Virus record (IMG/VR): IMGVR_UViG_3300028482_000001
Span: 16,556-80,555 of that record
DNA length: 64,000 nucleotides
Reading direction: 5' to 3' (one strand)
Source of the DNA: a virus
Taxonomy: Duplodnaviria > Caudoviricetes
Numbering within the stretch: position 1 is the first letter of the stretch; each line of letters starts with the position of its first letter. This document shows, one piece after another, positions 1 through 64,000 of this stretch. The translations under genes and the position numbers were made by a program. The notes under the pieces were generated by a model. That model saw only the letters and a list, made by a program, of their open reading frames with translations, was not told where the DNA came from and searched no databases.

Positions 1-64
1 CTTGTTCGTGGGATACATGGCAAACAAGAAAGTTTTCTTTCATCTACTCATTTAAGGAGGATTT

Positions 65-952
65 ATGGCAAAACAAAAAAAACTAATAATTGAATCTGTT
101 GAAGATAGCACAGAGTTACCAATGGTTTCAGAAATTAAAACTGTTGAATTAATCACTGAAATTGCAGTCGGAAAATTAACATCAAACGCAAAAGAATATA
201 AGGCTGCAATTGAGAAAGAGTTAGAAACATTTTCTATTGAACGTTATTTAAATAATCCTGATGCAGCGAAATCTGACAAAGCATATCTTAATAAATTAAA
301 AGATGAAGTTGCTGAAAAACGAAAAACAGCAACGAAACTTTGGAATTCTCCGTTAGCAGAGTTTGAAAATGAAATGAAAACTCTAGAAAAAACAATAGAT
401 AATGCGTCAAAACAATTAAAAACAATTGTTGACGAAGCTGAAAATAAGGAAAGAGAAATTAAAAAGAAAGAAATTTATGATTATTGGAGTACTTTAGATT
501 TTAAAATTATTTCTCTTGATAAAATTTTTAACGATAAATGGCTAAATAAAACATATTCAATGAAACAAGTAATGTTGGATTGTGAAGCTGCTATAGAAAA
601 ATATACAACAGAGCTTGAAACAATTAAAAATTCTTGTGAAGAAGAAGATCGAGAAATTGGAATGTCATTTTATCTTGAAACATTAAATTTGAATGACACT
701 TTAATAAAATTAAATCAACTTAAAGCAAATAGAGCTGCTTTAAAAGCTGCAGAAGAACAAAAAAAAGAAACTGTAGAAATTAAAACAGAACCTGTTACAG
801 AACAAGTTACTAAAACAAATATTCCACAAAACTCACAACAAATTTCACAGCAAATTGAAGAATACACTTTAAGAATTAAAGGCCCAAGAGAAAAAATGTT
901 TGCTCTTCGTCAATTTATTATTAACTCTGGGTTAGAGTATACAAGATTATAA
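65..952 (+). CDS. DUF1351-like coiled-coil phage protein
   Basis: 295-aa helical/coiled-coil ORF with RBS aaggagg; profile resembles DUF1351 proteins found next to phage recombination genes. Confidence 0.65.
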   Translation: MAKQKKLIIESVEDSTELPMVSEIKTVELITEIAVGKLTSNAKEYKAAIEKELETFSIERYLNNPDAAKSDKAYLNKLKDEVAEKRKTATKLWNSPLAEFENEMKTLEKTIDNASKQLKTIVDEAENKEREIKKKEIYDYWSTLDFKIISLDKIFNDKWLNKTYSMKQVMLDCEAAIEKYTTELETIKNSCEEEDREIGMSFYLETLNLNDTLIKLNQLKANRAALKAAEEQKKETVEIKTEPVTEQVTKTNIPQNSQQISQQIEEYTLRIKGPREKMFALRQFIINSGLEYTRL

Positions 953-990
953 CCACCTATCAAATAGTGTGATAGGTGGTACTATATTAG

Positions 991-1320
991 ATGGTGCTTA
1001 TGGAAATACCTGAGTTTAAAATAATTTTACAAGAGTTAGAAAAAATAAAACAAAATCTCAAGGATTCTGAATATTCTACTGAATGGCAGGCAGAATGGTA
1101 CAACGATGAATCCTGTTGGCTAAAAAAAGGTGGAATGGCTTTATCCACCTATAGATCTAACAGATATTATCAGTGTAAAGGTGGAATCCCTGATGCCTAT
1201 GTAGGTGGTCGTAAAGTATGGAGTAGGGCATCTGTTCAGGAATGGGCGAAATTGACTGATGATAAATTAGAAGAATATCACAAAAAATATAAAACAGGGG
1301 CTAAAAAATGCAAGAATTAG
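991..1320 (+). CDS. Excisionase/AlpA-like DNA-binding protein
   Basis: Short ORF with 'ALSTYRSNRYYQCKGGIPDAYVGGRKVWSRASVQEW', a winged-HTH-like pattern. Confidence 0.45.
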   Translation: MVLMEIPEFKIILQELEKIKQNLKDSEYSTEWQAEWYNDESCWLKKGGMALSTYRSNRYYQCKGGIPDAYVGGRKVWSRASVQEWAKLTDDKLEEYHKKYKTGAKKCKN

Positions 1321-1508
1321 ATTTCCATTCAACACCTGCGATAAAAGTATCTGAAATTGTAATAAAAGGCTCATGTGAAAAATGTGTTTTTTTTGATCAC
1401 GAGAAAACGAAAATTTTCAATAATTATGCATCAAACAAACTTTTTTGGTGTAAAAGATATAAAATGTGGACATGGCCAGATTCAACTTGTAAGTCTTGGG
1501 TAAAATAA
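1308..1508 (+). CDS. Small Cys-containing hypothetical protein
   Basis: CxxC...C...C pattern; overlaps neighbours as in an operon. Confidence 0.5.
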   Translation: MQELDFHSTPAIKVSEIVIKGSCEKCVFFDHEKTKIFNNYASNKLFWCKRYKMWTWPDSTCKSWVK

Positions 1509-1756
1509 TGAATGTATATGAGTTAAAGAAAAAATATTACTTGAATATTCATTCATTATTAAAAAATATAAAAAAAATAAAAAAAAGATACCAAGTTATG
1601 CATTGGTTTTGTAAGCAGGAAAGAAATAATATTTTTTTCATTAAAATCGGCGATGAAATTGAAAAAGCATATTCGATTATAAAAAAGATAAATATAGAAA
1701 ATGAAAAAGACTTAAAAAAACTTAAAAAGCTGCGAAAAGTACAACATAAGTTGTAA
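1508..1756 (+). CDS. Basic hypothetical protein
   Basis: ATG overlaps the upstream stop; followed by a terminator. Confidence 0.5.
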   Translation: MNVYELKKKYYLNIHSLLKNIKKIKKRYQVMHWFCKQERNNIFFIKIGDEIEKAYSIIKKINIENEKDLKKLKKLRKVQHKL

Positions 1757-1780
1757 TATATTTTATATTCTTTCTCCTTG

Positions 1781-1812
1781 GGCAATCCCTGAAATAGGGA
1801 TTGCCTTTTTTT
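1781..1812 (+). terminator. Intrinsic terminator
   Basis: ggcaatccct-gaaat-agggattgcc followed by T7. Confidence 0.85.
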
Positions 1813-2051
1813 ACATTGATTTTCTTAATTTATCAAAAGAATTAACTACAGTTAATACAGAATTCTTAAATTCTTTAGGAAGAAAGAAAAATTTTACAAT
1901 TGTTGACATATAATTTAACATTTTTACACTCCTGTTATTTTATTATAGGATAGTAAAAAAATAAATAATAGATATAAAATTATAAAGGCAATTGTGATTT
2001 ATTGTGTGATTGAATCACAGTTCAAAATTTTCTTCTTCAATAATTTAACTC

Positions 2052-2714
2052 CTATAATTTTCGTTCTTGGATAAATTTTATTAATAATTCCTGTGTTGTT
2101 TCAATATTATTTCTTGTTCTAGCATTTAGTAATTTTTTAGTTACAGTATTGATCGAAAAACCGATGATTTCTTTTTGCTTTCTACCAGCTGCCATTTGTG
2201 ATAATATTTCTATTTCATCTGTAGTAAGGTTTAAAAGTTGTGGGGATATGGAATTTGAAAAAGATGTAAAAATAAAATAATTGAAAATGACATAGTAATA
2301 TGTGGCTCTCGCAATGTGAATTAAGTAATTGACTAGGTGTTGATCATTTACAATGAAAGCTAGTGTAGAAATTACAAAATATCCTGTTAGGATTTTAGTT
2401 TTCCATCGCGGGCGAATAATCGCGATGGCTAAAACAATAAAATAAGCGGTAAAATTATTGAAAAGTAGAGTTCTTTTTAAAATAATAGTTGCAACTAAGA
2501 TATAAGCGTACAAAACATGATATAGACAAAAATATTTTCTTTTCCAAATAAGAATTATCGGAAAGTAAATCGCGTTTACAATAATATACAAAACATTGCT
2601 CATGCTAAAGCCATATACAATATTTTTCCAGGCGTAAAGTACGATGAAAAGTAGGGTTAAAATGCCTGTGTCAAACAATAAAATATCTTTTTTTCGTATT
2701 TTTGAAATATCCAA
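2052..2714 (-). CDS. Membrane-anchored LuxR-family transcriptional regulator
   Basis: About five hydrophobic segments, then 'LTTDEIEILSQMAAGRKQKEI..SINTVTKKLLNARTR' LuxR-type HTH; TTG start. Confidence 0.75.
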   Translation of the reverse strand: MDISKIRKKDILLFDTGILTLLFIVLYAWKNIVYGFSMSNVLYIIVNAIYFPIILIWKRKYFCLYHVLYAYILVATIILKRTLLFNNFTAYFIVLAIAIIRPRWKTKILTGYFVISTLAFIVNDQHLVNYLIHIARATYYYVIFNYFIFTSFSNSISPQLLNLTTDEIEILSQMAAGRKQKEIIGFSINTVTKKLLNARTRNNIETTQELLIKFIQERKL

Positions 2715-2723
2715 TAAAATCTC

Positions 2724-3062
2724 CTATCTATCTATATTTTTCCAATAATTTACTTGCCCGTCAATAAGAACATTAATAGGTTCTCTTTGTTTTTCTGTAA
2801 GAGTAAGCATTTTTTGAACTGATTTTTGAATGTCTTCTGGAAATTCTGTGTTTGGGTTCTCACCAGTTAATAACCATTCCATTGTAACATTCAAATATTT
2901 TGCAATTCTGTATAAATCATCGGATTGAGGAAATACATTTCTTGTTTTCCATCCAGATATTGTACTTGTTGCAAAACCCAACTTATTCAATTCTTTAAGA
3001 GGAACGATAGTTTTAATCCTTTCTAATAAATCCGAAACAGAAATTTCCATAAAAAATACCAT
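2724..3062 (-). CDS. XRE/CI-like HTH repressor
   Basis: 'LGFATSTISGWKTRNVFPQSDDLYRIAKYLNVTMEWLLTG' XRE HTH. Confidence 0.85.
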   Translation of the reverse strand: MVFFMEISVSDLLERIKTIVPLKELNKLGFATSTISGWKTRNVFPQSDDLYRIAKYLNVTMEWLLTGENPNTEFPEDIQKSVQKMLTLTEKQREPINVLIDGQVNYWKNIDR

Positions 3063-3066
3063 GAAA

Positions 3067-3109
3067 TACTAAAAATAGTATTGACAATTACTAATTTTAG
3101 TATTATAAA
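3067..3109 (+). promoter_or_regulatory. Sigma70 promoter overlapped by two palindromic operators
   Basis: TTGACA (3081)-17-TATAAA; palindromes tactaaaaatagta (3067-3080) and tactaattttagta (3089-3102). Confidence 0.7.
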
Positions 3110-3196
3110 TATAACCATAAAGATTAATTTAAGTGTACCACAGGTGCATAAATTAATCAATTCTAAATAAAAGTGTTAAAAATAATACTTTTATAC

Positions 3197-3360
3197 TTGA
3201 CAAATTATTTATTAAGTATTATAAATAATACTCACAGAGTAATGAAGAACGCACACCGCAGTTCTTGATTGCTCTGTCAGGGCAATCACCGATAATGTTG
3301 TAGGTGAAAACCTCTGGCACAAGTCTTTCAGCGGTGAAAAGGCTTGTGCCTTTTTTATTT
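3197..3360 (+). promoter_or_regulatory. Promoter plus structured leader with attenuator
   Basis: TTGACA-17-TATAAA; hairpin 3235-3276; terminator ggcacaagtctttca/tgaaaaggcttgtgcc + T6. Confidence 0.7.
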
Positions 3361-3421
3361 TCCTAGTGAAGTTGCGTGTCGCCAAACTCTTAACTTCACT
3401 AGGACTTAAAGGAGGTGTCTT

Positions 3422-4177
3422 ATGACACCCACAACTACATTATCGGTAAATTTGGAAAATAGTTTACCACAAAATCAAAATCCTGTCCAACAAAATTGGT
3501 ATACAATCGAAGAATTGGCAAGTTTAAGTGGTTTTTCAGTTGAAACATTAAAACACGGAGAAAACAATCTTTCTAGTATTATGCGAATAATGAGTATTAA
3601 CTTTGAAGTTAATACTCGTTTAGGTGGTTATCACAACACAAAGAAATTCTATTCAGAAAATGTATTAAAAGCTCTTAAAGAATATCAGATTAAAAACTCT
3701 ACTCCAAATGCTGTAAAAGAAAAGTCAACTGTTATTGAAGGAAATGTTAATTTCATCCAAACAGACACTTTTAATAAAACAATACAAGGGCTTTTGGATA
3801 ATCCAGATGCTTTATTATGTCTTATAAATGAAAGTTCAAAAAGAATTCAAGCACTTAATACAAAACTCATTGAACAACAACCTAAAGCCGACTACTACGA
3901 CAAATTCATTGACAGCACAAATTTAATAGAAATCGGACATCTTGGAAAATCAACAGGAATTGGCGAACAAAAGATTTTCAAAAGATTAGTTGTAGAAGGA
4001 TATATCAAAGTTAGATATTCAACAGACGGAGTTAAATATTATGACCCTTGCTATGGGTATGAAAAATATTTCAAATCTGTATCTGTTCCTTTTTTACGAG
4101 GTGAAAAACAACTAAACAGAGAAAAGTTAATGCTTACATCAGTGGGAAACAATCAGGATGAACAGAAACAGGAATAG
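3422..4177 (+). CDS. Phage antirepressor (KilAC-like C-terminal domain)
   Basis: 'QQPKADYYDKFIDSTNLIEIGHLGK..GIGEQKIFKRL' antirepressor C-terminal pattern; RBS aaggagg. Confidence 0.75.
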   Translation: MTPTTTLSVNLENSLPQNQNPVQQNWYTIEELASLSGFSVETLKHGENNLSSIMRIMSINFEVNTRLGGYHNTKKFYSENVLKALKEYQIKNSTPNAVKEKSTVIEGNVNFIQTDTFNKTIQGLLDNPDALLCLINESSKRIQALNTKLIEQQPKADYYDKFIDSTNLIEIGHLGKSTGIGEQKIFKRLVVEGYIKVRYSTDGVKYYDPCYGYEKYFKSVSVPFLRGEKQLNREKLMLTSVGNNQDEQKQE

Positions 4178-4299
4178 GTTTTGAACATTCTTTGCAAAAA
4201 TGAATTACTTTTTGATAATTGTCAAAATATTCAAAACCTATTTCTAATTTTTTATTACAATACGGACATTTTAGGGGAGTTTTTAACATAATAAATTCC

Positions 4300-4548
4300 T
4301 TAACTTAGATTATTTTGGAGGTAATTAAGAACATCTTTTTTAGTGATTTCTGGTTCAATTCCTGTAACCAGGAATTCTACAGTAGTACCAAGTGATTGAG
4401 CTATTTTTACTGATGTAATTGCATCAGGGATTGTGTTTCTTCCAATCCAATTTTCAATAGTTCTTTCAGGTAAGTCTAACATAACAGAAAACTGTTTTTG
4501 AGTAATTTTTTTTTCTTTTAGAAGAAATTTAACATTATTCCAAAACAT
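4300..4548 (-). CDS. XRE HTH repressor
   Basis: 'ITQKQFSVMLDLPERTIENWIGRNTIPDA..IAQSLGTTVEFLVTG'. Confidence 0.85.
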   Translation of the reverse strand: MFWNNVKFLLKEKKITQKQFSVMLDLPERTIENWIGRNTIPDAITSVKIAQSLGTTVEFLVTGIEPEITKKDVLNYLQNNLS

Positions 4549-4554
4549 AAAATT

Positions 4555-4633
4555 TACTTAAAAATAAGTATTTTGTGTTGACAAAATACTTAAACAAGAG
4601 TATAAATATAATATAAATACTTAAAAATAAGTA
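4555..4633 (+). promoter_or_regulatory. Promoter with three operator palindromes
   Basis: TTGACA (4578)-17-TATAAA; tacttaaaaataagta at 4555-4570 and 4618-4633, imperfect copy at 4587-4602. Confidence 0.75.
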
Positions 4634-4689
4634 TTTGTAAAAACAGATTGTTAATCTGTAATAAAAAAGGATTGTTAATCCTTCATTAG

Positions 4690-4807
4690 AAAACTTATGC
4701 TAATCTGCACATACATAAGTTTTTTTAAACTTTTATGCCTTATAAGGTTTCCTTGTGCAGAAGCTACACTTGTTGTAGTTTGGAAAATCTTATAGGGCAT
4801 TTTTTTT
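4690..4807 (+). promoter_or_regulatory. Structured leader / attenuator
   Basis: Hairpin 4690-4723; terminator stem 4735-4752/4782-4800 + T-tract. Confidence 0.65.
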
Positions 4808-4868
4808 ACAAAAAAGTCAGAATGAGCCACTCGCCAAAGTTCTTCATTCTGACTTTTGGAGGTTCACC

Positions 4869-5336
4869 ATGCCTACAATTAAAGTATCGGTAAACTCAAA
4901 AAATAGTTTACTACAAATTTCAAATTTTGAAAACTATCAGTTTTCAGAAAAGGAACTTGATCTTTTATCTCCAAAAGAGATAAGTAAAATCTTTAGAAAA
5001 GTAAAAGATTCCCTTCATGATTTAAAACAGGAAAAGACTGAATTTATTGCAACAACAAGAATGATTCCTGGCTCAAACATCTACAACAGAGAAATGGCAG
5101 CATTGAATTTACGCCGCAATAAAATTATGAAAAATTACATGATGCTAGAAAGAAGATTGACTGATGCCACACAGGAATTTCGGGAAAGAATTAGAAATTC
5201 AGAAAACGAAGAATTTCAATTTCTTCTTAAATTTTGGAAAAACGCAAAGAAACTAAACATTGATTTCTTTAATTCAGTTACAGAAGAAACATTAAAAACA
5301 AACGCTTTGCCTGAATCATTAAAAGGAGGGAACTAA
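4869..5336 (+). CDS. Hypothetical coiled-coil protein
   Basis: 155-aa ORF with RBS ggagg; first gene of the operon. Confidence 0.7.
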   Translation: MPTIKVSVNSKNSLLQISNFENYQFSEKELDLLSPKEISKIFRKVKDSLHDLKQEKTEFIATTRMIPGSNIYNREMAALNLRRNKIMKNYMMLERRLTDATQEFRERIRNSENEEFQFLLKFWKNAKKLNIDFFNSVTEETLKTNALPESLKGGN

Positions 5337-5338
5337 CT

Positions 5339-6130
5339 ATGAACGAATTAAAACTAATCAAACAACAAGAAATCTTAGGAAAAGATTTTAAAGTATACGG
5401 AGATGTAGAAAATCCATTTTTCAAAGCATCTGACGTTGCAGAGTGGATTGATTACTCATGGAAAGACAGCAGACAAGTAAACAGAGATGTATCTAAAATG
5501 TTATCTCTTGTTGACGAAGATGAAAAAACAAAATGTACTTTAAGTCTTGGTGGGGAAAACTATTCCCATGGTGGTTTAAGAGAAAATACAGAAATTTGGT
5601 TTTTAACAGAAAACGGTTTATACGAAGTTCTTATGCTTTCAAGAAAACCAATCGCAAAAGCCTTTAAGAAAGAAGTTAAAAAGGTTCTTCATTCTCTTAG
5701 AGTAAATGGCGGCTATATTGCAGGACAAGAACAACTTTCAGAAGATGAAATTATTGCAAATGCTCTAGTAGTTGCTCATAAAATACTTGCTAAAAGAGAA
5801 GCTGCTATCGCAGAGATGAAACCAAAAGTAGACTTCTACAACAAAGTAACAGGTTCACCTGATACTTGCGATATAAAAGAAGTTGCAAAAATTCTTAATT
5901 ATAAGAATATCGGCAGAAACAAACTTTTTGAAATATTGCGAGATGAAAAAATCTTAGACAATCACAATCAACCATATCAGAAATATATTGACGCTGGATA
6001 TTTCAGAGTTATCGAAACAAAGTTTGAAGATAAAGACGGAGATACCCACATCAACCTTAAAACAGTTGTTTTTCAAAAGGGTGTTGATTTTATCAAAAAA
6101 ACATTAGACAAACTTCAAAAGAGAGGGTAA
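5339..6130 (+). CDS. BRO-N + KilAC antirepressor
   Basis: BRO-N 'YGDVENPFFKASDVA..LTENGLYEVLMLSRKPIAKAFKKEV' and KilAC 'PKVDFYNKV..IKEVAKIL..IGRNKLFEILR..TVVFQKG'. Confidence 0.9.
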   Translation: MNELKLIKQQEILGKDFKVYGDVENPFFKASDVAEWIDYSWKDSRQVNRDVSKMLSLVDEDEKTKCTLSLGGENYSHGGLRENTEIWFLTENGLYEVLMLSRKPIAKAFKKEVKKVLHSLRVNGGYIAGQEQLSEDEIIANALVVAHKILAKREAAIAEMKPKVDFYNKVTGSPDTCDIKEVAKILNYKNIGRNKLFEILRDEKILDNHNQPYQKYIDAGYFRVIETKFEDKDGDTHINLKTVVFQKGVDFIKKTLDKLQKRG

Positions 6131-6132
6131 CT

Positions 6133-6897
6133 ATGAACGAATTACAGATTATTGAAAAAGACGGAATTCAAGCAGTTTCTGCTCGTGAATTGTACAAAGG
6201 TTTAGAAATTTCAAAAAGATTTTCTGAATGGTGGAAAACAAATTCTAAAGAATTTGTTGAAAACGAAGATTTTTATGGGGTGTACCTAAAGGTACAGGGC
6301 AACCAATATGGTGGCGAACAAGAAATTCAAGACTATGCAATTTCTATTGATATGGCTAAATCAATCTGTTTAATGTCTAGAACAGAAATTGGTAAAACAT
6401 ATCGCAACTACTTAATCAAACTTGAAAAAGCCTGGAACACACCAGAAGCTGTAATGTCTAGAGCCTTGCAACTTGCAAACCAAACACTTGATAACATCAG
6501 ACATCAAGTAGCAATTATGCAGCCCAAAGCAGTTGTTTATGATGAATTAGTAGACCGTTCTAAGACAATGAACTTTAGAGATATGGCTGCAAAACTGGGT
6601 ATGAAACAAACTGAATTTATGACAATTTTGAAAGCAAAATATGTTTATAAAAATTCTATTGGAGAATACAGAGCAAAAGCAGAATATCAACAATACTTCA
6701 CTTTAAGAACTTTTAACAAATCAACAGACAAAACTGGTGAACAACTTCTATTCAATATGGAAGGGATTACATACTTTATTAACAAGTATAAGGTTGAAAA
6801 AGACACTTGTAAACATTGTGGTGAAAAAGTGCCTGCTGGCCATTACTGTTGTTTACAATGTTGGAACGAATACGAAGGAGGAAAGGAAATTGACTAA
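6133..6897 (+). CDS. AntA/AntB-type antirepressor with KilAC-like C-terminus
   Basis: 'AVSARELYKGLEISKRFSEW..DYAISIDMAKSICLMSRTEIGK' and 'QPKAVVYDEL'. Confidence 0.85.
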   Translation: MNELQIIEKDGIQAVSARELYKGLEISKRFSEWWKTNSKEFVENEDFYGVYLKVQGNQYGGEQEIQDYAISIDMAKSICLMSRTEIGKTYRNYLIKLEKAWNTPEAVMSRALQLANQTLDNIRHQVAIMQPKAVVYDELVDRSKTMNFRDMAAKLGMKQTEFMTILKAKYVYKNSIGEYRAKAEYQQYFTLRTFNKSTDKTGEQLLFNMEGITYFINKYKVEKDTCKHCGEKVPAGHYCCLQCWNEYEGGKEID

Positions 6898-7066
6898 ATA
6901 TGAATATTATATTGCAAAATCGAATGAGTGTAGAAACAAATCAGTTATTTTTACACAAAAAAACGAGCCAAAATTAGCAGAGTTTTATAAAAATGCATCA
7001 GTCGGATTTGAAAAAAAAGCTAAGAGTTTAACAATAAAAGAAGCTAGGAGTTTATATGAATGTTAA
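6890..7066 (+). CDS. Small hypothetical protein
   Basis: TTG start after RBS aagga, overlapping neighbours (3' part of ORF 6737-7066). Confidence 0.55.
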   Translation: MTKYEYYIAKSNECRNKSVIFTQKNEPKLAEFYKNASVGFEKKAKSLTIKEARSLYEC

Positions 7067-8036
7067 AATAACAAAAGTTGATCAAGAAAAAGAGCCTGAA
7101 AAATGGCTTAATTTAAGAAAAACAGGGATTGGGGGATCTGATGCAGGCGCATTAATGGGAATGAATGAATATTCATCTCCATTAACTGTTTATTTGCAAA
7201 AAAAAGGTTTGAATCAAGGAATTGATTCAGAAATTCTTAGATGGGGGCATCTTTTAGAAAATCCAATTAGGGAAGAAGTGGCTACTAAATTTGGTGTAAC
7301 TGTTACAATTCCAGAGGGAATGTATACAAGTGAAGAACATTCTTTCATGAATGCCAATTTAGATGGCTTAGTTGAAGGAACTGTTTCCGTGAAAAATAAA
7401 ACAGTTACAGGATTAGGGGGCTTAGAGATTAAGACCTCGAATGGGCAAGGATTTGGTGAATACGAAATTCCTGATAGTTACTATTGCCAGGTACAGCATT
7501 ATATGGCAGTTACAGGATTAAATTGGTTTTTACTTGCCGCCTTTATGAAAGCATCATGTACAATTCAATATTACATCATTGAAAAAGATGATGAGTTTAT
7601 TGAAAAATTAATAGAAGTTGAAAAAGACTTTTGGGAAAATTATGTACTAAAGGATGTTTTTCCTGCCCCATCTGGTGCTGACAATGAAAATCAATTAATA
7701 AAAAAATTGCCGATTTCTAACAACGTTGAGTTAGATGAATCGTTATTAGAAATAATTGAATATAAAAAAGAATTAGATGAGCAGATTAAAGAGCTCAAAA
7801 AAAATCAAGAAATTGCAAAAAATCAAATATTACTAGCAATGCATAAAGCGAGCAATAGTTCTAATTCTGATAGCAAAAGTGTTGTGGCCGAATTAGGTGA
7901 TTTTAAGATTACGTATTCTACGGTTATTAAAAAATCTGTAGATTCTGACCTTCTTAAAAAAGAAGGTATTTATGACATGTACACTAAAGAAACAAAAACA
8001 AAAACTTTGCTAATAACAAAAAAGAAGGACGTTTAG
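7056..8036 (+). CDS. yqaJ: YqaJ-like viral recombinase exonuclease
   Basis: 'WLNLRKTGIGGSDAG..ANLDG..LEIKT..YYCQVQHYMAVTG' lambda-exonuclease/YqaJ motifs. Confidence 0.92.
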   Translation: MNVKITKVDQEKEPEKWLNLRKTGIGGSDAGALMGMNEYSSPLTVYLQKKGLNQGIDSEILRWGHLLENPIREEVATKFGVTVTIPEGMYTSEEHSFMNANLDGLVEGTVSVKNKTVTGLGGLEIKTSNGQGFGEYEIPDSYYCQVQHYMAVTGLNWFLLAAFMKASCTIQYYIIEKDDEFIEKLIEVEKDFWENYVLKDVFPAPSGADNENQLIKKLPISNNVELDESLLEIIEYKKELDEQIKELKKNQEIAKNQILLAMHKASNSSNSDSKSVVAELGDFKITYSTVIKKSVDSDLLKKEGIYDMYTKETKTKTLLITKKKDV

Positions 8037-8355
8037 AAATAAACGAAGATTATTTTTTACTACTGTTCGTTGAACAGTTTAAAACTATATCGTCGATATG
8101 GTTTTATATCTTGTGGGCAACCGACAAAACAGGTTGCAAGAAAATATATTAATAACCTTGTCCGTATGGACTGGTATTATGTTGGCAACTTACATAAAGT
8201 TGCACGTTGACACTTATTTTATAAATTTGTTTAAATTACCTTTCCGGTGGGTGGGGCGACACATTTACCATAACACACGTGCGAAACGCAAAACCGGTAT
8301 TTTATATCAGGGTGATGAAACCCTGTATTACTTTTAATATGGGAGTAAAAATAAA

Positions 8356-8949
8356 ATGAAATTTCTTTGGTGTGATGTGGAAACAACAGGATTAAATATT
8401 GAAAACGCAGCTCCATTTCAGATAGCATTTATATTTGTATCTACTCAAAACATAGGAGGGAAAAACGTAAAAAGCGAATCTGAAAGAGTATTTTTATTAA
8501 ATTGTCTTGATATGGCACATGTTGAATTTAATGAAGAAGCTGCAAAAATTCATGGAATTTCAAAAGAAACTATACAAAATTATGAAAATTCACACGATGT
8601 TTGCACAAAAATAATGAATTTTCTATCAGATTGTGTAAATTTTAGAGAAGTTGAAAACATGTATTTCTGTGGTTATAACTGTGAATTTGACTGGAATCAT
8701 TTAATTAGTTTGTTTAATCATCATGGAATGGATTTTGGGCAATTTTTTGAAAAACGGTTAGATGTATTTAACCAGGTAAAAAAAGCAGGTGCAAATAAGA
8801 TTTTACCTTATTTGCCAAACAGAAAATTAACTACAATATGTGAGCATTTGAAAATTGATTTAAGCAATGCTCATGATGCATTAGCAGATATTAAGGCAAC
8901 TAGAGATGTTGCAAAAAGCCTTGCTACTTTGGGAGTTCCATTAGAATAA
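8356..8949 (+). CDS. DEDDh 3'-5' exonuclease (DnaQ-like)
   Basis: 'DVETTGL', 'GYNCEFD', 'AHDALADIKAT' Exo I-III motifs. Confidence 0.9.
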   Translation: MKFLWCDVETTGLNIENAAPFQIAFIFVSTQNIGGKNVKSESERVFLLNCLDMAHVEFNEEAAKIHGISKETIQNYENSHDVCTKIMNFLSDCVNFREVENMYFCGYNCEFDWNHLISLFNHHGMDFGQFFEKRLDVFNQVKKAGANKILPYLPNRKLTTICEHLKIDLSNAHDALADIKATRDVAKSLATLGVPLE

Positions 8950-9038
8950 TTTTTTTTATAAGAAAAAAAGTATTAATTTGAATTCCTACTATTGACAAAG
9001 GTATTAAATTGAATTTATAAATATATAAGGAGATTTTT

Positions 9039-9980
9039 ATGGATCTATCGAAAAAAAACGAAACAAAACAACTAAATCAACCAAAAGGGCAATCGTTAAG
9101 AAATTGGATTGCCAAAATGAGTGATCAAATTAAATGTGCATTGCCACAGAATATCACTCCGGAAAGAATGATGAGAATTGCATTAACAGCGATCTCAAAA
9201 GATGAAAAATTAGCATCATCTACACCAGAAAGTTTTCTTGGTGCATTGCTTACATCAGCTCAATTAGGGCTTGAATGTAATACTCCATTAGGTCAGTCTT
9301 ACTTAATTGCTTTTTATAACAATAAGAAAGATTGCCTTGAAACTCAATTTCAATTGGGGTATCAAGGCTTGATTGATCTTTGCTATAGAACAAATCAATA
9401 CCAAACAATACAGGCTAGAATTGTATATGATGGTGATATATTTGAATATGAATACGGGATGAACGAACAGCTTATTCATAAACCAATGGGGAAAACAGCA
9501 AAGCCTGTTGCTGTATACGCCTACTACAAATTGGTAAATGGAGCAAAGGCATTCGAAGTAATGACCTGGGAGCAAGTGGAACACCACGCAAAGAAATATT
9601 CGCAGGCAGTAAGCAAGGGATATTCTTCCCCTTGGTCTACTGACCCTGAAAGTATGGCAAAGAAAACAGTGCTTAAAAAAGTGTTGAAATATGCGCCAAA
9701 GACAGTTGAAGTTGCAGAAGCTGTAAACAGTGATTCAGCAATTATCACTGCAAATACTATTCAGGATGGCAATACAATTAGTGTTGTGAAAGACTTTAAC
9801 TTTGATATAGGTGAAGTTGAAACAGTAGAATCTAAGCCTGTTAATGCAGTTGAGCACGCAGAAATTAAAGGAATTGAACAAGCATTTGATAATCCTGCAA
9901 CAATTTCAGAAGAAGAAAATAAAATGATTGATAAAGCTTTTGAAGATTCTCAACTAAAGTTTGGCGGAGATGTTTTTTAA
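9039..9980 (+). CDS. recT: RecT single-strand annealing recombinase
   Basis: 'TPERMMRIALT..SFLGALLTSAQLGLE..LGQSYLIAF..GYQGLIDL..MAKKTVLK'. Confidence 0.93.
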   Translation: MDLSKKNETKQLNQPKGQSLRNWIAKMSDQIKCALPQNITPERMMRIALTAISKDEKLASSTPESFLGALLTSAQLGLECNTPLGQSYLIAFYNNKKDCLETQFQLGYQGLIDLCYRTNQYQTIQARIVYDGDIFEYEYGMNEQLIHKPMGKTAKPVAVYAYYKLVNGAKAFEVMTWEQVEHHAKKYSQAVSKGYSSPWSTDPESMAKKTVLKKVLKYAPKTVEVAEAVNSDSAIITANTIQDGNTISVVKDFNFDIGEVETVESKPVNAVEHAEIKGIEQAFDNPATISEEENKMIDKAFEDSQLKFGGDVF

Positions 9981-10784
9981 TTGAAAATTACGAGTTTTTT
10001 TCATGGGCAGTTAATACACAATAAAATTGTCTTAGTTCCAAATGATCCTCGTGATAATTTTTTAATTGAAAAACTATTCAATTCAAAATATCAACGAGAA
10101 TGTAGGACAGAAAAAGAAATTTTATTGAAATGTGAAATAGATGCGGCTTTTCAGCATAGAACTTTCAAACAATTAGCTGCTGTATGGAAACTTGTAGAAA
10201 TAATTTTCTACTCGGAAAACGGGAGAAAGCCTACGGAAAGCGAAAAATATGAGTTATATCTTGATTTATTGGAATTATACGCGGATAAAATTCCGAACAG
10301 ATACAACAATGAATTGAGAGTAATTCATATTTCCGAAGCCAACACAATGGCCGCGGCTCATTTTATTTCCGGATTACTTTATCATTTAAATACAATGTGT
10401 AATTTGACAAACGATCTTGAAGCATCTGTTAGAAAAATATTGTATGAGTGGGAAATTTGGCGTGGGAAACAAATAGTAGACTTCGCCGATGAAGTATCTG
10501 TAACGGAATTAAGAAATAGAATTAGAGTTTCAGAAGCCACAGGAAGGCAACCTGTAGAGTTTCATCACATTATATCAAGAGGTGCCTGTCCTTTAGCAAT
10601 TGATAAAGCATGGAATTTGATTGCCTTAACCGATGAAGAACACAGGTTTTTCCATTCTGCAGGAATTGGAAAGTTTTTAGAGCGTTATCCACATCTTAAA
10701 AACAGATTTGAAAGGGCAAAGATAAAGTGTGAAGAATTACAAAAAAGTAGTTCTGTATTAGCAAAGGAGGTTCTTTGTGAATAA
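9981..10784 (+). CDS. Hypothetical protein with C-terminal HNH-like (DUF968-like) motif
   Basis: 'EFHHIISRGA..NLIALTDEEHRFFH..G'; TTG start. Confidence 0.5.
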   Translation: MKITSFFHGQLIHNKIVLVPNDPRDNFLIEKLFNSKYQRECRTEKEILLKCEIDAAFQHRTFKQLAAVWKLVEIIFYSENGRKPTESEKYELYLDLLELYADKIPNRYNNELRVIHISEANTMAAAHFISGLLYHLNTMCNLTNDLEASVRKILYEWEIWRGKQIVDFADEVSVTELRNRIRVSEATGRQPVEFHHIISRGACPLAIDKAWNLIALTDEEHRFFHSAGIGKFLERYPHLKNRFERAKIKCEELQKSSSVLAKEVLCE

Positions 10785-11112
10785 AAATAAATCAAAATTT
10801 TCTCATAAAGATTGGTATGAGAAAAACAAAGAAATTATAAAAGAAAAACAACGTCAATATTATGAAAAGATTAAGGAAACAAAACAAAAAAAAGCCTGGC
10901 TAAAACGAAATGTCGGAAAAAATGAAAATGAATATGAATATAAAAAACGAGGGAAATATGATTTAAAAGAATATGTAGCTTTTAATAACGCTCAAAGAAT
11001 AATTGATAAAAAAACTGCAATTATGAAGCAATTAAAAATTACTTCGGAGTTATTTTATGAATTATTAGAAAATGGAACTTCACATAAAGGATGGTGTATC
11101 GATGAAGCTTAA
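10777..11112 (+). CDS. Basic hypothetical protein
   Basis: Operon-coupled ORF. Confidence 0.6.
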   Translation: MNKNKSKFSHKDWYEKNKEIIKEKQRQYYEKIKETKQKKAWLKRNVGKNENEYEYKKRGKYDLKEYVAFNNAQRIIDKKTAIMKQLKITSELFYELLENGTSHKGWCIDEA

Positions 11113-11368
11113 ATTTAATTTTTATTTAGTTTATCTTAACGACTTAAACAAATTGAATGCCTTTCAGTTTAAAAAAGTTGTAAATGCTTTAGTAAAATAC
11201 ATGGAAAAAAGAACAATTCCTCAAAATTTATCCAAAAAAGGCTTTGATGTGTTTGTCAAAATAATGCCTATATTGGATTTAGAATTGAAAGAGTATGTTT
11301 TAAGTATGGCAAGATCACTATCTGGAAAAAAAGGGGCAAAAAAAAGATGGAAAATGTCTAATAAATAG
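11102..11368 (+). CDS. DUF6291-like protein (short)
   Basis: 'LNKLNAFQFKKVVNALVKY..SLSGKKGAKKRW' resembles the N-terminal DUF6291 domain of phage initiators; stops at a repeat tract. Confidence 0.55.
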   Translation: MKLKFNFYLVYLNDLNKLNAFQFKKVVNALVKYMEKRTIPQNLSKKGFDVFVKIMPILDLELKEYVLSMARSLSGKKGAKKRWKMSNK

Positions 11369-11418
11369 CAAATATATAGCAAATATATAGCAAATTATAG
11401 CAAATTATAGCAAAAATA
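11364..11418 (+). repeat. Five tandem ATAGCAAAT(AT/T) repeats (iteron-like)
   Basis: atagcaaatat-atagcaaatat-atagcaaatt-atagcaaatt-atagcaaaa. Confidence 0.9.
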
Positions 11419-11429
11419 GGAGATATAAA

Positions 11430-12296
11430 ATGAGTACACAACGATATATAGACACTTCTTTTTGGGATGATACATGGGTTCAAGAACTCGATCCATCGGA
11501 AAAACTATTGTATATCTATTTACTGACAAATCCACTAACAAACATAGCAGGTGTAATGGAATTGACAATTAAAAGAATCTGTTTTGATACAGGATTTAAT
11601 TCTGATACCGTAACTCATATTTTGAGAAAGTTTGAAAATGCAAAAAAAGTTTACAGATATAATAATTATATTATTATAAGAAACTTCCCAAAACATCAAC
11701 AACTTAAAAGCGAGAATGTAATCAAAGGAATTGCCACTATTTTAAGTAAGTTATCTGACGATGTTTTAGCATATCTAGAAAAAATTGAATATCAATTTGA
11801 TATTAGGGGCGTTTTTGATACCCTATGTATACCCTATACATACCCTTCGAACTATTTAAATTTAGATTTAAATTTAGATTTAAATTTAGATTTAAATTCA
11901 AATTCGGACTCTGATTTATCACAAACAACAGAAAAATTAGATAATGAAACTGAATTAATTCAAAACAAAACAGAAATTATAACTAAAACAAAAAAAACAA
12001 AACCTATAAAACATAAACATGGGGAATTTCAAAATGTTTTACTTTCTGATGTTGAATTTAACAAATTAAAAACAGAATACGGTGAAGAAAAAGTACTAAA
12101 TATAATACAGCACTTTTCAGAACTAAAAGAAATGAAAGGATACAAATATAATTCTGATTATTTAGCATTAAAAAAATGGGGCATAGAATCCTATGAAAAA
12201 AGAACTTATTCCGCCAATTCATTAAAAGAACAGGGAAAAAAATGGCGGCCAGATAAAAAAGATTTAGATATATTAGACAAGATAACTGTGAGGTAA
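11430..12296 (+). CDS. Phage replication initiator (replisome organiser)
   Basis: 'DTSFWDDTWV..LSEKLLYIYLLTNP..' N-terminal wHTH pattern, central low-complexity linker, upstream of DnaC-like gene. Confidence 0.85.
   Translation: MSTQRYIDTSFWDDTWVQELDPSEKLLYIYLLTNPLTNIAGVMELTIKRICFDTGFNSDTVTHILRKFENAKKVYRYNNYIIIRNFPKHQQLKSENVIKGIATILSKLSDDVLAYLEKIEYQFDIRGVFDTLCIPYTYPSNYLNLDLNLDLNLDLNSNSDSDLSQTTEKLDNETELIQNKTEIITKTKKTKPIKHKHGEFQNVLLSDVEFNKLKTEYGEEKVLNIIQHFSELKEMKGYKYNSDYLALKKWGIESYEKRTYSANSLKEQGKKWRPDKKDLDILDKITVR
11817..11906 (+). repeat. Intragenic repeats: ATACCCT x3 and 12-bp ATTTAAATTTAG x3
   Basis: gataccctatgtataccctatacataccct; atttaaatttag repeats encoding LNLDLNLDLNLDLN. Confidence 0.85.
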
Positions 12297-12298
12297 AT

Positions 12299-12967
12299 AT
12301 GGACTCTGTCAAAACAATTTTAAACAATATCGTTGTTGATTCTCAAAAAGCAGACGAGTATGAAAAAATGATAAAGAATCAAACAATGAAAGAAGAAAAA
12401 GCTAGTTTAGAATATAATTTTAAGCATATATCAGGTGTGCCAAAAAGATATTTACAAGAATCATTGGGAACATGGGAATGCAGTTCCGAAGGAGATATAG
12501 TTAATTTACGAACAATTCAACGTTTCGTAGAAATAAAAAATCAAAACAAAATTTTGGCTTTATTAGGTAATTACGGTACAGGTAAAACTCATCTCGGATG
12601 TAGCATAATTAGAGAGATGGGAGGACTTTACGTTACAAGCCAGAAGTTATGTATTGAGTATGAAAGTGGATCAGATTTTAAAGCAGAAGCTAATAAAATG
12701 CAAATTTTGAGAAAATACTCAACTGCTCCAATGTTAATAATTGACGAAGTTGGTAGAGGATTTAAGCCAGATTTAGAAAAAGAAATTATATCTTTTATCA
12801 TTTCTGAACGATATGCGAATGATTTGCCAATGGGAATAATTTCAAATTTCAAAAAAGATGGGTTTGTGAGATTTATCGGCGATGCAATGTACGACAGATT
12901 TTCAGAGGTGGGAATCATCCTAGAATTTTTAGGACGTAGCAAGCGATTTGATAAACGAGTTTCTTAA
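12299..12967 (+). CDS. DnaC/IstB-like ATPase (helicase loader)
   Basis: Walker A 'GNYGTGKTHL', Walker B 'LIIDEVG', 'IISNF', 'DRF'. Confidence 0.9.
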   Translation: MDSVKTILNNIVVDSQKADEYEKMIKNQTMKEEKASLEYNFKHISGVPKRYLQESLGTWECSSEGDIVNLRTIQRFVEIKNQNKILALLGNYGTGKTHLGCSIIREMGGLYVTSQKLCIEYESGSDFKAEANKMQILRKYSTAPMLIIDEVGRGFKPDLEKEIISFIISERYANDLPMGIISNFKKDGFVRFIGDAMYDRFSEVGIILEFLGRSKRFDKRVS

Positions 12968-12986
12968 AACAGGAGGAATAAAAAAA

Positions 12987-13409
12987 ATGACAGACATTAA
13001 TCATGTTAATTTAATTGGGCGAATGACTAAAGATTTGGAAGAGGGAAGTTTTGGTTATACAAATACTGGAACAGCTAGAGCCAATATTAGTATTGCTGTA
13101 AACAGAAGTCGAAAAAATGGTGATCAGTGGGTTGATGAAGTTAGTTACTTTGAGGTAACTATTTGGGGAAAAACTGCGGAAAATTTAAAACCTTTTTTAA
13201 CTAAGGGTAAACAAATTGCAGTAGATGGTTATTTACGACAGGATCGTTGGGAAAAAGACGGTAAAAAGAATAGCAGAGTTGTAATTGTTGCAGAAACTGT
13301 TCAACTTCTTGGCGGTAACAAAACAGAGCAATCTACTTCTGTTTTGGAAACATACACAAACAAAGAAGCACATGATAATTTTCATGGCGATGATACAATT
13401 CCATTTTAA
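12987..13409 (+). CDS. ssb: Single-stranded DNA-binding protein
   Basis: 'NHVNLIGRMTKD..VTIWGKTAE..KGKQIAVDGYL..' and acidic C-terminal 'DDTIPF'. Confidence 0.95.
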   Translation: MTDINHVNLIGRMTKDLEEGSFGYTNTGTARANISIAVNRSRKNGDQWVDEVSYFEVTIWGKTAENLKPFLTKGKQIAVDGYLRQDRWEKDGKKNSRVVIVAETVQLLGGNKTEQSTSVLETYTNKEAHDNFHGDDTIPF

Positions 13410-13430
13410 TATTTCCTGAAGGAGGGGAAA

Positions 13431-13766
13431 ATGAAAAAACAAATAGTTTTATTTATTGGGGTAGGCTTACTAATTATTGGGTCTATTTTGGCATGTTCTA
13501 CAAACATTGTATCTGATATTCCAGCTTTGGCAATATCAGCATTTGGACTAGGAACTTTGATTGTTTCAATTTTTCAAAAAGCAGAAAAAAAAGATTGGGT
13601 AACAGTTTCATCAATCATTTTTGTTTCTATTGGGGCTTTTTGTTGTGCTGTCGCTAGTCTATCACAAGATACAATGACAAAGGTGATTGCGACAGTAATT
13701 GCGTTAATCACACTTTTACTTGGAATTTTTGTTCCTTCGATTGTGGCAAAAATTAAAAAATCTTAA
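13431..13766 (+). CDS. Four-TM membrane protein (possible holin-like)
   Basis: Four hydrophobic helices and a basic C-terminus. Confidence 0.5.
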   Translation: MKKQIVLFIGVGLLIIGSILACSTNIVSDIPALAISAFGLGTLIVSIFQKAEKKDWVTVSSIIFVSIGAFCCAVASLSQDTMTKVIATVIALITLLLGIFVPSIVAKIKKS

Positions 13767-13782
13767 TTCAAGGAGAGATACT

Positions 13783-13965
13783 TTGCAACTTGATAAGAGT
13801 AAAAAGTTTTTTGATGCAACTAAAATTCTTATTGAAAGCCTTGAGCTTAATAAAGATTTGAAAACTAACTCTGACAAGCTTGCAGAGTATCTTTTGAATA
13901 CTTTATATGCAATGGAAATTTTTATTAAAAATAATACAGGTAATTTTAATAATTTTGGCTATTAA
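13783..13965 (+). CDS. Small hypothetical protein
   Basis: TTG start with RBS aggag. Confidence 0.45.
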   Translation: MQLDKSKKFFDATKILIESLELNKDLKTNSDKLAEYLLNTLYAMEIFIKNNTGNFNNFGY

Positions 13966-14079
13966 TATTTTCGCACTTGTTTTAATTTGTTTGTTTTTGA
14001 GATATACAAATACATTAATGATTGCAATATTTAATTTTTTTATCGCTAGTTCTTTAATTTATATTTTAGGAAGTTTATC

Positions 14080-14433
14080 ATGAAAAAAATTTATGTATCA
14101 GGTAAAATAGGGAATTTGCCTAGAAGTGTTTGGGAAATGAAGTTTCTTAGAATTAAAAACTTATTGGCAAATAAATATGATGAAGTTGTTACACCTAGCG
14201 AAATTTGCAAAAAAGTTGAAAAAGAATTTGGAGTGGTAGATTATGCAACATATTTAGCCGCCGATATTGTTACAATTTCGGATTGTAGTCATATTTTTAT
14301 GATGAAAGACTGGAGAAAATCCCCAGGCGCAAAAGTAGAAAGAGCATATGCAAAAGCGTGTGGAATTAAAGTAGTCTATGAAAGGTGGGAGAATTTAAAA
14401 ACAAAATGGGAATGTATTTTCAAAAAAAATTAA
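14080..14433 (+). CDS. DUF4406-family protein (deoxyribosyltransferase-like fold)
   Basis: 'KIYVSGKI..DCSHIFMMKDWRKSPGAKVERAYAKACGIKV'. Confidence 0.85.
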   Translation: MKKIYVSGKIGNLPRSVWEMKFLRIKNLLANKYDEVVTPSEICKKVEKEFGVVDYATYLAADIVTISDCSHIFMMKDWRKSPGAKVERAYAKACGIKVVYERWENLKTKWECIFKKN

Positions 14434-14753
14434 AATATAAAAATATAAAAGTTGAAATTGATGGTATCAAGTTTGATTCAAAAAAAGAAGCAAATAAATA
14501 TCAAGAATTAATGATGTTGCAAAAAGCAGGTGTTATTAGCAATTTGCAAAGGCAAGTAAAATTCGAAGTTTGCCCTAAATCGGCGACAGAGAGAGCATCA
14601 TTTTACGTCGCGGACTTCGTTTATACGCAAGCAGACGGAAAAAAAATTATTATGGACGTAAAGTCTGAAATTACAAGAAAATTGGCAGTGTATATTTTAA
14701 AAAGAAAGTTGGTTAAAAATCTGTATAAAGATTATATTTTTTTGGAAAGTTAA
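14385..14753 (+). CDS. DUF1064-family PD-(D/E)XK nuclease
   Basis: 'KYKNIKVEIDGIKFDSKKEA..LQRQVKF..YVADFVY..DVKS'. Confidence 0.88.
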   Translation: MGEFKNKMGMYFQKKLKYKNIKVEIDGIKFDSKKEANKYQELMMLQKAGVISNLQRQVKFEVCPKSATERASFYVADFVYTQADGKKIIMDVKSEITRKLAVYILKRKLVKNLYKDYIFLES

Positions 14754-14822
14754 TATTATTTTTAATACTTAATATATCAAAAAAGTATTGAAATTAATCA
14801 TACATTGTATTAAAATTAAAAT

Positions 14823-15116
14823 ATGAATACAAAAAATTTTATTAGAAATGAACTATTAGCCAAACAAAAAGAAAAGTTTATTGGAACTTTAAAGTTCGGC
14901 ATAGAACATGGAGTAATTGTTTCAGAAGTGTTGAACAACAAACCTGTGGATGAAAAAGAAAGTTTTGATTTTGATCTTAACTTTCTTGATTCTGATTTTT
15001 TTGGCAATGTAGAATTTAAAATATGGCAAGGAATTGTTACTTCTTGTACATTTCAACAAACTTTTCAGGGAAACAGCCTGCAAAGGAGAATAAATGCAAA
15101 TTTGTCAAGAATGTAA
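14823..15116 (+). CDS. Hypothetical protein
   Basis: 97-aa ORF after a promoter-like AT tract. Confidence 0.55.
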   Translation: MNTKNFIRNELLAKQKEKFIGTLKFGIEHGVIVSEVLNNKPVDEKESFDFDLNFLDSDFFGNVEFKIWQGIVTSCTFQQTFQGNSLQRRINANLSRM

Positions 15117-15264
15117 ACAGCCAGTAATTTACATCGCTGTAAAAAATGACAGAGTTGTTAAATGTGATGCAGAACCATTAGAGGTATATACACAATTAGG
15201 ACGAAAATTTTGGGCGTATACAAAACATCGGTGTGAGGGAAAAAATGAAAATAGAAATGCTTAA
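15094..15264 (+). CDS. Small Zn-ribbon-like protein
   Basis: MQICQECKQPVIY...KHRC, 56 aa, RBS aaggag; below the ORF-track cutoff. Confidence 0.55.
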   Translation: MQICQECKQPVIYIAVKNDRVVKCDAEPLEVYTQLGRKFWAYTKHRCEGKNENRNA

Positions 15265-15511
15265 TAATAAAGTTTTAGTTAGCATAAAACAAAAACAAAC
15301 AAAAACTAAATCAGGGATTATTTTGCCCGAAGAAAAGAACGAAAGAATTGTTATGTGTAAAGTTGAGGCTGTTCCTGTAAATATTGATGTGCCAATAACT
15401 AAAGGCGATTTTATTTATGCTGATAAATATAAACTTACAGAATGTGAAATTGATGGCAAAGGATTTATAGTTGATGCAGATGATATTCTAGCAGTTGTAG
15501 ATATGGCATAG
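15245..15511 (+). CDS. groES: GroES-like co-chaperonin
   Basis: 'LNNKVLV..KTKSGIILP..KGDFIYADKY..IDGKGFIVDADDILAVV' matches the GroES mobile loop and C-terminus. Confidence 0.88.
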   Translation: MKIEMLNNKVLVSIKQKQTKTKSGIILPEEKNERIVMCKVEAVPVNIDVPITKGDFIYADKYKLTECEIDGKGFIVDADDILAVVDMA

Positions 15512-15527
15512 CCTAGAGGTGAAAAAA

Positions 15528-16238
15528 ATGGCGAAGGAAAAGTATACAGATACATTGCCAGATGGCTCAATCATTGACTTAGATGCCTACGATTGGGGTG
15601 GTGTAAAACTTCTTAAAAGACAAAAGCTATTAATTATTTGGTATACAACTCCAGGACAAAATGGATATAAAAATCCTACAGTTGCAGCTCAAAAAGCTGG
15701 GTATTCTACAAAAACTTCGTATGTTGCTAAACACAAACTTATTCGGGAATGTCCTGCTGTGGTTAATTTAATTAAGAAATTTACAGATGAACAAATTAAA
15801 GTGTCTGTAAAAGATGCTGTTGATAAATTAATCACGCAAAAAATTTCGAGGGCCACATATAATATTAAGGATTTTTACACAAATACAGAAATAGAAAACC
15901 CTGAAACAGGAGTAACTAGACAGATTACATCTGTTATCCCTTTAGAAGAACTTGACAGAGAAAAAGCGGCGATAATTGATAACATCGAGATTAACAATGT
16001 CGGTATTACGACATATAAATTACCAAACAGAGAAAAAGAAACAAACGATTTGATTAAATTAAACGAACAACTTAATGGCAATGCAAATAGCAATGAATAT
16101 GACGTTGAAACTACTCTGGACGTAATCAAAGAAAACTTCGCATCAGTTAAAACAACAATTAAACTTAGAAATCAAGAAATTAGAGAAGCTGCTGGCGAAT
16201 ACATCGAAACTAACGAGAATCAGCCTGATTATGATTAA
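15528..16238 (+). CDS. terS: Terminase small subunit
   Basis: 'NPTVAAQKAGYSTKTSY' HTH motif; directly upstream of TerL. Confidence 0.75.
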   Translation: MAKEKYTDTLPDGSIIDLDAYDWGGVKLLKRQKLLIIWYTTPGQNGYKNPTVAAQKAGYSTKTSYVAKHKLIRECPAVVNLIKKFTDEQIKVSVKDAVDKLITQKISRATYNIKDFYTNTEIENPETGVTRQITSVIPLEELDREKAAIIDNIEINNVGITTYKLPNREKETNDLIKLNEQLNGNANSNEYDVETTLDVIKENFASVKTTIKLRNQEIREAAGEYIETNENQPDYD

Positions 16239-16346
16239 AATTAATAAGAAAATATTCAAAATTTATCACTTTTTTGAAGTTTTTTTATCAAAAAAGTAGA
16301 GTTTTTATATTTTATTTTATCATTTTTTATAAAATAGGGGTTCTTT

Positions 16347-17969
16347 GTGGAAAAATTAACACCAGATGAAAGATTAGATTATCTTTATGCTTATTGTAAA
16401 TTTGATGATAAGCAACTTGTACTAGACCCTTGGCAAGAAGATTTTATTTTATCAACTAAACAATTTATTTCAATTCTTAAATCAAGACGTACTGGGTTTT
16501 CTTTTGCAACAGGTTTAAAAGGTTTGTCAAAAGCCTTAGATCCTGGTAGACAAAAGTATGTTAAACAATTTGTATCTTACAACGAATCCGACGCACAAGA
16601 AAAAATTAGGTACATACGCGAGTTTTATGATTCTATTCCGAATTTTGCAAAGAAAAAAATTATCACAGAAAATAAATCAGAAATTGAATTATTGGACGCA
16701 AATGGGAAAACTACATCTCGTTTAATTTCAATGCCTTGTAGACCACCTCGTGGAAAAGGTGGAGATATTTCTCTTGATGAATACGGTATATTTCTTCCTA
16801 ATATGTCTAAATTAGTATACACTGCTGCTTTGTATGTTATTTCTCGTGGTGGAACAATTGAAGTAGGTTCAACACCTTTAGGATGTATTGGTCGCTTTTA
16901 TGAAATCTGCACAGACAAGAAAAAATATCCTGCTTATCAAAGGTTTAATGTTCCTTGGTGGTTTTCTACTGCTCTGTGTATTGATGTAGGAACAGCTGTA
17001 CGTGAAGCACCTAATATGAACACAGAAGAAAGAGTCGAGAAATTTGCAACAGAAACACTTAAAGAAATATTTAGAAACGATGTTTTAGAAGATTTTCAGC
17101 AAGAGTGTGAATGTCTGTTCATTGATAGTGCCGAAAGTTATATCACTTTAGAAGAAATTTATTCCTGTACTCCTGGAATGAATGAAGATTATTCCAATGA
17201 AGATTTAGAAAAAGATTTAGAATTTGGTGAGGCAGACAGTTTCTTTGGTAAAGAATTACAAATTTGCAAGACTGTAGATGATATGTGTACTACAGAATAC
17301 AATCCGGAAAAACATGGAGTATTGTATTTAGGGTATGATATTGCAAAAAAAAGAGATGCTGCAAGTATTTTTGTTTTGGGGCTTTTACCAAATGGCAAAA
17401 AGAAAGTTTTTGGGTATGAAGAATTAAGGGGTAAAGATTTTGAATATCAAATTGCAGCAATAAAAAGATTAAATCAGGCATTGCCTATTAGAAGAATGTG
17501 TATTGACTGTACGGGAATGGGGTTGCCTATTCTGGAAAGACTTGAAAAAGATATTGGAAAAGCAAAAGTTGAGGGAATATATTTTACTGCACAGGCAAAA
17601 GAAGAAATGGCACAAGGAATAAAATTAGGTTTGCAACACAGAGAGTTTATTTTGCCTAATGATAAAAACTTGCATCATCAAATACACAGTATCAGAAGAA
17701 TTGCAACTAGTGGAAATAATTTTAGGTATGATGCAGATAGAGATGAGAACGGACATGCAGATACATTTTGGAGTTTTGCACTTGCAAATTTAGCTTGTGG
17801 AGATTCAAGAACTAATGGCTTTTATGAACAACGAGCAGAGAAAAAAATTAAAGAAAAACTGGCTCAAAAATCAATAAAACAAACAAATGATCAGAATGGA
17901 GAAAAAGATAGTGTAATTCAAAAGGGGAAAAGTTTAAGACAAATTAATAAAATGTTTGGGTATAGATAA
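16347..17969 (+). CDS. terL: Terminase large subunit (Mu gp28-like)
   Basis: 'LKSRRTGFS', 'DISLDE', 'FQQECECLF', 'GYDIAKKRD', 'HADTFWSFALA'. Confidence 0.92.
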   Translation: MEKLTPDERLDYLYAYCKFDDKQLVLDPWQEDFILSTKQFISILKSRRTGFSFATGLKGLSKALDPGRQKYVKQFVSYNESDAQEKIRYIREFYDSIPNFAKKKIITENKSEIELLDANGKTTSRLISMPCRPPRGKGGDISLDEYGIFLPNMSKLVYTAALYVISRGGTIEVGSTPLGCIGRFYEICTDKKKYPAYQRFNVPWWFSTALCIDVGTAVREAPNMNTEERVEKFATETLKEIFRNDVLEDFQQECECLFIDSAESYITLEEIYSCTPGMNEDYSNEDLEKDLEFGEADSFFGKELQICKTVDDMCTTEYNPEKHGVLYLGYDIAKKRDAASIFVLGLLPNGKKKVFGYEELRGKDFEYQIAAIKRLNQALPIRRMCIDCTGMGLPILERLEKDIGKAKVEGIYFTAQAKEEMAQGIKLGLQHREFILPNDKNLHHQIHSIRRIATSGNNFRYDADRDENGHADTFWSFALANLACGDSRTNGFYEQRAEKKIKEKLAQKSIKQTNDQNGEKDSVIQKGKSLRQINKMFGYR

Positions 17970-18001
17970 AATGGGAGAAAAAAAAGGAGCTTAGAAAAAA
18001 A

Positions 18002-18631
18002 ATGGTAAAATTGGTTATCAAGAAATCTGCTTATGTAGAGCTTTTAAAATCTTTTGGAGTGAAATACAAATATAAAAAACTCATAAATGGAAAATGGAGA
18101 TATTACTATGCGGATGATAGGGAAATATCTGTTAGATGGCATGAACACAATGCAACAAAACAAGAATTAAGAACTTTTATACACGATACAATAACTAATC
18201 CAAATTATGATGAAAATATTAAATTGTGTGATATACCTAGTCATTTTTCAAACAAACTTAAACTAAAATTAGGGATAAATATAGACAGTTTAACAATGGG
18301 AAGTTCTGAATTAAGACATTCGTTAAATCTAAGAAAACATAATATATCATCGGAAGATATTTTATTATTCAGACGAACAATACAAAATAAACATACAATT
18401 ATTCGTTATGAAGGTACTTCAAGAAGAAGAAAAACTAATTTGATAAAATTTAAAGGATATTCAAGAGGTACTATTTATTTTATAGCTAGTTATAATAAAT
18501 ACGGAGAATTAAAACTGTTTGATTGTTATAGGGAAGGCAAAATAGAAAAATCTGTGAGACTTCCATGTACATGCCCGGAAGCTAACGCCCTTGACGATTC
18601 ACAGCCTATACTTATAGTAACGCTTTTATAA
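18002..18631 (+). CDS. Putative head-cargo protein with PBECR3-like RNase domain
   Basis: N-terminal 'KLVIKKS..LLKS..KYKYKK.NGKWRYYY'; core 'LGINIDSLTMGSSELRHSLNLRKHNISSEDILL' resembles BECR-fold phage nucleases. Confidence 0.55.
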   Translation: MVKLVIKKSAYVELLKSFGVKYKYKKLINGKWRYYYADDREISVRWHEHNATKQELRTFIHDTITNPNYDENIKLCDIPSHFSNKLKLKLGINIDSLTMGSSELRHSLNLRKHNISSEDILLFRRTIQNKHTIIRYEGTSRRRKTNLIKFKGYSRGTIYFIASYNKYGELKLFDCYREGKIEKSVRLPCTCPEANALDDSQPILIVTLL

Positions 18632-18642
18632 AAAATTGTCAA
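18545..18642 (-). ncRNA. Antisense promoter plus ~62-nt hairpin sRNA (copy 1)
   Basis: Minus-strand TTGACA(18642-18637)-17-TACTAT; CUGUGA/UCACAG closing stem, internal CUUCC/GGAAG stem, U5. Confidence 0.55.
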
Positions 18643-18836
18643 ATAAAATGTTTTATAAATACGAAGACGTATTTATGAGAGAGTAAAGGTATAGGAATTT
18701 CCTACACCTTTGATGGGGTCTCTATTATCCACCCCATAATTATAGACAATTATTGTGGTTGACGGTATCGGAATTTGCGAGGTCGTGATTATTGATACAA
18801 AGGGGGTATCTGTTCGTTACCTCCTGTTATACGATT

Positions 18837-19160
18837 TTAGTTATTTTTCCAAAATTCAACTTGATTGTGAATAAGCGAAATAATGGAATCTCTTTTTTTA
18901 CCTTCTACTGTTAATAATTCATGTGCTACTTTTTGAATATCTAGGGGTAAATTGGTTGTAGGGTTTTCTCCAGTCAGTAACCATTCCATAGATACGTTTA
19001 ATAATTTGCTACACTGATATACAAATTCTGCATCAGGACTGTTTTGTCTTAAAAATCTTTGTTCTAAAGTTGATTTTTGAATATTTATCTTACTTGCCAA
19101 TTCTTTATGGGTAATACAGTTGTACTCTAATTCTCCTCTTAGTCTATCCCAAAAATTCAT
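18837..19160 (-). CDS. XRE HTH repressor, paralogue of 2724-3062
   Basis: Shared 'LNV(S/T)MEWLLTGENP..DIQK..QV.(F/Y)WKN'. Confidence 0.85.
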   Translation of the reverse strand: MNFWDRLRGELEYNCITHKELASKINIQKSTLEQRFLRQNSPDAEFVYQCSKLLNVSMEWLLTGENPTTNLPLDIQKVAHELLTVEGKKRDSIISLIHNQVEFWKNN

Positions 19161-19208
19161 ATTTTTTTATCCTTGTTTAATCACATTCCTTTTTATGTAT
19201 CGGAATAA

Positions 19209-19277
19209 TACTACATTTTATTAAATAAAAGTTGACAAGGTCAACAATTTGTAGTATAAATATTTTATGATACTACA
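19209..19277 (+). promoter_or_regulatory. Promoter with TACTACA operator half-sites
   Basis: TTGACA(19232)-17-TATAAA; tactaca at 19209 and 19271, inverted tgtagta at 19250. Confidence 0.6.
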
Positions 19278-19283
19278 AATTGT

Positions 19284-20003
19284 ATGATAAAAGGGGTGAA
19301 AATGCTAACAAATGTAATAATGAAATCGGAAAAGGATAGAGAGTTGTTTGGTGTTGTTATAAGACAAAACACCAAAGATTCAATGTTATCTTTAACTGAT
19401 TTGCAAGAGGCTTTTACTAGAGCAAGAATAATGAATGGTTGGAAATCAAAGGGTGAGATTCAGCATATTATCAATGGACAAGAAAATGCAGAACGTATTT
19501 ATTATGTCCTTTTAGAACAGAAGCTCATAAATTGTGATTATTCTCAATTTATGGAAATGGTACACGAAAAAGGGATGGTAAAAGTTTTGAAAGAATTAAG
19601 TGTTTACCGAACGACAGGCAGAGGGGAAAACAAACAATCTGTTTGCAATCCTTATATTTGGGTGTTAGTTGCAATGGAACTTAATCCTCAGTTATATGCC
19701 AAAGTTGTTACATGGTTGACAGACAAACTTATCCTTAATCGTATAGAAGCAGGGAATTTTTATAAATCTTTGTCAAGTGCATTGTATAAAATTCCTCAAC
19801 CGAATTATCCAGAAATTGCAAAAGCATTAAATACAAAAGTTTTTGGGAAACATGAAACAAGTATTAGAAACAAAGGGTCTCAAAAACAATTATCCGAACT
19901 TACAAGAATTGAAGATAATATTGCCTATTGTATTAACAAGGGTTTTTTCAAAACAAACGAAGATGTTTTAAACGCAATAAATGAATTTGAGGTTCAAAAA
20001 TGA
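19284..20003 (+). CDS. KilA-N-like DNA-binding protein
   Basis: 'ELFGVVIRQNTKDSMLSLTDL..TTGRG..PYIWVLVAMELNPQLYAKVVTW'. Confidence 0.7.
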   Translation: MIKGVKMLTNVIMKSEKDRELFGVVIRQNTKDSMLSLTDLQEAFTRARIMNGWKSKGEIQHIINGQENAERIYYVLLEQKLINCDYSQFMEMVHEKGMVKVLKELSVYRTTGRGENKQSVCNPYIWVLVAMELNPQLYAKVVTWLTDKLILNRIEAGNFYKSLSSALYKIPQPNYPEIAKALNTKVFGKHETSIRNKGSQKQLSELTRIEDNIAYCINKGFFKTNEDVLNAINEFEVQK

Positions 20004-20755
20004 AAAAAATAAAAACAATGAAGAAGTGTCAAAACCTACCACAGCTTACACTTCTTCAAAAGGAGCTACTAATGAATAACTCACTTATTTTATCGGATGT
20101 TAAGACTGAAAACTTAACTACAATGTCTACAAAAGAACTTGCAAATTTTCTAAAAACAAGTCCAAAAGTTATTTTAGAAAATGCAAAAAAATGTTTGCCT
20201 AATAAAAAAATTGAAAATGGTAAACCAACTTATTGGGATAAAGCAGAAGTAACTGTTTTAATTTATTTTATGCAAAATAATAAAACGACAATGTTTAATT
20301 CTCAAGCAAGTCAAGCTTTTACCGACGGGTTAAGGTCTGTTTCTACCGACCTAACACCAGCATTAAAATTAAAAAAGGCACTAGATTTAGCACAAGAAGC
20401 ATACGAAGAAGAACTACAAATAATTAGAGCAAGAGCAGAACTTGCAGAAAGTGTAGTAAATCGTATTGCAGATGGTAAAGGTTGTTACACAATGAACCAA
20501 ACAGCAAAAGCTCTAAAATTGCCTTACGGAAATATTAAATTGTTTGAAAAATTAAGAGCTATGCAGATTCTTAATCTTGATAACTCACCAAAACAAGAAC
20601 AAATTAACAATGGAAATTTTAAGGTAGTTGTAAAGTTTATTAACGAAAAAATCGGAAACAAACCTGTAACACTTACAACTAGTAAAGGACTTGTTTATTT
20701 AGCAAAAAAATTAAATACAGAAATTGATGAAAGTGTTTTACCCGATTACGAGTAG
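20000..20755 (+). CDS. Antirepressor with KilAC C-terminus
   Basis: 'YTMNQTAKALKLPYGNIKLFEKLR..TLTTSKGLVYL'. Confidence 0.8.
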   Translation: MKKIKTMKKCQNLPQLTLLQKELLMNNSLILSDVKTENLTTMSTKELANFLKTSPKVILENAKKCLPNKKIENGKPTYWDKAEVTVLIYFMQNNKTTMFNSQASQAFTDGLRSVSTDLTPALKLKKALDLAQEAYEEELQIIRARAELAESVVNRIADGKGCYTMNQTAKALKLPYGNIKLFEKLRAMQILNLDNSPKQEQINNGNFKVVVKFINEKIGNKPVTLTTSKGLVYLAKKLNTEIDESVLPDYE

Positions 20756-20893
20756 AAACTAACTTAAAGGAAGGTAAATATGGAAACAATTAAAAGCTTT
20801 ATTAAGTACTTGAAATTGTCAAAAAAGTATAAGGATGCAATAAGAAAAGTGATAGATAGTTTTTATGATGAATACAAATTGAAAAACTAACAC

Positions 20894-20992
20894 TTGAAAC
20901 AATTATAAACATGTAATAAAATTAATATGAACGATGTGTCAAAAAGACAGTCATTTATCTTTCATGGGATAAGTGGCTGTCTTTTTTTTTTG
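20894..20992 (+). promoter_or_regulatory. Late leader motif copy A (promoter + GATGTG + terminator hairpin)
   Basis: TTGAAA-17-TAAAAT; gatgtgtc; aagacagtca...tggctgtctt + T-tract. Confidence 0.8.
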
Positions 20993-21008
20993 TTTAGGAG
21001 TAATAAAA

Positions 21009-22631
21009 ATGGGCGGTTTTAAAGAAATTGATATAAAAAAAGAATTAAGAAAAAGGGTTGCATATAACCAAAAAGAAAATGGAAACGGTATTTTCAATAA
21101 AGATTTTTTCCTGGGGCAAGGAACGCTTGATAATGCAGATTCTATTTTTTATGATCCTTATTTTGTGTCTGAAAATGCTTTCCATGGAATTAGAACTATA
21201 TCACGTGTACAATTCGGGGGAATCCCATGTGCAACTTTAAGGAAAGTAGCTCAAAAAGCATGGATTATTAATACTTGTATTAATCACATCCAAAAGAAAA
21301 TCAAACCATTCTTAAAACCTGTAACAGATAGAAATTCTAGGGGCTTTTTGATTTATAAAAAGGGTGAAGATTTAACAAAGACACAAAAAGCCGATAAAAC
21401 GAGAGATGAAATTAGAGATTTTATTATTAACTGTGGGAACTTTGAAGATGCAGATAGAGATGATTTTGTTAAATATTGTATAAAAATTGTGCGTGATAAT
21501 TTAACTATTGATCAAGTTGCAACAGAATTACAGTACACAAAAGATAAAAAGTTATGTGCTTTTTATGCTGTAGATGCTGCAACAGTTGAAAAAGTAATCC
21601 CAAATAAAAATGTAAAAACAGATTGGAAATATATTCAAGTTGTAGATGGAATTCCTGCGGCCGGATATACAACTGATACAATGCTTTTTGATTTTGAAAA
21701 TCCAAGAACAGATATTTACCATTCTCAATATGGGTATTCATATGTAGAACAAGCAGTAGACTTAATAACATCATTTATTAATACTTTTGTATATAATGCC
21801 GGAAACTTTACAGAAAACAAACTTCCTAAAGGTATGCTTTTAATTAGCGGAGATGCAACTTCTGAACGAATTGAAGAAATGGAAGATTATATTGCTGAAA
21901 TTATGAGTGGTGGGCCACTTAATCAGTGGAGAATCCCAATAATTCCAGCAGGAGATAAAGAAGCAAGTATTGAATGGAAACAACTAAACGGAAACAACAG
22001 AGAAATGGAATTCCAACAATGGAATGACTATTTAACTAGTGCTGTAGTTGCTATGTTTGGTTGTTCAATGGATGAACTAGGAATTCAAAGCCAAAAATCA
22101 CAAACAATGTTTGAAAACTCTGGAGCAGACAGAATGTCGGCTAGTAAATCTTTGTTGTTAGGTGATTTATTAACATTTCTTGAATCTTACATAAATAAAA
22201 TCGTTAAAAAAATAAATCCTGATTATGTATTAGAATTTGTAGGATATGAAAAAGACAATCCAAACACTGTAGCAGATTTAGACGAAAAAGAAGTTAGAAC
22301 CTGGAAAAGTATTAACGAAAAAAGAGCAGAAAAAGGATTAGACCCTATAGACTTGTCAAAGATTGAAAACGGGGCAGACTTACCAATGAATGGTCAACTT
22401 GTACAAATGTTCCAGGCTGCACAAGCTCAAACAGGTATGGGCGATATGGGGGGAATGGGTGAAGAAGGAACAGAGGATAATGATGATTGGCAGAATTATG
22501 GAGATGAAGAAGGCACTAACGAAGAATCTAACAATGATTACAGTGGTTTAGAAGATTCCAAAAATACTAATGCTTATAGTGGACTTGAAGAAAGTTCAGA
22601 AGATATAAACAAATCATTATTAAGGATTTAG
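21009..22631 (+). CDS. Portal protein (SPO1/Twort-like)
   Basis: 'IDQVATE..AVDAATV..NFTENKLPKGML..QWRIPI..MEFQQW..AMFG..DELG..FVG'; follows TerL; acidic tail. Confidence 0.88.
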   Translation: MGGFKEIDIKKELRKRVAYNQKENGNGIFNKDFFLGQGTLDNADSIFYDPYFVSENAFHGIRTISRVQFGGIPCATLRKVAQKAWIINTCINHIQKKIKPFLKPVTDRNSRGFLIYKKGEDLTKTQKADKTRDEIRDFIINCGNFEDADRDDFVKYCIKIVRDNLTIDQVATELQYTKDKKLCAFYAVDAATVEKVIPNKNVKTDWKYIQVVDGIPAAGYTTDTMLFDFENPRTDIYHSQYGYSYVEQAVDLITSFINTFVYNAGNFTENKLPKGMLLISGDATSERIEEMEDYIAEIMSGGPLNQWRIPIIPAGDKEASIEWKQLNGNNREMEFQQWNDYLTSAVVAMFGCSMDELGIQSQKSQTMFENSGADRMSASKSLLLGDLLTFLESYINKIVKKINPDYVLEFVGYEKDNPNTVADLDEKEVRTWKSINEKRAEKGLDPIDLSKIENGADLPMNGQLVQMFQAAQAQTGMGDMGGMGEEGTEDNDDWQNYGDEEGTNEESNNDYSGLEDSKNTNAYSGLEESSEDINKSLLRI

Positions 22632-22635
22632 GGCG

Positions 22636-22809
22636 ATGAATGAAATTTGTAAAAATTGTACTTGGTGGGTAGAAGAAACTGACAAAATCGGAGAGTACGA
22701 ACATAAGGAAGCTCTAAAACAAAATAAAGGTTTTTGTTTGTGCCAAGATTTGTTTACAAATAAAGAACCTGATGATGAATGTGATTGTGGAGAATTTAAT
22801 CATGAGTAG
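22636..22809 (+). CDS. Small Cys-rich hypothetical protein
   Basis: 57 aa MNEICKNCTWW...CLC...CDC; below the ORF-track cutoff. Confidence 0.5.
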   Translation: MNEICKNCTWWVEETDKIGEYEHKEALKQNKGFCLCQDLFTNKEPDDECDCGEFNHE

Positions 22810-23002
22810 AAGTTATCGAAAAACACCAATAGTAAAAGATAATGGCAAACACAAACAATACTGGAAAAGACAAGCAAATAAAAGATGTCGCAAAGAAAGA
22901 GTTGGTAGTGGTGGGGAATATAAAAAGCATTATGATCAATACTCTATTTGTGATTGGAAGTTTAGATTAAAGAATTTGTGTAAAAAGAAAATGTCAAAAT
23001 AA
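22802..23002 (+). CDS. Small basic phage protein
   Basis: 'MSRSYRKTPI..KRQANKRCRK' type seen in many phages. Confidence 0.6.
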   Translation: MSRSYRKTPIVKDNGKHKQYWKRQANKRCRKERVGSGGEYKKHYDQYSICDWKFRLKNLCKKKMSK

Positions 23003-23058
23003 GGGAAATTAATGGAAAATTAAGGGAAATTTCCCTTGTTTATTTAAAAGGAGATAAA

Positions 23059-26000
23059 ATGGGAAAACTAGTAATTAAAAAATCTGTTGCAAATCAAATA
23101 ACAAGCAAATTAAAAACTCATAAAAATGATGATATAACGCCCGAATTTGCAGAAAATCTGCAAAAATCGGACTTATTTTCTGAAAATAAGCAAGTTTCAG
23201 TCAAATTACAGTCAAATAAAAATATAGGTGTAACTCCTGATGATTGTTATTATGATTTAGATAATCCCACAGAGAAATTTTATTATGATTTGAAAATGAA
23301 ATTTGCTCAGAGTGATAAAGCAGATGATATTGAGAAATCACATAAATATATAAGACGATGGAAAATGAATAATGGTGAATGGAGATATGAATATCCAAAA
23401 GGGGTTGATAAAAAAATACATTCATTTAGAGATGTAACAACAGCTCTAACAAATAAGACAACAGAAATAAAAGATATTCAACCATTAACAACAGAAAAAC
23501 AGATTGATGCAGAGCTTGAAAGATTAACAAAACTTTCAGAAGAAGGAAAACTTACTTGTCCGGCTTTAGGAAATGCAAATATTTACATTGAAGATATGAC
23601 TACAGAACATGCAGAAAAAACAAACGGTGTATTTAGAACAAAGGAAGCTAAAATTCATAAGTTACAATATCTTTCTTTTGTTGAAGATGTTCTTAAAAAT
23701 GGTATTCTATTTATGAAATCACGTAAATACAATCATGCTTGGTCATTAGATAAGATTTCAGAAAGAGAAAGAACTACTTATGGAATTATTAACAAGGTTA
23801 CATATTTTGACAAAAAGAAAAATAAAAACATAACATGTGGAATGGAAATTGTTGTTGCGTGGGATAATGAAAGAAAAAGGTTTGTGTTTTCATTTATTGA
23901 TAGACAAATAAAAAAATCCTTGTTATTTAACAAGGATTTTCAAACGACCACTTTCGAGGCGGGTCAGGTAGGTGCTTGTAAAACAGAGGCTTTTTCTACC
24001 ACCGACTCTATAATACCACATTTGATAAATTTGTCAAGTAGAAATGTAAATAAATCCCTTACTTATTCTGGTTATAAATTACAAGGTAGAACTAGACTTT
24101 ATGGCATGGATATTTCCATTGAAAATAAAAAAGGAAGTTATAGATGTGGTGTAGATTCAGATGGTCATAAGTGGGAAATTTTAATGCACTATGATTATGG
24201 ATATATTAGGGGAACTGTAGGAGTAGACAAAGATCACTTAGATTGTGTAAGCCCAGAAACAAAAATCTTAATGGCTGATTATACTGAAAAAAGTGCTGCA
24301 GATATAAAAGAAGGCGACGAACTTATTGGAATTAAATTAGAAACACAACAGCATAAGCAGCGAAAACAGATTAAAACTAAAGTTATTCATGTCAAAAAAG
24401 GTATGGATGATATGCTAGATATTACTCTTGAAAATGGTGTAAAACTGAGAACTACTAAAGGTCATTTACATTATTATTTTCAAGGTAAGACAAGAGATAA
24501 GTATTGGAAGCGTGCTGATGAATTAAAAATTGGTGATAAACTTGTAATGATTTACAATCATCATAATTTTGAAGAAACAGAAGATTATAAAAAGGGTTAT
24601 CTCTTTGGAGCTTATATCGGCGATGGATGTTATAATTTTGATGAATCAAAACAGGTTTATTGTGATATTAGAAAAGGCGTTGCTTTTATTGATGTTATAC
24701 ATAGAGTAAAACAATATTGGAATGATTTAGGTTTAGAAACATCTAAGATAAGAATAGACAAACCTAGACAGACAAATTCTTTATTAGCAGATGGTAGAAA
24801 AGTTATATCTAAAATGGATTTAGCTATATTATCTATTAGAGGTATAAACAAAATAAGATATATTAAATCAATTCTTGTAAAAAATCCTAAATCTTTTGAA
24901 TGGTGTCGTGGTTATATCGCTGGTTTATTTGATACAGATGGATGCTTGAATTGTAGACATGAATTCCTGATAACTCAAACCAAAAATCAAGATGAATTTA
25001 TGAAATTTACAATTGAATGTATTAATAAATTGGGTTATCAAGCAGTAAAAAGATACAATGAAATTAAATTACATACAGATTATATGGCTGATAATATAAC
25101 AATGGAGTTTACTCAAATTATTAAGCCAGCTCTTGAAAAGAAAAGAAACTTTTTAGGCCAAACTTATAGATATGAGCCATTGGAAATTGTGGATATAAAG
25201 CCATATACCGGGGAGTTTGTTGCTATTCAGACTGATGAACAGACATATATTGCAAATGGACTTGTAACACATAATTGCTATGTTGGACCAGATAAAAACA
25301 CAAAAAAAGTTTATGTAATTCATCAAAACAATCCTATTACTCATAAATACGATGAAGATAAATGTATGTTGTGTTTTGAAAGTGCAGATGCAGCCAAAAA
25401 AGCATATATGAAACAATATGATAGACCAGGATTTTTTGGAAGTATGGAAACATTAACTGTAGAACAATTCAAAACTTTTGTATTTTCAAAACAAGGTAGT
25501 AGAATACACAAATCCTTTGATATTGAAATAACTGATATTACTGAAAATAATAAGCAAAGAAAAGTTGAGCAAGTAGAAAAGGCATTAAACGCTATTTATA
25601 ATAACAAACCTTTTGTAATTGAGCATATTTCAAAAAAATTAGATTTCTCAAGAAAATATAATGATATTTTAATGAGAATTACTGATTTTGATAAAAACAA
25701 AATTGAAAAAGCTGTACATTCATTGGCATTTACATTAGATACTAAAGTTAAGGCAAGTAAAGGAGAGGCCTTTGTATATGCCAGTCAGGAAGATTTAACA
25801 AATCAGATTGTTAATGAAATTACTGAAAAAACAAAAAAGATTTATAATTTCGTAATTTCATTTTTTGACTTACCTGAAATTACTATCGTAAGAAAAGCAA
25901 ATTTAATTCATAAAGGGAAAATAATATACAATCCTGAAACAGGAGAACCTGTGAAAAAAGCAGAGTGGGATAAATTTGTAGAAGAATTAGAAAAAATGCT

Positions 26001-26706
26001 TAATAAAAATTATATGGGGTATGGTGAAAAAATAGTTTTAAAAGGTGAAACGTTAGGACTGATTTTAGATCGTCTTGCAAAAACTAATTCTTTTGAAGCA
26101 ATTCAGAAGAAAAAACTTTCGGACATTGTATATAAACGAAAACATTTTGATTGGATTTCGGATGATATAAAAAATTTAAAAACTATTATTGGTGAACCTA
26201 TATCAAGGGAACGGGCAGCAAGAATTGAAGTTGCGATGCAGAGTGTAGGGCAAAGAATATCAAGGGTAAAAGATTCTCTTAAAAATGAAATCCAGCAAGT
26301 TATTATTGACGGAATTAAAAACAAAGAATCGAAGAGAGTTGTTTCTCAAAATTTGTTTGATAAGTGTGTAGGACTTAATCGAGATTTTCAAAAAATTGCA
26401 GATAGTGAAATCCAAAATACAGTTAATAATGCATATATCAAAGAAGAAGTTTTTAATTCAGACGAAAATGAAAAAATCTATTTTAAAAGGTTTGAAGTGA
26501 TAGATGATAACACTTGTTCAAAATGTAAAAAAATAAAAGGGAAACTTGCACTTTATAGCAAAGTTCCTTTGGATGATGAACATATCAAGGATGAGTATGC
26601 TGATTATGCAATATGGGAAGGTAAAGTAGATGGAGATTTGCCTATGGGGATATTGCATCCTTATTGTCGTGGATCGTGGGTTAGGTATTATCCGGAGGTT
26701 GATTGA
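23059..26706 (+). CDS. Polyvalent protein: BECR/LPD3-like nuclease + InPase-like domain (intein-split) + MuF-like head morphogenesis domain
   Basis: InPase motifs 'ISIENKKGSYRCGVDSDGHKW..YGYIRGTVGVDKDHLD|CYVGP..YDEDKCMLCF'; C-terminal 'C..C...LHPYCR' MuF motif. Confidence 0.75.
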   Translation: MGKLVIKKSVANQITSKLKTHKNDDITPEFAENLQKSDLFSENKQVSVKLQSNKNIGVTPDDCYYDLDNPTEKFYYDLKMKFAQSDKADDIEKSHKYIRRWKMNNGEWRYEYPKGVDKKIHSFRDVTTALTNKTTEIKDIQPLTTEKQIDAELERLTKLSEEGKLTCPALGNANIYIEDMTTEHAEKTNGVFRTKEAKIHKLQYLSFVEDVLKNGILFMKSRKYNHAWSLDKISERERTTYGIINKVTYFDKKKNKNITCGMEIVVAWDNERKRFVFSFIDRQIKKSLLFNKDFQTTTFEAGQVGACKTEAFSTTDSIIPHLINLSSRNVNKSLTYSGYKLQGRTRLYGMDISIENKKGSYRCGVDSDGHKWEILMHYDYGYIRGTVGVDKDHLDCVSPETKILMADYTEKSAADIKEGDELIGIKLETQQHKQRKQIKTKVIHVKKGMDDMLDITLENGVKLRTTKGHLHYYFQGKTRDKYWKRADELKIGDKLVMIYNHHNFEETEDYKKGYLFGAYIGDGCYNFDESKQVYCDIRKGVAFIDVIHRVKQYWNDLGLETSKIRIDKPRQTNSLLADGRKVISKMDLAILSIRGINKIRYIKSILVKNPKSFEWCRGYIAGLFDTDGCLNCRHEFLITQTKNQDEFMKFTIECINKLGYQAVKRYNEIKLHTDYMADNITMEFTQIIKPALEKKRNFLGQTYRYEPLEIVDIKPYTGEFVAIQTDEQTYIANGLVTHNCYVGPDKNTKKVYVIHQNNPITHKYDEDKCMLCFESADAAKKAYMKQYDRPGFFGSMETLTVEQFKTFVFSKQGSRIHKSFDIEITDITENNKQRKVEQVEKALNAIYNNKPFVIEHISKKLDFSRKYNDILMRITDFDKNKIEKAVHSLAFTLDTKVKASKGEAFVYASQEDLTNQIVNEITEKTKKIYNFVISFFDLPEITIVRKANLIHKGKIIYNPETGEPVKKAEWDKFVEELEKMLNKNYMGYGEKIVLKGETLGLILDRLAKTNSFEAIQKKKLSDIVYKRKHFDWISDDIKNLKTIIGEPISRERAARIEVAMQSVGQRISRVKDSLKNEIQQVIIDGIKNKESKRVVSQNLFDKCVGLNRDFQKIADSEIQNTVNNAYIKEEVFNSDENEKIYFKRFEVIDDNTCSKCKKIKGKLALYSKVPLDDEHIKDEYADYAIWEGKVDGDLPMGILHPYCRGSWVRYYPEVD
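23910..24037 (-). ncRNA. Antisense promoter plus ~94-nt sRNA with terminator (copy 2)
   Basis: Minus-strand TTGACA(24037-24032)-16-TGnTATTAT; terminator aaaatccttgtt/aacaaggatttt + U7. Confidence 0.6.
24244..25275 (+). mobile_element. 344-aa intein with LAGLIDADG homing endonuclease
   Basis: Starts 'CVSPETKILMAD', ends 'YIANGLVTHN' followed by +1 Cys; endonuclease blocks 'YLFGAYIGDG' and 'YIAGLFDTDG'. Confidence 0.95.
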
Positions 26707-26730
26707 GTATTAAATTTAAAACTTTATCTA

Positions 26731-26895
26731 TTGACAAGTCGTAAATTTTATATTATAGTTTGATTATTAGTATTAATTTTAATACTAGTTGTTTTAAATA
26801 AAGAGTTGCGTATTTGTTTAAGACTATTACTAACCTATTATCTTTTTTCAACGCAACCCTAGATGACTAGGTGAAAAAAGGTGATAGGTTTTTTA
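26731..26895 (+). promoter_or_regulatory. Promoter, operator palindrome and structured attenuator leader
   Basis: TTGACA-17-TATAGT; tagtattaattttaatacta; terminator 26832-26850/26872-26890 + T-tract. Confidence 0.7.
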
Positions 26896-26917
26896 TTTTA
26901 AAGGAGTAAGGTAAGGT

Positions 26918-27412
26918 ATGATAGGATACAAAGCATTTGACAAAAATTTATGTTGTCGAGGATTCCGGTTTGAAGTTGGAAAAACTTACACAAAAGACAC
27001 TAAAAAAGAAGATTTAGAATGTTGTACTGACAAAGTATTTCATTTTTGTCGAGAACTTTTTGCTATAGAAAAAGAAAGTAATTACAAACTTTCAGAATCA
27101 AGAATTTGCGAAATTATCGCAGGTGAATATATAAAACAAGACGACAAGTACGGAACGAATTCAATTACAATCCTTCGTGAGATTATAGGAGATGAAAAAA
27201 AAGAACATAAACAAGAGATAAAAACCTGTGGTGGCTTTTTAAAATCTCTTGAATACAAAGAAGCGTTTAGATTGGCTTGGGATAAAGCAAGTAAAGAAGA
27301 ACATAAAAAACTTCTTAAACTTCCTAACTGGAATAATGAAATTTTTAAAGAAATTTCTGGAATCGACGCAGAAGCAGAAATAAAAAAAGAAAATAAGGAA
27401 TTAGAAAAATGA
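26918..27412 (+). CDS. Phage protein of the 'GYKAFDKNL.CRGF' family, lacking the usual central repeat region
   Basis: N-terminal 'GYKAFDKNLCCRGFRFEVGKTY' and C-terminal 'GGFLKSLEYKEAF..LPNWNNEIFKEISGID'. Confidence 0.65.
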   Translation: MIGYKAFDKNLCCRGFRFEVGKTYTKDTKKEDLECCTDKVFHFCRELFAIEKESNYKLSESRICEIIAGEYIKQDDKYGTNSITILREIIGDEKKEHKQEIKTCGGFLKSLEYKEAFRLAWDKASKEEHKKLLKLPNWNNEIFKEISGIDAEAEIKKENKELEK

Positions 27413-27735
27413 GTTTTAGTCCAGAAACAGAAAAATTAGTAAATGACTTAATCCAAGCAGAATACAAAAATGCTTGTGAAAAGTTTGGCGAAAAATATCA
27501 CTCACTTCACGAGGGGTGTGCAGTTCTTTTGGAAGAAGTAGAAGATGTTGAAGATTGTATAAAACGATTAAAGAATGAAATAGATTATATTTGGACTTAT
27601 ATCAAAAAAGATAAAACAAAAATTATAAAATATTCTGTTGATGATAGTTTCAATATATTTACAATTAATTCAATAAAAGAACTTGCACAAGTTGGAGCAG
27701 TTTTAATGAAGATTCAAAATACTTTGATGAGGTGA
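27409..27735 (+). CDS. MazG-like nucleotide pyrophosphatase
   Basis: 'HEGCAVLLEEVEDV...KELAQVGAV' all-alpha NTP-PPase pattern. Confidence 0.6.
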   Translation: MSFSPETEKLVNDLIQAEYKNACEKFGEKYHSLHEGCAVLLEEVEDVEDCIKRLKNEIDYIWTYIKKDKTKIIKYSVDDSFNIFTINSIKELAQVGAVLMKIQNTLMR

Positions 27736-27739
27736 AAGA

Positions 27740-27994
27740 ATGATTTGCGAAAAATGTCGTTATTGTTACGAGTTAGACCAGTCTAATGAAAGTAATGGGA
27801 AAGATATAATCCAATATTGCAAACACGGATTAGGCAATGCTTATGTTAACGGATATTGCGATTATCCTTTTGTTTTTATTCCAATAGTAATTTTATATTC
27901 TAAAATACGCAGATTTTTTTATAATAAAAGCATAAAAAAACATTTAGAGTATTATAAATTATTTGAGTCCATTATAAAGGATGTAGCAGAATGA
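27740..27994 (+). CDS. Hypothetical protein (CxxC, one hydrophobic segment)
   Basis: Operon-coupled ORF. Confidence 0.55.
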   Translation: MICEKCRYCYELDQSNESNGKDIIQYCKHGLGNAYVNGYCDYPFVFIPIVILYSKIRRFFYNKSIKKHLEYYKLFESIIKDVAE

Positions 27995-28350
27995 AAACTT
28001 GTAAAGTTTGTGGTGCTATTTTTTCTCCAAGAGATTACAGGCAAACAATCTGTTCTGATGAATGCAGAAAAGTTGCCAACAAAAAAAGATGTGCTTTATA
28101 TCGACAAACTCATACACCAATTAAAAATAAATGTGTTTTGTGTGGAGCAGTAACAAAAGGATTTATTTGTATGGGGTCGGAATGTAGAAAAATTTACCAT
28201 CAAGTTTATTCGTGGACGCAAAACAGAATGAAATATGATATTAGAGCAAGTGGAAAAAAATATATAAATCCACTTGAAAAAATCCAAGCGATAAAAGAAA
28301 AGTATAAAAACGGAGTTTCTGTTGAGATAATTAAACAAATGATGGAGTAA
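27991..28350 (+). CDS. Cys-rich Zn-finger protein
   Basis: 'CKVCG..F..ICSDECR..CVLCG..C..ECR'. Confidence 0.6.
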   Translation: MKTCKVCGAIFSPRDYRQTICSDECRKVANKKRCALYRQTHTPIKNKCVLCGAVTKGFICMGSECRKIYHQVYSWTQNRMKYDIRASGKKYINPLEKIQAIKEKYKNGVSVEIIKQMME

Positions 28351-28453
28351 AAAAAATGACAAAAGAAGAAAACGAAAAACTTATTGAAAGTGATTGTTAC
28401 AAATTGATTAAGGCTTTAGTTGATTTGTTGATTGCGTTGAAAAGATTTGATAA

Positions 28454-28843
28454 ATGGGAGAAAACAAAATGAAATACGTACAAGACACAAAAGAAAAATC
28501 AATTTTTATAAAGTTTTATGAAAATGACCCACTTGGATTCTGCAATCATAGAACCATAGATACAGAAGAAGCAAAAGAAAAATTACGTAAATTAAAACGA
28601 AAAATAGATTGCATTGAACGAGCGATAAATCTAGTAGAAATAAATAATACAAATGATTTGTGGAGCAGATACAAAAGAGGTGAACTTCCTGCAATTCATG
28701 ATTCTGGAGATATTGTAAAAGACGCTTTTCAAGACGCTTTGAATATTCAAGCTAATAGAATTCTTGGTAATTTGCAAAAACATTTTACAAATATGACAGA
28801 AGAAGAAATTGAAAATATAATTTTTCCTGATAATCGAGAATAA
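28454..28843 (+). CDS. Hypothetical protein
   Basis: 129-aa ORF in the accessory operon. Confidence 0.6.
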   Translation: MGENKMKYVQDTKEKSIFIKFYENDPLGFCNHRTIDTEEAKEKLRKLKRKIDCIERAINLVEINNTNDLWSRYKRGELPAIHDSGDIVKDAFQDALNIQANRILGNLQKHFTNMTEEEIENIIFPDNRE

Positions 28844-28862
28844 TTAAAAAGGAGGTAAAAGA

Positions 28863-29300
28863 ATGACAGATAAAGAATTAGAAAAGAAAGCAAAAGAATA
28901 TGCAAATAAAACACAGTTCACAGAATATGATAATCCGTCTTTGTCCGAAAGTTTAGATATTTCCGAAGATATAAAACAAGCATATATCGATGGTGGAAAA
29001 GAAAATCAACCTACTGTAGAAGAAATGCTCAAACGATTGATAAAAGGTGGATATGTTAAATCGGGTATTTATGAGAAAAAAGAACACTCTCAACAATGGC
29101 ACATCGTTACTAACGGAGATTTGCCGAAAGAGAAAAAAGAATATTGGTGTAAAGTATTTTATTATGAATCAGAAGAAACATTTAATGCTTTCTTATGGTT
29201 TGACCCTAGCACGAAAGAGTTTAAGTTTTTGGAAAATATAGGGGAAGATGAAGTGAGCGGATTTAAAGTTAAAGAATGGCGTGAGATACCAGAGGAGTAA
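28863..29300 (+). CDS. DUF551-like phage protein
   Basis: 'QWHIVTNGDLPKEKKEYW..VKEWREIPE'; RBS ggagg. Confidence 0.55.
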   Translation: MTDKELEKKAKEYANKTQFTEYDNPSLSESLDISEDIKQAYIDGGKENQPTVEEMLKRLIKGGYVKSGIYEKKEHSQQWHIVTNGDLPKEKKEYWCKVFYYESEETFNAFLWFDPSTKEFKFLENIGEDEVSGFKVKEWREIPEE

Positions 29301-29303
29301 ATT

Positions 29304-29777
29304 ATGAATATCACAACCTTAACAGAAAAATATTTTGAAAAAGTTAAATCAGATGATAAATCAACAACTCTATTTAAGGATTTATTCAAATCTGGAGCTT
29401 ATGCAGTTTTGAAAGAAATTAATAGACTTAACTTTCCAGCATTTACTTTGATTGATGATAATGATTTGTCTAAGCAAGGTTTTGTCAATATGCTTTTGAA
29501 TAAAATGGTTGGTGAAGATGACTCTGATTTTGTTGATAGCTGTTTGCACTTCATAGAATATAAGGCATATCATGAAGGTGAGCCCTCTATAAAAAGATTA
29601 TATGAAAATGATGATAAAAATTGGTTATTAGTTCAATTAGATGATGGAAGATTCGATATTGCCAAAAATGTTTGGGTCGATGATAAGAAAGAATCTTCGG
29701 TTTGGAAAAATCAAGATGGAAAAGTTTTGGATAATGTATTAAACTGGAGACCAATTTATCCAAATGGTGAAGTGTAA
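29304..29777 (+). CDS. Hypothetical protein (DUF551-like C-terminus)
   Basis: Ends 'VLNWRPI'. Confidence 0.5.
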   Translation: MNITTLTEKYFEKVKSDDKSTTLFKDLFKSGAYAVLKEINRLNFPAFTLIDDNDLSKQGFVNMLLNKMVGEDDSDFVDSCLHFIEYKAYHEGEPSIKRLYENDDKNWLLVQLDDGRFDIAKNVWVDDKKESSVWKNQDGKVLDNVLNWRPIYPNGEV

Positions 29778-29858
29778 AATAGGAGTAAACTATGTTTTTG
29801 ATACTTAAAACGATTGACTGAAAAGACGAAGATTACATCAAGGGTAATATAATCCCTT

Positions 29859-30119
29859 TTGGTTGGTGCGGAGTTCGGCTATAACAAGGCTAATGAATGG
29901 CATTATGTAAAAGATGGATGTTTACCGAAAGAAACAGATTTTCTTATGAGTAAAACACTTCTTTTAGTAACAAAAATGAAAGGCTCTGATTGCTTATTTC
30001 TTGTACTTGGGCAATACAATTTTTCGACACAAGAGTTTAGTTATCAACACATGGTTGGACTGACAGATGTTATCGCTTGGAAAGCGATTGTATCACCAAA
30101 GGAGACTGAACGAAAATGA
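29859..30119 (+). CDS. DUF551-like small protein or fragment
   Basis: 'EWHYVKDGCLPKE..VIAWKAI'; start uncertain. Confidence 0.45.
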   Translation: MVGAEFGYNKANEWHYVKDGCLPKETDFLMSKTLLLVTKMKGSDCLFLVLGQYNFSTQEFSYQHMVGLTDVIAWKAIVSPKETERK

Positions 30120-30443
30120 CTCAGAAAGTTAAATCGGCTTTAATTAAAGCAAATAAGGCAGAAGAACGACTTTTCAAAGCAGAAAGTGAATTATTTCTAG
30201 AGTGTCAAGAACTTTGTAACTACCCTTTAGAATTCTGTCAGTATCAACCTAGCGATGGGTTTTGTAAGGAATACGCATCGAATTAAATTGTGCACACTTT
30301 TCTCCAAATAAAGATGCTTTCAAAATGCTAATAAAAGAAAACGGGGATGTTGAAATTTTAGGATTGAATGAGGAGAGTAATTATGACAAAAAAAAGAAAA
30401 AATAATAGAAATAGTTTACATTATAACAACTTTATGGTATAAG

Positions 30444-30644
30444 TTGTTACGCAAAAAAGAAGGATTTTTTATGAAGAAATTTATGTTTTTTTTAAGTTGT
30501 ATTATTGGAATTGTTTGCGTTATTGGGGCATCAGTTGTTAAATTTGGGCTGAATTATAATATCAGTGATGTGTTTTTAATAATAAGTTATTTTTTGTGTC
30601 TTTTACCGATAGGAATATATGTTTTTGTTATTGAAAACAAATGA
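30444..30644 (+). CDS. Small two-TM membrane protein
   Basis: Two hydrophobic helices; preceded by a TATAAG -10-like site. Confidence 0.5.
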   Translation: MLRKKEGFFMKKFMFFLSCIIGIVCVIGASVVKFGLNYNISDVFLIISYFLCLLPIGIYVFVIENK

Positions 30645-30667
30645 AAAAAAATGTAATATATTATTAG

Positions 30668-30720
30668 GATGTGTCTTAAAGGCAGTCATGATGTTTAGTC
30701 GTGGCTGCCTTTTTTGTTTT
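30668..30720 (+). promoter_or_regulatory. Late leader motif copy B
   Basis: gatgtgtc-aaggcagtcatga..tcgtggctgcc + T6. Confidence 0.8.
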
Positions 30721-30736
30721 AAGCTTAGAATAAAGG

Positions 30737-33700
30737 ATGGGAAAAATGGCAAAGATTATTGTTAATTTGAATGAATTAAAAGGATTTTCTTTTTATCGTA
30801 ATTACATAGAAAAGGCGAAAAAGGGTGAAATGGTTGGTGGTAAATACATGTATAGGGAAGAAGTTCCTGAAAAAGTAAAAACAAGTAAAGGGAAAACTAC
30901 CGTAATTAGATATAAATATTATTATTTGACAGATATGCTTAAAGATAGTGCAGAAAAACTTCTTGAAAATATCGGTAAATTCTTTTTCAAGGGAAATGAA
31001 AAGGAAGTAAAAAAAATTGAAAATTCCTATAAAACTCAAAACATAGAAAAAGATTATGGAGCAGATAAAAAGACGTGGTATCAGCATTGTATGGAATATT
31101 TGAGCCACAAAGCAAAATGGGATAAAAGATTTTCAAATAAAGATAATGCTGAAAAGTTTAAAACACCTATCAAACAAAAAGTCGTAGAAAAAGTTGATAT
31201 TCCCGGAATGGAAACAGCAGCAGTAGAAACTCCAGAAATTAAAACATCAATTGAAACAGAGAAAAAAGAGGCAACCTGGAAACCCAACCCATCTTTAATG
31301 CGTAAAGTTTGGAGTTTATACAATGGTGTAGAATCTGTTAATAGCGGAGTTAGCGTTGGTGATACTGTAAATTTTAATGGGCGAAAAGGAACTGTAACAA
31401 AAAAAGTAAATGACAATATGGTTATGGTAAGTTTTGAAGATGGAGGTTTAGGCAGATTCTTTGCAAAAGACTTAAACAAAGTTGAAATTTCAAATGAAAG
31501 TGTAACAAATGAAGCTGATGTAAATGGTAAAATACAAGAAGTTGTAACAGGGCTAAATACTTCTAATGATACAGTTGAAGAAACAACGGATGGACAAGGT
31601 AATAAAATTGCAATGTTAGGTAACCAGAATGCAAAAAAGAATTTCGTTGACTTTATTGATAAGTTTATTACAAATGGTTATAAATCTGATAAGGTTGTAA
31701 ATCTTTTAGATACAACACCTTTAATTTTGCAAGAACATGGTATTCCAAATAATCCTATAAGTATAACACCTTCTGTTTTGAAAAAGATTTTAGAAAATGA
31801 TTTAAATGTTTATCATGGTCATAATATTTCTGTTGATATTTTAAAGGATCTACCTAATCAACTTGAAAATCCTGTTTATATACTGAAAGGTAAGGATGGG
31901 AAAAAGATTATTGTTACAGAATACTATGTAGAAAATAGACCTATAATTACAATTCTTGAAATAGATAGAAAAGAAGGTCGTACAAATGTAAATTCTGTAA
32001 GAAGTTTATATGATAAACAGAATACTGTATTTATGGAATGGATAAAAGATGATTCCATAGTTGAATATGAAAATAAAGAAAAAAGTAAGGTGCTATTACA
32101 GTCCATAGGTAACCAATATACCAAGGAGGTAACAACACCTTACATAAATAATAATACCACAAATATAGAAAATGTCAATAGTGAACATGGGAATTCTATA
32201 GCCATGCTTGGTAATGATAATGCTAAGAAAGATTTTGTTGATGTAAAACAAGGTTTTTCTGAAATGGATAAAAAACTTCTTGCTTTAGCATTGTACAAAG
32301 AAAAAGAATTTAATCCAACAATGAATGATTATTATTATTATGAAAAATTAAGATATAAATATCCTAATTTAGCTTCTAAAGGTAGTATTTATTCAATTAT
32401 GGAAGAATTAAAAGGAATAGATGTTAAAAATATAAACCTTGATGAAGTAAAAGAGTATGTAGAAAAGATTAAAGGTGGGGGTGATGAACCGCCAAAGAAT
32501 GATGCAAAAAAGAATTTCGTTGACGGATTGTCGCTTGATACAGAGTTAATTGCAAATGCAAATAATTCTTCATATATGTATGAAGCTGGAGATGCTATTA
32601 ATCGTGAATATCTTGGCGGAATTGAGGCTATCAATTCATGGGATTTGACAGATGAAGAAAAACAGAAAGCTAAACAAAAACTTTTTGAACTTACAACGGA
32701 ACAGTTAAAAGCCCAGGCAAAGGCTATATCTGTAACAGTCGCAGGACCAGCTAGGAAAGTAAGTGGAAGTGATACAGCATTTGATAAAGTTCAGAAAATC
32801 CGTGGGAAAATTAAAGAACTTCTTGATACAATAAGAGCTAAAAATAATACAAATGTTCAGAAACAGGAAATGAAAGATTTTACAACAGCAGCAACAGAGG
32901 CCATGAATAATAATAAACTTGCTTTTGTGTATGATGGTAAAGTTTATTATCGTGGTAATATAAAATCAAGCTCTTGGAGTGAAATAAATCATATTCCAGA
33001 AGTTGATGAAACAAAGACTGTTGATGAAAAGAAAAAAGAGTTGAAGAAACTCAAAGAAGAAAGTAAGAATCTCGGTTTTGCTAATCCAGAGAACACAAAA
33101 ACCCTTGATAGAATTGAAAAACTTAAAAATGAAATTGCATATATGAATACTGATGAATGGCAGAATCGACATAATGCCATGCTCGGTAATCAAAACGCAG
33201 CAAAACCATTTTCAGAAGAAGAAACAAAAAAAGAACAAAAGAAAGTAAAGGAAACAAGAGAAAAAGCAGGACTACCTAAAATAGGAATAAATTATGGGGA
33301 GAGAGTTTCTGCTATGGAAGATTCAGTTTCTCTTAATCCTAATGCGGAAAACTATGCTTATAAAGATACAGGTTATATTGCAGGTTCTCAAAAAGAAAAG
33401 ATTCAAGACTTTTGGAAAATAAAAAAGGAAAGTGGTGAAGGAACAAGTATAGAAGAAATAGATTGGAATACACTTGAAGAAAATCCTAGATATGCAGAAC
33501 AACAAATTACAAAATCAAATATTCTTGGAAATATTGATTATAATTCATTCAAAGAAAAAGGAATGGATTCTAGGGCAGCGTATTTAGCAAGTAGAGTATT
33601 TGCCGCAATTCCAAAAGAACCTACAGGTCATGATGTTACTGCTCGTAAGAATTATGTAATTGCTATAAACACAGTAAAGGAAAGACTTTCTGAATGTAAA

Positions 33701-35671
33701 ACTTTACAAGATGTAAAAGAGTTTGTTGATGATGTTTATGGTGAATATAATCAGACATTTGATTCTCAGATTTTAAGAGTTCCAGAAGTTAATAAACTAA
33801 CACAAGAAAGAGATGGTATTATTAAAGAGAAGAAAAAAATTAGAGAATCTGTTATGGAATGGTGTAGGAATGAACTTGTTCCAAAATATAAGAATCTCGG
33901 TAAAAAAGAAAGAAAGGCTTTTTGGAGATATAGGGAAGAATTAAAGAAAGAAATTAGTGAGAAAATTCGTGAATTTGATCCTAATTATAATAATCCTAAT
34001 ATAGATATTGAAATTGATACAAGTAATATGTGGTGGCCTATAAATATTTCCTCAGAAGGTATTTTACAAGAGAAAATAGATAAAGCTAATAATAAATTAA
34101 AAACAGCAAGAGAAAACGCAAAAAATATCATTATGAATAATAATGTTACTTATCAAGTTTGGAAAGAACTAGGGGATTTTGCAGATTTGCGTTATTCAAA
34201 AACATTCCAAAAACATTATAACAATCTGACAGTTTATGATGAAAAACAAGCAACAAAACCTAATGGCGAAATTTACGAAACTTATGCTTATAAATATAGA
34301 GATAAAGAATATGATAAATATGAAAATTGGGATTGGATTGATAAAAAAACTAATAAAAAAGCAAAACCGGAATCTGAGATAATCGAGGGGAAAGTAAAGA
34401 GAACTTTTGAAATGATTGTGCCATCTACCATAGAAAGGATTGGAGGTAGAAATGTTTCTGTTAAATCTACAGAAGAATTAAAAAAAGCATTTAATTTCAG
34501 GGATATTCAAACAGGGTCTTATGTACAATCAGATCCCGTTAGTGCTAAATGGCATATAGACAATTTAGCGAATGGTTTCGCTGATTTATGTGATGTTTTG
34601 GGGATACGAGATGATCAAGTATCTCTTAATGGAAGGTTGGCTCTTGCTGTTGGTGCTAGAGGACATGGTAGAGCCTTAGCACATTATGAACCTGTTGAAC
34701 GAGTAATTAATATTACAAAATTCAAAGGTGGTGGTTCTCTAGGGCATGAATGGTTTCATGGTTTTGATAATATGATTGCCGAAGCAATTACAGGTGGAAA
34801 TGTCAGTGTATATATGTCAGATCCAAGAGCAGCAAGTAAAAAATATAGGTTGCATGATGATATTCCAGATAATGAACTTGCTCATAATGTAAGAAATAAA
34901 TTTATTAATCTTGTAGATGCAATGATGACAGGTGATACTCCTGAAACAGAAGTAATTACATATAAATCTATAGATGTAGAAACAGCAAAAAAATTCTTTG
35001 AAAAAGATTTGCCATTCCAGGCTGCATATTATAGTTATGGTAATGATTTTTATAAGAAATTAGCTAATGCAAAAACTCTTGATGATGCAATATCAGTAAT
35101 TAATGAAAGGTATAAAGATACAATAAATCTTATTCATAACAATTCAGAAAAAATTAGTCGCATGGGTAAATACGAACAAAAACGCATGAAAGATACAGTT
35201 AAAAATTATGAAAAGTATCGAACTATGGCAGTTGCATACTTTGATACAAAGGCTGATAAATCTAATGGTGGAGAAGTTTCTGTAAAGACAGGAAGAATTG
35301 TTTCAAGATTTTATGAAGATTCAAAAAAATTAGATATTGGGAGATCTAAAAAATATTGGTCTGAACCTGTAGAAATGGCTGCAAGAGCATTTGAAGCTTA
35401 TTTAGTTGATAAATTAAAGGAAAAAGGTCAGAAAAATGATTATCTTTCAGGTCATGCTGATAATACAGTTTATTTAGGGGAATGGTTTCCATATCCAACT
35501 GAAAAAGACAGAGTAAAAATAAATAAAGCCTTTGATGAATTATTTGAAGTAATCAGAAATGAAAATGCAATTAGAAAATCTTTAGATATATTAAAGAATC
35601 GTGAAGAAATAAAAAAATCACTTCCTTTATTCTTTATTAAAAATGGCAGATTCTATATTAGAAAATCATAA
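30737..35671 (+). CDS. Large polyvalent protein (MuF-C/BECR-like nuclease, LPD1-like domain with HExxH)
   Basis: 'TPLILQEHGIPNNPI..HGHNIS..LPNQLENPVYIL..NSVRSLY' nuclease-like region; 'LALAVGARG..AHYEP..GSLGHEWFH..YWSEPVEMAARAFEAY' LPD1-like. Confidence 0.7.
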   Translation: MGKMAKIIVNLNELKGFSFYRNYIEKAKKGEMVGGKYMYREEVPEKVKTSKGKTTVIRYKYYYLTDMLKDSAEKLLENIGKFFFKGNEKEVKKIENSYKTQNIEKDYGADKKTWYQHCMEYLSHKAKWDKRFSNKDNAEKFKTPIKQKVVEKVDIPGMETAAVETPEIKTSIETEKKEATWKPNPSLMRKVWSLYNGVESVNSGVSVGDTVNFNGRKGTVTKKVNDNMVMVSFEDGGLGRFFAKDLNKVEISNESVTNEADVNGKIQEVVTGLNTSNDTVEETTDGQGNKIAMLGNQNAKKNFVDFIDKFITNGYKSDKVVNLLDTTPLILQEHGIPNNPISITPSVLKKILENDLNVYHGHNISVDILKDLPNQLENPVYILKGKDGKKIIVTEYYVENRPIITILEIDRKEGRTNVNSVRSLYDKQNTVFMEWIKDDSIVEYENKEKSKVLLQSIGNQYTKEVTTPYINNNTTNIENVNSEHGNSIAMLGNDNAKKDFVDVKQGFSEMDKKLLALALYKEKEFNPTMNDYYYYEKLRYKYPNLASKGSIYSIMEELKGIDVKNINLDEVKEYVEKIKGGGDEPPKNDAKKNFVDGLSLDTELIANANNSSYMYEAGDAINREYLGGIEAINSWDLTDEEKQKAKQKLFELTTEQLKAQAKAISVTVAGPARKVSGSDTAFDKVQKIRGKIKELLDTIRAKNNTNVQKQEMKDFTTAATEAMNNNKLAFVYDGKVYYRGNIKSSSWSEINHIPEVDETKTVDEKKKELKKLKEESKNLGFANPENTKTLDRIEKLKNEIAYMNTDEWQNRHNAMLGNQNAAKPFSEEETKKEQKKVKETREKAGLPKIGINYGERVSAMEDSVSLNPNAENYAYKDTGYIAGSQKEKIQDFWKIKKESGEGTSIEEIDWNTLEENPRYAEQQITKSNILGNIDYNSFKEKGMDSRAAYLASRVFAAIPKEPTGHDVTARKNYVIAINTVKERLSECKTLQDVKEFVDDVYGEYNQTFDSQILRVPEVNKLTQERDGIIKEKKKIRESVMEWCRNELVPKYKNLGKKERKAFWRYREELKKEISEKIREFDPNYNNPNIDIEIDTSNMWWPINISSEGILQEKIDKANNKLKTARENAKNIIMNNNVTYQVWKELGDFADLRYSKTFQKHYNNLTVYDEKQATKPNGEIYETYAYKYRDKEYDKYENWDWIDKKTNKKAKPESEIIEGKVKRTFEMIVPSTIERIGGRNVSVKSTEELKKAFNFRDIQTGSYVQSDPVSAKWHIDNLANGFADLCDVLGIRDDQVSLNGRLALAVGARGHGRALAHYEPVERVINITKFKGGGSLGHEWFHGFDNMIAEAITGGNVSVYMSDPRAASKKYRLHDDIPDNELAHNVRNKFINLVDAMMTGDTPETEVITYKSIDVETAKKFFEKDLPFQAAYYSYGNDFYKKLANAKTLDDAISVINERYKDTINLIHNNSEKISRMGKYEQKRMKDTVKNYEKYRTMAVAYFDTKADKSNGGEVSVKTGRIVSRFYEDSKKLDIGRSKKYWSEPVEMAARAFEAYLVDKLKEKGQKNDYLSGHADNTVYLGEWFPYPTEKDRVKINKAFDELFEVIRNENAIRKSLDILKNREEIKKSLPLFFIKNGRFYIRKS
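32078..32178 (-). ncRNA. Antisense promoter plus ~65-nt hairpin sRNA (copy 3)
   Basis: Minus-strand TTGACA(32178-32173)-16-TGnTATTAT; 15-bp closing stem (32085-32099/32129-32143) + U6. Confidence 0.6.
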
Positions 35672-35729
35672 TGTCTAAATTAATGTCTAAGATGTCTAAA
35701 TTAATTACAAGTTAGACATTTTTAGACAT
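35671..35729. repeat. ATGTCTAA x3 plus inverted TTAGACAT x2
   Basis: Copies at 35671, 35683, 35692 (direct) and 35712, 35722 (inverted). Confidence 0.85.
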
Positions 35730-35879
35730 TGATTTTTGACCAGAAGCTCCAACTGAGCATATTGATCCTTATTGGGGAGGTTGTACAGGGGAATATGCAA
35801 AAAAAAGAATGAAAGAACTTGAAAATGGTGTAAATGTTTTATAATAAAATCTGCAACTAGTTTTAAAAGAGTGATATAT

Positions 35880-35910
35880 AAGACCTTGTTAAACGCAAGG
35901 TCTTTTTTTT
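35880..35910 (+). terminator. Intrinsic terminator
   Basis: aagaccttg/caaggtctt + T8. Confidence 0.75.
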
Positions 35911-36118
35911 ATAATTCTTTCCCATCTTTAAGAAACTTTATTTCAATTCCTAACTGATCACAAATTTCAATTATATCACTTAGTTTTAAATCATTTCTAT
36001 ATAATTTGTTAAACAGATTTTGTTTAGAAGTATTTAACTTTTTAGCTAGATCTGTAATCCTGATATTATTTTTTATGCAGCCAATTTCTATAATTTCTTT
36101 AATATTAATTTCATTCAT
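35909..36118 (-). CDS. Small XRE HTH protein
   Basis: 'IRITDLAKKLNTSKQNLFNKLYRNDLKLSDIIEICDQLG'. Confidence 0.8.
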   Translation of the reverse strand: MNEINIKEIIEIGCIKNNIRITDLAKKLNTSKQNLFNKLYRNDLKLSDIIEICDQLGIEIKFLKDGKEL

Positions 36119-36316
36119 ATCTTGATAATAAACTAATAAGTGGAAATAATCAACAAAAAAATATAAAATTACAATAAAAAAGTTTATTTGTTTCTTGACA
36201 TAGTAAACTAAATAGTGTATATTATAAGTGTAGTGCGACCTGCAAGGAGATTAAATTATGAAAATAATTTTTTTTGAAAATAGGATAAATAGAACATTAA
36301 AACGAATTGTGATAAA

Positions 36317-36643
36317 ATGAAGCTGCTTTTTGGAGGAAGAATGATGACAGAAAAACAAAGTAAAGGATTAGACCTTTTGACAGAAATTATTGTTTTAGAA
36401 GCTAAAAGAGTAAAAGCTCTAAATGAAGAAGGTGCAGATTTTGAAGAATACGACAATACAGAAATTGAAAAAAGCCTAGATAAAGCAAGTGAATATAAAG
36501 GAATATTTGATGAAATTACTCCAAAGATTGTTTCTGATATTATTAAAAGAGCTTTAGACATCAACTTTTTTACATTTAATGACAAAAGATGTATGAGGTA
36601 TCTTAAAGATGTTATTTTAGAAGATTTAAGATATTTTTCTTAG
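36317..36643 (+). CDS. Hypothetical protein
   Basis: Downstream of TTGACA(36195)-17-TATATT promoter. Confidence 0.55.
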   Translation: MKLLFGGRMMTEKQSKGLDLLTEIIVLEAKRVKALNEEGADFEEYDNTEIEKSLDKASEYKGIFDEITPKIVSDIIKRALDINFFTFNDKRCMRYLKDVILEDLRYFS

Positions 36644-36660
36644 ATTCAACTACAAGTTGA

Positions 36661-36873
36661 GTGATTTTAAAAAAAATATTAGATAATGGTTTTCTAGGAG
36701 ATATTATGAATAAAAAAATATTAAAATTAATTACAGATGTTATTGCAACAAGGTTCGCAGAAGTCTTGGATTTAATTGATCCAGAATGGGATAAAAAAGC
36801 AAGGCAATTTGAAGGTGAATGGAAAGATTTTGGTTTTAATTTGATTTATGAAAAACTGACAGAAGAAAAGTAG
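36661..36873 (+). CDS. Small hypothetical protein
   Basis: Likely start at ATG ~36706 after RBS aggag. Confidence 0.5.
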   Translation: MILKKILDNGFLGDIMNKKILKLITDVIATRFAEVLDLIDPEWDKKARQFEGEWKDFGFNLIYEKLTEEK

Positions 36874-36962
36874 ACATAAATAGTTTTATTAAGTATAATA
36901 TTTATAATGATGTGCGAGAAGGCAGTCATAACCTAAGAGGTTGTGGCTGCCTTTTTTGTTTT
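36871..36962 (+). promoter_or_regulatory. Late leader motif copy C
   Basis: TAGACA-17-TATAAT; gatgtgcg-aaggcagtca..tggctgcc + T6. Confidence 0.8.
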
Positions 36963-36981
36963 AAATTAAATTTTAAGAGGT

Positions 36982-39375
36982 TTGAAAATGGTATTCTTAA
37001 TTAAAAAATCAGTAGCAAAAGAAATTTTAAAATCGTTAGGTAAAAACAAGTTAGAAGAATTAAAACGAGAAGTAATTGAAATATTGAAAAAACAAGACGA
37101 GAAAGAATATAAGAAAGCATTAAGTCATTTTGAAAATGAAGAAAAGAATATGTCTTATTTAGAAAAATCAATTTCTGGTGAATGGATTGAAAAAGCAGGT
37201 TATGGAATTGGTACAGTTCGTGTTTGGAAGGGTAAAAAATACAAAAAGATTGCTCCTGGAAAATGGGCTAGAATGTATGAAAAAGAAGGCAGAGGAACAA
37301 ACATTGCTGTTGGTAAATTAATTGCAAAAGTAAAAAAGATTGATGATGTAGAAGAATTGATGAGATTTGTATTGGAACACAAACAAAGATTTGAAGATAC
37401 AAATGTATTAGATAAGATTAGAGCAGCTGTAGATGAACAGAATGAAAAATTAAGTAGTGGACCTGTTGAAAGTAAGGGTAAACCAAATAAATACGACAAA
37501 GCTACAATTCAGAAAATGGGTAGCAAATACTATGTTTATACAGAAGAAGGTGGTCGTGAAGTAGAAAAATTTAATACAAAAAAGGAAGTTGAGGATTATA
37601 TAAAAAGGCAAAGACTAATTCAGAACGAAAAAAATTTAAAAGGTGAAGATGGCTATTCAAAATTACTAGATAAATTAAATGAATCAACTGAAAAGAAAGA
37701 ATATGAATATTATAAACACAATCTTTCTGAAAAAGATAATCCGTATGAAATGACAGAAACAGAAAAAAAAGATGCAATGAAAAATCCAAAAACAAAACTT
37801 TTACAATTAGCTGATGTTGTAAGAAATACAGAAGAAGGAACTGATGAATATTACACTGCATTAAGTGTTTTTCAAAATGCTAGAGAAGAATTTATAGAAA
37901 ATCAGGGAATGGCTAAATATAAAGAAATTATGCCTGATTATCCAAAAGGAAAAAGTAAAAAGCAAGATGAAAAATATACAGATAATGCTAAATTTGTAAA
38001 AGAAGTAAAAGGTGATGTATGGGAAGAATGGAACACAGATCCAAATAAATTCGCTGTAATTTATGATAAAAATACAGGTAAACCGAAAGGTTTGAGAATG
38101 ACACAAGACATTGTTGATATTATAAATTCTGTTGTAGAGCCAAGTGTTTTAGATTGGCAAGACAATGTTGCGGAAAAAGTTCATGAAAAATATCCTGAAA
38201 TAAAAGAAAGTTATATAAAAGAAAATATTAAACAAATAAGAATGGGATATAGAAATGGATCACAAGAAAAAATACAAATCCTAAATAAAGAATCCGAAAC
38301 AGAAAAACAAAAAAATAATTTTTCACTAGATGATATAAAATCAAAGAAAACAATTAAAACAGTGGAAGAATTCGAAGATGTAATAAGACAGTTAGCCGCA
38401 GAGAAAAATCAAGATAACGCAGAAAGTAAATTTATAGATTTTTTGGCATATAACTTAGAAGGTGGAATGGCAGGCAGTTTGTACGATAAGATTTTTGAAA
38501 AATACGGAGATACTGGTTATTCTACACTGAAAAAACAAGTTAAAGGTCAAAAAATTTCTGAAAGAGAAAAAAACATTGGATATGCTGATGAATATGCAAA
38601 TAAAGAAGAAGAAAGTAAAAATAAAGAAAATAGTAAAAACATACAGAATCAAATGACACCTAAACAACAAAAGACTTTTGATGATTTTGAAAAGAAAGCA
38701 ATAAAGAATGCTGGTACTACAGAAAGAGGAAAACTTTTTGCAAAACATAACTATAACATAGATGGAGAAGATTGGACTATTACAACAGATGGAAGGGTGA
38801 TGTTGTGTAGTAGAGAAAAATTTGAAGAACCTACTAAAACAGATAAAATCACTAATATGGATAAAGTATTTGTAATAAACGGTCAGAAAGAAAGTGATAT
38901 ACCAGATGGTATTGATGCAATTATTAAAGCAGCTCCTAAAAAGGTCGTAGTTGGAAAAGATTATAAGGGTAAAGATGAAAAGAAAAATGCTATTGTGAAA
39001 ATTGGGGATAGATATTTTTCTGTAGAACACCTAAAAACAATACAAAATTTTTTAGGTCCATTAAGTAATGTAAAGATGCAAGTTATTCCTGGAGATAACG
39101 AAAGCAGAGTGAAATTTGAAAGTGATAATAAAGCTGTTATCTTACTACCAATAAAAGATGGTGCTGAATTAGAAAATCGTATTATCAATACAAAAGATAT
39201 AAAAAAATCTTTAGAAGATATTATTATGTTCTGTAATGATTTTGAAGATGAAGATGAAGTTATTGAAGAAATCAATAACGAATCATTATTTTCAGATTAT
39301 TCAGCAGAAAACCCATCTGAATTTAATTCGATTAAATACAAAGTGGCTAATGCTTTTGAAGAGTGTGGGTATTAA
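36982..39375 (+). CDS. Putative head-cargo polyvalent protein
   Basis: 'FLIKKS..ILKS..IEKAG..KKYKKIAPGKW' N-terminus; C-terminal 'IKKSL' plus acidic tail. Confidence 0.6.
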   Translation: MKMVFLIKKSVAKEILKSLGKNKLEELKREVIEILKKQDEKEYKKALSHFENEEKNMSYLEKSISGEWIEKAGYGIGTVRVWKGKKYKKIAPGKWARMYEKEGRGTNIAVGKLIAKVKKIDDVEELMRFVLEHKQRFEDTNVLDKIRAAVDEQNEKLSSGPVESKGKPNKYDKATIQKMGSKYYVYTEEGGREVEKFNTKKEVEDYIKRQRLIQNEKNLKGEDGYSKLLDKLNESTEKKEYEYYKHNLSEKDNPYEMTETEKKDAMKNPKTKLLQLADVVRNTEEGTDEYYTALSVFQNAREEFIENQGMAKYKEIMPDYPKGKSKKQDEKYTDNAKFVKEVKGDVWEEWNTDPNKFAVIYDKNTGKPKGLRMTQDIVDIINSVVEPSVLDWQDNVAEKVHEKYPEIKESYIKENIKQIRMGYRNGSQEKIQILNKESETEKQKNNFSLDDIKSKKTIKTVEEFEDVIRQLAAEKNQDNAESKFIDFLAYNLEGGMAGSLYDKIFEKYGDTGYSTLKKQVKGQKISEREKNIGYADEYANKEEESKNKENSKNIQNQMTPKQQKTFDDFEKKAIKNAGTTERGKLFAKHNYNIDGEDWTITTDGRVMLCSREKFEEPTKTDKITNMDKVFVINGQKESDIPDGIDAIIKAAPKKVVVGKDYKGKDEKKNAIVKIGDRYFSVEHLKTIQNFLGPLSNVKMQVIPGDNESRVKFESDNKAVILLPIKDGAELENRIINTKDIKKSLEDIIMFCNDFEDEDEVIEEINNESLFSDYSAENPSEFNSIKYKVANAFEECGY

Positions 39376-39386
39376 TCAGAGGGAAT

Positions 39387-40838
39387 ATGATGAAATTTAT
39401 TATTTATAAAGGGAAATTATATTGCACTAAAGATGTCTTTGATTTTGTAAAAAGCATCAATGTGGATAATAAAAAACTAGAATATTTCAAAAAAGAACTT
39501 TTGAAAATATTAGACAAACAAGAAAGTGTTTCAAAATCATTTTCAGATATGTTTGATTTTATTGAAAAGGGAAGATTAGCAAATATAGGTGAAGTTAGAA
39601 CTTGGAATGGTGTAAAATATAAAAAGATTGCTCCAGGAAAATGGAGAAGAATATATGAAACTGATTCAAGAGGTGCAAAACAATCTATAGCAATTATTAA
39701 GAAAAAAATCTTAAATGTAAAAAGCACTGATGAATTGTTAGAGTTAATAATGCAAAATATGAATAGATTTACAGGCACAGATGGAAAGTTATTACCGATT
39801 GTTGAAGAATTAAAAAATGCTGTGAATGAAAGCAAATCTAAACTTAATACAAGCAAAACTACTTTTAATAATATTTCTGATATTTCTAAAGAGAGAGAAA
39901 ATCTTATTACAAGTATTATAAAGTTCCCAAACCAAGGTGTACTAAAAGGAAACAATAAATCTATACAAAATTATTTTAAATTATTTATTGGAGATAAACT
40001 AGTTCAAAAAGAATATAAAACTGTATTACGAAAAATACTAAACAAAGATGTTACGACAGAAAATGTTATTGAAAGGGTTTCAGAATTTTTAATATCAAAA
40101 GGGATTCCTAATAAAAAGGTAGTAAATGCGGCAAACTATATTGAAAAAAGGATTGATTTATTTAAAAATTATCACAAAGAATATAATAAAAGAGATACTT
40201 CTAAAAACATATTAAATAAAGCAAGAAACTTTGATGATTATGAAAATATAGTTAATAAATATGGTATTGAAGTTTCTGACGACTTAAAAAAAAGAGCAAT
40301 GTTTGAAGATACGAAAAAATGTTCTATTGGGTTACTTGAATTTCTCGATGAGTTTCCTTTAGTTCAAAAATTAATCCCAAGAATTGGGATTACGAGAGAT
40401 AACTGTATAATGTGTGTTCAATTTATTAATGAAAAACCAATAGAAATCAGTTTTGGATCTAAGTTTATAAGTGAAGACGGAACAAAAAAAGAGGAAGATA
40501 AGAATATATATTTTCATGCAGGGGATGAACAATTAAATGCAGAATCATTTGGGTATCATGAAGGTGCTCATGTTTTAGCAGCATTATTAAAAAATAATGG
40601 AATGTATTCTGATGTAGAAATTTGTAAAAAAGCATACGAACAAATACGACAAACTCAATTAAATGGTATATCTTATGAAGATGCAAAACTTACTATTTCT
40701 GATTATGCAGAAGAAACTGATAATGAACTATTTGCAGAAGCCTTTGCTGATGTATATCAATATGGAGAAAACGCAAGCCCATTTAGTAAAAAGATTGTAC
40801 AACTTGCAAAAATGGAATATAATGCAATTAAGAGGTAA
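39387..40838 (+). CDS. Putative head-cargo protein with C-terminal zincin metallopeptidase
   Basis: N-terminus paralogous to 36982 ('KYKKIAPGKW'); 'YHEGAH..ISDYA..NELFAEAF'. Confidence 0.7.
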   Translation: MMKFIIYKGKLYCTKDVFDFVKSINVDNKKLEYFKKELLKILDKQESVSKSFSDMFDFIEKGRLANIGEVRTWNGVKYKKIAPGKWRRIYETDSRGAKQSIAIIKKKILNVKSTDELLELIMQNMNRFTGTDGKLLPIVEELKNAVNESKSKLNTSKTTFNNISDISKERENLITSIIKFPNQGVLKGNNKSIQNYFKLFIGDKLVQKEYKTVLRKILNKDVTTENVIERVSEFLISKGIPNKKVVNAANYIEKRIDLFKNYHKEYNKRDTSKNILNKARNFDDYENIVNKYGIEVSDDLKKRAMFEDTKKCSIGLLEFLDEFPLVQKLIPRIGITRDNCIMCVQFINEKPIEISFGSKFISEDGTKKEEDKNIYFHAGDEQLNAESFGYHEGAHVLAALLKNNGMYSDVEICKKAYEQIRQTQLNGISYEDAKLTISDYAEETDNELFAEAFADVYQYGENASPFSKKIVQLAKMEYNAIKR

Positions 40839-40842
40839 AAGA

Positions 40843-41013
40843 ATGATAACAAGAAATCCAGGCGATTATGAAATAATGTTTCCTTGGCGAAAATATTTAA
40901 TTGATCCAAGTAAAGATGAAACATTAGAAAATTTAAAAGAAAATACACCTAAAGAGGTTGTTAAAGCGTTAAAAGCATATCTAAAAAAATATGGGGATAT
41001 AAGAATAAGATAG
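40843..41013 (+). CDS. Small protein downstream of peptidase (possible immunity factor)
   Basis: 56 aa, RBS gagg, 'LKENTPKEVVKALKAY'. Confidence 0.55.
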   Translation: MITRNPGDYEIMFPWRKYLIDPSKDETLENLKENTPKEVVKALKAYLKKYGDIRIR

Positions 41014-41067
41014 AATTTTTTATAAGAAGCGAGAAATTAATAGATATGTGATAGTTTTTTATTAAAT

Positions 41068-41134
41068 AATGTGTCTAGTGAAGGCAGTTATCAACATCAT
41101 AAAAGCAAACGATTGTTGATAATTGCCTTTTTTT
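41068..41134 (+). promoter_or_regulatory. Late leader motif copy D
   Basis: aatgtgtc-aaggcagttatcaaca..tgttgataattgcc + T7. Confidence 0.7.
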
Positions 41135-41153
41135 ATGTTTAGGAGGTATAATT

Positions 41154-41699
41154 ATGGTCAAGTTTTTAATCAGGAAAGATGTATATGACGAATTGATTGA
41201 AAAAGGTTATGGGAAAAAGGATTATGGAAAGTTGCAAAAAGTTCAAAGACCTGATAAAAATGGGGTAATGAGAACTATTTATGTTAATCCTAGTGAAGAA
41301 ATTGAAAATGAAAAACAAAAGGGTAAACAAGAAGTAGAAGTAAAAGAAAAAACAAGTAAATTGAAAGTTCCTGATGAAACTTCGTCTTTTGCAACTGATG
41401 TTAATAGAATGGTGAAATTGAAAAAAGAAAATTATAGAGAATTTACTATACAACTAGAGAAACTTCATTCTAAATATACAATATCAAAATGGAAAGATTT
41501 GTATAATAAAATTCAAGAGAAGGAATATGCCAAAAATACAAAAAGTAAAGATTTTAATGTTGGACAAGAGATAAACTTTTCAAGTCAAGGTAGAGAAGGT
41601 TTGAATGGAAAAATAACAGCTATAGGAGTGCTAGGGGTTACAGTTAAAGGTGCAAATGGGAAAATATATACAGTAAATTACGATGAAATAAAGAAATAA
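41154..41699 (+). CDS. Putative head-cargo protein with C-terminal KOW/SH3-like domain
   Basis: 'KFLIRK..LIEKG' N-terminus; 'FNVGQEINF..LNGKITAIG..VTVK'. Confidence 0.55.
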   Translation: MVKFLIRKDVYDELIEKGYGKKDYGKLQKVQRPDKNGVMRTIYVNPSEEIENEKQKGKQEVEVKEKTSKLKVPDETSSFATDVNRMVKLKKENYREFTIQLEKLHSKYTISKWKDLYNKIQEKEYAKNTKSKDFNVGQEINFSSQGREGLNGKITAIGVLGVTVKGANGKIYTVNYDEIKK

Positions 41700-41716
41700 A
41701 ATTACAATAATTATTG

Positions 41717-41810
41717 TTGACAAAAAAAATATTATGTAATAAAATTAGTTTATAGTGTTGATGTGCTAAAAGGCAGTCATGACATTTAGTCGTGGCTGCC
41801 TTTTTTGTTT
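41717..41810 (+). promoter_or_regulatory. Late leader motif copy E
   Basis: TTGACA-17-TAAAAT; gatgtgct-aaggcagtcatga..tcgtggctgcc + T6 (near-identical to copy B). Confidence 0.85.
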
Positions 41811-41836
41811 TTTAAATCTTTTTTTGGTGCTAAAAA

Positions 41837-43279
41837 ATGGAAGAAGAAATTTTAATTTGTGAAAATATTTGTAAATCTATTAAAGGCGAAGAAGATAGTA
41901 ATGGTAATTATATTTTTGAGGTAGAGGCTAGTAACGAAAACCTGGATTTACAAAATCAAATTACATTACAAAGTGCCTTACTAAAATCGAAAGAGTATTT
42001 TTTAAGTAATGGTGTGATTTCTGATGACCACTTGCATAAAACAAGGAATCCAGATGGTTCTGTAGAAACACATAAAGATAAAATTATAGGCGAACCTATT
42101 TCAATTCGTACAGATGGGAAGTCAACTTTTGTAAAAGGAATTTTGTATAAAGGTGTAGAAGCTGCAAAAGATTATATTAAACTCCTTAAAAATAAATCTA
42201 CAAGAGTTAAAGCTTCTATTGGTGGAATAATGCCAAAAATCAGAAAAAATGCAGATGGAAGTGAAACTGTAACAGAATTTATGTGGAATGACCTAGCATT
42301 AACTTGTAGTCCTGTTAATTGGACTGTAGGAAGTGCTAAATTCGCTAAAAGTATTGGACTGGTTGATTTTTGTAAATCTCTAAATGCAGGAAGTGGAACA
42401 GATTCACTAACAATGGAAAGTGGCAGAACTTTGCAGAATGAAGATTTAGAAGATGAAACCGTAAAACTTCTTGATATTTCTGATGGGAACTTTGCAGATA
42501 TTGATGAAGAAGATGAACTAAAAAAGAAAAACGAAGAAATATCAATAAAAGAATGTGTAAAAGCCTTTATGGATGGAGAAATTAAAAAAACTGACATTCC
42601 GGTTTTTTTAATAAATAGAGGGATTAAAAAATCTGACGCAGAATATATTTCTGCTGAAATAATTAAACAGGGAGGGATAAAAATGGCTAAAAGTCAGTTT
42701 AAATCCGAATTGGATGAATTACTAAAATCTTTTGGAAAAGATGAAAACAAAAACCCAAAAGAAAAGGATGATGATATGGGGAAGGATGATGATTTAAACC
42801 TTGATAACATATCAGACAATGATAATGACGATAATGACGATGATAACGATGTTAAAAAGTGTGGCGTAAAAAAATCATCTGATTATCTTGATGCAACAGA
42901 AATTATGAAGTCTGTATGTGTTACAACAGATGAATTAAAAGAAGAAAATGCAATGTTGAAATCAGAATTAAGAGAAACAAAAGAGGCTTTGTTAGAAGTA
43001 ACAAAATCTTTAAAAGAATTTCTTAATTTGCCTGAAAAGAGAAACACTGTAACAACTATGAACAAGTCTATTTCAGAAAATAATACAGTTTCTCAAATGC
43101 CAACTATGGCAGATTTTGAAGTGTTAAAATCTGCTCTTGTAAAAGCTGCAAAATCAGGTGAAATTGGAATTAATGAAGTTCAATTTTATAATTCAGAATT
43201 CCAAAAGTCAATGAAAGGTAAAAAACTAGATCCAAAAGTTTGGAACAAAATTTGCACAATTGTAAAAAACAATAGATAG
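41837..43279 (+). CDS. Prohead protease with C-terminal scaffold region
   Basis: 'IFEVEASNENLDLQNQ..DDH..IIGEP..SIGG..LALT..PVN'; acidic/coiled-coil C-terminus; directly upstream of capsid. Confidence 0.85.
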   Translation: MEEEILICENICKSIKGEEDSNGNYIFEVEASNENLDLQNQITLQSALLKSKEYFLSNGVISDDHLHKTRNPDGSVETHKDKIIGEPISIRTDGKSTFVKGILYKGVEAAKDYIKLLKNKSTRVKASIGGIMPKIRKNADGSETVTEFMWNDLALTCSPVNWTVGSAKFAKSIGLVDFCKSLNAGSGTDSLTMESGRTLQNEDLEDETVKLLDISDGNFADIDEEDELKKKNEEISIKECVKAFMDGEIKKTDIPVFLINRGIKKSDAEYISAEIIKQGGIKMAKSQFKSELDELLKSFGKDENKNPKEKDDDMGKDDDLNLDNISDNDNDDNDDDNDVKKCGVKKSSDYLDATEIMKSVCVTTDELKEENAMLKSELRETKEALLEVTKSLKEFLNLPEKRNTVTTMNKSISENNTVSQMPTMADFEVLKSALVKAAKSGEIGINEVQFYNSEFQKSMKGKKLDPKVWNKICTIVKNNR

Positions 43280-43289
43280 GAGGAAAAAA

Positions 43290-44726
43290 ATGGATATTTT
43301 TGATAATGAATATTCTGTAGATTCACAAAATCTTGAATTAGAAAAAGCATTAGAAGCTGGATATGGAACGGATGCTGCAACTTTTGAACAAGGCCGAGCA
43401 CTTCAAAGAGAAGATCTTGAAGCTACATTGGTATCTGTATTAGATGTTCAGCAAGAAGATTGTAAAGTATTTCACAAATTACATAAACAGCCTGTAAGTT
43501 CAACAGTTCATCAGGTAAATCAACAAACTGGTGTAGGTGATGATGAATTTTTGTTTATTGGAGAAGGTGAGCAAGCTTCTGAAGGCGATCCAAATTTTGT
43601 TCGTAAGACTTATGAAACAAAATACACATCAAGTAAATGGCAAGTTTCACATCCTTTAAGCCTTACAAACAATGCAGAAAATCCAATCAACGCATCGAAA
43701 GTTGCAGCAGTTCTTCGTGTAACAAAAGGAACTGAAAGAGCTATTTTCCATGGGGATAGTTCGGTTAATCCAAAACAATACGATGGTTTCTTAAAAATTA
43801 TTGAAGATTCTGCAAAAACTGTTGTAGATGCAGATAAGAAACATTTGTGTGCTACTGTTACTGATATTCGTGGATTAGAAATTGGTGAAAAAAATAATAC
43901 AATTAATGCAGGGGAAGATCTTTTCGATAACTTGGCAGAAACAGTCGCATCTAAAGGCGGAGCTTTGAAAGAAGCTTATTTCCCATTAATTCTTTCTAGT
44001 CAATTTAAGAAATTGTACTCTGACAGATTACGTTTCACAACAAAAGATACTCAATTTGCAATGGACAAACTTCCTGACATTATAACTGCAACTAATGATA
44101 CAATTAAAATTACTGATGATTGTGGTGCAGATAAAATGTTTAAGGTGAAAGGTGAAATTGTGGCTTGTGGTGATTCTGCTAAACGACCTAATACTCCAAC
44201 AGAAGTTACTGCAACTCCGTCAGAATCATCTGATTCACAGTTCACTGATGGATTTGATGGAAATTACACATATGCAGTTCACGCTATTAACTCTTATGGA
44301 ATTTCAGCAGGCAAGGTTATTTCATCACCTGTTGCTGTTGCAAAGGGTGAAAAAGTAACTTTAACAATTACAGCTGATACAAATGGTGCTGCGGCAACAG
44401 GTTATATTATTACTCGTTCTAATGCAAACGGAACAAAATTAATGGAAATGAAACGAATTGCGAAAACCGGTGCACAAACAACATTCGTTGATAACAACGA
44501 AGATTTGCCAGGTACTGCATCAGTAGTTTTGGTTACACCAACAACAGAAACACTTGCTCCAAATGTTAGTTTCGGACAGTTGATGGGAATTTCTAACTTT
44601 GATCTTCCTACAGATTCAAGTTTAGCTCATCGTGGTGTAGTTGCATTGTATGGTATGCTTGAAGTTCGTGCTCCAAATCAATGTGCATTAATTAAAAATG
44701 TAGGTTACAGAGGCGGCCTTTACTAA
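43290..44726 (+). CDS. Major capsid protein (SPO1/Twort-like)
   Basis: 'LEKALEAGYG..GRALQREDLE' resembles the Herelleviridae 'KSF.TGYG..GALRRE.L'; C-terminal 'ALYG.LEVRAP'. Confidence 0.9.
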   Translation: MDIFDNEYSVDSQNLELEKALEAGYGTDAATFEQGRALQREDLEATLVSVLDVQQEDCKVFHKLHKQPVSSTVHQVNQQTGVGDDEFLFIGEGEQASEGDPNFVRKTYETKYTSSKWQVSHPLSLTNNAENPINASKVAAVLRVTKGTERAIFHGDSSVNPKQYDGFLKIIEDSAKTVVDADKKHLCATVTDIRGLEIGEKNNTINAGEDLFDNLAETVASKGGALKEAYFPLILSSQFKKLYSDRLRFTTKDTQFAMDKLPDIITATNDTIKITDDCGADKMFKVKGEIVACGDSAKRPNTPTEVTATPSESSDSQFTDGFDGNYTYAVHAINSYGISAGKVISSPVAVAKGEKVTLTITADTNGAAATGYIITRSNANGTKLMEMKRIAKTGAQTTFVDNNEDLPGTASVVLVTPTTETLAPNVSFGQLMGISNFDLPTDSSLAHRGVVALYGMLEVRAPNQCALIKNVGYRGGLY

Positions 44727-44750
44727 CTTAAAAATAGGAGATGTAGATAG

Positions 44751-45038
44751 ATGGCTAGAGTAATTGATTCTGCACCTCCTACTAGTGATGTAGGGGATGT
44801 AAACAATGAAACAAAAGATGTTAAATTGGATATAAAAACAGATACAAAGGTTGAAGAAAAAAATGAAAAAAACTTTTCTACAGGGAAAGTAAAAATAAAA
44901 TGCGAAACTTTGATTAATAAATCTGTTGTTTCAACTGTTGGCACTATCACTTTTAATGAAAAGGGGATTGCAGAAGTTGATGAAAATATTGCAAAAAAAC
45001 TTTTGTCTATTTCAGGCTATGAACTAGTTAAAAAATGA
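44751..45038 (+). CDS. Hypothetical virion protein
   Basis: Position after capsid; 'GTITFNEKGIAEV'. Confidence 0.6.
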   Translation: MARVIDSAPPTSDVGDVNNETKDVKLDIKTDTKVEEKNEKNFSTGKVKIKCETLINKSVVSTVGTITFNEKGIAEVDENIAKKLLSISGYELVKK

Positions 45039-45048
45039 TGAGGTAAAA

Positions 45049-46182
45049 ATGTCAATTTCCGTTGAAAGTACAAAAAGCAAAATTTTAGTTACTATAAAAG
45101 GGGAAGGGTCTTACATGTTACAAAGAGCATTGTATGATAAAGGGGCTAAGTGGCTTTCTTTGACTTCCAACGGATTTGTAGACACAACAGAACAATTAGC
45201 AGAATTTCTTTTTTTACAAGAAGGCGATTTTGTTGATTCTTTTGATTTAAAGGATGGAATTTACGAGTACAGAATTGTTTCATCTTTAATACAAAATCCT
45301 ACTGATACAGATTATGAATATTCAGAATATGTAAAATTTGGTACTCCATCAGCTATAGGGTATACTTTTGGGAATTATTCTGTTCCAGAAGGAAGTTGGG
45401 GCAGTGTTGTTACTCCTGATGATTGTCGATTTACTTATTTGTGGGGTACAGACTTTAAAGCAACTAATGGACAATTTTTCGATGATGCTCAAATACAGTT
45501 TTTTATCAATGAAGCAACAAGATATATGGAAAGAATGTTAAATATTTCCATTATAAAAACAAGAATAAAAAGTCAAGCAGAAGATAGAAATTTAGTGAAA
45601 GGTGTTGATTATGATGAAGAAGAATCTCTTTATGATTTTTCACCTAGAAAAATTCAACGTTATGGAATGATTCAGACAAAACATAGACCTATTATTAATG
45701 TTGAAAAATTAGAATTAATTAACAGGACAGGTGATAAACAAGATTTATTAACTTCAACTGTAATTGACAGAAAAAAGGGAGTTTTAAAGTTTTTAAGTCG
45801 ACCATATAAACAGTCTGATACAACAATAGGAATTAATACAGCGTTAGGACGATATGGTAATGAAACTTTAAGAAATCATCTTTTTTATGCAATTGATTAT
45901 TCGGCAGGGTACGAAAACTCCGACAGTGTGCCATCTGATTTAAGGCAAATAATAGCTAAGGTTGCGGCAATTTCTTTATTAAATATTATTGGTGATGGTT
46001 TGATGAGTGGTTTTTCGAGTTCAAGTTTATCAATGGATGGAATTTCAGAATCCTTTAGTTCAACACAGTCGGCTACATCGGCATACTTTGGTGCAAGAAT
46101 TGCGGTATATCAAAAAGAAGTAGAAACTTATATAAAAGACAATAAATATCGGTTTGGGTTTTTGCCGATTGGGGCATTATAG
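45049..46182 (+). CDS. Head-tail adaptor/neck protein
   Basis: 'Y.AG..VPSDLRQII..SSSSLSMDGISES..YFGARI' adaptor pattern. Confidence 0.7.
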   Translation: MSISVESTKSKILVTIKGEGSYMLQRALYDKGAKWLSLTSNGFVDTTEQLAEFLFLQEGDFVDSFDLKDGIYEYRIVSSLIQNPTDTDYEYSEYVKFGTPSAIGYTFGNYSVPEGSWGSVVTPDDCRFTYLWGTDFKATNGQFFDDAQIQFFINEATRYMERMLNISIIKTRIKSQAEDRNLVKGVDYDEEESLYDFSPRKIQRYGMIQTKHRPIINVEKLELINRTGDKQDLLTSTVIDRKKGVLKFLSRPYKQSDTTIGINTALGRYGNETLRNHLFYAIDYSAGYENSDSVPSDLRQIIAKVAAISLLNIIGDGLMSGFSSSSLSMDGISESFSSTQSATSAYFGARIAVYQKEVETYIKDNKYRFGFLPIGAL

Positions 46183-46270
46183 AATGGTTTTTCCTAGTTT
46201 TTTGCCATTCGCATACAGTTTTCGGTCTGTTCAAAACCGATTTTTTTTATAACAAGGGAGGAGTAAAAAA

Positions 46271-46888
46271 ATGAAACCATATGATTTATTTAATAAGATA
46301 ATAAATTTCAAGTATAGAAAAACAGGAAAAGATTTAGATTGGGGAATCGAAGTTGATGATATTGAACAAAAGATAAGAGTTTTATTTAAAGGAAGTTGTT
46401 CAAAATTAGATTGGTTTTTTAATTTTCTTTTTATGATATTTCCTACTGTAATAGGCGGTTGTCCATATTGGTTTTCTGTTGGGTGGTGGGCTGCCTGGGA
46501 AAGTAGCAAAAAATTAATATTGCATTCGATTTTAAATTGTATGTATTATTGCCCTGATTATAAAGTCGAAGTTTGTGGTTATAGTTTTGGTGGAGCAATT
46601 GCTCAAATATGTGGAATTGAGATTTTTGAAGCAACAGGAATTAAACCTAATTTAGTTACATTTGGCAGTCCAAAACCATTATTTAGTTTTTTTACTAAAT
46701 TAAAAGCCAAAAGATGTTTTAACAATATTGAACAATATTCACATTGGAATGATATTGTAACTTGGTGCCCTCCTTTAATTGGGTATCATAATATTAAAAA
46801 TATTAGGATAGGAAAATTTGATTTAAAAGGTTTATTTAATCCTAAAAAATATCATCAAATTTATTCTAATGAATCTCTTTATAAGTAG
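46271..46888 (+). CDS. Class-3 lipase (alpha/beta hydrolase)
   Basis: 'VCGYSFGGAIA', 'VTFGSPK', 'NDIVTWCPP', 'YH'. Confidence 0.85.
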   Translation: MKPYDLFNKIINFKYRKTGKDLDWGIEVDDIEQKIRVLFKGSCSKLDWFFNFLFMIFPTVIGGCPYWFSVGWWAAWESSKKLILHSILNCMYYCPDYKVEVCGYSFGGAIAQICGIEIFEATGIKPNLVTFGSPKPLFSFFTKLKAKRCFNNIEQYSHWNDIVTWCPPLIGYHNIKNIRIGKFDLKGLFNPKKYHQIYSNESLYK

Positions 46889-46897
46889 AGGTAAAAA

Positions 46898-48133
46898 ATG
46901 GGTCAAGGATTAGGCAGAAATTCACCGGTTAAACTTACTTTAGGGAAAGATAATTATTGTGCTTTGATTGAACGCCATGGCCAATGGGTGAGATGGAGAA
47001 TTGCAAATAAATGCTCGTGTGTAAATAAAAATTCAATGCAACCAGATATTCATTGTAAAATTTGTAAAGGAAGAGGTTATACATATACTTTTCAAAAAAG
47101 TCAAATTGGATTTTCAACTGCAATGAATGATGGCTCAAATATTTTTGAAGTTGAAGAACGATTCAAAGATAGTGATTTAATTGAAGTATATGATTTAACA
47201 GGTGAGAGATATGATGCAGAAAAATGGGGGAATTATATAAAAATATTTCCAACTAAACCAATCACAAAAGGAAGTTATGTTACTTTTGTTTTTAGGCAAT
47301 CTATTATAAAAGTTTTAGACAAAATCCAAGTTAATACATTTAAAAATGGGTATTACGAAATTCCTAATTTAGTAAATTTACAACCAACAGTTGATGGCGT
47401 TTATTACAATGCTAAAAGTGATATTGTTTCAATTGAAAAAATTACTGATGCAAACGGTGTGAGTTATCAACCTTTAGAATTTCGATTAAACATGTTTAGA
47501 ATTGAAAATCAAAAACAAATTGTAACAGATCCTGTTACAGGAAACGAAAAAGAAGAAATTTTGCCTATTGAATTGCCATTAACTTTAGAGAAAGTTGAAT
47601 TTATACAACCTTTTATTTTTGCATTATTAAATCAAAATTTAAGCAAATCTGATTTACAACAAGTTATTGATTATCAAGGAGATGCAATTCTTACCTATCC
47701 GTATGAATGTGATGTATCTAACGATGATATTTTAACAGTTTTGGCTGGTTCATACACTAATAAAGAAGTTTTGGTTAGGCAAGATTATGAAACTGATACA
47801 ATAGGGGTTTTCTTTGTATCTGATATAATAAGTTGTTCAATGATAGTTAATGACAAAGAAGTGTTTTTTACAGAAGGTAAAGATTTCATTTTAACAGGAA
47901 CGAATAAAATTAAATGGATTGGCGAGAATTCCCCATCAGAAGGTGATGTATATTCTATTATTTATCGAGTTTTACCAACTTATAAAGTTGTAAAAGATAT
48001 TCCTCAAATTCGAACATCCGAAAATCAAAGATTTCCAAAAAAAGCAGTTGTAAAATTACAAACTACATATAGCGAAAGTGTAGGAATAAATAGACAAGAA
48101 ATTTATTCAAAAGGTTTTGATGGAGCAATGTAA
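46898..48133 (+). CDS. Neck/head-closure protein
   Basis: 'CSC..CKICKGRGY' N-terminus; position in the neck module. Confidence 0.55.
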   Translation: MGQGLGRNSPVKLTLGKDNYCALIERHGQWVRWRIANKCSCVNKNSMQPDIHCKICKGRGYTYTFQKSQIGFSTAMNDGSNIFEVEERFKDSDLIEVYDLTGERYDAEKWGNYIKIFPTKPITKGSYVTFVFRQSIIKVLDKIQVNTFKNGYYEIPNLVNLQPTVDGVYYNAKSDIVSIEKITDANGVSYQPLEFRLNMFRIENQKQIVTDPVTGNEKEEILPIELPLTLEKVEFIQPFIFALLNQNLSKSDLQQVIDYQGDAILTYPYECDVSNDDILTVLAGSYTNKEVLVRQDYETDTIGVFFVSDIISCSMIVNDKEVFFTEGKDFILTGTNKIKWIGENSPSEGDVYSIIYRVLPTYKVVKDIPQIRTSENQRFPKKAVVKLQTTYSESVGINRQEIYSKGFDGAM

Positions 48134-48954
48134 TGCAGTTATTTGAAATTAATTTTTCACAAGATGATATTGATAAACTTGCAGAAGAATTTCCTACAGG
48201 ATTTACAGAGGCCGCATTACCAGGGTTGGCACAACATGTAAAAGGAACTGCGTATAAAATTAAAAACACATGGATTAATTATTTGTTAAAAGAAGAATCT
48301 TTGCCGGGAGTAGAGTTTCTGGAAAAAACAAACAAGAATATGATTGAATCTGTTAAAATTATAAAAAACAGAGATTTTAATTACACTGTTTATTCTGATA
48401 GTGTTGAAATGGAAAAGGCTACAAAAGGAACTGACCCAGTTTATTATGATATGAAAAAAACTCACCCATATGGAAAAAAAAGTAGAGTAAGTAAAAAAGG
48501 TGTTCCTTATTTAATTATACCATTCAGATGGGGCACTCCAAATGGAAAAGATACTAAAAGAAGATGGAATAGTTATATTCCTATGGCAGAATATAATACT
48601 AGCGTAAAAAAACTTGAAAAAAGTATGCGTGCTCCTGATGGCAATGGAAATTATACTCATATAGAAAAAAATTATAAAGGGGAAGATATTGAAAGAAGTA
48701 ATTATTCTTGGGGAGATCGTTTAACGGGGTGGAATGATAGAAGTGCAGGAATGGTACGAATGAAAGATAGCGGGAAAAGTACTTATTGGACTTTCAGAAT
48801 CATTTCTGCAAATTCAAAACAAGGTACTTGGCTATATTGGAAAGACGGACAAAAAGGTGTTAATTTTATTTCCGCATTACGAGAAGTTTATGCAAAAAAA
48901 TATAAAGAAAATTTTGTTACAGCAATGGAAAACGATTTATCTAAATTAGAATAA
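48133..48954 (+). CDS. Neck/tail completion protein
   Basis: Position; 'YDMK..YLIIPFRW..FRIIS' pattern seen in myovirus neck proteins. Confidence 0.5.
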   Translation: MQLFEINFSQDDIDKLAEEFPTGFTEAALPGLAQHVKGTAYKIKNTWINYLLKEESLPGVEFLEKTNKNMIESVKIIKNRDFNYTVYSDSVEMEKATKGTDPVYYDMKKTHPYGKKSRVSKKGVPYLIIPFRWGTPNGKDTKRRWNSYIPMAEYNTSVKKLEKSMRAPDGNGNYTHIEKNYKGEDIERSNYSWGDRLTGWNDRSAGMVRMKDSGKSTYWTFRIISANSKQGTWLYWKDGQKGVNFISALREVYAKKYKENFVTAMENDLSKLE

Positions 48955-49056
48955 TTGACAATTTATGCATAATAAATTAAAATTATTGTATATAGTGTGC
49001 TACAGAAGGCAGCTAGAAATTCAATTTTATTTGAGTTTCTAGCTGCCTTTTTTTTT
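48955..49056 (+). promoter_or_regulatory. Late leader motif copy F
   Basis: TTGACA-17-TAAAAT; agtgtgct-aaggcagctagaaa..tttctagctgcc + T9. Confidence 0.8.
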
Positions 49057-49066
49057 GAGGTTTTAA

Positions 49067-49891
49067 ATGATTTATTATTTAAATATGGGATTTATTATAG
49101 AACAGGCTCTCGTTGATATTGTTAAGAAATATTTAGATCAACAACAATTAGACAAAGTTTATAATAATTTTCATATATCAGTAACAAATGAACATCCTTT
49201 CGCGCATATGATTGTAGATGATCATGCAAGAGCTAGTGATAATTTTCCATCAATTGTAATTTCATCTCAAAGGGATCAAAAACCTTCTGATTTAGCAAAT
49301 ATGCCTGCTCAAGCACAAGGTATTTTTTTAACAGCAAAGGATATTGATTTTATTATTAACAGTACACAAAGAAATAAGATGAAAATTAATTCTAATGGAG
49401 AAAAAGAACTTGTTAAAAAAAATGGAGAAATTGTAAAAGAAAAAATTCCTGGATTCGTACTTGTATATGACGAAAAAACTATTTCTAAATTAAAAGAAAT
49501 AGCAAATTCTAGAACAATAGGCGAAAAAGATGGTGGAATTTGTGGAATTAAAATAGATACAAGAAGGCGTGATAATATATCAATTGAGATTTGGGCTGAA
49601 AATAATCAGTTAAAAAACGAATTGTATGAACATCTTAGATTGTTTATCGCTTCTTCTTTGGAAGAAATTTTGTATAAAACATATGAATTTTTTCATCCAT
49701 CTATTTTTGAAAATAGTGTAATAGGTGAACGAGGTCAGAATTATAATTTTGATTTTGATTGTGTTTTATATGGCAGTCATATTTCTTTTGATGTAGATTA
49801 TGACGTTTCACAAATAATTTTAGATACTGATATTAAAGAAATAAATTATGAAATAATAGGAGAGGTTATAAATCATGTCAAGGAAAATTAA
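49067..49891 (+). CDS. Tail terminator/completion-like protein
   Basis: Position before sheath. Confidence 0.5.
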   Translation: MIYYLNMGFIIEQALVDIVKKYLDQQQLDKVYNNFHISVTNEHPFAHMIVDDHARASDNFPSIVISSQRDQKPSDLANMPAQAQGIFLTAKDIDFIINSTQRNKMKINSNGEKELVKKNGEIVKEKIPGFVLVYDEKTISKLKEIANSRTIGEKDGGICGIKIDTRRRDNISIEIWAENNQLKNELYEHLRLFIASSLEEILYKTYEFFHPSIFENSVIGERGQNYNFDFDCVLYGSHISFDVDYDVSQIILDTDIKEINYEIIGEVINHVKEN

Positions 49892-50168
49892 TACGGAAGA
49901 ATTAAATCAAGAAGTAATTGATCAACAGCTATCTGATATTAAGGCAGATGAAACTGAAAAGAAACTAGGGATAAATAACGCGATAGGAGGAACTTCTGTA
50001 ATGGCAATTTCAGAAAAAACAAAAATCGGAGTTACTAGGTTTTTACAAATTCATCCGCAAGATAAACAGATTGCAAATTTAATGAAGAAAAAATACGCAA
50101 TGAAAGTTTACACTGTTTCACAGTGGGATGAAATTGTACAAGATTTGTTAAACAAAAAAACAAATTAA
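49875..50168 (+). CDS. Hypothetical protein
   Basis: Operon-coupled ORF before sheath. Confidence 0.55.
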   Translation: MSRKINTEELNQEVIDQQLSDIKADETEKKLGINNAIGGTSVMAISEKTKIGVTRFLQIHPQDKQIANLMKKKYAMKVYTVSQWDEIVQDLLNKKTN

Positions 50169-50185
50169 TAATTAAGGAGGGAAAA

Positions 50186-51898
50186 ATGGGTGTAGGTCCA
50201 GCTATTTTTGAAAGTGCAGGGAAAAGAACTGAACATTTTGTTCCAGGTTCTTACTCACGATCTAATAATGTAACTTCTCCATCAGGTGTTTCAGCAGGTA
50301 ACTTATGTATTATCGGTACTGCGAGTAGTGGAAAGCCAAAAAATGTATATGAGTTTGCTACAATTGGTGATGCACAAACAGTTTTAGGGAGTGGAGAATT
50401 GCTTGAAGGTGTTGCATTTGCTTTTTCTGGCTCAAATGAATATGTGCCACAAAAAGTAATGGCAATTCGAGTAAACAAAGGAACACAAGGTAAAGCTACT
50501 TTAAAAAGTGGAGATGTTGATGTATTAACATTGACTGCTTGGGATTATTCGGCGCAAACAAATCAGCTTAAAATTAAAGTAGAAGATGGTTCTATCGAAA
50601 AATCAAAAAAAGTTACTGTAGTGTTCAAAGATTCTGTAATTGAACATGATAATATTATCAAACCGTCTTTACAAGTAATTGGAACTTGTGAGCAACCAAC
50701 AGTAACAATTAATAACGATTCAATGATTTTGAGTGGTACTGATGAAGAAGGCGGTGCAATAACAGAAATAATCAAGTTTGACGATTTTCCAACTATTACA
50801 GATATTGTAACAAAAATCAATGATACTGATTATTTCACAGCAATTTCACAAGATACAGATGAAAAATCATTGTCAAAGGAATTAGATACTGTTTCAAGTA
50901 TTGATATTTCAGAACCTGTAATTTTATATTCAAATTTCAAAGTTTTTAAGGACGTGCTTTCATCAATTGAATATATTGCAGCAGTTGAAGATAATGGACA
51001 AACAAGAACTGTTCCAGATAATAGCTCGTTTGTTTATTTTACTGGAGGCTCTAGTACACCTGCTACAATTGAAGATTGGAGTGATGCCTTAGCCGAACTT
51101 GAAGCACATGACATTCAAATTATTGCAACTCCATCAACTGATGAAGATGTACAAGTTTTAATTGCTAACCATTGTACTACAATGTCGTCAACAATTAATC
51201 GAAAAGAAAGAACTTGTTGGCTTGGTGGTCCAATCAATCAAACAGATGAAGAAGCATTAACTAAAGCGCGAGAATTTAATAATAAACTAGTATCATATGC
51301 TGCAGACACTGTTATTGTTGCAAATCCAATTACTGGCGCAACACAGACAGCACCAGGTGCAAAGTTAGCTTGTATGTTGGCAGGAATTGAAAGTTCAATC
51401 TCAATTAATATGCCTTTGACAAACAAAACTCTTAAAGTACTTGGTTTTGCAAAAACTCGCCAACTTCCAAATATGGAAAAACTTATCAAAGGTGGTGTAG
51501 TTGTGTGTAATCCATCGCCTGATGATGTTTCTAATTTTGTTGTCATACGATCATTAACAACTTATCAGTCAGAAGATTTAATTTCAAATGAACGCTCAAT
51601 GACACGAGAAGATTTGTATATGAATCGAGATTTGCGAAAAAGATTTGCAAGACCTGTAGGCTCGCCAAATGTATTAAGTACTGCATCTATATTAGCAACT
51701 TTGAATGATGCTGCTAAAGATTGGGCAAGTGCAGGACTTATTATTCCATCGGATAGCAATGAAAATGTTTGGAATAAATCAGTTAAAATTGACGGGGATA
51801 AAATTTATATTACCTTCGCAAGATATTTAACTGCGCCACTCAATTTTGCTTTTATTACAGCTACTAATCACGTTTATAAATCAACAGTTGAAGTATAG
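50186..51898 (+). CDS. Contractile tail sheath protein
   Basis: 'PGSYS..IIG.A.SG.P..' N-terminus and 'IVRSLTTY..ERS' C-terminus; 570 aa. Confidence 0.9.
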   Translation: MGVGPAIFESAGKRTEHFVPGSYSRSNNVTSPSGVSAGNLCIIGTASSGKPKNVYEFATIGDAQTVLGSGELLEGVAFAFSGSNEYVPQKVMAIRVNKGTQGKATLKSGDVDVLTLTAWDYSAQTNQLKIKVEDGSIEKSKKVTVVFKDSVIEHDNIIKPSLQVIGTCEQPTVTINNDSMILSGTDEEGGAITEIIKFDDFPTITDIVTKINDTDYFTAISQDTDEKSLSKELDTVSSIDISEPVILYSNFKVFKDVLSSIEYIAAVEDNGQTRTVPDNSSFVYFTGGSSTPATIEDWSDALAELEAHDIQIIATPSTDEDVQVLIANHCTTMSSTINRKERTCWLGGPINQTDEEALTKAREFNNKLVSYAADTVIVANPITGATQTAPGAKLACMLAGIESSISINMPLTNKTLKVLGFAKTRQLPNMEKLIKGGVVVCNPSPDDVSNFVVIRSLTTYQSEDLISNERSMTREDLYMNRDLRKRFARPVGSPNVLSTASILATLNDAAKDWASAGLIIPSDSNENVWNKSVKIDGDKIYITFARYLTAPLNFAFITATNHVYKSTVEV

Positions 51899-51908
51899 GA
51901 GATGAAAA

Positions 51909-52442
51909 ATGCCAGGAAATAGTAACGCAGCATCTAAATTAATGTATGGTGTAGGACAGCATGCTGTTGCCATTGGTACATCGTGTTGGGTTAGAGTTGG
52001 TTCAACTGCGGCAGATGCTAAAGAAGTTGGTATGGTTGATTCCATGAGAGCAACAAAAAATATTCAACTTCAAAGGGCTCAAGTATGTGGTGCAATTATG
52101 CCCGCATCAATTGATCCACAATCAATTTCAGTGTCATTAAACCTTTCAGGATTTCTAGCAGTTCCTGCTATGTATAATGAAGGTATTACAATTAATGGTG
52201 CAGGAACTTATTCATTAGAATCATTTAATCCAGATTCAGAAGATTTTATCAATGGGGAAATCCCAACAAAATTTGATTATATGGATTTTTATGACAAAAA
52301 GACAGGTTTGATTTTAGCGTCATTTAAAGATGTAATTCCATCTAGTTTTGGAATTACTGTTAATGCAGGCTCATATGTGAAGGCAGATATTTCAGCAGAA
52401 GGACTATATATGTCTAGCGGTGCTGCATATCTTGAACAATAA
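51909..52442 (+). CDS. Tail tube protein
   Basis: 177 aa directly after sheath; beta-rich. Confidence 0.75.
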   Translation: MPGNSNAASKLMYGVGQHAVAIGTSCWVRVGSTAADAKEVGMVDSMRATKNIQLQRAQVCGAIMPASIDPQSISVSLNLSGFLAVPAMYNEGITINGAGTYSLESFNPDSEDFINGEIPTKFDYMDFYDKKTGLILASFKDVIPSSFGITVNAGSYVKADISAEGLYMSSGAAYLEQ

Positions 52443-52494
52443 CTTAATGGGGCGTTTTTACGCCCTATCATTATAAAAAAAACAAGGTGAAAAT

Positions 52495-53004
52495 ATGGAA
52501 ATTAAAGAATTACCAAAAATTAATGATGTTGAATTAACAGAAAATGAAAAAGAAAATCTTTTCAATAATATTATTAGAGGGAAAGATGTTACTGAAAAAA
52601 TTGAAACAAGTCGAGGAGTTTTTGAAGTAAAATATCCTCGCGTAGATGATTTAGAAAAGATTGGAAGAATTCTAGCATATAAGTTAGGAAATGCAACAAT
52701 TGATACAATGGATAAAGGGATTTATGCTTTAATGTCGCAAACGGCAACATTAGATGTTATCGTTCTTTCAGGTCCGGCTTGGTTTGAAAACGCAAAAAAA
52801 GAAACTAATTTTACATGGAGCGACATCCCATTAGAAAGTTTCATTTCGGAGGTGTACGCAAAAGCGTACAAATTTCGGATTGAAGTACAAAACATACTTG
52901 AAGGGAATACGCAAGAAGGAAATAAAGGAATGGCTGCCAATAACAACAATGTTAATGTTGATAAGCCAAGCCTCTTTGAAGGGTTGGCAGATTCCACCGA
53001 ATAA
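52495..53004 (+). CDS. Tail assembly chaperone
   Basis: Between tube and tape measure. Confidence 0.7.
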   Translation: MEIKELPKINDVELTENEKENLFNNIIRGKDVTEKIETSRGVFEVKYPRVDDLEKIGRILAYKLGNATIDTMDKGIYALMSQTATLDVIVLSGPAWFENAKKETNFTWSDIPLESFISEVYAKAYKFRIEVQNILEGNTQEGNKGMAANNNNVNVDKPSLFEGLADSTE

Positions 53005-53179
53005 AATAGACGATGATTATGCATATATATGTGGTGAATTTGCATTAAACTATTCTGTAGATGCAATGCGATACACATATTTAGAAGCAAAAGAAAAAGC
53101 AAAAAATGAAGTTGATGCTGATAAATTACGCGAATTAGGTTATACAGAGGAACAAATTGCGAAAACGAAAATAAAATAA
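52880..53179 (+). CDS. Overlapping second chaperone ORF
   Basis: Overlaps the chaperone 3' end in the +1 frame and ends just before the tape measure. Confidence 0.45.
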   Translation: MKYKTYLKGIRKKEIKEWLPITTMLMLISQASLKGWQIPPNKIDDDYAYICGEFALNYSVDAMRYTYLEAKEKAKNEVDADKLRELGYTEEQIAKTKIK

Positions 53180-53193
53180 TGGGGTGAGAATAA

Positions 53194-55245
53194 ATGGCGT
53201 TGTCGATTGATGTTGGATTAAATATTGCAGGTGTAAGACAAGGGATTGAAGAAATAAAATCGTTAGTAAATGGAATAAATAATTTACCACTTACTTCTAA
53301 TGATAATAAAAACCCCATTGTGATGCCTAAAATTACAATTAAACCAACGCCTTTACTCGAACCAGAATTTGGACCTGTCGACAGACCTATGACATATTTA
53401 GGCAAAAGAGAACAAAGTAAATATCTTATTGATGGGATTACATCTTTAACCAAAGCAATAGAAGATAATACAGCAGGACTTAACAATAATAGACCTGAAA
53501 AAAAAGAACAAGACAGGAAATTGTTTTCCGGTGAAAATTTAAAAAATATTGCACAACTTGTGAATATAGGCACAGGAATTTATACTGCGATGGCTCAATA
53601 CGAAACATCTCAAACACGAAAAAGGATAAGACAAATGAATGCAGATCCTTATGGTGCAATGATTGAAGATGTTAGTGGAAGAGGGCAACGTGGGAATACT
53701 ATAGCTCAAACTATTGGAAATGTGATTGGAATTGGAGCAAGTTTTTCGCCATTAGGACCATTGGGTGGAATGTTAATTTCACAAATAATCAATAATATTT
53801 CCGGTTCAATAATCAATGCCAATACTCAAAAAGAGATTGCTGCAATTCAAGAACGACAAACAAAAGTAGATAAATATGTTAGTAGATTAGGAGTAATGGA
53901 TGAATCTTACATGAGATACGGTTTAACGTCTAATATGTGGGATGTGCAAAAATCATTACTTAAAAGTTCAAAAGGCACAGGACTAGATATTGATGAATTT
54001 ATGAACTATGCTAATATGTTTGGTCAATATGGAATTTCATCTGTTGGGGAAGCTGGAAAATTAACAAATGCCGCCATACTTGCAAGTAGATATACAGGTG
54101 CAGATAGAACGTCATTAATTAATTATTTAGGTACTCAAAGCCGATATGGGCAGGGAAATGCTATTAGTAATATGAATTACGCCTATAGTGCGGCTGTAGC
54201 AAGTGGATTACAACGAAATCAATACGGAGAATTTTTAGATGGTTTACAATCTGTAATCGAAAATGGCATCTCAAAGGGTTACATAAAATCAACTAAAGAA
54301 GTTTCTGATACAATGGTTATGTTTAATAAACTTTCTGATAATAGCCCATTTTGGCAAGGACAACAAGGTTTTCAACGGTTAAATTCTATTAATAATGGAT
54401 TAGCAAATGCTACTAATTTATCAAGTAATTCACAAGTTTTAGTTTTTAGAGCTTTACAGGGATTAAGTGGTGGGGATGCAATAAACACTTTCAAACTAAT
54501 GGAAGAAGGTTTAACTCCAGAAACATTTAAGGCTCTGTCTAACACGATGCAAAACATGTATGGCTATAGCAGAGAAGAACAAATAGCCGCTTGGAAACAA
54601 ATTTCAGGATTAAACTATACAAGTGCAGAACAACTTTATAAAATGAGTATTAGTGGGAAAGATTATACAGCTCAAGAATTTAAACAACTTACCGCTAATC
54701 AAAATATTAAAACAGAACAAACTGCTGTAAAAGATTCTTTAAATAATATAGCAGTTCAAGTTTCTGAATGGGGTTCAAAATATTTCCCTGAATATATTTC
54801 ATTGCTTGGTCAAATAGTAGAAAACACAGGTGGAGAAAAGCCTGTTGTTAATTACGATGGGAAAGATTTAAAATTAGCTAATAACAAAAAACTAAAAGGA
54901 ACACTAAATGGTAAAGATGTAATTTCTCGTGGTGATATGGATGAATTTCTTTCTGCTTATTTTAATGCATCTTATAGTGAAGAACAACGGAAATATTTAA
55001 ATTCAAGAGAAGATTTTAATACTAATTTTGGCAATTTACTCGCAGAAGCAAATAATTTAGGATCATCAAAGGCTTACAATGAATATTCAACAGCTAGCGA
55101 AAAGGATAAAGGGCGTTTGCGTCCAATGGCCATTGAAGAAAACGAAAGAAACCATGAAATTTTAGCAATGTTAGTAGAACAGCTTAAAATACTTGTTGAA
55201 AACGAAGGGAAAAAACCTGCTGTTATTACAATGCCTAAAAGATAG
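53194..55245 (+). CDS. Tape measure protein
   Basis: Helical Ala/Gly/Asn-rich 683-aa ORF after the chaperones. Confidence 0.8.
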   Translation: MALSIDVGLNIAGVRQGIEEIKSLVNGINNLPLTSNDNKNPIVMPKITIKPTPLLEPEFGPVDRPMTYLGKREQSKYLIDGITSLTKAIEDNTAGLNNNRPEKKEQDRKLFSGENLKNIAQLVNIGTGIYTAMAQYETSQTRKRIRQMNADPYGAMIEDVSGRGQRGNTIAQTIGNVIGIGASFSPLGPLGGMLISQIINNISGSIINANTQKEIAAIQERQTKVDKYVSRLGVMDESYMRYGLTSNMWDVQKSLLKSSKGTGLDIDEFMNYANMFGQYGISSVGEAGKLTNAAILASRYTGADRTSLINYLGTQSRYGQGNAISNMNYAYSAAVASGLQRNQYGEFLDGLQSVIENGISKGYIKSTKEVSDTMVMFNKLSDNSPFWQGQQGFQRLNSINNGLANATNLSSNSQVLVFRALQGLSGGDAINTFKLMEEGLTPETFKALSNTMQNMYGYSREEQIAAWKQISGLNYTSAEQLYKMSISGKDYTAQEFKQLTANQNIKTEQTAVKDSLNNIAVQVSEWGSKYFPEYISLLGQIVENTGGEKPVVNYDGKDLKLANNKKLKGTLNGKDVISRGDMDEFLSAYFNASYSEEQRKYLNSREDFNTNFGNLLAEANNLGSSKAYNEYSTASEKDKGRLRPMAIEENERNHEILAMLVEQLKILVENEGKKPAVITMPKR

Positions 55246-55328
55246 ATAATTGACAAAGATTTTAAACTAATATAAAATTTTACTAAGTAGTGTGTTTTGA
55301 AAAAACAGCTATCACAAAGAGGGTATTG

Positions 55329-56882
55329 ATGTTCAGTGATAGTATGCAAGTTAAGATAAACACACCAGATTTTAAAATTAGTATTGGTGATTACCTTGCT
55401 AATTTTGACGATACAAATAAAGAATCATACGAACAAACAACAGGCGATAGAGATCCTACTGCTCTAGGATTAAAGCCTTATTATGAATTTTCTCCAATAT
55501 CCACATATTTTAGTGGAACAAATGTTTTATCTTATTCTTTTTCTAACACAGTTTCAGATATTGAATCTCAATTTTCAATAACAATAAAAGAAGATACAAA
55601 AACAAACAGTGGTGAATATTTTTTAGATAAAGTAAAAGAACTTGATGTGGTTCAAATTACTGAAAATGGGGAAAGTGTTTTTTGGGGAGTTATTAGAACA
55701 ATTTCTTTTGGAGCAACTGCAGGAGCTTTTAACAAAGTTATAACAATTTCAGGTGTTTCTGCAAGTTCACTTCTCAAAATGTTTAAAATTCACACAGATT
55801 TATCAATCATACAGTCTTTTGTTTCCGATACTTCAAATTCTGAATTAACAAGAAGAATAACAAATTTATTTTTAAATAAAAATAACACTGATGGCGTTGA
55901 TGTGATGGAAATTTTTAGATTAGTTTATCTTAATTTCTATTATGTATCAAATGGGTTTGTTTATAAAAATAAAAAATGGAAGAAAAATAACAATAGAAAA
56001 GTAGTTGCAAGTACAAAAATTCAGCGTTTGTTTAATTTTATTTTTGGTGTTGTTCATGATGACAATGATGGAGAAAGCTACAACTTAGCGAAAGGCAAGA
56101 AATTAGGCCATAAAAAGCCTGTAGAGTTTTTAGACTGTGATTTAAAAATGAAATATCAAATTGCAAGAAACTTATATAACGAAACTGAATGTAGTGTTTA
56201 TTCTTATTTTGATGAAATGTTTCCTAGAGAGTTATATGAATTTTATTGTGATTTAAAAACGAACACATTTTACATCCGGGAAAAACCATATGCAAAGGAT
56301 AAATGGGAGGGGCTCACAAAAACTATTATTAATCCTGCGTTGATTACAGATTATACGCTGACAAAAACAGATACAAATATTTATACTGCATTTTTTTCTT
56401 ATCCGCAAGGTTCAACTTTAGATAGCTCAACATTTAAAGTTATCAACTCGACAGGAAAGAACGGTAATAGTGTTGTACAAGTTGTAGAGGAATTAGTTGA
56501 GTTATATGGATTCATCCCATTTGATTGTTCGATAACAGGGTATATCCCATCAAAAAATAAAAGTGTTAAAACAGTTGATATTTCTAAAGAGTACTCAACT
56601 AAATTAAAAGAAGCATACGAAAATTTACGTGATATGTATTCAGGTGATGTAACATTTATTAATTTAAATGATGGAACTAAAAAGCCAACTATTGGGGAAA
56701 AAGTTGAACTTTGTAATAACGAATTTTATGTTACGGAAGAACAACATTCTTGGAGTTATAACGGACCATGTAAAATTAATTTAAAACTTGAACGTGGTGG
56801 AAAATATAAAGATGGAGAATTTTGCAAAAATGAAAAACAAAATTTATCAAAAACTTGGGCGGAATTATTGGAGAAAGAATAA
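55329..56882 (+). CDS. Baseplate hub/tail protein
   Basis: 'VFWGVIRTIS..ITISG', C-terminal 'FYVTEEQHSWS..LKLERG'. Confidence 0.7.
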   Translation: MFSDSMQVKINTPDFKISIGDYLANFDDTNKESYEQTTGDRDPTALGLKPYYEFSPISTYFSGTNVLSYSFSNTVSDIESQFSITIKEDTKTNSGEYFLDKVKELDVVQITENGESVFWGVIRTISFGATAGAFNKVITISGVSASSLLKMFKIHTDLSIIQSFVSDTSNSELTRRITNLFLNKNNTDGVDVMEIFRLVYLNFYYVSNGFVYKNKKWKKNNNRKVVASTKIQRLFNFIFGVVHDDNDGESYNLAKGKKLGHKKPVEFLDCDLKMKYQIARNLYNETECSVYSYFDEMFPRELYEFYCDLKTNTFYIREKPYAKDKWEGLTKTIINPALITDYTLTKTDTNIYTAFFSYPQGSTLDSSTFKVINSTGKNGNSVVQVVEELVELYGFIPFDCSITGYIPSKNKSVKTVDISKEYSTKLKEAYENLRDMYSGDVTFINLNDGTKKPTIGEKVELCNNEFYVTEEQHSWSYNGPCKINLKLERGGKYKDGEFCKNEKQNLSKTWAELLEKE

Positions 56883-57620
56883 ATGGAAATAAATTATCAT
56901 TACGAACATGCAATGCCAACTCAACTACAATCTCACCAACGATATAACAATAGGATTGGCTTTTGGGGAGATGTTAGTGAAGTTAATTCTAGCACTAATA
57001 CATGTACAGTTATTAGCGACCAGGGATTAGAATTTCAAGGAATTCAAATTGCTACTCGTGAATGGATAAATGCTGATAAAAATAAAGATTATGTCTGTTG
57101 TGAGAAAAATTTACCTACAATTGGATCGCGTGTTTTTGTTTTAGTTCCTAATAATAATATCACATCAGCATTCGTATTGTGCTCTGGTTATCCAATAAAT
57201 GAAAACGACACACAAGTTTTATTTACTAAAGTTGATGAAAATAAAACAGATGAGGAAAATCAAAAAGAAATCGAGAAAAAAAATATAATCAGAGAAAAAA
57301 TAACACAGAGTGGATGGTATATTTCAGAAAATTATGAAACAGGAAATTTGCTTTTTGAAAGTAATGATAAAACGATTCTATTAGAAATAAATATAAATAA
57401 GGATGATGAAAATTCAAAAGAAAAAGAGATTTTGGTAAAAGTTTGGGATAATGAAATTAAAATCATTCCTGATGATAAAGAAATAAAATTAAATATCTTA
57501 GAAAATCATTTTTCCATAAAGGAAAACGAGTTTGAAATAGAAAATAAAGATAATTTAATTCAAGTTAATTCAAAAGGCGTGAATATTAATAATTATCTGT
57601 CAATAAGTGCAAAGGAGTAG
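56883..57620 (+). CDS. Baseplate spike (gpV-like)
   Basis: OB-fold-like N-terminus 'FWGDVSEVN..LPTIGSRVFVL' plus beta-repeat C-terminus. Confidence 0.65.
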   Translation: MEINYHYEHAMPTQLQSHQRYNNRIGFWGDVSEVNSSTNTCTVISDQGLEFQGIQIATREWINADKNKDYVCCEKNLPTIGSRVFVLVPNNNITSAFVLCSGYPINENDTQVLFTKVDENKTDEENQKEIEKKNIIREKITQSGWYISENYETGNLLFESNDKTILLEININKDDENSKEKEILVKVWDNEIKIIPDDKEIKLNILENHFSIKENEFEIENKDNLIQVNSKGVNINNYLSISAKE

Positions 57621-57623
57621 TTT

Positions 57624-58046
57624 ATGTTATTTTGCGCAACATCTAAATATAAACTTAAATGTGTAGATTCTCTTAATGTACCTGTTGATATAGAAAATTG
57701 TGCAATAATTACTCCTGAATTATCTTCTAATATAAAGGTTGATTCAAACCCTGTTTTATTGAGTTTATCCATTCAAATTACAGGTGCTCAAACATCTTTA
57801 ATTACAGATAAAAATGGCACATCACAAACTGTTTCTACATTAGTAGGAACAAGTAAAAGGGTAAATAATCAGAATAAAAAAATATGTTTAGCTGATAAAA
57901 ATGTGATGGGCTTAACAAATATAAGGACAAGTAACGTGTCTATGTGTGAAGTTGTAATTTCGGGTACAAGTGGTTCAAATCCTGCAACAGATACATTGAC
58001 AATTTGGGTAAGTGATGCTGGGCAAGATAAAGTAGAGGTAGAATAA
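57624..58046 (+). CDS. Possible spike-tip protein
   Basis: Small beta-rich ORF after the spike. Confidence 0.4.
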   Translation: MLFCATSKYKLKCVDSLNVPVDIENCAIITPELSSNIKVDSNPVLLSLSIQITGAQTSLITDKNGTSQTVSTLVGTSKRVNNQNKKICLADKNVMGLTNIRTSNVSMCEVVISGTSGSNPATDTLTIWVSDAGQDKVEVE

Positions 58047-59737
58047 TGCAATATTTAAATGAAAAATTATGGAAATCGGCATATTTAATAGAATTTCACA
58101 AAAACGGGAATTTGCAAGATGCTTTTGCGTTTTCAGTTCCTCCTCAAAGTGAAGAATTTGTATTTTCTCAACGAATCAACGAAACTAAAACATTTGGTGG
58201 CTCTGTAATTGACGATTATGGGAATGATACAGTTAAAATTTCGTTGGCAGGAACTACAATTAATCAAAGTTTGAAAATAATCTACCAAGGAAACAAAGGG
58301 CAGAAATTTTTATCTGGCCAAGATGAAATTTTCTATTTGCGAGATTTATTAAAAAAATATGGGGATTTTTCAAACTTGCAAGGGAAGGAAGTTTTCTTAT
58401 ACTCTTTAGACAATGGGAAAAAAGGAAGTGGGGCAAAAAATCCTAAAGCATGGCAAATATTCGTAACAGATTTTACTGTGCGCAGAAGTAAAGATATGCC
58501 ATTTACTTATTTTTATACCTTAAACGCAATCGGCTGCCCAATGGAAATAAGTAGTAAAAATAAAATATTGGAATTACTTAAAAAGAATAAAAAATTAAAT
58601 AATTTAGTAGAAAAGTTTAATTCATTTAACGAGTTTTTAAAAGAAAAACTTTCCATTTTACAAAGTTACTTGGGGTATATTGAAGAGTTTTCTGAATTGG
58701 TAAGTATTGTATCTACAAATGTCGAAGATGTTTCTACAAATTTATCTAATTATATGAATTTATTAACTGGCAGTATTGAATCTATTAGTAATGTTGTTTC
58801 AGAAGTAGTTGCATTACATGATACAGTGTTAGAAAGTACATTAAAATTATGGCCTACAAATTTATGCACACAATTATTTAATTCAACAAGTAAATTGGTT
58901 CAGTCGTGCATAGATATGCGAGATTGGTGGGATAATTTTGTTCATAACAATGTAGAATATGAAAAAATATGTAGCAATTTCAAGATTGCACAACAAGATT
59001 TATACGATAAAGGTAAAAAACTTTTTAACGGAATAAATAAACATAGTAATGCCCTTGCAAAGGCTGTTAATATTAATATTAATGGTAATTCAGTTGATGG
59101 AATTGTAAAACCTGGAACAGAAAATGAGGATGATAGTTTAATTATTATAAATGGGTATAAAGAATATTCTTTTAAAAGTAGTGATACGTGGGCATCAATT
59201 TCACAAAAATATTATGGAACGCCAGATTATGCATCAATAATTCAGTTATACAATGATCATATTAGTTTAGAAAATTTAGAGGTAGGAGCTGTTGTTTATA
59301 TTCCCAACATAAACTCATCTTCAAATTATATGTTAGAAGCTAATGAAGTTTATCACGAGCCAGGAATAAAAGATATTTATGGGCAAGATTTTAAAATCGT
59401 TAATGGAGATTTTAATTTTAAAAATGGCGATTTAGAAAAAATCAGTGGTGTAAATAATCTAAATCAAGCAATTTTAAATAGATTAACGACAACTATAAAT
59501 TCTCGTGTTCGCAATGTTGTATATGGAATTAGAAATGAAGTTGGTGTTCCCTCGATTAGTGCATCTGCTATTAGTTCGTATATTACAAGTTCGATAGAAC
59601 AAACAATATTGGCAGATCCTCGTGTAGATAGCATTGAAAGTTTAACATGGGAAAGTAAAAACGGAGAACAACTACAAGTCAATGTAGTGTACAATACAGT
59701 TGTAGGTGGTGTAAAAAACTTATCTGCATTAATTTAA
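58046..59737 (+). CDS. Tube-initiator/LysM/gp25-like baseplate fusion protein
   Basis: LysM 'KSSDTWASISQKYYG'; C-terminal 'GDLEKISGVNNLNQAI..DPRV'. Confidence 0.7.
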   Translation: MQYLNEKLWKSAYLIEFHKNGNLQDAFAFSVPPQSEEFVFSQRINETKTFGGSVIDDYGNDTVKISLAGTTINQSLKIIYQGNKGQKFLSGQDEIFYLRDLLKKYGDFSNLQGKEVFLYSLDNGKKGSGAKNPKAWQIFVTDFTVRRSKDMPFTYFYTLNAIGCPMEISSKNKILELLKKNKKLNNLVEKFNSFNEFLKEKLSILQSYLGYIEEFSELVSIVSTNVEDVSTNLSNYMNLLTGSIESISNVVSEVVALHDTVLESTLKLWPTNLCTQLFNSTSKLVQSCIDMRDWWDNFVHNNVEYEKICSNFKIAQQDLYDKGKKLFNGINKHSNALAKAVNININGNSVDGIVKPGTENEDDSLIIINGYKEYSFKSSDTWASISQKYYGTPDYASIIQLYNDHISLENLEVGAVVYIPNINSSSNYMLEANEVYHEPGIKDIYGQDFKIVNGDFNFKNGDLEKISGVNNLNQAILNRLTTTINSRVRNVVYGIRNEVGVPSISASAISSYITSSIEQTILADPRVDSIESLTWESKNGEQLQVNVVYNTVVGGVKNLSALI

Positions 59738-59746
59738 GGAGAATAC

Positions 59747-60835
59747 ATGGAAACAAACGATTATAATACACTTGTAGAAAATATGAAAAACAATTTTATT
59801 GTAAATTCTAAAGTGTCAGACTTGAACGAAGGTTCAATGGTAAAAACAACTTTTGAATCTGTTGCAAATGTTTTAGAAGAAGCTTATATAGATACTCGAC
59901 TTGGATTTCAACAGAATTTAACACAAATTGCAACGAGTATTTTTAATTTCAAGAAAAAAAACGGAAAAGCTGCAAATGTTGAAGTATATTTTTCACGAGC
60001 AACGCCTTCTAGTGATGAAGTAATAATTCCATCTAATACAATTATTTCTGATGGAACATTTAGATTTTTTACTTCGGAAGTAGCAAGAATACAACCTAAT
60101 GAAATTAATTCAAATACTGTTTTTGCTCAAGCAGAAGATATAGGAACAGAGTACAATGTTTCTTCTGGAACAATTAATACTATTGAATCTTCTATTCCTT
60201 CATCTGTAGTTGCAGTAACAAATTCAAAAAAAGCAATAGGTGGGGCAGATGAAGAAAGCGATACAGAAATGCAGGCAAGATTTAAGAATTATATCAATGG
60301 GTTACAGGGAACAAATAAATATGGAATTATGGCAGGACTATTAGCAAATCCTAAAGTTAGATCTATTAGCGTTGTAGAAGATGCAGTAGAGGAAACAGGG
60401 GCAGATGCAATTATTTATATTGACGATGGTACTGGAAATTTATCCGAAGATTTGAAATCAGAATTATTAGACATTGTTAATGGTACAGAAGATAGTACTA
60501 ATCCAGGTTTAAGAGCTGGCGGCGTTTTAATCGACTTAGAACCTTGTACTCAAGTTGCAATTGATGTAGAAGCAAAAATAACTCTTTATAGAGCAGAAGA
60601 AAACTTTGCAGATGCCGCATTGAAAGAAACTGTAGAAAAAACTATCAATAGTCTTTTAATTAACGAAGATGTTATATATGCAGATATAATTACAGCACTT
60701 AAAAATACAGGAAGTTATGTAAAAAACATCAAAAATTTAACGTTGAACTCAATCACAAATACAGATGTTACAATTAACGAGCATCAAATTGCAAGATTAG
60801 GAAACGTGAATTTTACATATGATTATTGGGAGTAA
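59747..60835 (+). CDS. Baseplate J-like protein
   Basis: 'AEDIGTEYNV..GGADEESD..RF' J motifs. Confidence 0.9.
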   Translation: METNDYNTLVENMKNNFIVNSKVSDLNEGSMVKTTFESVANVLEEAYIDTRLGFQQNLTQIATSIFNFKKKNGKAANVEVYFSRATPSSDEVIIPSNTIISDGTFRFFTSEVARIQPNEINSNTVFAQAEDIGTEYNVSSGTINTIESSIPSSVVAVTNSKKAIGGADEESDTEMQARFKNYINGLQGTNKYGIMAGLLANPKVRSISVVEDAVEETGADAIIYIDDGTGNLSEDLKSELLDIVNGTEDSTNPGLRAGGVLIDLEPCTQVAIDVEAKITLYRAEENFADAALKETVEKTINSLLINEDVIYADIITALKNTGSYVKNIKNLTLNSITNTDVTINEHQIARLGNVNFTYDYWE

Positions 60836-60838
60836 AAA

Positions 60839-61873
60839 ATGACAATTTCAGAAAAGTTAAAAAACAACTTTCCTTCAACTTTAAGTAAAAGTGGAAAGTT
60901 TTTTTCAGCGTTTATCGCAAATGATCAAAAAACAGGAGCAATAGAAAAAGAATTATACAATATTGTTAATTATATGAAAGAATGGAAAAATATAAACAAT
61001 GTGTATGATTCAAAAGGAACTGCTCTTGAATATATCTCTAGTTTTTTTACTTATTTGGAACGATTTACAGATGAAAAAGAAAAAAGTTACCTGGATAGAA
61101 TTAAGGCAATTTTTGTTCGCGGTGGTGATGTAACATGGGGAACTGCTCCTAACATTTTGCATACATTTAAAAACTATTTTAACGTAGATACGATTTATTT
61201 ATTAGAAAAAACTAACGATAAAAGTGAAAATAAATTTCAAAATTATGTTTTTGATGATTTAGAAGGATGGGTTTCTGAAAACGCCGAATTATCAAAAGAA
61301 GCTAGATTTTCAAAAACAAATGGGATTTTATTTCATGATGGAACAATTTCCCAAACTGTAAATACAAATGTAGATAAAGGTTATTACATTCATTTTTTTT
61401 ACAAAGGGCAAGTGTCGATAGAAGTTGAAAATGGGAAAATTTATAAGTGGGATCACAAAGCAGAAATCTATAGAGAAAGTGATGCAAGAAAAGATTTTAC
61501 TTCTGATAAATGGAGTGGTGCGAGTTTTTATTTTAAGGCAAAAAGTGATTCTGTAAATGTTAAATTTTCTGGTACTGAAAACACTTATTTTGATTATCCA
61601 ATGTTTTTTGAAAAAAAGAGAAAAAAATCTTTTACATTGTTTGTTCAGTTTACGGGAGCAACAGCAAAAAACGCCTTAGCCTTATCTCCTGGGAGTGAAG
61701 ATCCAAATGAAGAAATTAAAAATTACGAGCTAGCTGGATATTACGATGATACATATTTAACAGGTGCTAACAGTGGTTTTGCAATAGATTTGTATGCAGA
61801 TTTATTAGAATATGTGAAAGCTGTAGGAGTAAAAGCTTATTTAGAAATCGTAAATCGAGATCAAGATAGTTGA
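60839..61873 (+). CDS. Baseplate wedge (gpI-like) protein
   Basis: Follows J; 'LEYI..ESY..RI' and C-terminal 'VKAVGV'. Confidence 0.6.
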   Translation: MTISEKLKNNFPSTLSKSGKFFSAFIANDQKTGAIEKELYNIVNYMKEWKNINNVYDSKGTALEYISSFFTYLERFTDEKEKSYLDRIKAIFVRGGDVTWGTAPNILHTFKNYFNVDTIYLLEKTNDKSENKFQNYVFDDLEGWVSENAELSKEARFSKTNGILFHDGTISQTVNTNVDKGYYIHFFYKGQVSIEVENGKIYKWDHKAEIYRESDARKDFTSDKWSGASFYFKAKSDSVNVKFSGTENTYFDYPMFFEKKRKKSFTLFVQFTGATAKNALALSPGSEDPNEEIKNYELAGYYDDTYLTGANSGFAIDLYADLLEYVKAVGVKAYLEIVNRDQDS

Positions 61874-61976
61874 AAAAGAAAGAAAAGTAATATATAATTA
61901 ATTATAACATATAAAGTATAAAAAACGATGTGTATATAAAAGACAGTCGGCTCTAACAGCCTACTGTCTTTTTTTT
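61870..61976 (+). promoter_or_regulatory. Late leader motif copy G
   Basis: TTGAAA-17-TATAAT; gatgtgta-aagacagtcggct..agcctactgtctt + T-tract. Confidence 0.8.
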
Positions 61977-62006
61977 GTTTTGTTCGAGCCGACATCGGAG
62001 GGTATT

Positions 62007-64000
62007 ATGTCAACTGTTAGTATTGAACAAAACGAAAATTCTTTTTTCACAACTGGAATTGTGCAAGGAAATGAAATTGTCAAAGCTGATGATTTTAATT
62101 TTTCTTTTTCTTCTATAATAAATAATTTATCTAAATTTTCTAAAATGATTTTTGAGGCCGATAAAAACTTTGTTATCGGGGGTGAGGTTTCTGTTTACAA
62201 TGGCCTTAATCTAAAAATTGCTCCCCTTTTTGGAGTTTGCCACGCAACAGGTATGCCATTCGGAATCGCTGATGAATTAACAAATATCTCAATTCCTATT
62301 TCTGCGGGAGAAAATGATAGAATCGACATTATCGAAGTAAAAGGTGTAATGGAAGAATATGAATTACAACAAAGAGCTTTTAATGATTTGGATAATGACA
62401 CGATTACATATCAAAAAGTAAACACAAAAACAGGATTAACGTTAGATATTGTTGTAAAAAAAGGAACTGCAGGGCAAGCCCCAACAGTAGATGATGGGTA
62501 TGTAAAATTGTGCGAGGTTCATTATATAGCAAATTCAGAAGAATTATATGATGAAGATATTTATAATATTACTGCCGATGTTAAAGATATGGGAAATACA
62601 GAATGGACAAATGATAAAGATTCTGTATATAACATTAAATATATATCTGACGTTAATGAACGATTTAGAACAGATCATAATGAAGATGGTACACATAAAA
62701 CTAATATAATTGGTAAAAGAGAAATAAACTTAACTGAACAAAATGGCAATCAACTTACAGGAAATGAAATTCTTACTGCAAGTGAGATTTCTATTAATAA
62801 TGATAAAATTTTAGGAACAACTAGTATTTCTGCAAGCTTGCGAATTTGTGCAGAAAAAATAACAGAACTGTTTAATGAATATTTAAAATACGGAAAGTTT
62901 AATTTTAAAGGCGAACTTTCTCTGTCGGATATATTAAATTCAGAAGGAAGTACTCTTAGTAACGCTTTAAGAATTGGAGTAAAAACAACTGATGATGTAA
63001 GTTTTGCTTATTTAAATTTCTATGGGGTAGATGTATTAAAAATATCTCAAGATGGCACAGTTTCATTATCAACAGGTTATATTGCAAAAGCAAACAATGA
63101 TGTAGTTGTGAAATCTGTTACAGATGCCCTTTCTAATTCATTAAATTTGTTGACAACCAGAGTAAAATATTTAGAGGAAAACCTTGATCCAACAGCTGCG
63201 ACTAATAGAGTTTTATCTAAGTTTACTGTAAGTCCTGTAGTTGTTAAATCTGCAACAACTTCAAATATTGAATTGTCAAATGAACAAATTATAGATAGTG
63301 TACAAGTAACAAGTGGTGAGTTTGTTCTTGTTAAAGATCAAACAAATCAAAAAGAAAATGGATTATACCAAGTTACAAGTAGTTCATGGGTAAGGTTTAA
63401 TCAAGAAATAACAAAACAACTTTTTATTATTTCTGATGGAAAAACAAACAAAGGAAAATCTTTTTATACTTTAACTGATAATATTATAATCAATGAAACT
63501 GATATAATTTGGCTAGAAGCTATTTATTCTAGTTATCCTAATCCTAATACTGTTGCATTAAGAAATAGTGATGGTGTAATTTTAGGTGCGAAGCCTGTGA
63601 ATAAACCTTCAAGTCCATCAGACGAAATCCCTAATATGAAATTTCTAGCCGATGTTTTATATCCGGTTGGGTTTGTTTATACCCAATATCCATTGTGTCC
63701 ATCTCCAGTAGACATGAAGTTGTATGGAACATGGGAAGACGTATCGCATAAATATGCGGGAATGTTTGCTCGTGTTGATGGCGGCGATGCAGTTGAGTTT
63801 GAAAAAAAAGTATCAATTTCAAACATGTCTGGTACTACACTAACATTGATTGATGGACATGGAGTAACAACGGGGTGTATATTAGTTGATAGCGAAGGCG
63901 ATGAGCCAACATATGAACAAAGAAGTGTTACAAATGTTAATGGAAACACAATTACAATTGATTCAGCGTTTAGTAAAAATTTAACGACCGTTTTAATTTT
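62007..64000 (+). CDS. Tail fibre protein (3' end beyond the window)
   Basis: ATG after RBS ggagg, read by eye as open to the window end; 'VLVKDQTNQKENGLY' and 'LYPVGFVYTQYP..GTWEDVS..YAGMFARVDGG' fibre motifs. Confidence 0.8.
   Translation, partial: MSTVSIEQNENSFFTTGIVQGNEIVKADDFNFSFSSIINNLSKFSKMIFEADKNFVIGGEVSVYNGLNLKIAPLFGVCHATGMPFGIADELTNISIPISAGENDRIDIIEVKGVMEEYELQQRAFNDLDNDTITYQKVNTKTGLTLDIVVKKGTAGQAPTVDDGYVKLCEVHYIANSEELYDEDIYNITADVKDMGNTEWTNDKDSVYNIKYISDVNERFRTDHNEDGTHKTNIIGKREINLTEQNGNQLTGNEILTASEISINNDKILGTTSISASLRICAEKITELFNEYLKYGKFNFKGELSLSDILNSEGSTLSNALRIGVKTTDDVSFAYLNFYGVDVLKISQDGTVSLSTGYIAKANNDVVVKSVTDALSNSLNLLTTRVKYLEENLDPTAATNRVLSKFTVSPVVVKSATTSNIELSNEQIIDSVQVTSGEFVLVKDQTNQKENGLYQVTSSSWVRFNQEITKQLFIISDGKTNKGKSFYTLTDNIIINETDIIWLEAIYSSYPNPNTVALRNSDGVILGAKPVNKPSSPSDEIPNMKFLADVLYPVGFVYTQYPLCPSPVDMKLYGTWEDVSHKYAGMFARVDGGDAVEFEKKVSISNMSGTTLTLIDGHGVTTGCILVDSEGDEPTYEQRSVTNVNGNTITIDSAFSKNLTTVLI

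Follow-up and report, generated by a model that had tools for sequence, protein, structure and literature searches.

Organization of the three leaders

The window analyzed here, 64,000 nt of an 80.5-kb phage genome, contains three leaders that each lie between a promoter and the first gene downstream (Table 1). Leaders 1 and 2 adjoin small divergent HTH repressors and precede antirepressor genes; the 251-amino-acid ANT/KilAC protein encoded behind leader 1 yielded 97 homologues in searches. Leader 3 precedes a gene for a DUF7666 protein but is not tied to it, since none of 16 DUF7666 loci checked elsewhere has such a leader upstream.

Table 1. Features of the three leaders and their neighbors (window coordinates; aa, amino acids)
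Feature	Position	Strand	Details
Repressor adjoining leader 1	2724–3062	−	Divergent CI-type HTH repressor, 112 aa; Pfam PF07022, E = 1.2e-9
Leader 1 promoter	3197–3232	+	−35 TTGACA 3197–3202; spacer 17 nt; −10 TATAAA 3220–3225; read off the sequence
Leader 1 presumed operator	3215–3232	+	Palindrome AGTATTAT / ATAATACT, overlapping −10; inverted-repeat search
Leader 1 HP1	3234–3277	+	Apical loop 3251–3260; key CACCGC 3254–3259; by folding
Leader 1 middle hairpin	3286–3307	+	Inside 38-nt spacer; by folding
Leader 1 intrinsic terminator	3316–3361	+	Stem 3316–3350 (−20.2 kcal/mol); T-run 3351–3361
Leader 1 lock	3331–3336	+	GCGGTG, within terminator apical loop 3329–3337
Leader 1 hairpin 3	3362–3403	+	Between terminator and SD; loop contains CGCCAAA 3380–3386
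Leader 1 SD and start	3410–3415; 3422	+	AGGAGG; ATG
First gene after leader 1	3422–4177	+	251 aa; C-terminal ANT/KilAC antirepressor domain; Pfam PF03374, E = 6e-9
Repressor adjoining leader 2	4300–4548	−	Divergent HTH repressor, 82 aa; Pfam HTH_3, HTH_19, Phage_CI_repr
Leader 2 promoter region	4565–4639	+	−35 TTGACA 4578–4583; −10 TATAAA 4601–4606
Leader 2 presumed operators	4565–4592; 4612–4639	+	Palindromes; inverted-repeat search
Leader 2 small hairpins	4643–4659; 4667–4683	+	Common core GATTGTTAATC; by folding
Leader 2 HP1	4688–4725	+	Loop 4700–4713; key TCTGCACA 4704–4711; U-run after hairpin
Leader 2 terminator	4735–4808	+	Stem 4735–4800 (−26.4 kcal/mol); T-run 4801–4808
Leader 2 lock	4754–4761	+	TGTGCAGA, in terminator 5′ bulge; capping hairpin 4761–4781
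Leader 2 hairpin 3	4811–4857	+	CGCCAAA 4832–4838; directly abuts SD
Leader 2 SD and start	4858–4862; 4869	+	GGAGG; ATG
Operon after leader 2	4869–6897	+	155-aa protein, Bro-N/ANT (5339–6130), AntA/ANT (6133–6897); Pfam
Leader 3 promoter	26731–26789	+	TTGACA 26731–26736; TATAGT 26754–26759
Leader 3 palindrome	26766–26789	+	Around +1; similar to leader 1 operator
Leader 3 HP1	26791–26824	+	Loop 26803–26812; key GTTGCGT 26805–26811
Leader 3 terminator	26832–26900	+	Stem 26832–26890 (−25.9 kcal/mol); T-run 26891–26900
Leader 3 lock	26851–26857	+	ACGCAAC, the entire 7-nt bulge; capping hairpin 26858–26871
First gene after leader 3	26918–27412	+	164-aa DUF7666 protein; Pfam PF24703, E = 1.5e-16

All three leaders share one plan, in which a sigma70-like promoter overlapped by a palindrome is followed by a first hairpin (HP1) and then by a strong intrinsic terminator. 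The promoters combine TTGACA with TATAAA or TATAGT at a 17-nt spacing, and the palindromes cover the −35, the −10 or the +1 position; the idea that the promoters bear operators is thus plausible, although not proven. Each terminator has a stable G+C-containing stem with an immediate U-tract (runs of 6–8 T), and we infer that these terminators act as attenuators. As their lower stems span 12–22 bp and should terminate unaided, the need for a further contact is not evident.

Such a contact had nevertheless been proposed in an initial annotation, which picked out, in each leader, a motif in a hairpin loop that is complementary to a motif in the terminator downstream. All six motifs are in the sequence where the annotation placed them. 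In the predicted folds, the upstream motif (the key) always lies in the apical loop formed by a stable hairpin. The downstream motif (the lock) falls within the terminator, whose stem is followed by a T-run: leader 1 carries it in the apical loop, leaders 2 and 3 in a 5′ bulge. The extra small hairpins noticed in terminators 2 and 3 exist as capping hairpins. Complementarity between the HP1 loop and the unpaired terminator loop or 7-nt bulge extends over 6, 8 and 7 nt in leaders 1, 2 and 3, the leader 2 match (tctgcac/gtgcaga) being one nucleotide longer than first described (4704–4711 with 4754–4761).

The annotation also proposed one architecture for the three leaders. The pairing of a hairpin loop with a terminator is indeed common to all three, but two sub-architectures can be distinguished. 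In leader 1, the apical loop of the terminator pairs, and another hairpin occupies part of the 38-nt spacer. Leaders 2 and 3 pair through a 7-nt 5′ bulge with a small capping hairpin behind it, and their spacers are 7–9 nt. In the class of leaders described below, the usual geometry is an HP1 loop of 9–10 nt (2 free and 7 paired), a 7-nt bulge and a spacer of 4–9 nt. The key/lock helix measures 6–9 bp, and the lock lies 60–110 nt upstream of the SD.

The folds are far more stable than expected in leader 1 (z = −7.0), leader 2 (−6.6) and leader 3 (−5.2). In leader 1, nucleotides ~3269–3287, just 5′ of the middle hairpin, offer another partner for the 3′ arm of HP1, an alternative that shows covariation in alignments A2 and A5. 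Two other readings of the leaders were rejected: an 8-codon open reading frame in leader 1-type HP1 lacks an SD and is not conserved, and mimicry of SD and anti-SD sequences by lock and key fits only some pairs. Many HP1 loops are C-rich and resemble the seed loops of Gram-positive small RNAs.

Pairing compared with chance

Do shuffled loops match as often? When both loops were shuffled with their composition preserved, the observed match length was reached with P = 0.0069, 0.00075 and 0.0018 for leaders 1, 2 and 3. For single leaders, shuffle P values run from about 1e-2 to 3e-4. Both strands of the 80.5-kb genome together contain 60 strong terminators, of which only those of leaders 1–3 have a key/lock match of at least 6 nt; the others reach at most 5 nt. 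In 147 further strong terminators from unrelated parts of the loci that we fetched, every G+C-containing match of at least 6 nt proved to be another leader of the class. Non-cognate combinations of HP1 loops and terminator loops (n = 128) match over 2.8 nt on average, with a maximum of 5, versus 6–8 nt (mean 7.25 nt) for cognate ones. Other copies of the keys and locks in the genome are few, and none was found to lie in a leader or loop like those described here.

The leader fold is a property of the sense strand: summed fold energy is −774 kcal/mol on this strand versus −580 kcal/mol on the opposite strand, and there are 84 versus 25 G-U pairs. When transcripts were truncated before the 3′ arm of the terminator, its 5′ arm was free or weakly and locally paired, and these folds contained no classical antiterminator. 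Since no promoter is visible between terminator and downstream gene in any of the three leaders, the gene would depend on read-through. On the minus strand, no convincing antisense promoter was found for leaders 1 and 2, and leader 3 has a single weak match at chance level.

Relatives and exchange of modules

Searches through protein homologues and their contigs, together with scans of whole related records, brought the class to 19 leaders, found in the window and in about nine contigs of related uncultured phages. Two scan matches on minus strands, in G002 near 42,666 and in G004 near 143,219, were discarded as false positives that lie inside coding sequence and lack a promoter. The 19 leaders carry 16 distinct key/lock pairs (in the window, G001, G002, L046, L049, L059, L066, L085 and L088), and key and lock are always cognate. 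Relatives thus keep the pairing while the paired sequences change together, which supports the suggestion in the initial annotation of a cis-regulatory RNA class with one structure and different sequences.

Because MAFFT misaligned the variable loops of leader 1-type and L001-type leaders, a formal pair count was limited to the leader 2-type trio (L059b, L066b and G001_59891), and the other families were compared by script. In the trio all seven pseudoknot pairs are retained (100% paired), including two with changes in both partners; no pair is broken, and GGCC, GGGC and GGGG form a stepwise series of G-C to C-G swaps. L001 and L085c differ by a single compensatory change from A-U to U-A. Between leader 1 and its G001 counterpart, scaffold identity is 78% and loop identity about 55%, so the loops diverge only moderately faster.

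Other parts of the leaders are also shared. The HP1 scaffold of leader 1 is kept in L059a, G001 and L046, and the two small hairpins of leader 2 recur in L059b, L066a and L066b. An identical copy of the leader 1 promoter and operator occurs in L046, where it is joined to a different RNA module, that with the key/lock pair (the address) of G001; L059a has a foreign promoter with the address of leader 1. The address of leader 3 recurs in G001 on stems that have diverged. To judge from these exchanges, each of the two modules, promoter/operator and RNA address, recombines independently of the other. Taken with the compensatory changes, the comparison of predicted pairings demonstrates that the key/lock helix is under selection, is specific to each leader and has its sequence exchanged as a module among relatives. 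This modular exchange suggests that loops may pair between molecules as well as in cis.

Most leaders are followed by ANT, Bro or AntA antirepressor genes next to a divergent small HTH repressor. The association with antirepressors is not exclusive, as some members precede RecT, DUF6291, DnaD-like or DUF7666 genes.

Database and literature searches

Rfam gave no match in the whole window at gathering thresholds, and sensitive scans of 2900–5000 and 26650–26950 (E ≤ 10) returned only noise, with no C4, c4-a1b1 or IsrK match. No Rfam model of a riboswitch or T-box leader matched either, and the only conserved long-range contact, which exists in 16 sequence versions, does not fit a ligand pocket. 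Full-text searches found no published description of the class. The leaders and adjacent proteins had no match in cultured phage records by megablast, blastn or tblastn, and the portal protein found only Herelleviridae-type portals of Bacillota phages, at about 29% identity. Exact-pattern scans for the leader 1 scaffold in IMG/VR, JGI metagenomes and GTDB genomes yielded one known relative and chance matches in coding DNA. Together, the sequence data support the view that the three leaders represent a real class of structured RNAs, undescribed to date, in the 5′ leaders of early operons. The phages that carry it form a clade of temperate tailed phages, with hosts that are low-G+C and probably Bacillota.

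Discussion

How might these leaders work? Transcription of each unit would start at the operator-controlled promoter, the HP1 loop would display the key, and the terminator would display the lock, either as a 5′ bulge under a capping hairpin or as an apical loop. Key and lock would then form a kissing or pseudoknot helix that probably sets the efficiency of the terminator, making the unit an RNA gate on read-through to the downstream genes, a second lock besides the protein repressor. Since every leader RNA carries both key and lock, short leader RNAs that accumulate would probably compete with cis pairing on nascent transcripts of the same address, and this competition would yield address-specific feedback or immunity, as with the P4 CI, N15 CA, P1/P7 c4 and IsrK RNAs. 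We consider this account as a whole, an undescribed leader class with a key/lock gate on read-through and probable trans competition between RNAs of one address, to be moderately probable. Several observations weigh against it: the short, regular spacer suits a purely intramolecular fold, a key in cis is kinetically favored over any partner in trans, the terminators are strong and the truncated folds have no classical antiterminator, and the leader 3-type address is conserved while its stems have diverged. Moreover, given the operators on the promoters, lysogens may contain little leader RNA, in contrast to c4 or CI RNA. The lead of loops over scaffolds in divergence is only moderate, and the class extends to genes other than those of antirepressors.

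Antirepressors decide whether a prophage stays silent, and to our knowledge RNA control of them has been worked out in detail for just a few Proteobacteria phages, through P1/P7 c4, P4 CI, N15 CA, P22 sar and IsrK. N15 CA reportedly exerts termination control on an antirepressor operon that has a repressor-controlled promoter. The window leaders resemble P4 CI and N15 CA in being encoded in the leader, in having an upstream hairpin whose box is complementary to boxes in the same leader and in a pairing that would govern premature termination. In P4, pairing of CI RNA with seqA and seqC causes this termination (PMC4825925). In P1 and P7, c4 controls ant and determines heteroimmunity (PMC12197685), and RNAs of the c4 family have been reported from Proteobacteria and their phages (PMC2864571). 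IsrK of Salmonella Gifsy-1 is a leader with its own intrinsic terminator upstream of the antirepressor gene anrP; the short RNA that ends at this terminator acts in trans on the longer, read-through transcript from that locus (PMC4825925).

By analogy, the leader class may work like these RNAs, but it is not a member of their family. Location in an antirepressor operon is shared by leaders 1 and 2 and most relatives, though not by leader 3 and some relatives, which precede other early genes. The window leaders have no sequence or structure match to the C4 family (RF01695) even at E ≤ 10 and no tRNA-like fold suggestive of RNase P processing; their target box is part of an intrinsic terminator, in its loop or bulge, whereas those of the family lie at seqA/seqC or at a ribosome-binding site (a2/b2 at icd), and the phages are of low-G+C Bacillota type rather than from Proteobacteria. 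With the immI region of P1/P7 (c4, with a1/b1 and a2/b2 upstream of icd-ant) they share antirepressor control and short complementary loops that differ between related phages. Repressor specificity (immC) and RNA specificity (immI) assort independently there, as promoters and addresses do in L046, L059a and the window. However, c4 is processed and uses two loop pairs to block the icd ribosome site, an effect on translation with secondary effects on transcription, while the window leaders have one pair, between a hairpin loop and a terminator loop. IsrK is alike in placing a terminator-bearing leader before an antirepressor gene; it differs in remodeling its structure so as to open the ribosome-binding site, in having no described terminator-loop kiss and in its host lineage.

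The strongest alternative, which we regard as possible though clearly less likely than the gate, is a structural pseudoknot that acts only in cis: the helix, formed within one molecule only, would simply compact and stabilize the terminator or the released leader RNA, and the unit would serve as a constitutive attenuator against leaky transcription. The regular H-type geometry with 4–9-nt spacers suits intramolecular folding, the terminators are strong by themselves, the promoters are probably repressed in lysogens, and the address of leader 3 is identical in G001 despite the diverged stems. The variety of sequences would then reflect neutral compensatory drift with recombination, or avoidance of misfolding among the leaders of one phage. 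However, unless the pairing is conditional, a perfect hairpin would do as well as a bulged terminator that another hairpin must repair. The addresses are also swapped as modules independently of the operators and are mutually orthogonal within each genome, a pattern known from the trans-acting immunity RNAs P1/P7 c4 and P4 CI, which argues against action in cis only.

It is improbable that the units are independent small RNA genes, each consisting of promoter, HP1 and terminator, that target other phage or host mRNAs and use the internal complementarity to mask their seed. Although each has its own promoter and terminator, the C-rich HP1 loops are like Gram-positive seed loops and the leader 3 key is found again in leader 1, the downstream genes rely on read-through, the few further copies of keys and locks lack a comparable leader or loop setting, and key and lock of one leader always change together.

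In the Gram-positive plasmid systems pT181 RNAI, pIP501 RNAIII and pCF10 Anti-Q, kissing between loops determines whether RNA polymerase stops at an intrinsic terminator in the leader, and pIP501 and pAMβ1 combine such attenuation with a protein repressor at the promoter. The window leaders would share the kissing at a leader terminator, and their layout of a repressor-controlled promoter and a terminator with prominent loops agrees with that of pAMβ1 and pIP501. Attenuation here by an antisense RNA that comes from the opposite strand, binds the nascent leader through a loop kiss and triggers the terminator is still very unlikely. The plasmid regulators are opposite-strand countertranscripts that block an antiterminator, whereas the window leaders hold both partners on the sense RNA, have neither a convincing antisense promoter nor an antiterminator and fold with a strong bias to the sense strand; a countertranscript would need no key-lock complementarity inside that RNA. 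Least credible of all is chance complementarity, or DNA palindromes that serve as protein-binding or recombination sites with no RNA pairing. The regions are palindrome-rich and one hairpin loop occurs in both orientations, but the shuffle and genome-wide controls, sixteen co-varying pairs, the strand asymmetry and the inability of any single protein to read 16 unrelated sequences all contradict it.

If the gate on read-through is correct, RNA-based control of anti-immunity would extend to a different phage lineage and to a different fold, built around an intrinsic terminator. The leaders would provide a natural library of at least 16 orthogonal 7–8-nt address pairs. If active in trans, they would account for heteroimmunity among gut or rumen phages that are otherwise nearly identical, and they would offer compact programmable transcription attenuators for synthetic biology. 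More tentatively, and in our estimate with odds well short of even, the key/lock pairs could form a second, RNA-encoded immunity code in a large group of uncultured Bacillota-type temperate phages. By this reading, short leader RNA from a resident phage, or from one that co-infects, would read the addresses of nascent leaders and switch their terminators, so that phages with the same protein repressor and different addresses would be heteroimmune; the result would be an RNA-only, programmable and mutually orthogonal family of attenuators. In such a switch the order of folding may matter: a kiss formed ahead of the terminator's 3′ arm would trap the 5′ arm in a closed ring. Even if purely cis-acting, the leaders would offer a clean, testable loop-bulge pseudoknot coupled to termination.

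Finally, hairpin 3, which follows the terminator in leaders 1 and 2, has features of its own. L059a contains an exact inversion of the leader 1 hairpin 3 loop, and L066b an inverted version of leader 2 hairpin 3. Because the loop occurs in both orientations, hairpin 3 behaves like a DNA-level element. No TTGGCG partner site for the loop was found near the immunity region; in the immunity-code reading, the flip-flopping CGCCAAR hairpin may provide a second contact between operons. The GTTGCGT sequence that forms the key of leader 3 recurs in hairpin 3 of leader 1.

Results

All six loop motifs that the initial annotation placed in leaders 1-3 are present at their assigned positions. As it proposed, the folds put the upstream motif (the key) in the loop of an upstream hairpin, HP1, and the downstream motif (the lock) in an unpaired terminator segment; in leader 2 the complementarity spans 8 nt rather than 7 nt. 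The leaders fold far better than shuffles (z = -7.0, -6.6 and -5.2 for leaders 1, 2 and 3), and after removal of 1-2-bp helices the folds are alike, with HP1 (10-14-nt apical loop) followed by an intrinsic terminator (-20 to -26 kcal/mol) and 6-8 T. Structure boundaries come partly from automated minimum-free-energy folds, in which loop nucleotides are occasionally paired. The lock occupies the terminator apical loop in leader 1 and, in leaders 2 and 3, a 5′ bulge directly below the small capping hairpin that had also been described. A palindrome-overlapped TTGACA-17-TATAAA or TATAGT lies at the start of each leader, which upholds the operator-bearing promoters as consensus-level calls; the putative operators of leaders 1 and 3 are similar to each other.

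When both loops were shuffled with composition kept, a match at least as long as the real one arose in 0.69% of trials for leader 1, 0.075% for leader 2 and 0.18% for leader 3. Among the 60 strong terminators of the genome (both strands, -14 kcal/mol or better plus a T-run), only those of leaders 1-3 contain unpaired bases to which the loop of an upstream hairpin is complementary over at least 6 nt; elsewhere the best match is at most 5 nt. The same scan of the other fetched loci covered 147 more terminators, and every G+C-containing match of at least 6 nt was a further class member. Shuffled leaders matching equally often had been named beforehand as an outcome that would speak against the proposal; this outcome did not occur, and such matches are not a feature of shuffled or unrelated sequences.

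Relatives were gathered through homologues of the two leader-proximal proteins and the contigs that encode them, and from complete IMG/VR records of related phages. The window and about nine contigs from its uncultured phage relatives yielded 19 leaders of the same design with 16 distinct, co-varying key/lock pairs, bearing out the idea that one architecture with different sequences marks an RNA class.

Key/lock pairs by scaffold (L1, leader 1-like; L2, leader 2-like); L and G numbers denote related uncultured phage contigs, loci or records
Type	Key	Lock	Found in
L1	CACCGC	GCGGTG	window, L059a
L1	CCATCACA	TGTGATGG	G001, L046
L1	CTACCAGA	TCTGGTAG	L049-L054
L1	CTTCCCT	AGGGAAG	G001
L1	CAGGTCTT	AAGACCTG	G002
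Apical loop	CCCACA	TGTGGG	G001, before RecT
L2	TCTGCACA	TGTGCAGA	window
L2	TTAAGGCC	GGCCTTAA	L059b
L2	TAAGCCC	GGGCTTA	L066b
L2	TTAACCCCA	TGGGGTTAA	G001
Other bulge	CGACAAC	GTTGTCG	L066a
Other bulge	CTTCCAC	GTGGAAG	G002 (locus L001)
Other bulge	CTTCCTC	GAGGAAG	L085c
Other bulge	TAACGCC	GGCGTTA	G002
Other bulge	TTGGTCG	CGACCAA	L088
Other bulge	GTTGCGT	ACGCAAC	window leader 3, G001

In a formal count over the L2-type trio, all 7 of 7 pseudoknot pairs are always paired, 2 show a two-sided exchange of G-C for C-G and 0 are broken, and all structure measures exceed 500/500 shuffles and every slid register. L001 and L085c differ solely by one compensatory change. In a 12 x 12 key/lock matrix, cognate loops pair over 6-8 nt (mean 7.25), and the 128 non-cognate combinations average 2.8 nt (maximum 5). 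Between window leader 3 and its counterpart in the closest relative, G001 (IMGVR_UViG_3300028483_000002), the address (key plus lock) is the same and the stems are largely different. Window leader 1 and G001 share 78% of the scaffold and ~55% of loop columns, a modest gap. Since G001 carries at least five kissing leaders (minus strand, 60190-44985) and the window three, the design is a general early-operon leader of this phage group.

For 17 of 18 leaders the sense strand gives the more stable fold (summed, -774 vs -580 kcal/mol), and G-U pairs number 84 on the sense strand and 25 on the opposite one. These values, and the lack of any credible antisense promoter within the leaders, favor structure in the sense-strand RNA over a cruciform or countertranscript.

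In the ten bulge-type leaders, the loop of HP1 (12-21 bp) typically counts 9 nt, of which 1-2 at the 5′ side are free and the pairing ones extend to the 3′ end. The 7-nt bulge leaves 0 spare nucleotides toward the lower stem (16-22 bp) or capping hairpin, and HP1 lies 4-9 nt from the terminator. This is H-type pseudoknot geometry, with 2 nt crossing the deep groove of a 7-bp helix. L1-type leaders have an apical loop in place of the bulge and, mostly, a 35-43-nt spacer holding a further hairpin.

The virus record (80,555 bp, 64 kb of it in the window) has direct terminal repeats and ~30% G+C; no close relative was found among cultured phages. Its portal protein shares ~29% identity with portals from Herelleviridae-type Bacillota phages, which would fit a low-G+C Gram-positive host without singling one out. 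In the 1215-aa protein beside leader 3 (23059-26706), an InPase domain occurs together with an intein that carries a LAGLIDADG domain; a Mu F-like head-morphogenesis domain is weakly indicated.

Positions of leaders and associated elements (window coordinates unless a contig or record is named)
Feature	Position	Context
Leader 1	3232-3421	between divergent CI-type HTH gene (2724-3062, minus strand) and 251-aa ANT/KilAC-domain gene
Leader 2	4613-4868	between divergent 82-aa HTH gene (4300-4548, minus strand) and downstream operon
Operon after leader 2		155-aa protein, Bro-N/ANT protein, AntA/ANT protein
Leader 3	26766-26917	structural region; 5′, 1215-aa MuF/InPase/intein protein; 3′, DUF7666 gene
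G001 kissing leader	near 60150	minus strand
G001 kissing leader	59891	minus strand; before ANT gene
G001 kissing leader	58459	minus strand; before 156-aa gene
G001 kissing leader	54721	minus strand; before RecT
G001 kissing leader	45078	minus strand; leader 3 type
Hairpin 3	3362-3403, 4811-4857	long; between leader terminator and SD
Hairpin 3, relatives	L059:1441-1485; L066:~3205-3250; G002 (L101) ~14425-14470; L001 ~2540-2590
Small hairpins/palindromes, L2-type	4643-4659, 4667-4683	core GATTGTTAATC; between promoter and HP1
Small hairpins, relatives	L059:~2938-2955; L066:~1308-1326, ~3058-3075	L066a core GATTGTCAATC
Late-region terminator	20933-20986, 30678-30712, 36916-36956, 41080-41130, 41768-41804, 49004-49051	promoter-proximal; conserved stem AAGGCAGTCAT...GTGGCTGCCTT

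Discussion

Our analysis shows that the loop-loop helix between HP1 and a strong intrinsic terminator is selected and leader-specific. The genes behind the leaders form early operons, mostly encoding antirepressors. How might the leaders act on them? Since the interval from terminator to gene shows no promoter, and since a terminator with a 7-nt bulge offers no gain over a perfect hairpin unless pairing is conditional, we infer that the unit may gate read-through. Folds of truncated transcripts showed no classical antiterminator, so the kiss is the sole candidate switch. By analogy with P4, N15 and plasmid attenuators, pairing would favor termination. However, an argument from folding order points the other way, to a kiss that opposes termination: the lock would be synthesized 35-45 nt ahead of the terminator 3′ arm, and a kiss formed first would enclose the 5′ arm in a ring, around which the 3′ arm, its end held in polymerase, could make only about one turn without threading.

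It is an even call whether an address-specific component, of either sign, operates in trans. Since every leader RNA carries key and lock, accumulated short RNAs could compete with cis pairing in nascent transcripts, where the key would be free during ~25-30 nt of synthesis, until its own lock emerges. The same logic is found in P4 CI RNA and in IsrK, whose short isoform targets its own read-through isoform (PMC4825925). The bulge-type geometry allows HP1 to pack next to the lower terminator stem, which makes contact within one molecule sterically reasonable. A purely cis role of the pairing is conceivable, if somewhat improbable; other readings take up the small remainder. A countertranscript attenuator is very unlikely, given that neither a credible antisense promoter nor an antiterminator was found, and given the strand bias of folds and G-U pairs.

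The leaders would work like the c4/CI/CA/IsrK group but are not members. No Rfam model matches the window leaders, even at E <= 10; their target box is the terminator loop rather than the RBS or seqA/seqC, and their phage lineage differs. Weinberg et al. assigned c4 and c4-a1b1 to Proteobacteria and their phages (PMC2864571). Full-text literature searches found no published description of such a leader.

In contig L046, the promoter and operator of window leader 1 (identical ~60 nt) are fused to the address and hairpin 3 of G001, and L059a has the window leader 1 address behind a different promoter. The RNA address is thus not tied to operator specificity; immC and immI assort independently in the same way in P1/P7, where heteroimmunity is set by c4 loops (PMC12197685).

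Hairpin 3 keeps the loop motif YCGCCAAR; its stems differ and both loop orientations occur. In L059a the stems are identical to those of window leader 1 and the loop is exactly reverse-complemented, the L066b loop is the inverted form of that of window leader 2, and the two G002 loops are reverse-complementary over ~20 nt. L048 and L055 have hairpin 3 without a kissing terminator. Possible causes are recombination between the arms that flips the loop, a further kissing contact between operons, or recognition of the site as dsDNA. The leader 3 key, GTTGCGT, recurs in leader 1 hairpin 3 (3371-3377; half stem, half loop), so read-through leader 1 RNA could in principle contact the leader 3 lock; such a recurrence has a probability of ~1e-2 by chance, allowing for the number of comparisons.

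In L1-type leaders (window 3269-3287), the HP1 3′ arm (GATTGCTCTG) can alternatively pair with the next 10 nt (CAGGGCAATC), a pairing retained through co-varying changes in L059a, G001, L046 and G002 (alignments A2 and A5 of L1-type leaders). Either an RNA switch at the HP1 base or a palindrome in the DNA, GATTGC-N9-GCAATC, could explain it. The small hairpins of L2-type leaders may serve as a further operator or, as RNA, bind a protein. A putative second promoter (TTGACA 3081-3086, TATAAA 3104-3109; region 3067-3160) precedes the leader 1 promoter in tandem, flanked by palindromes TACTAAAAATAGTA (3067-3080) and TACTAATTTTAGTA (3089-3102) and followed by a hairpin with a 10-bp stem (~3124-3160). 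Finally, most copies of the recurrent late-region terminator lie ~20 nt 3′ of a strong TTGACA-17-TAAAAT promoter, ahead of late (portal, head, tail) genes, and this element looks like a Q-type antitermination cassette.

Follow-up and report, generated by a model that had tools for sequence, protein, structure and literature searches.

Large phage proteins may join several effector domains in one polypeptide, and the locus described here raises the question of whether such domains carry, antisense within their own reading frame, small-RNA genes that could hold them in check. The window (the whole stretch of DNA analysed, 64,000 nucleotides) comes from a complete phage genome of 80.5 kb with ~30% GC. 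An initial annotation had proposed that three BECR-like nuclease domains in it are each followed by a minus-strand sigma70 promoter and a structured RNA whose U-tract falls at the domain end. The proteins and domains concerned are:

18002 to 18631, plus strand: ORF of a small protein (P0003), with the site-1 candidate at its 3' end
23059 to 26706, plus strand: ORF of a MuF-type polyvalent protein of 1215 aa, with an N-terminal domain, InPase and Phage_Mu_F
23494 to 23928, plus strand: N-terminal alpha+beta domain ahead of unit 2, distantly LPD3-like (alignment A6), a putative nuclease
30737 to 35671, plus strand: ORF of a polyvalent virion-type protein of 1644 aa (P0001), with MuF_C at aa 359-451 and LPD1 at aa 1533-1609
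31811 to 32089, plus strand: MuF_C coding region (PF18819, PBECR-type predicted RNase; Pfam E = 2.8e-18)

As in the polyvalent proteins of Iyer et al. 2017, each of the two large polypeptides combines several unrelated effector-type domains (Pfam architectures), and the adjoining genes encode terminase, portal and Mu_F proteins (Pfam). The InPase of the 1215-aa protein is interrupted by an intein with LAGLIDADG, and the 1644-aa protein contains four AMLGNxNAKK-like linkers.

Only one of the three domains matches a predicted BECR-like nuclease family. MuF_C, which is classed as PBECR in Iyer et al. 2017 (PMC5512222), scores 66.4 bits against a Pfam cut-off of 27.6, and its homologues likewise exceed the cut-off. 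[quoted passage not shown] An AF2 model of MuF_C plus its tail (pLDDT 74.6) has weak top Foldseek matches that include HigB2, RelE, YoeB/ParE and BrnT toxins (probability up to 0.84, TM up to 0.65, none with E <= 0.001), and RelE/HigB/YoeB/BrnT toxins are enriched among these weak matches. The model of the site-2 domain (pLDDT 61) gave no interpretable fold match in Foldseek, and the LPD3 match in its homologue P0128 is weak (E = 0.024). No nuclease homology could be demonstrated for the site-2 domain, so a “nuclease-specific” association is firm only for MuF_C and the PBECR domains.

Antisense units were found behind two of the three domains, i.e., at sites 2 and 3:

24037 to 23905, minus strand: site-2 unit, promoter to terminator, antisense to a linker of the 1215-aa ORF
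24037 to 24010, minus strand: site-2 promoter, TTGACA-16-TGnTATTAT
23905 to 24003, minus strand: site-2 small RNA, ~100 nt, with P1 (24000-23996/23971-23967) and then a middle hairpin
23939 to 23914 (hairpin) and 23913 to 23907 (U-tract), minus strand: site-2 terminator, 13-bp stem and U7
32178 to 32076, minus strand: site-3 unit, promoter to terminator, antisense to a linker of the 1644-aa ORF
32178 to 32151, minus strand: site-3 promoter, with -35 TTGACA (32178-32173), a 16-nt spacer with TG, and -10 TATTAT (32156-32151)
32076 to 32144, minus strand: site-3 small RNA, ~65-70 nt, with a hairpin (32143 to 32085) and a U-tract (32084 to 32079)

Both promoters are near-consensus (11/12), as had been claimed for all three sites, and have an extended -10; the one at site 1 reaches only 10/12. 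Across both strands of the whole 80.5-kb genome there are exactly two promoters of the 11/12-plus-TG type, and they are those of sites 2 and 3; simulating the antisense strands of both polyvalent ORFs with a first-order Markov model gives an expectation of 0.023 against the 2 observed (P < 0.0005 for at least two). They do share the 11-mer TGTGGTATTAT, and each site reads it in a different frame (SIIPH versus NNTT), so protein homology does not account for it. At site 3, TTGAC is invariant in 8/8 homologues and the residues encoded there vary. At site 2, CTTGAC is invariant across the five sequences of alignment A2, and a sixth relative (L038) has TTGATT-17-TAGATT in place of TTGACA-16-TATTAT. 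No promoter of this type follows the InPase (in agreement with the initial annotation), intein or Mu_F regions, and in the 1644-aa protein the remaining three linkers of the AMLGNxNAKK type have none comparable.

Site 1 fared differently:

18540 to 18642, minus strand: site-1 candidate, with a promoter-like sequence (18642 to 18614), a weak hairpin and a U-rich run, at the 3' end of ORF 18002 to 18631

Promoters scoring 10/12 are frequent in this AT-rich DNA, the fold has z = -0.6 (54/200 shuffles are equally good), and the tail is conserved as protein, with residues in P0147 that are incompatible with the inner stem. Site 1 is not supported as a small-RNA gene.

At the other two sites, the predicted RNA does fold and does end in a U-tract at the domain end. 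The minus strand of site 3 forms a 59-nt hairpin followed by U6 (-27.9 kcal/mol, z = -6.9), i.e., an intrinsic terminator with a 15-bp outer stem, and its U-tract lies at ~aa 448, with the Pfam boundaries of MuF_C at aa 359-451. This U-tract is invariant in eight gut-phage relatives and is kept, with interruptions, in every member of the RNA family except L023. The site-2 RNA folds with z = -2.6 and also ends in an intrinsic terminator (the 13-bp hairpin and U7), whose hairpin persists in relatives with 42-44% protein identity: the stem is unchanged in L014 and is preserved through compensatory changes in L038.

Covariation, which the initial annotation had named as a check for the sequence after MuF-C/PBECR/LPD3 domains, is present at both sites. 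A set of 12 site-3 sequences drawn from widely differing genomes has 92.1% of cells paired and 15/22 pairs altered on both sides; 0/500 shuffles score as high and slid controls reach 36-46%. The site-2 family, a sample of only six sequences, has 92.5% of cells paired and 6/20 pairs altered on both sides. Covarying inner-stem positions at site 3 link the third codon position of Gly with neighbouring first codon positions, so RNA pairing there dictates the choice of amino acid. Synonymous change is lowered 2-4 fold in both units among homologues: differences per identical-residue codon pair are 0.41 in the domain, 0.24 in the RNA and 0.16 in the promoter at site 3, and 0.30, 0.07 and 0.18, respectively, at site 2. 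The invariant core of the site-3 RNA (CCUCCUYGG-NN-NAYUGGN-NN-CCUAUGGAYUG) overlaps the domain's most conserved peptide (SIG.Q...E), so the nucleotide conservation of embedded copies could be partly protein-driven. As far as comparative sequence evidence reaches, sites 2 and 3 are confirmed as real, conserved small-RNA genes lying antisense inside effector linkers.

The idea of a modular cassette, in which a nuclease-type domain is coupled to an antisense RNA, survives at these two sites and in relatives, though not at site 1. The site-3 RNA (R1) lies behind MuF_C in L001-L010, in a polyvalent ORF of Brenneria alni (L043) and in a stand-alone 232-aa MuF_C gene (L026). Its hosts include AT-rich gut phages and GC-rich viral contigs, promoters being weaker in the GC-rich members, and covariance-model matches in unrelated genomes have E = 1e-15 to 1e-25. 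Homologous polyvalent proteins have comparable units behind LPD3, PBECR1 and PBECR2 domains and, with weaker support, behind PBECR3, with RNAs that differ between domain kinds at the equivalent position; the count of domains with versus without a unit is small. In 13 polyvalent ORFs, all 19 terminator-like sites are antisense and none is sense. Where relatives bear other downstream domains, blastn homology stops at 32178/32179 and ~24020, and the edge of cassette homology is the -35 box. Free-standing copies of R1 also exist, with the core kept and no MuF_C reading frame underneath: L023 has three tandem hairpins beside an integrase, with their own promoter and terminator, and L051 has a copy in a genome without a MuF_C match.

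Matches to the core pattern (20 metagenome and 16 genome) are mostly chance occurrences in GC-rich DNA, and among them the covariance model supports only L023, L026, L043 and L051. Distant-mode blastn against public phage records found no relatives of site 2 or site 3; protein and alignment scans of IMG/VR and GTDB found none of the site-2 domain, P0003, the site-3 segment or the L026 MuF_C gene; and a search of IMG/VR with the pattern of the site-2 terminator came back empty. Rfam 15 gave 0 matches at the gathering threshold in the whole window, with only noise (E >= 2.5) in 31900-32300, and the site-3 RNA family, which lacks an Rfam match, is undescribed. A caveat is that DNA comprising the promoter plus AMLGN is repeated inside one gene of L001 at 84-91% identity. 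These repeats show that linkers are also homogenised by recombination or gene conversion.

Sites 2 and 3 are, in our view, probably genuine antisense small-RNA genes in linkers, linked to their domains as cassettes, whose RNA controls or neutralises the adjoining domain. Host RNA polymerase on phage DNA would transcribe each RNA from its own extended -10 sigma-70 promoter, and domain and RNA travel as one cassette during domain shuffling between proteins. That the RNA switches off the neighbouring domain is plausible, and two routes have roughly equal odds: a YUNR-type loop (UUGG) may base-pair with the matching hairpin of the sense mRNA, as in type I antitoxins and lambda OOP, or the RNA may bind the RNase domain itself, as type III antitoxins do. 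A bolder version, possible but rather doubtful, is that every virion-delivered RNase domain of a polyvalent protein has its own dedicated RNA, cassette-linked and dual-coded antisense in its disordered linker, which would bind and silence it in producer cells and lysogens much as a type III antitoxin does, with free-standing copies and arrays on other mobile elements (L023, L051) serving as stolen immunity against injected MuF_C effectors. Those copies are compatible with a trans-acting neutraliser, which is not proof of one.

We think it unlikely that the RNAs are instead ordinary trans-acting phage sRNAs, using anti-Shine-Dalgarno-like C/U-rich seeds on host or phage mRNAs and having no functional tie to the domain. 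CCUCC-like runs are indeed present (ACCUCCUUGG at site 3, CUCCUCCUUUC in unit 2 of L001, CCGCCUCG at site 2), free-standing copies occur without a MuF_C gene, and the linkers carrying sites 2 and 3 are disordered by prediction, so their location could be explained by disorder tolerating a second code. Against this, the site-3 RNA keeps its place directly behind MuF_C in AT-rich and GC-rich phages alike, distinct RNAs occupy the equivalent position behind distinct nuclease-type domains, and domain and RNA shift as a single cassette.

Much less likely still is a structure that acts in the sense mRNA or in DNA, as an element for translational pausing or folding at the domain boundary or as a hot spot for the recombination that shuffles domains, with the promoter- and terminator-like signals as by-products. 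The plus strand of site 3 folds too (-19.6 kcal/mol, z = -4.7) and contains AAGGAGG, and linker DNA recurs inside genes and coincides with the points where homology breaks off. Pairing nevertheless favours the RNA strand (92.1% versus 87.6% on the ORF strand), as do G-U cells (16 antisense versus 5 sense); the -35, -10 and U-tract are conserved despite varying encoded residues; and free-standing copies have an RNA-oriented promoter and terminator with no ORF beneath. An internal translation start from the sense AAGGAGG was rejected, since no start codon lies at usable spacing and the next gene in L026 is ~70 nt off. An integron attC-like or other DNA-level hairpin was likewise rejected, given the G-U asymmetry and the presence of a promoter and a U-tract. 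DNA of 30% GC is expected to contain strings that resemble promoters and hairpins. Chance fits site 1, which is no better than shuffled sequence, and the total of 78 promoter-like sites over 17000-36000 (99.5 expected), but is scarcely credible at sites 2 and 3: the promoter count (0.023 expected, 2 observed), the covariation and synonymous-site suppression in homologues, and the covariance-model matches in unrelated genomes speak strongly against it.

The favoured reading, a cassette-linked antisense RNA that controls its domain, has partial parallels in known systems. Lambda OOP RNA (against cII) and RatA/txpA and SR4/bsrG of Bacillus prophages are cis-antisense RNAs overlapping the 3' ends of coding regions. 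Like sites 2 and 3, they are short phage or prophage RNAs with their own promoter and an intrinsic terminator and with full complementarity to the 3' portion of the coding sequence of a toxin or regulator, and a YUNR-type loop would suit kissing-loop initiation. Here, however, the RNA overlaps a linker within a multidomain protein of 1200-1650 aa rather than the end of a small gene, and an RNase-type domain takes the place of the small membrane peptide as putative toxin. The arrangement has the type I hallmark of an antisense RNA that is complementary to a putative toxin mRNA and is flanked by a promoter and a terminator of its own. Type I toxins are small and usually hydrophobic peptides, whereas the genes here encode multidomain proteins of 1215 and 1644 aa. 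Purely cis-acting RNAs, moreover, need neither a core that is invariant across distant hosts nor free-standing copies, and both are seen here.

In type III systems (ToxIN, CptIN, TenpIN), the antitoxin is a tandem-repeat RNA encoded ahead of the toxin gene in the same orientation, with a terminator between, and the toxin endoribonuclease processes this RNA and is held inactive in a complex with it. The likeness is in the genetic coupling of a structured RNA to an endoribonuclease-type protein, in the tandem three-hairpin array of L023, and in a conserved RNA primary sequence that would suit protein recognition. Each RNA in our window differs in being a single copy that follows the domain and runs antisense within the reading frame of the putative toxin itself; a tandem arrangement occurs only in the orphan L023 array. 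To our knowledge, MuF_C is unrelated to ToxN/AbiQ.

MuF polymorphic toxins and polyvalent proteins (Jamet et al. 2017, PMC5576092; Iyer et al. 2017, PMC5512222; 10.64898/2026.08.28.747851) share the families (MuF, MuF_C/PBECR, LPD and InPase domains in giant virion-associated proteins), the genomic setting and the self-protection problem, and the immunity genes described in these works, to judge by abstracts and term searches, encode proteins. By term search, “antisense” and “linker” are absent from the available text of Iyer et al. 2017 (PMC5512222), and “antisense”, “type III” and “RNA antitoxin” from that of the BECR classification preprint (10.64898/2026.08.28.747851). Proposals so far for keeping effector domains harmless comprise, in the accessible portion of PMC5512222, only protein immunity genes and proteolytic activation.

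If our reading is true, an RNA gene hidden in an effector ORF would be a concrete answer to how toxic domains are contained during production and packaging. It adds an undescribed family of predicted structured RNAs whose covariation is clear, as well as a striking example of one sequence coding for both protein and RNA, and it implies that annotation pipelines overlook RNA genes antisense within long ORFs. It also suggests that domain shuffling in polyvalent proteins moves “domain plus RNA” units, and RNA silencing of virion-delivered RNase domains, if true, would amount to a new kind of self-protection and immunity.

This region carries conserved antisense RNA genes whose DNA also encodes disordered protein linkers and which are coupled to domains of nuclease type. 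The virus record is complete (80,555 bp, GC ~30%, direct terminal repeats), the window covers its bases 16556-80555, and its relevant genes are listed here with three candidate sites, each a minus-strand promoter plus a small RNA:

16347..17969: terminase large subunit
18002..18631: 209-aa ORF, protein P0003
18642..18540, minus strand: site 1
23059..26706: P0002, a 1215-aa MuF-type polyvalent protein with Phage_Mu_F and an InPase split by an intein with LAGLIDADG
24037..23905, minus strand: site 2
30737..35671: P0001, a 1644-aa polyvalent protein with MuF_C (aa 359-451) and LPD1 (aa 1533-1609)
32178..32076, minus strand: site 3
minus strand: CI-like repressor
same region: antirepressor, portal gene, head and tail genes

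The LAGLIDADG intein lies inside the InPase domain (window 24271-25276, aa 405-739 of ORF 23059..26706) and is absent from close homologues of 850-912 aa. Common to all three proteins is an N-terminal motif, M.KLVIKKS... followed by K(Y/W)..R...NG.WRY.Y (window 18002-18130, 23059-23400 and 30737-30940), which may be a head-targeting or packaging signal. In related phages, ParE-like, HicA-like and Zeta-toxin-like genes adjoin polyvalent protein genes (loci L003 402-662 and 6302-6472; L007 4444-4730; L038 3784-4264).

A promoter scan gave fewer promoter-like sites overall than shuffles did (78 observed vs 99.5), and its top two minus-strand promoters are those of site 3 (32178..32151) and site 2 (24037..24010). 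Each reads TTGACA-16-TATTAT with TG upstream, a combination that the whole genome, counting either strand, has only at these two sites. When the antisense strands of both ORFs were simulated with a first-order Markov model, 0.023 such promoters were expected, and none of 2000 simulations contained two. The initial annotation had noted an 11-mer common to two promoters, and TGTGGTATTAT is indeed present at sites 2 and 3, in different reading frames. The predicted site-3 transcript is a single long hairpin plus U6 (-27.9 kcal/mol, z = -6.9), and its complement folds at -19.6 kcal/mol; the predicted site-2 transcript has a 13-bp terminator hairpin plus U7 at its end (z = -2.6).

A promoter with a structured RNA had been claimed at all three sites. 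The rare promoters and the folds bear this out for sites 2 and 3, for which the case is stronger than could be known from the sequence alone, so the observation is partly confirmed (two sites of three). The site-1 promoter scores 10/12, and the fold there has z = -0.6, with an equally good fold in 54 of 200 shuffles. The C-terminal tail of P0003 is conserved as protein among its homologues; in one of them, P0147, RLP becomes KAQ and PEA becomes PKP, residues from which we infer that a complementary inner stem is not encodable. Because these residues cannot keep the stem, and both fold and promoter are weak, site 1 is unsupported.

Homologues of P0001 residues 290-560 were found in polyvalent proteins of differing architecture, and the window was aligned with the DNA of seven of them. 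On the antisense strand, hairpin, U-tract and TTGAC hardly vary, against only ~76% column identity in the flanks, and compensatory changes are visible by eye, e.g., in L007 (AAGGUG/CACCUU to CGGGCG/UGCCCG). Very distant members came from searching IMG/VR, JGI metagenomes and GTDB genomes with the core pattern:

L008/L009 and L010: GC-rich viral contigs
L043: polyvalent ORF, presumably prophage-borne, in a Brenneria alni genome
L026: stand-alone 232-aa MuF_C gene
L023 and L051: free-standing copies

Across a 12-sequence alignment of the site-3 RNA, 92.1% of cells are paired and 15 of 22 pairs have both-side changes; no shuffle attains any of the measures, and sliding the partner 1-3 columns leaves only 36-46% pairing. 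The ORF-sense strand pairs less well (87.6%) and with fewer G-U cells (5, vs 16 on the RNA strand), which assigns the structure to the antisense transcript. Two covarying inner-stem pairs connect the wobble position of a Gly codon with neighbouring first positions, and the residues there (N/V/L/T and T/P/S/A) therefore vary as base pairing demands. At same-residue codon pairs, the domain has a synonymous difference rate of 0.41, the RNA one of 0.24 and the promoter one of 0.16. Embedded copies lie directly behind the Pfam MuF_C match in all cases, and a covariance-model search of the window found no such family in Rfam.

The free-standing copies make the site-3 RNA a module in its own right, with a core that is kept without coding constraint. 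In L023, numerous stops interrupt the MuF_C reading frame, and the minus strand of 1737-1991 holds three tandem, non-coding hairpins, all with apical GGGGAAUUGGACC(CC), preceded by their own TTGACA promoter, closed by a terminator and adjoined by an integrase gene. In L051, the RNA comes after a primase-like gene and out of frame with the sole overlapping ORF, and the 5.2-Mb genome holding it has no MuF_C match. When the order around the Brenneria genome was sampled, another of its genomes yielded a divergent member, which keeps only the apical GGGC-AAUUGGA-GCCC.

For site 2, P0002 residues 120-400 have numerous homologues, and six DNA sequences were compared. The -35 box CTTGAC is invariant in all five that were aligned there, and relatives with just 42-44% protein identity still have the terminator hairpin and U7; the terminator stem is unchanged in L014 and has compensatory changes in L038. 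Three helices are supported, with 92.5% of cells paired (32-53% in slid controls) and both-side changes in 6 of 20 pairs, and the RNA has fewer synonymous differences than the domain (0.07 vs 0.30). Covariation across homologues, which the initial annotation had put forward as a check of its reading, was found for the RNAs of both sites.

Homology with site 2 ends just past the -35 box in L013, where the downstream protein is different, and homology with site 3 ends at 32178/32179 in L004, L005 and L007. Because homology ends at the -35 box, domain, terminator, RNA and promoter make up one cassette. AlphaFold gives pLDDT <50 both for the linker residues encoding the site-2 RNA and promoter and, in the MuF_C tail, for residues 130-141.

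The linker peptide (H)GNxIAMLGNxNAKKxF is repeated within and between polyvalent genes at 76-91% DNA identity (window 31600-31660, 32185-32240, 32480-32520 and 33190-33215; copies in L001 and L003). By protein comparison, the homologue P0013 aligns with P0001 to ~aa 310 and resumes at ~aa 463, and it appears to be without the MuF_C cassette between two linker repeats. The repeats and this apparent absence suggest recombination at these linkers.

Homologous polyvalent genes carry further antisense units (promoter, RNA and terminator) immediately after LPD3, PBECR1 and PBECR2 domains:

L001 2367..2272: after LPD3; same promoter, different RNA, z = -4.5
L005, plus a third unit in L001: after LPD3
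L003 and L006: after PBECR2; U-tract at aa 740/741, Pfam match end at 739/740
L003 3999..3860: after PBECR1; z = -3.65
L007: after PBECR3, less clear

Terminator-like sites in 13 polyvalent ORFs are antisense in 19 cases and sense in none. The window scan found no such promoter at P0001's three remaining AMLGNxNAKK-type linkers or in the InPase/intein/Mu_F part of P0002, which lends support, in small numbers, to the specificity to nuclease-type domains proposed earlier.

The PBECR2 unit (L003 3215-3440, minus strand; also L006) is longer, at ~190 nt, with two internal repeats (GUCUCCCUUGUCGUGCCUNCCA) and then a 14-kcal terminator. Several unit RNAs carry an anti-Shine-Dalgarno-like run, i.e., CCUCCUU (window 32113-32121), CUCCUCCUUUC (L001 2290-2300) or CCGCCUCG (window 23950-23960), and the sense strand therefore has an internal GGAGG. 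Outside the window, L036:1650-1850 minus strand (genome 10,840-11,040) has an intergenic TTGACA-17-TATTAT promoter, then a GC-rich structured RNA of ~160 nt with a strong terminator, flanked by a 171-aa ORF on one side and an N6/N4 DNA methylase gene on the other; no Rfam match was found for this RNA.

Of the three BECR-like nuclease domains claimed, MuF_C belongs to a Pfam family classed as a PBECR predicted RNase (Iyer et al. 2017, PMC5512222). Foldseek matches to its model are weak, with RelE, HigB, YoeB and BrnT toxins prominent among them. The other two match no nuclease family: the site-2 domain had no Foldseek fold match, no profile link to MuF_C and a weak LPD3 link via a homologue only (E = 0.024), and P0003 had no family match in Pfam/profile comparison. 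LPD functions are given as unknown (Iyer et al. 2017, PMC5512222).

The initial interpretation is partly supported, in its structural part, and the antisense RNAs would control the adjacent nuclease-type domain by one of two about equally likely routes. The first would be antisense action on the sense mRNA, type I-like or OOP-like, which is favoured by the full sense-mRNA complementarity, an invariant apical loop with a YUNR-type UUGG and the complementary sense-strand hairpin. The second would be direct binding of the RNA to the domain protein, type III-like; in its favour are a primary sequence that stays invariant although the hosts differ greatly in GC content, the core kept in free-standing copies, the L023 tandem array and the orphan copy in a genome without MuF_C. 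A trans-acting sRNA with other targets is a serious rival to control of the adjacent domain.

The polyvalent-protein paper (Iyer et al. 2017, PMC5512222) contains neither 'antisense' nor 'linker', and the BECR preprint (10.64898/2026.08.28.747851) contains none of 'antisense', 'type III' and 'RNA antitoxin'; abstracts of MuF-toxin papers describe protein immunity. A full-text search within an incomplete literature collection found no similar arrangement. The RNA family is undescribed, and the system built around it would be a variant of RNA regulators or antitoxins encoded in cis.

Follow-up and report, generated by a model that had tools for sequence, protein, structure and literature searches.

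Why should a strong promoter stand upstream of the first gene of nearly every late operon of a phage, together with a short box that is conserved and a terminator hairpin of great length? We addressed this question in a 64,000-nt window (the whole stretch of DNA analysed here) of a temperate tailed phage, extending the searches to its full 80,555-bp genome; the host is probably a gut or rumen Treponema, an assignment made from MAG contigs only. A sequence-only reading had placed seven such leaders in the window, and each of them was read directly at its position on the + strand (Table 1). The promoter-box-terminator layout suggests that late genes are switched on through sequence-specific read-through, and we give about an even chance that the units act as promoter-proximal transcriptional gates opened by read-through, most likely via a phage-encoded sequence-specific factor.

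Table 1. Leader units of the late region and the speculative candidate gene pair, all on the + strand (positions in the window)
Unit	Gene downstream	Span	Promoter	Box	Hairpin	T-run	Energy (kcal/mol)	Stem (bp)	Model score (bits)	Stem base
A	portal (ATG 21009)	20894-20991	TTGAAA-17-TAAAAT 20894-20922	GATGTGT 20933-20939	20941-20986	20982-20991	-26.3	21	64.8	
B	1644-aa MuF-C/LPD1 polyvalent protein (ATG 30737)	30631-30715	TTGAAA-17-TAATAT 30631-30659	30668-30674	30678-30712	30710-30715	-23.4	14	69	
C	797-aa protein (start 36982 or 36988)	36871-36957	TAGACA-17-TATAAT 36871-36899	GATGTGC 36909-36915	36916-36956	36952-36957	-28.3	19	70.6	
D	181-aa gene (ATG 41154)	41041-41134	TAGATA-18-AATAAT 41041-41070 (weak match)	AATGTGT 41068-41074	41080-41130	41128-41134	-22.6		56.2	GGCAGTT/AATTGCC
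E	protease + major capsid operon (ATG 41837)	41717-41806	TTGACA-17-TAAAAT 41717-41745	GATGTGC 41760-41766	41768-41804	41801-41806	-25.3	15		
F	tail module (ATG 49067; sheath 50186)	48955-49056	TTGACA-17-TAAAAT 48955-48983	TAGTGTG (variant) 48993-48999	49004-49051	49048-49056	-33.4	21		GGCAGCT
G	tail-fibre-like gene (ATG 62007)	61870-61976	TTGAAA-17-TATAAT 61870-61898	GATGTGT 61927-61933	61938-61972	61969-61976	-19.8			GACAGTC/ACTGTC
H (degenerate)	530-aa tail/baseplate gene (ATG 55329)	55250-55331	TTGACA-17-TAAAAT 55250-55278	TAGTGTG 55288-55294						CAGC 55306-55309
Candidate pair (speculative)	97-aa gene and overlapping 56-aa four-Cys gene	14823-15116; 15094-15264	at 14788							

Each unit follows the same order, i.e., a sigma-70-type promoter, 5-62 nt, a GATnTGT-like box, 6-12 nt, an A-rich GGCAGYC 5′ arm, a hairpin of 14-21 bp, a T6-10 run and a ribosome-binding site (RBS), with only 10-40 nt between the T-run and the start codon in the seven units and with no room for a second promoter. 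Folding energies of the seven hairpins range from -19.8 to -33.4 kcal/mol (z -5.1 to -6.8, far stronger than shuffled sequence), and the stems have 14-21 paired positions ahead of a run of 6-10 T. All seven thus present a stable GC-containing hairpin directly followed by a U-run, which supports their prediction as canonical and unusually strong intrinsic terminators, the typical terminator stem being 7-9 bp (PMC10325885). The pattern ATGTG-N2-9-ARGRCAG occurs six times against 0.17 expected, a count reached in 0 of 100 shuffles, and a covariance model (R1) recovered the seven copies at 56-71 bits (E 1e-12 to 2e-9) and nothing beyond them at E<1e-7 on both strands of the whole genome. Part of this within-genome likeness may reflect duplication, copies B and E being nearly identical. 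Rfam 15 covariance models gave no match in the window at gathering thresholds, and permissive E-values brought up chance-level matches only. The hairpin is strand-specific through its U-G wobbles, and GRCAGTC is found eight times on the + strand and never on the - strand. The portal, the protease and major capsid genes, the tail module with its sheath and the tail-fibre-like gene do stand behind copies A, E, F and G as had been proposed; for the proteins behind copies C and D, no family membership was found. Model searches found no motif copies before early genes or terS/terL. Note that the lysis operon, which lies outside the window on the opposite strand, is preceded by a looser leader terminator.

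The motif occurs solely in these phages and prophages. In whole MAGs, the model matches fall mainly on prophage contigs, and GGCAG..CTGCCTTTT is present four times in the 80-kb phage versus 4-11 occurrences in each ~3 Mb of host sequence; judged from these sequences, the motif does not represent the terminator type generally used by Treponema, the probable host. The covariance-model check in related phages that had been proposed earlier recovered 6-7 copies in each of three near-complete relatives (G001-G003), where they stand at the corresponding genes (portal, polyvalent protein, 797-aa gene, protease, tail and baseplate), and two copies in the more diverged G004; the position of copy E has an equivalent leader in every relative examined. 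Among the 35 aligned copies, the stem CAG/CUG and the box position T10 are invariant and G11 is kept in 33, while the flanking stem pairs covary (96.5% of the cells are paired, and double changes number 36 versus 9.4 in shuffles). Moreover, when hairpins were searched alone, ignoring the box, GATNTGT was found at most 30 nt upstream in 15 of ~37 true hairpins versus a background of 0.8%. The claim that the stem base and the 5′ box are conserved while the loops vary is therefore upheld across relatives with 54-73% capsid protein identity, the box and the stem base thus being under selection. As for the consensus proposed at first, the box-stem pattern is real, and GAT(G/A/T)TGT describes the box better across relatives, with TAGTGTG, GGTGTG, GTATGT and GATATT as variants.

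The same comparison bears on a rival explanation, in which the hairpins act passively, as partly leaky and unregulated attenuators or insulators that terminate the upstream operon and fix read-through into the next one at a low ratio, their shared sequence coming from common descent and gene conversion and the box having no separate role. The hairpins do also stand at the 3′ ends of upstream operons, the near-identity of copies B and E fits gene conversion, other terminators occur just before an RBS (the 26731 leader and the distant phage L020), and unit H indicates that loss of the terminator is possible. However, a GC-rich stem of any sequence would be enough for termination, and still CAG/CUG and the box persist at this capsid divergence while loops and upper stems are replaced around them, and the order of promoter then terminator is kept at 6-7 positions per genome in the three near-complete relatives. 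In addition, very high capsid and tail expression would be incompatible with a passive terminator of 14-21 bp followed by 6-10 U. We consequently regard passive attenuation as unlikely. Unit H itself lacks the 3′ arm and the T-run, and hence a terminator, so that in this phage the baseplate genes would escape gating; the equivalent position holds a complete terminator in all three of G001, G002 and G003.

The promoters reported for copies A, C, E, F and G were recovered with scores of 10-11 of 12, and the promoter of copy B, absent from that earlier list, is also present; the promoter of copy C overlaps the stop codon of the upstream gene. A match of at least 10/12 lies within 90 nt upstream in 25 of the 35 aligned copies (with exact TTGACA in 14), as compared to a background of ~0.5 such matches per kb on each strand of the window, and TTGACA is preserved at equivalent positions among relatives within diverging flanks. 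Not all late promoters are gated in this way, since the strong late-region promoters at 28793 and 36195, like the one at 55250, have no terminator. The distance from the -10 element to the box varies from 5 to 62 nt (31 copies) and that from the box to CAG only from 6 to 12 nt: being tightly spaced to the stem and loosely to the -10 element, the box belongs with the terminator and not with the promoter. The 5′ GCAG is kept even in copies whose 3′ arm has lost CUGC.

In another reading, the box and GGCAGYC would be a DNA element, i.e., a repressor operator or roadblock just downstream of each late promoter, an ops-like site on the non-template strand where an elongation factor of the host or the phage loads, or a -10-like late-promoter element for a modified RNA polymerase. 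The distance from the promoter is likewise variable for ops in RfaH operons, some box variants are similar to TAnnnT or GATATT, unit H retains the box beside its promoter although the terminator is missing, and the phage encodes several HTH regulators. Against these points, the variable 6-12 nt between the box and GCAG does not resemble a rigid double-stranded operator, the phage has no NusG paralogue or sigma, the conserved upstream TTGACA/-10 pairs make a second promoter unnecessary, and the strand-specific U-G wobbles point to RNA. A DNA element is thus quite improbable in our opinion.

The terminated leaders could also themselves be the product, as a family of sRNAs made in the lysogen with a shared 5′ GAUnUGU seed, which would be compatible with gating. 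A promoter, about 60-130 nt and a terminator indeed make up the anatomy of an sRNA gene, and early termination at a phage late promoter is described as a source of regulatory sRNA, with StxS from PR′-tR′ of Stx phages as precedent (PMC7547250). Every copy directly abuts the RBS of a late operon, though, and no ACAnAUC next to GACUGCC is found in the phage as a target beyond the opposite strand of the copies themselves, so that we consider an sRNA family very unlikely. The chance appears slighter still that the unit serves RNA processing or stability, with a nuclease cutting at the box and the hairpin guarding the upstream 3′ end or the downstream 5′ end. A conserved single-stranded motif beside a stable hairpin is typical of processing sites, such as the RNase III sites of T7, and the hairpins are located between operons; but processing does not need a U-run straight behind a perfect stem, which signals termination, promoters immediately 5′ would be pointless, and there is no conservation in the loops, the part that many nucleases recognise.

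The preferred reading therefore remains a gate at each leader. The strong terminators lie between conserved sigma-70-type promoters and RBSs, as the idea of promoter-proximal gating had supposed, and with this arrangement the late genes would be expressible solely via read-through; the predicted gating of the late operons through promoter-proximal terminators is thus well supported. In the proposed mechanism, a strong host-type (sigma-70 family) promoter would fire, and RNA polymerase would make a short leader of roughly 10-70 nt carrying the GAUnUGU box before reaching an exceptionally long (14-21 bp) intrinsic terminator. A stop there, ahead of the RBS, would leave the late operon silent and yield only an RNA of about 60-130 nt, and late expression would require read-through. 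The trigger would be a phage-encoded sequence-specific factor that recognises the box and the conserved A-rich GGCAGYC 5′ arm, either by sitting on the nascent single-stranded RNA and blocking terminator folding (a HutP- or Mu Com-like local antitermination) or by loading at the box and thereby rendering the polymerase resistant to termination. Efficient termination in the host, regulated read-through, RNA as the form of the signal and a protein reading it are what we infer from this layout, as is relief of the gate by a factor that would read the 5′ arm together with the box. Folding of the leaders predicted no alternative (antiterminator) hairpin that is conserved: the minimum-energy and centroid structures contain the terminator and, apart from it, only weak 5′ hairpins that are not conserved and lie clear of it.

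Which protein might read the box? Six-frame translation of the whole genome contained no gene for a phage RNA polymerase, sigma, Q or NusG-type protein, with no match above cut-off for the Q families PF06530 and PF03589; the absence of a Q or LoaP homologue noticed earlier in the window thus extends to the whole genome. No match in the phage was found for PF02357 (NusG-NGN), the PHROG antiterminators, or the CAT/PRD, HutP and Com families, and none between early ORFs and antiterminator families; nor was an N-like protein recognised, although such short, disordered, arginine-rich proteins escape profile searches. The only trans-factor candidate, a speculative one, is the 97-aa/56-aa four-Cys pair just upstream of terS, between RusA and GroES/TerS. 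The two genes are conserved side by side in every motif-bearing genome tested, have their own promoter and encode proteins with no family or fold match. We tentatively propose, as a possibility rather than an expectation, a new antitermination regulon of spirochaete phages in which a small protein would bind the nascent box and GGCAGYC arm at 6-8 leaders and block terminator folding, and the pair may provide that RNA-binding protein. If true, this sequence-specific regulon would be previously undescribed, and release of a long-stem terminator, otherwise almost absolute, would turn on all late operons together.

Among known systems, the proposed promoter-proximal gating resembles lambdoid late control, and no known antiterminator family was found. 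As in lambda PR′/qut/tR′/Q, a constitutive host-type promoter is immediately followed by an intrinsic terminator before the late genes, and we propose the same outline, with a short RNA only until a phage factor permits late read-through. However, lambda has one promoter-terminator unit versus 6-8 in this phage, one per late operon, and Q depends on a DNA site with sigma-dependent pausing at a set distance from the promoter; the variable promoter-to-box distance here argues against a lambda-Q-type loading site, and, unlike in lambda, the 5′ arm of the terminator is itself part of the conserved signal. No fixed-position loading element and no Q-family protein were found in the phage. With lambda N/nut, the units share a linear box followed a few nt on by a hairpin in the transcribed leader, a variable promoter distance and more than one site. 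In contrast, boxB is a small non-terminator hairpin read via its loop, whereas the hairpin here is the terminator; no boxB-type hairpin with a conserved loop for an ARM peptide was found, the loop columns being unconserved and conservation lying at the stem base.

RfaH-ops, LoaP and conAn also have a leader cis element at a variable promoter distance, and the recruited factor carries polymerase through terminators in long mobile-element operons. These processive systems need a single loading site for each operon and act whatever the sequence of the terminator, and the NusG paralogue expected for the RfaH/LoaP type was not found in the phage. In B. subtilis, stems of at least 14 bp resist conAn processive antitermination (PMC10325885), and all but one of the stems here are that long, which argues against a generic processive mechanism and not against sequestration of the 5′ arm.

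The 56-aa candidate resembles Mu Com, a zinc-finger protein of roughly 60 aa, in size and Cys pattern, with the difference that Com affects translation and not termination. For BglG/SacY-type RAT antitermination, no RAT-like alternative hairpin overlapping the 5′ arm of the terminator was predicted. In a broader sense, HutP on the hut mRNA and BglG, SacY and LicT at RAT are proteins that keep a hairpin from folding by binding its 5′ half, or the sequence next to it, in the nascent RNA, which is one of the two modes of action we propose here.

We put at about 0.85 the probability that the late operons of this phage have a gating architecture, being expressed, on this model, solely through read-through of very strong terminators that lie just past strong promoters. 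The seven + strand leaders (copies A to G, which precede the portal, 1644-aa polyvalent, 797-aa, 181-aa, protease/capsid, tail and fibre genes, respectively) were all confirmed by direct reading where the sequence-only reading had placed them, and their core pattern occurs 6 times against 0.17 expected. Each copy forms a perfect or near-perfect hairpin of 14–21 pairs (−19.8 to −33.4 kcal/mol, a stability matched by no shuffle), interrupted in copy G (10+4 bp) and followed by 6–10 T. The ribosome-binding site and start codon come 10–40 nt past the T-run, and therefore a second promoter has no space there. R1, a covariance model trained on the seven copies, gives them 56–71 bits and finds no other match of comparable quality on either genome strand, the opposite strand of these same hairpins reaching just 18–28 bits. 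All eight occurrences of GRCAGTC are likewise on the + strand. This strand specificity arises partly because two U-G wobble pairs become A-C mismatches on the opposite strand. Note that copies B and E are nearly identical, so part of the within-genome similarity is recent.

The host-type promoters proposed for copies A, C, E, F and G hold up, with 10–11 of 12 matches to TTGACA-17-TATAAT; copy B has TTGAAA-17-TAATAT and copy D a weak match only. Among the 35 aligned copies from this phage and its relatives, 25 have a promoter in the preceding 90 nt that matches at 10 or more of the 12 positions (background ~0.5 per kb per strand) and 14 carry an exact TTGACA, a hexamer that is kept at equivalent leader positions while the neighbouring sequence diverges. 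Both the frequency of these matches and the retention of TTGACA argue that the sigma-70-type promoters read upstream of the terminators are real. Two further strong promoters of the late region have no terminator (see table) and are probably those of accessory cassettes. When the whole genome was searched in six frames, no domain of an RNA polymerase, sigma-70 region 2, NusG-NGN or the Q family emerged, so the host polymerase must serve the phage; the earlier failure to recognise a Q or LoaP homologue is thereby borne out.

The whole record (80,555 bp, ~30% G+C, with a 127-bp terminal repeat; the window covers bases 16556–80555) is that of a temperate myovirus. Its early and middle genes encode an integrase, several XRE-type repressors, Ant-like proteins, RecE/RecT, DnaD/DnaC-type loaders, SSB, RusA and many DNA methyltransferases, and its late genes terminase, portal, two very large polyvalent proteins, protease, major capsid protein, tail sheath, baseplate proteins and fibre. 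One polyvalent virion protein, of 1215 aa, has an InPase domain split at about residues 405–739 by a LAGLIDADG-containing intein. Two presumptive control sites lie among these genes: a set of three direct ATGTCTAA and two inverted TTAGACAT copies, which resembles an operator array, and the perfect palindrome GTTGACAAGGTCAAC, the likely operator of an accessory cassette sitting between terL and portal. DNA and single-protein searches found no close relative in the phage record collection or in IMG/VR, and relatives were retrieved only through capsid alignment (14 IMG/VR and 12 genome loci, 29–73% capsid identity). Since capsid relatives occur in Treponema MAG contigs of 113–160 kb, which exceed the phage length, and one of the IMG/VR relatives carries a provirus classification, the host is probably a gut or rumen Treponema, on the basis of binning only.

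Four near-complete relatives (G001–G004) were taken whole and searched with R1 and a second leader model, R2. This comparison, which the sequence-only reading had called for, recovered copies in all four: six in each of G001 and G002, five in G003 (where two additional sequence variants were recognised by eye) but only two in the more diverged G004. All lie on the late-gene strand and precede the same genes, i.e., portal, the large polyvalent protein, the 797-aa gene, protease/capsid, the tail module and the 530-aa baseplate-region gene, and gene-table mapping placed none before early genes or terS/terL. R1 matches in four whole MAGs (2.6–3.4 Mb) were limited to the prophage contigs plus a handful of small ones. 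Searched on its own, GGCAG..CTGCCTTTT gives 4 occurrences in the 80-kb phage versus 4–11 per ~3 Mb of host, where many of them form no hairpin. The late genes of G010, a complete relative with 29% capsid identity, are preceded by ordinary terminators of different sequence. A leader that resembles these more loosely (R2 E-value 0.02; box GGTGTT, stem GCCAAT..ATTGGC, T7) abuts the ribosome-binding site of the minus-strand operon containing the endolysin gene.

The gating reading is weakened by the terminator-less late promoters, by the near-identity of B and E, and by an eighth unit (H), which leaves this phage with no gate ahead of its baseplate genes. Unit H has a promoter, a TAGTGTG box nine bases past the −10 (spacing identical to copy F) and CAGC, with the ribosome-binding site straight after and neither 3′ arm nor T-run; it looks like a deletion, since G001–G003 have a full terminator at this position. 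Two other leaders were also observed. The early rightward one carries ~130 nt of structured RNA with a terminator-like hairpin and a second hairpin, and its stretch agagtaatgaag...cttgattgctctgtcagggcaatcaccga is conserved in G001; the leader has no Rfam match. The other, ahead of an accessory gene cassette, represents another type of promoter-proximal attenuator, unrelated to the late-gene leaders. Its 155-nt leader (−44.3 kcal/mol, z −5.6) has a pair of hairpins on its 5′ side, then a terminator stem that pairs over a long range around a small hairpin and ends in a T-run, and a last hairpin over the ribosome-binding region.

Conservation of the box and stem base with variable loops, as described earlier, was recovered in the 35-copy alignment, in which C-A-G/C-U-G is invariant and the loop columns are unconserved. 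The flanking pairs covary (G-C to A-U at two positions; U-G, C-G and U-A at others). In a 29-copy alignment, which was fitted to the model and is thus biased toward pairing, 96.5% of cells are paired and double-sided changes number 36 versus 9.4 in shuffles, a signal lost once partners are slid; the invariance of CAG/CUG beside covarying neighbours is not a fitting artefact. Several copies keep the 5′ GCAG though the 3′ arm is no longer CUGC, which hints that the 5′ strand of the stem may be read as sequence. The box consensus is GAT(G/A/T)TGT (T10 in 35/35 copies, G11 in 33/35). Because the model itself includes the box, we re-tested it with a hairpin-only pattern: strict GATNTGT lies at most 30 nt upstream in 15 of ~37 genuine hairpins (background 0.8%), and a looser variant, set post hoc, accompanies nearly all of them (background 8%). 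The box lies 6–12 nt from the CAG and 5–62 nt from the −10, and is therefore part of the terminator rather than of the promoter. A lambda-Q-type mechanism relies on a DNA site and on sigma-dependent pausing at a set position, and the variable distance to the −10 argues against it; the geometry suits a factor that recognises the nascent leader, or else the non-template strand, immediately before the hairpin forms.

The sequence-only reading held that late genes are kept off by promoter-proximal termination and released by a factor; the promoter–terminator anatomy supports the gating, and regulated relief is much less secure. The leaders contain no conserved alternative hairpin, and therefore a trans factor would be required. 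Terminator stems usually have 7–9 bp, and those of at least 14 bp resist the conAn processive system of B. subtilis (PMC10325885). All copies but G have stems of at least 14 bp. Given these long conAn-resistant stems, the selection on 5′-arm bases and the tight box-to-stem spacing, a dedicated sequence-specific reader is more likely than a generic processive factor, and we give it even odds; such a reader would block hairpin folding or load the polymerase at the box/stem site.

Four other explanations were rejected. Against leader-peptide attenuation, the ATG that the box contains in this phage is replaced in relatives (GATTTG, GATATT, TAGTGTG), and the frames are unrelated, of 2–16 codons, with no upstream Shine-Dalgarno sequence. 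For a riboswitch or T-box, the leader 5′ of the hairpin is merely ~10–70 nt and nothing matches in Rfam. A trans-acting antisense RNA would have to complement the box and 5′ arm, and within the phage this complement occurs only on the copies' own opposite strand. Finally, the phage has no polymerase or sigma gene for which the box could be a promoter.

As the antitermination factor, a 97-aa protein and a four-Cys 56-aa protein (M-Q-x-C-x-x-C ... C ... G-R ... H-x-C invariant) are a speculative and rather unlikely candidate. Their genes are adjacent in every motif-bearing genome tested (G000–G004, G012 and two prophage-bearing MAGs) and both missing from G010, the sole complete distant relative without the motif, a distribution that many clade-specific genes would match. 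Their location matches that of late regulators of many temperate phages, and the smaller, four-Cys protein is similar in size to Mu Com or P2 Ogr. The candidates (P0121 and P0122) have no Pfam, PHROG or PDB sequence match and in the ESM Atlas match unnamed phage clusters only; sequence searches gave 13 representatives for P0121, and P0122 found only itself. Their AlphaFold models (pLDDT 79.8 and 67.8) gave no Foldseek match at E <0.1 and no VIA Z >4.2. The message of the 97-aa gene is probably leaderless or almost so, given its promoter position. In G002 this gene is split, the N-terminal third being a separate 63-aa ORF and the C-terminal part being fused behind an XRE-type helix-turn-helix domain.

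Positions of the features discussed (window coordinates unless marked)
Feature	Position	Details
Early rightward leader	3198-3421	TTGACA-17-TATAAA; hairpin 3336-3355; Ant-like gene from 3422
Promoter of 97-aa gene	14788-14825	TAAAAT ends six bases ahead of ATG
97-aa gene	14823-15116	between RusA and GroES/TerS; own promoter at 14788
56-aa gene	15094-15264	overlaps 97-aa gene
Palindrome	19231-19245	overlaps divergent promoters of minus-strand HTH gene (18837-19160) and amidase-like/Ant-like genes (19284-20755)
1215-aa protein gene	23059-26706	
Accessory-cassette leader	26731-26920	consensus promoter TTGACA-17-TATAGT; start 26918
Promoters without terminator	28793, 36195	
Repeat set	35671-35735	just after 1644-aa gene stop; near small minus-strand HTH-like ORF (35909-36118)
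Unit H	55250-55331	promoter 55250; before 530-aa tail/baseplate gene
Looser leader relative	L022:6864-6924	minus strand; genome coordinates, outside window
Split 97-aa gene, G002	L026:907-1534	

Altogether, the leader observation holds and gains strength from the comparative data, and its interpretation is partly supported. The covariance model is already usable to mark late-operon starts in these genomes. If the leaders are regulated, they would make up a new antitermination pairing of a protein with RNA (or DNA). They would also supply a portable switch as compact as ~100 nt and a first way into gene regulation in the phages of spirochaetes, a group that to our knowledge is almost unstudied. 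What is known of late timing in temperate phages comes mainly from lambda Q, from activators of the RinA/ArpU kind, and from sigma factors or polymerases that phages encode; this clade of ~80-kb myophages of animal guts and rumen seems to use distributed gated promoters instead, in each of which one shared, short recognition signal is joined to a terminator of unusual length, with no recognisable regulator. What is new is a distinctive multi-copy cis element whose factor is not recognisable, and what is known is promoter-proximal termination with read-through: the logic is that of lambda PR′-tR′, with its terminator just after the promoter, repeated in this phage 6–8 times.
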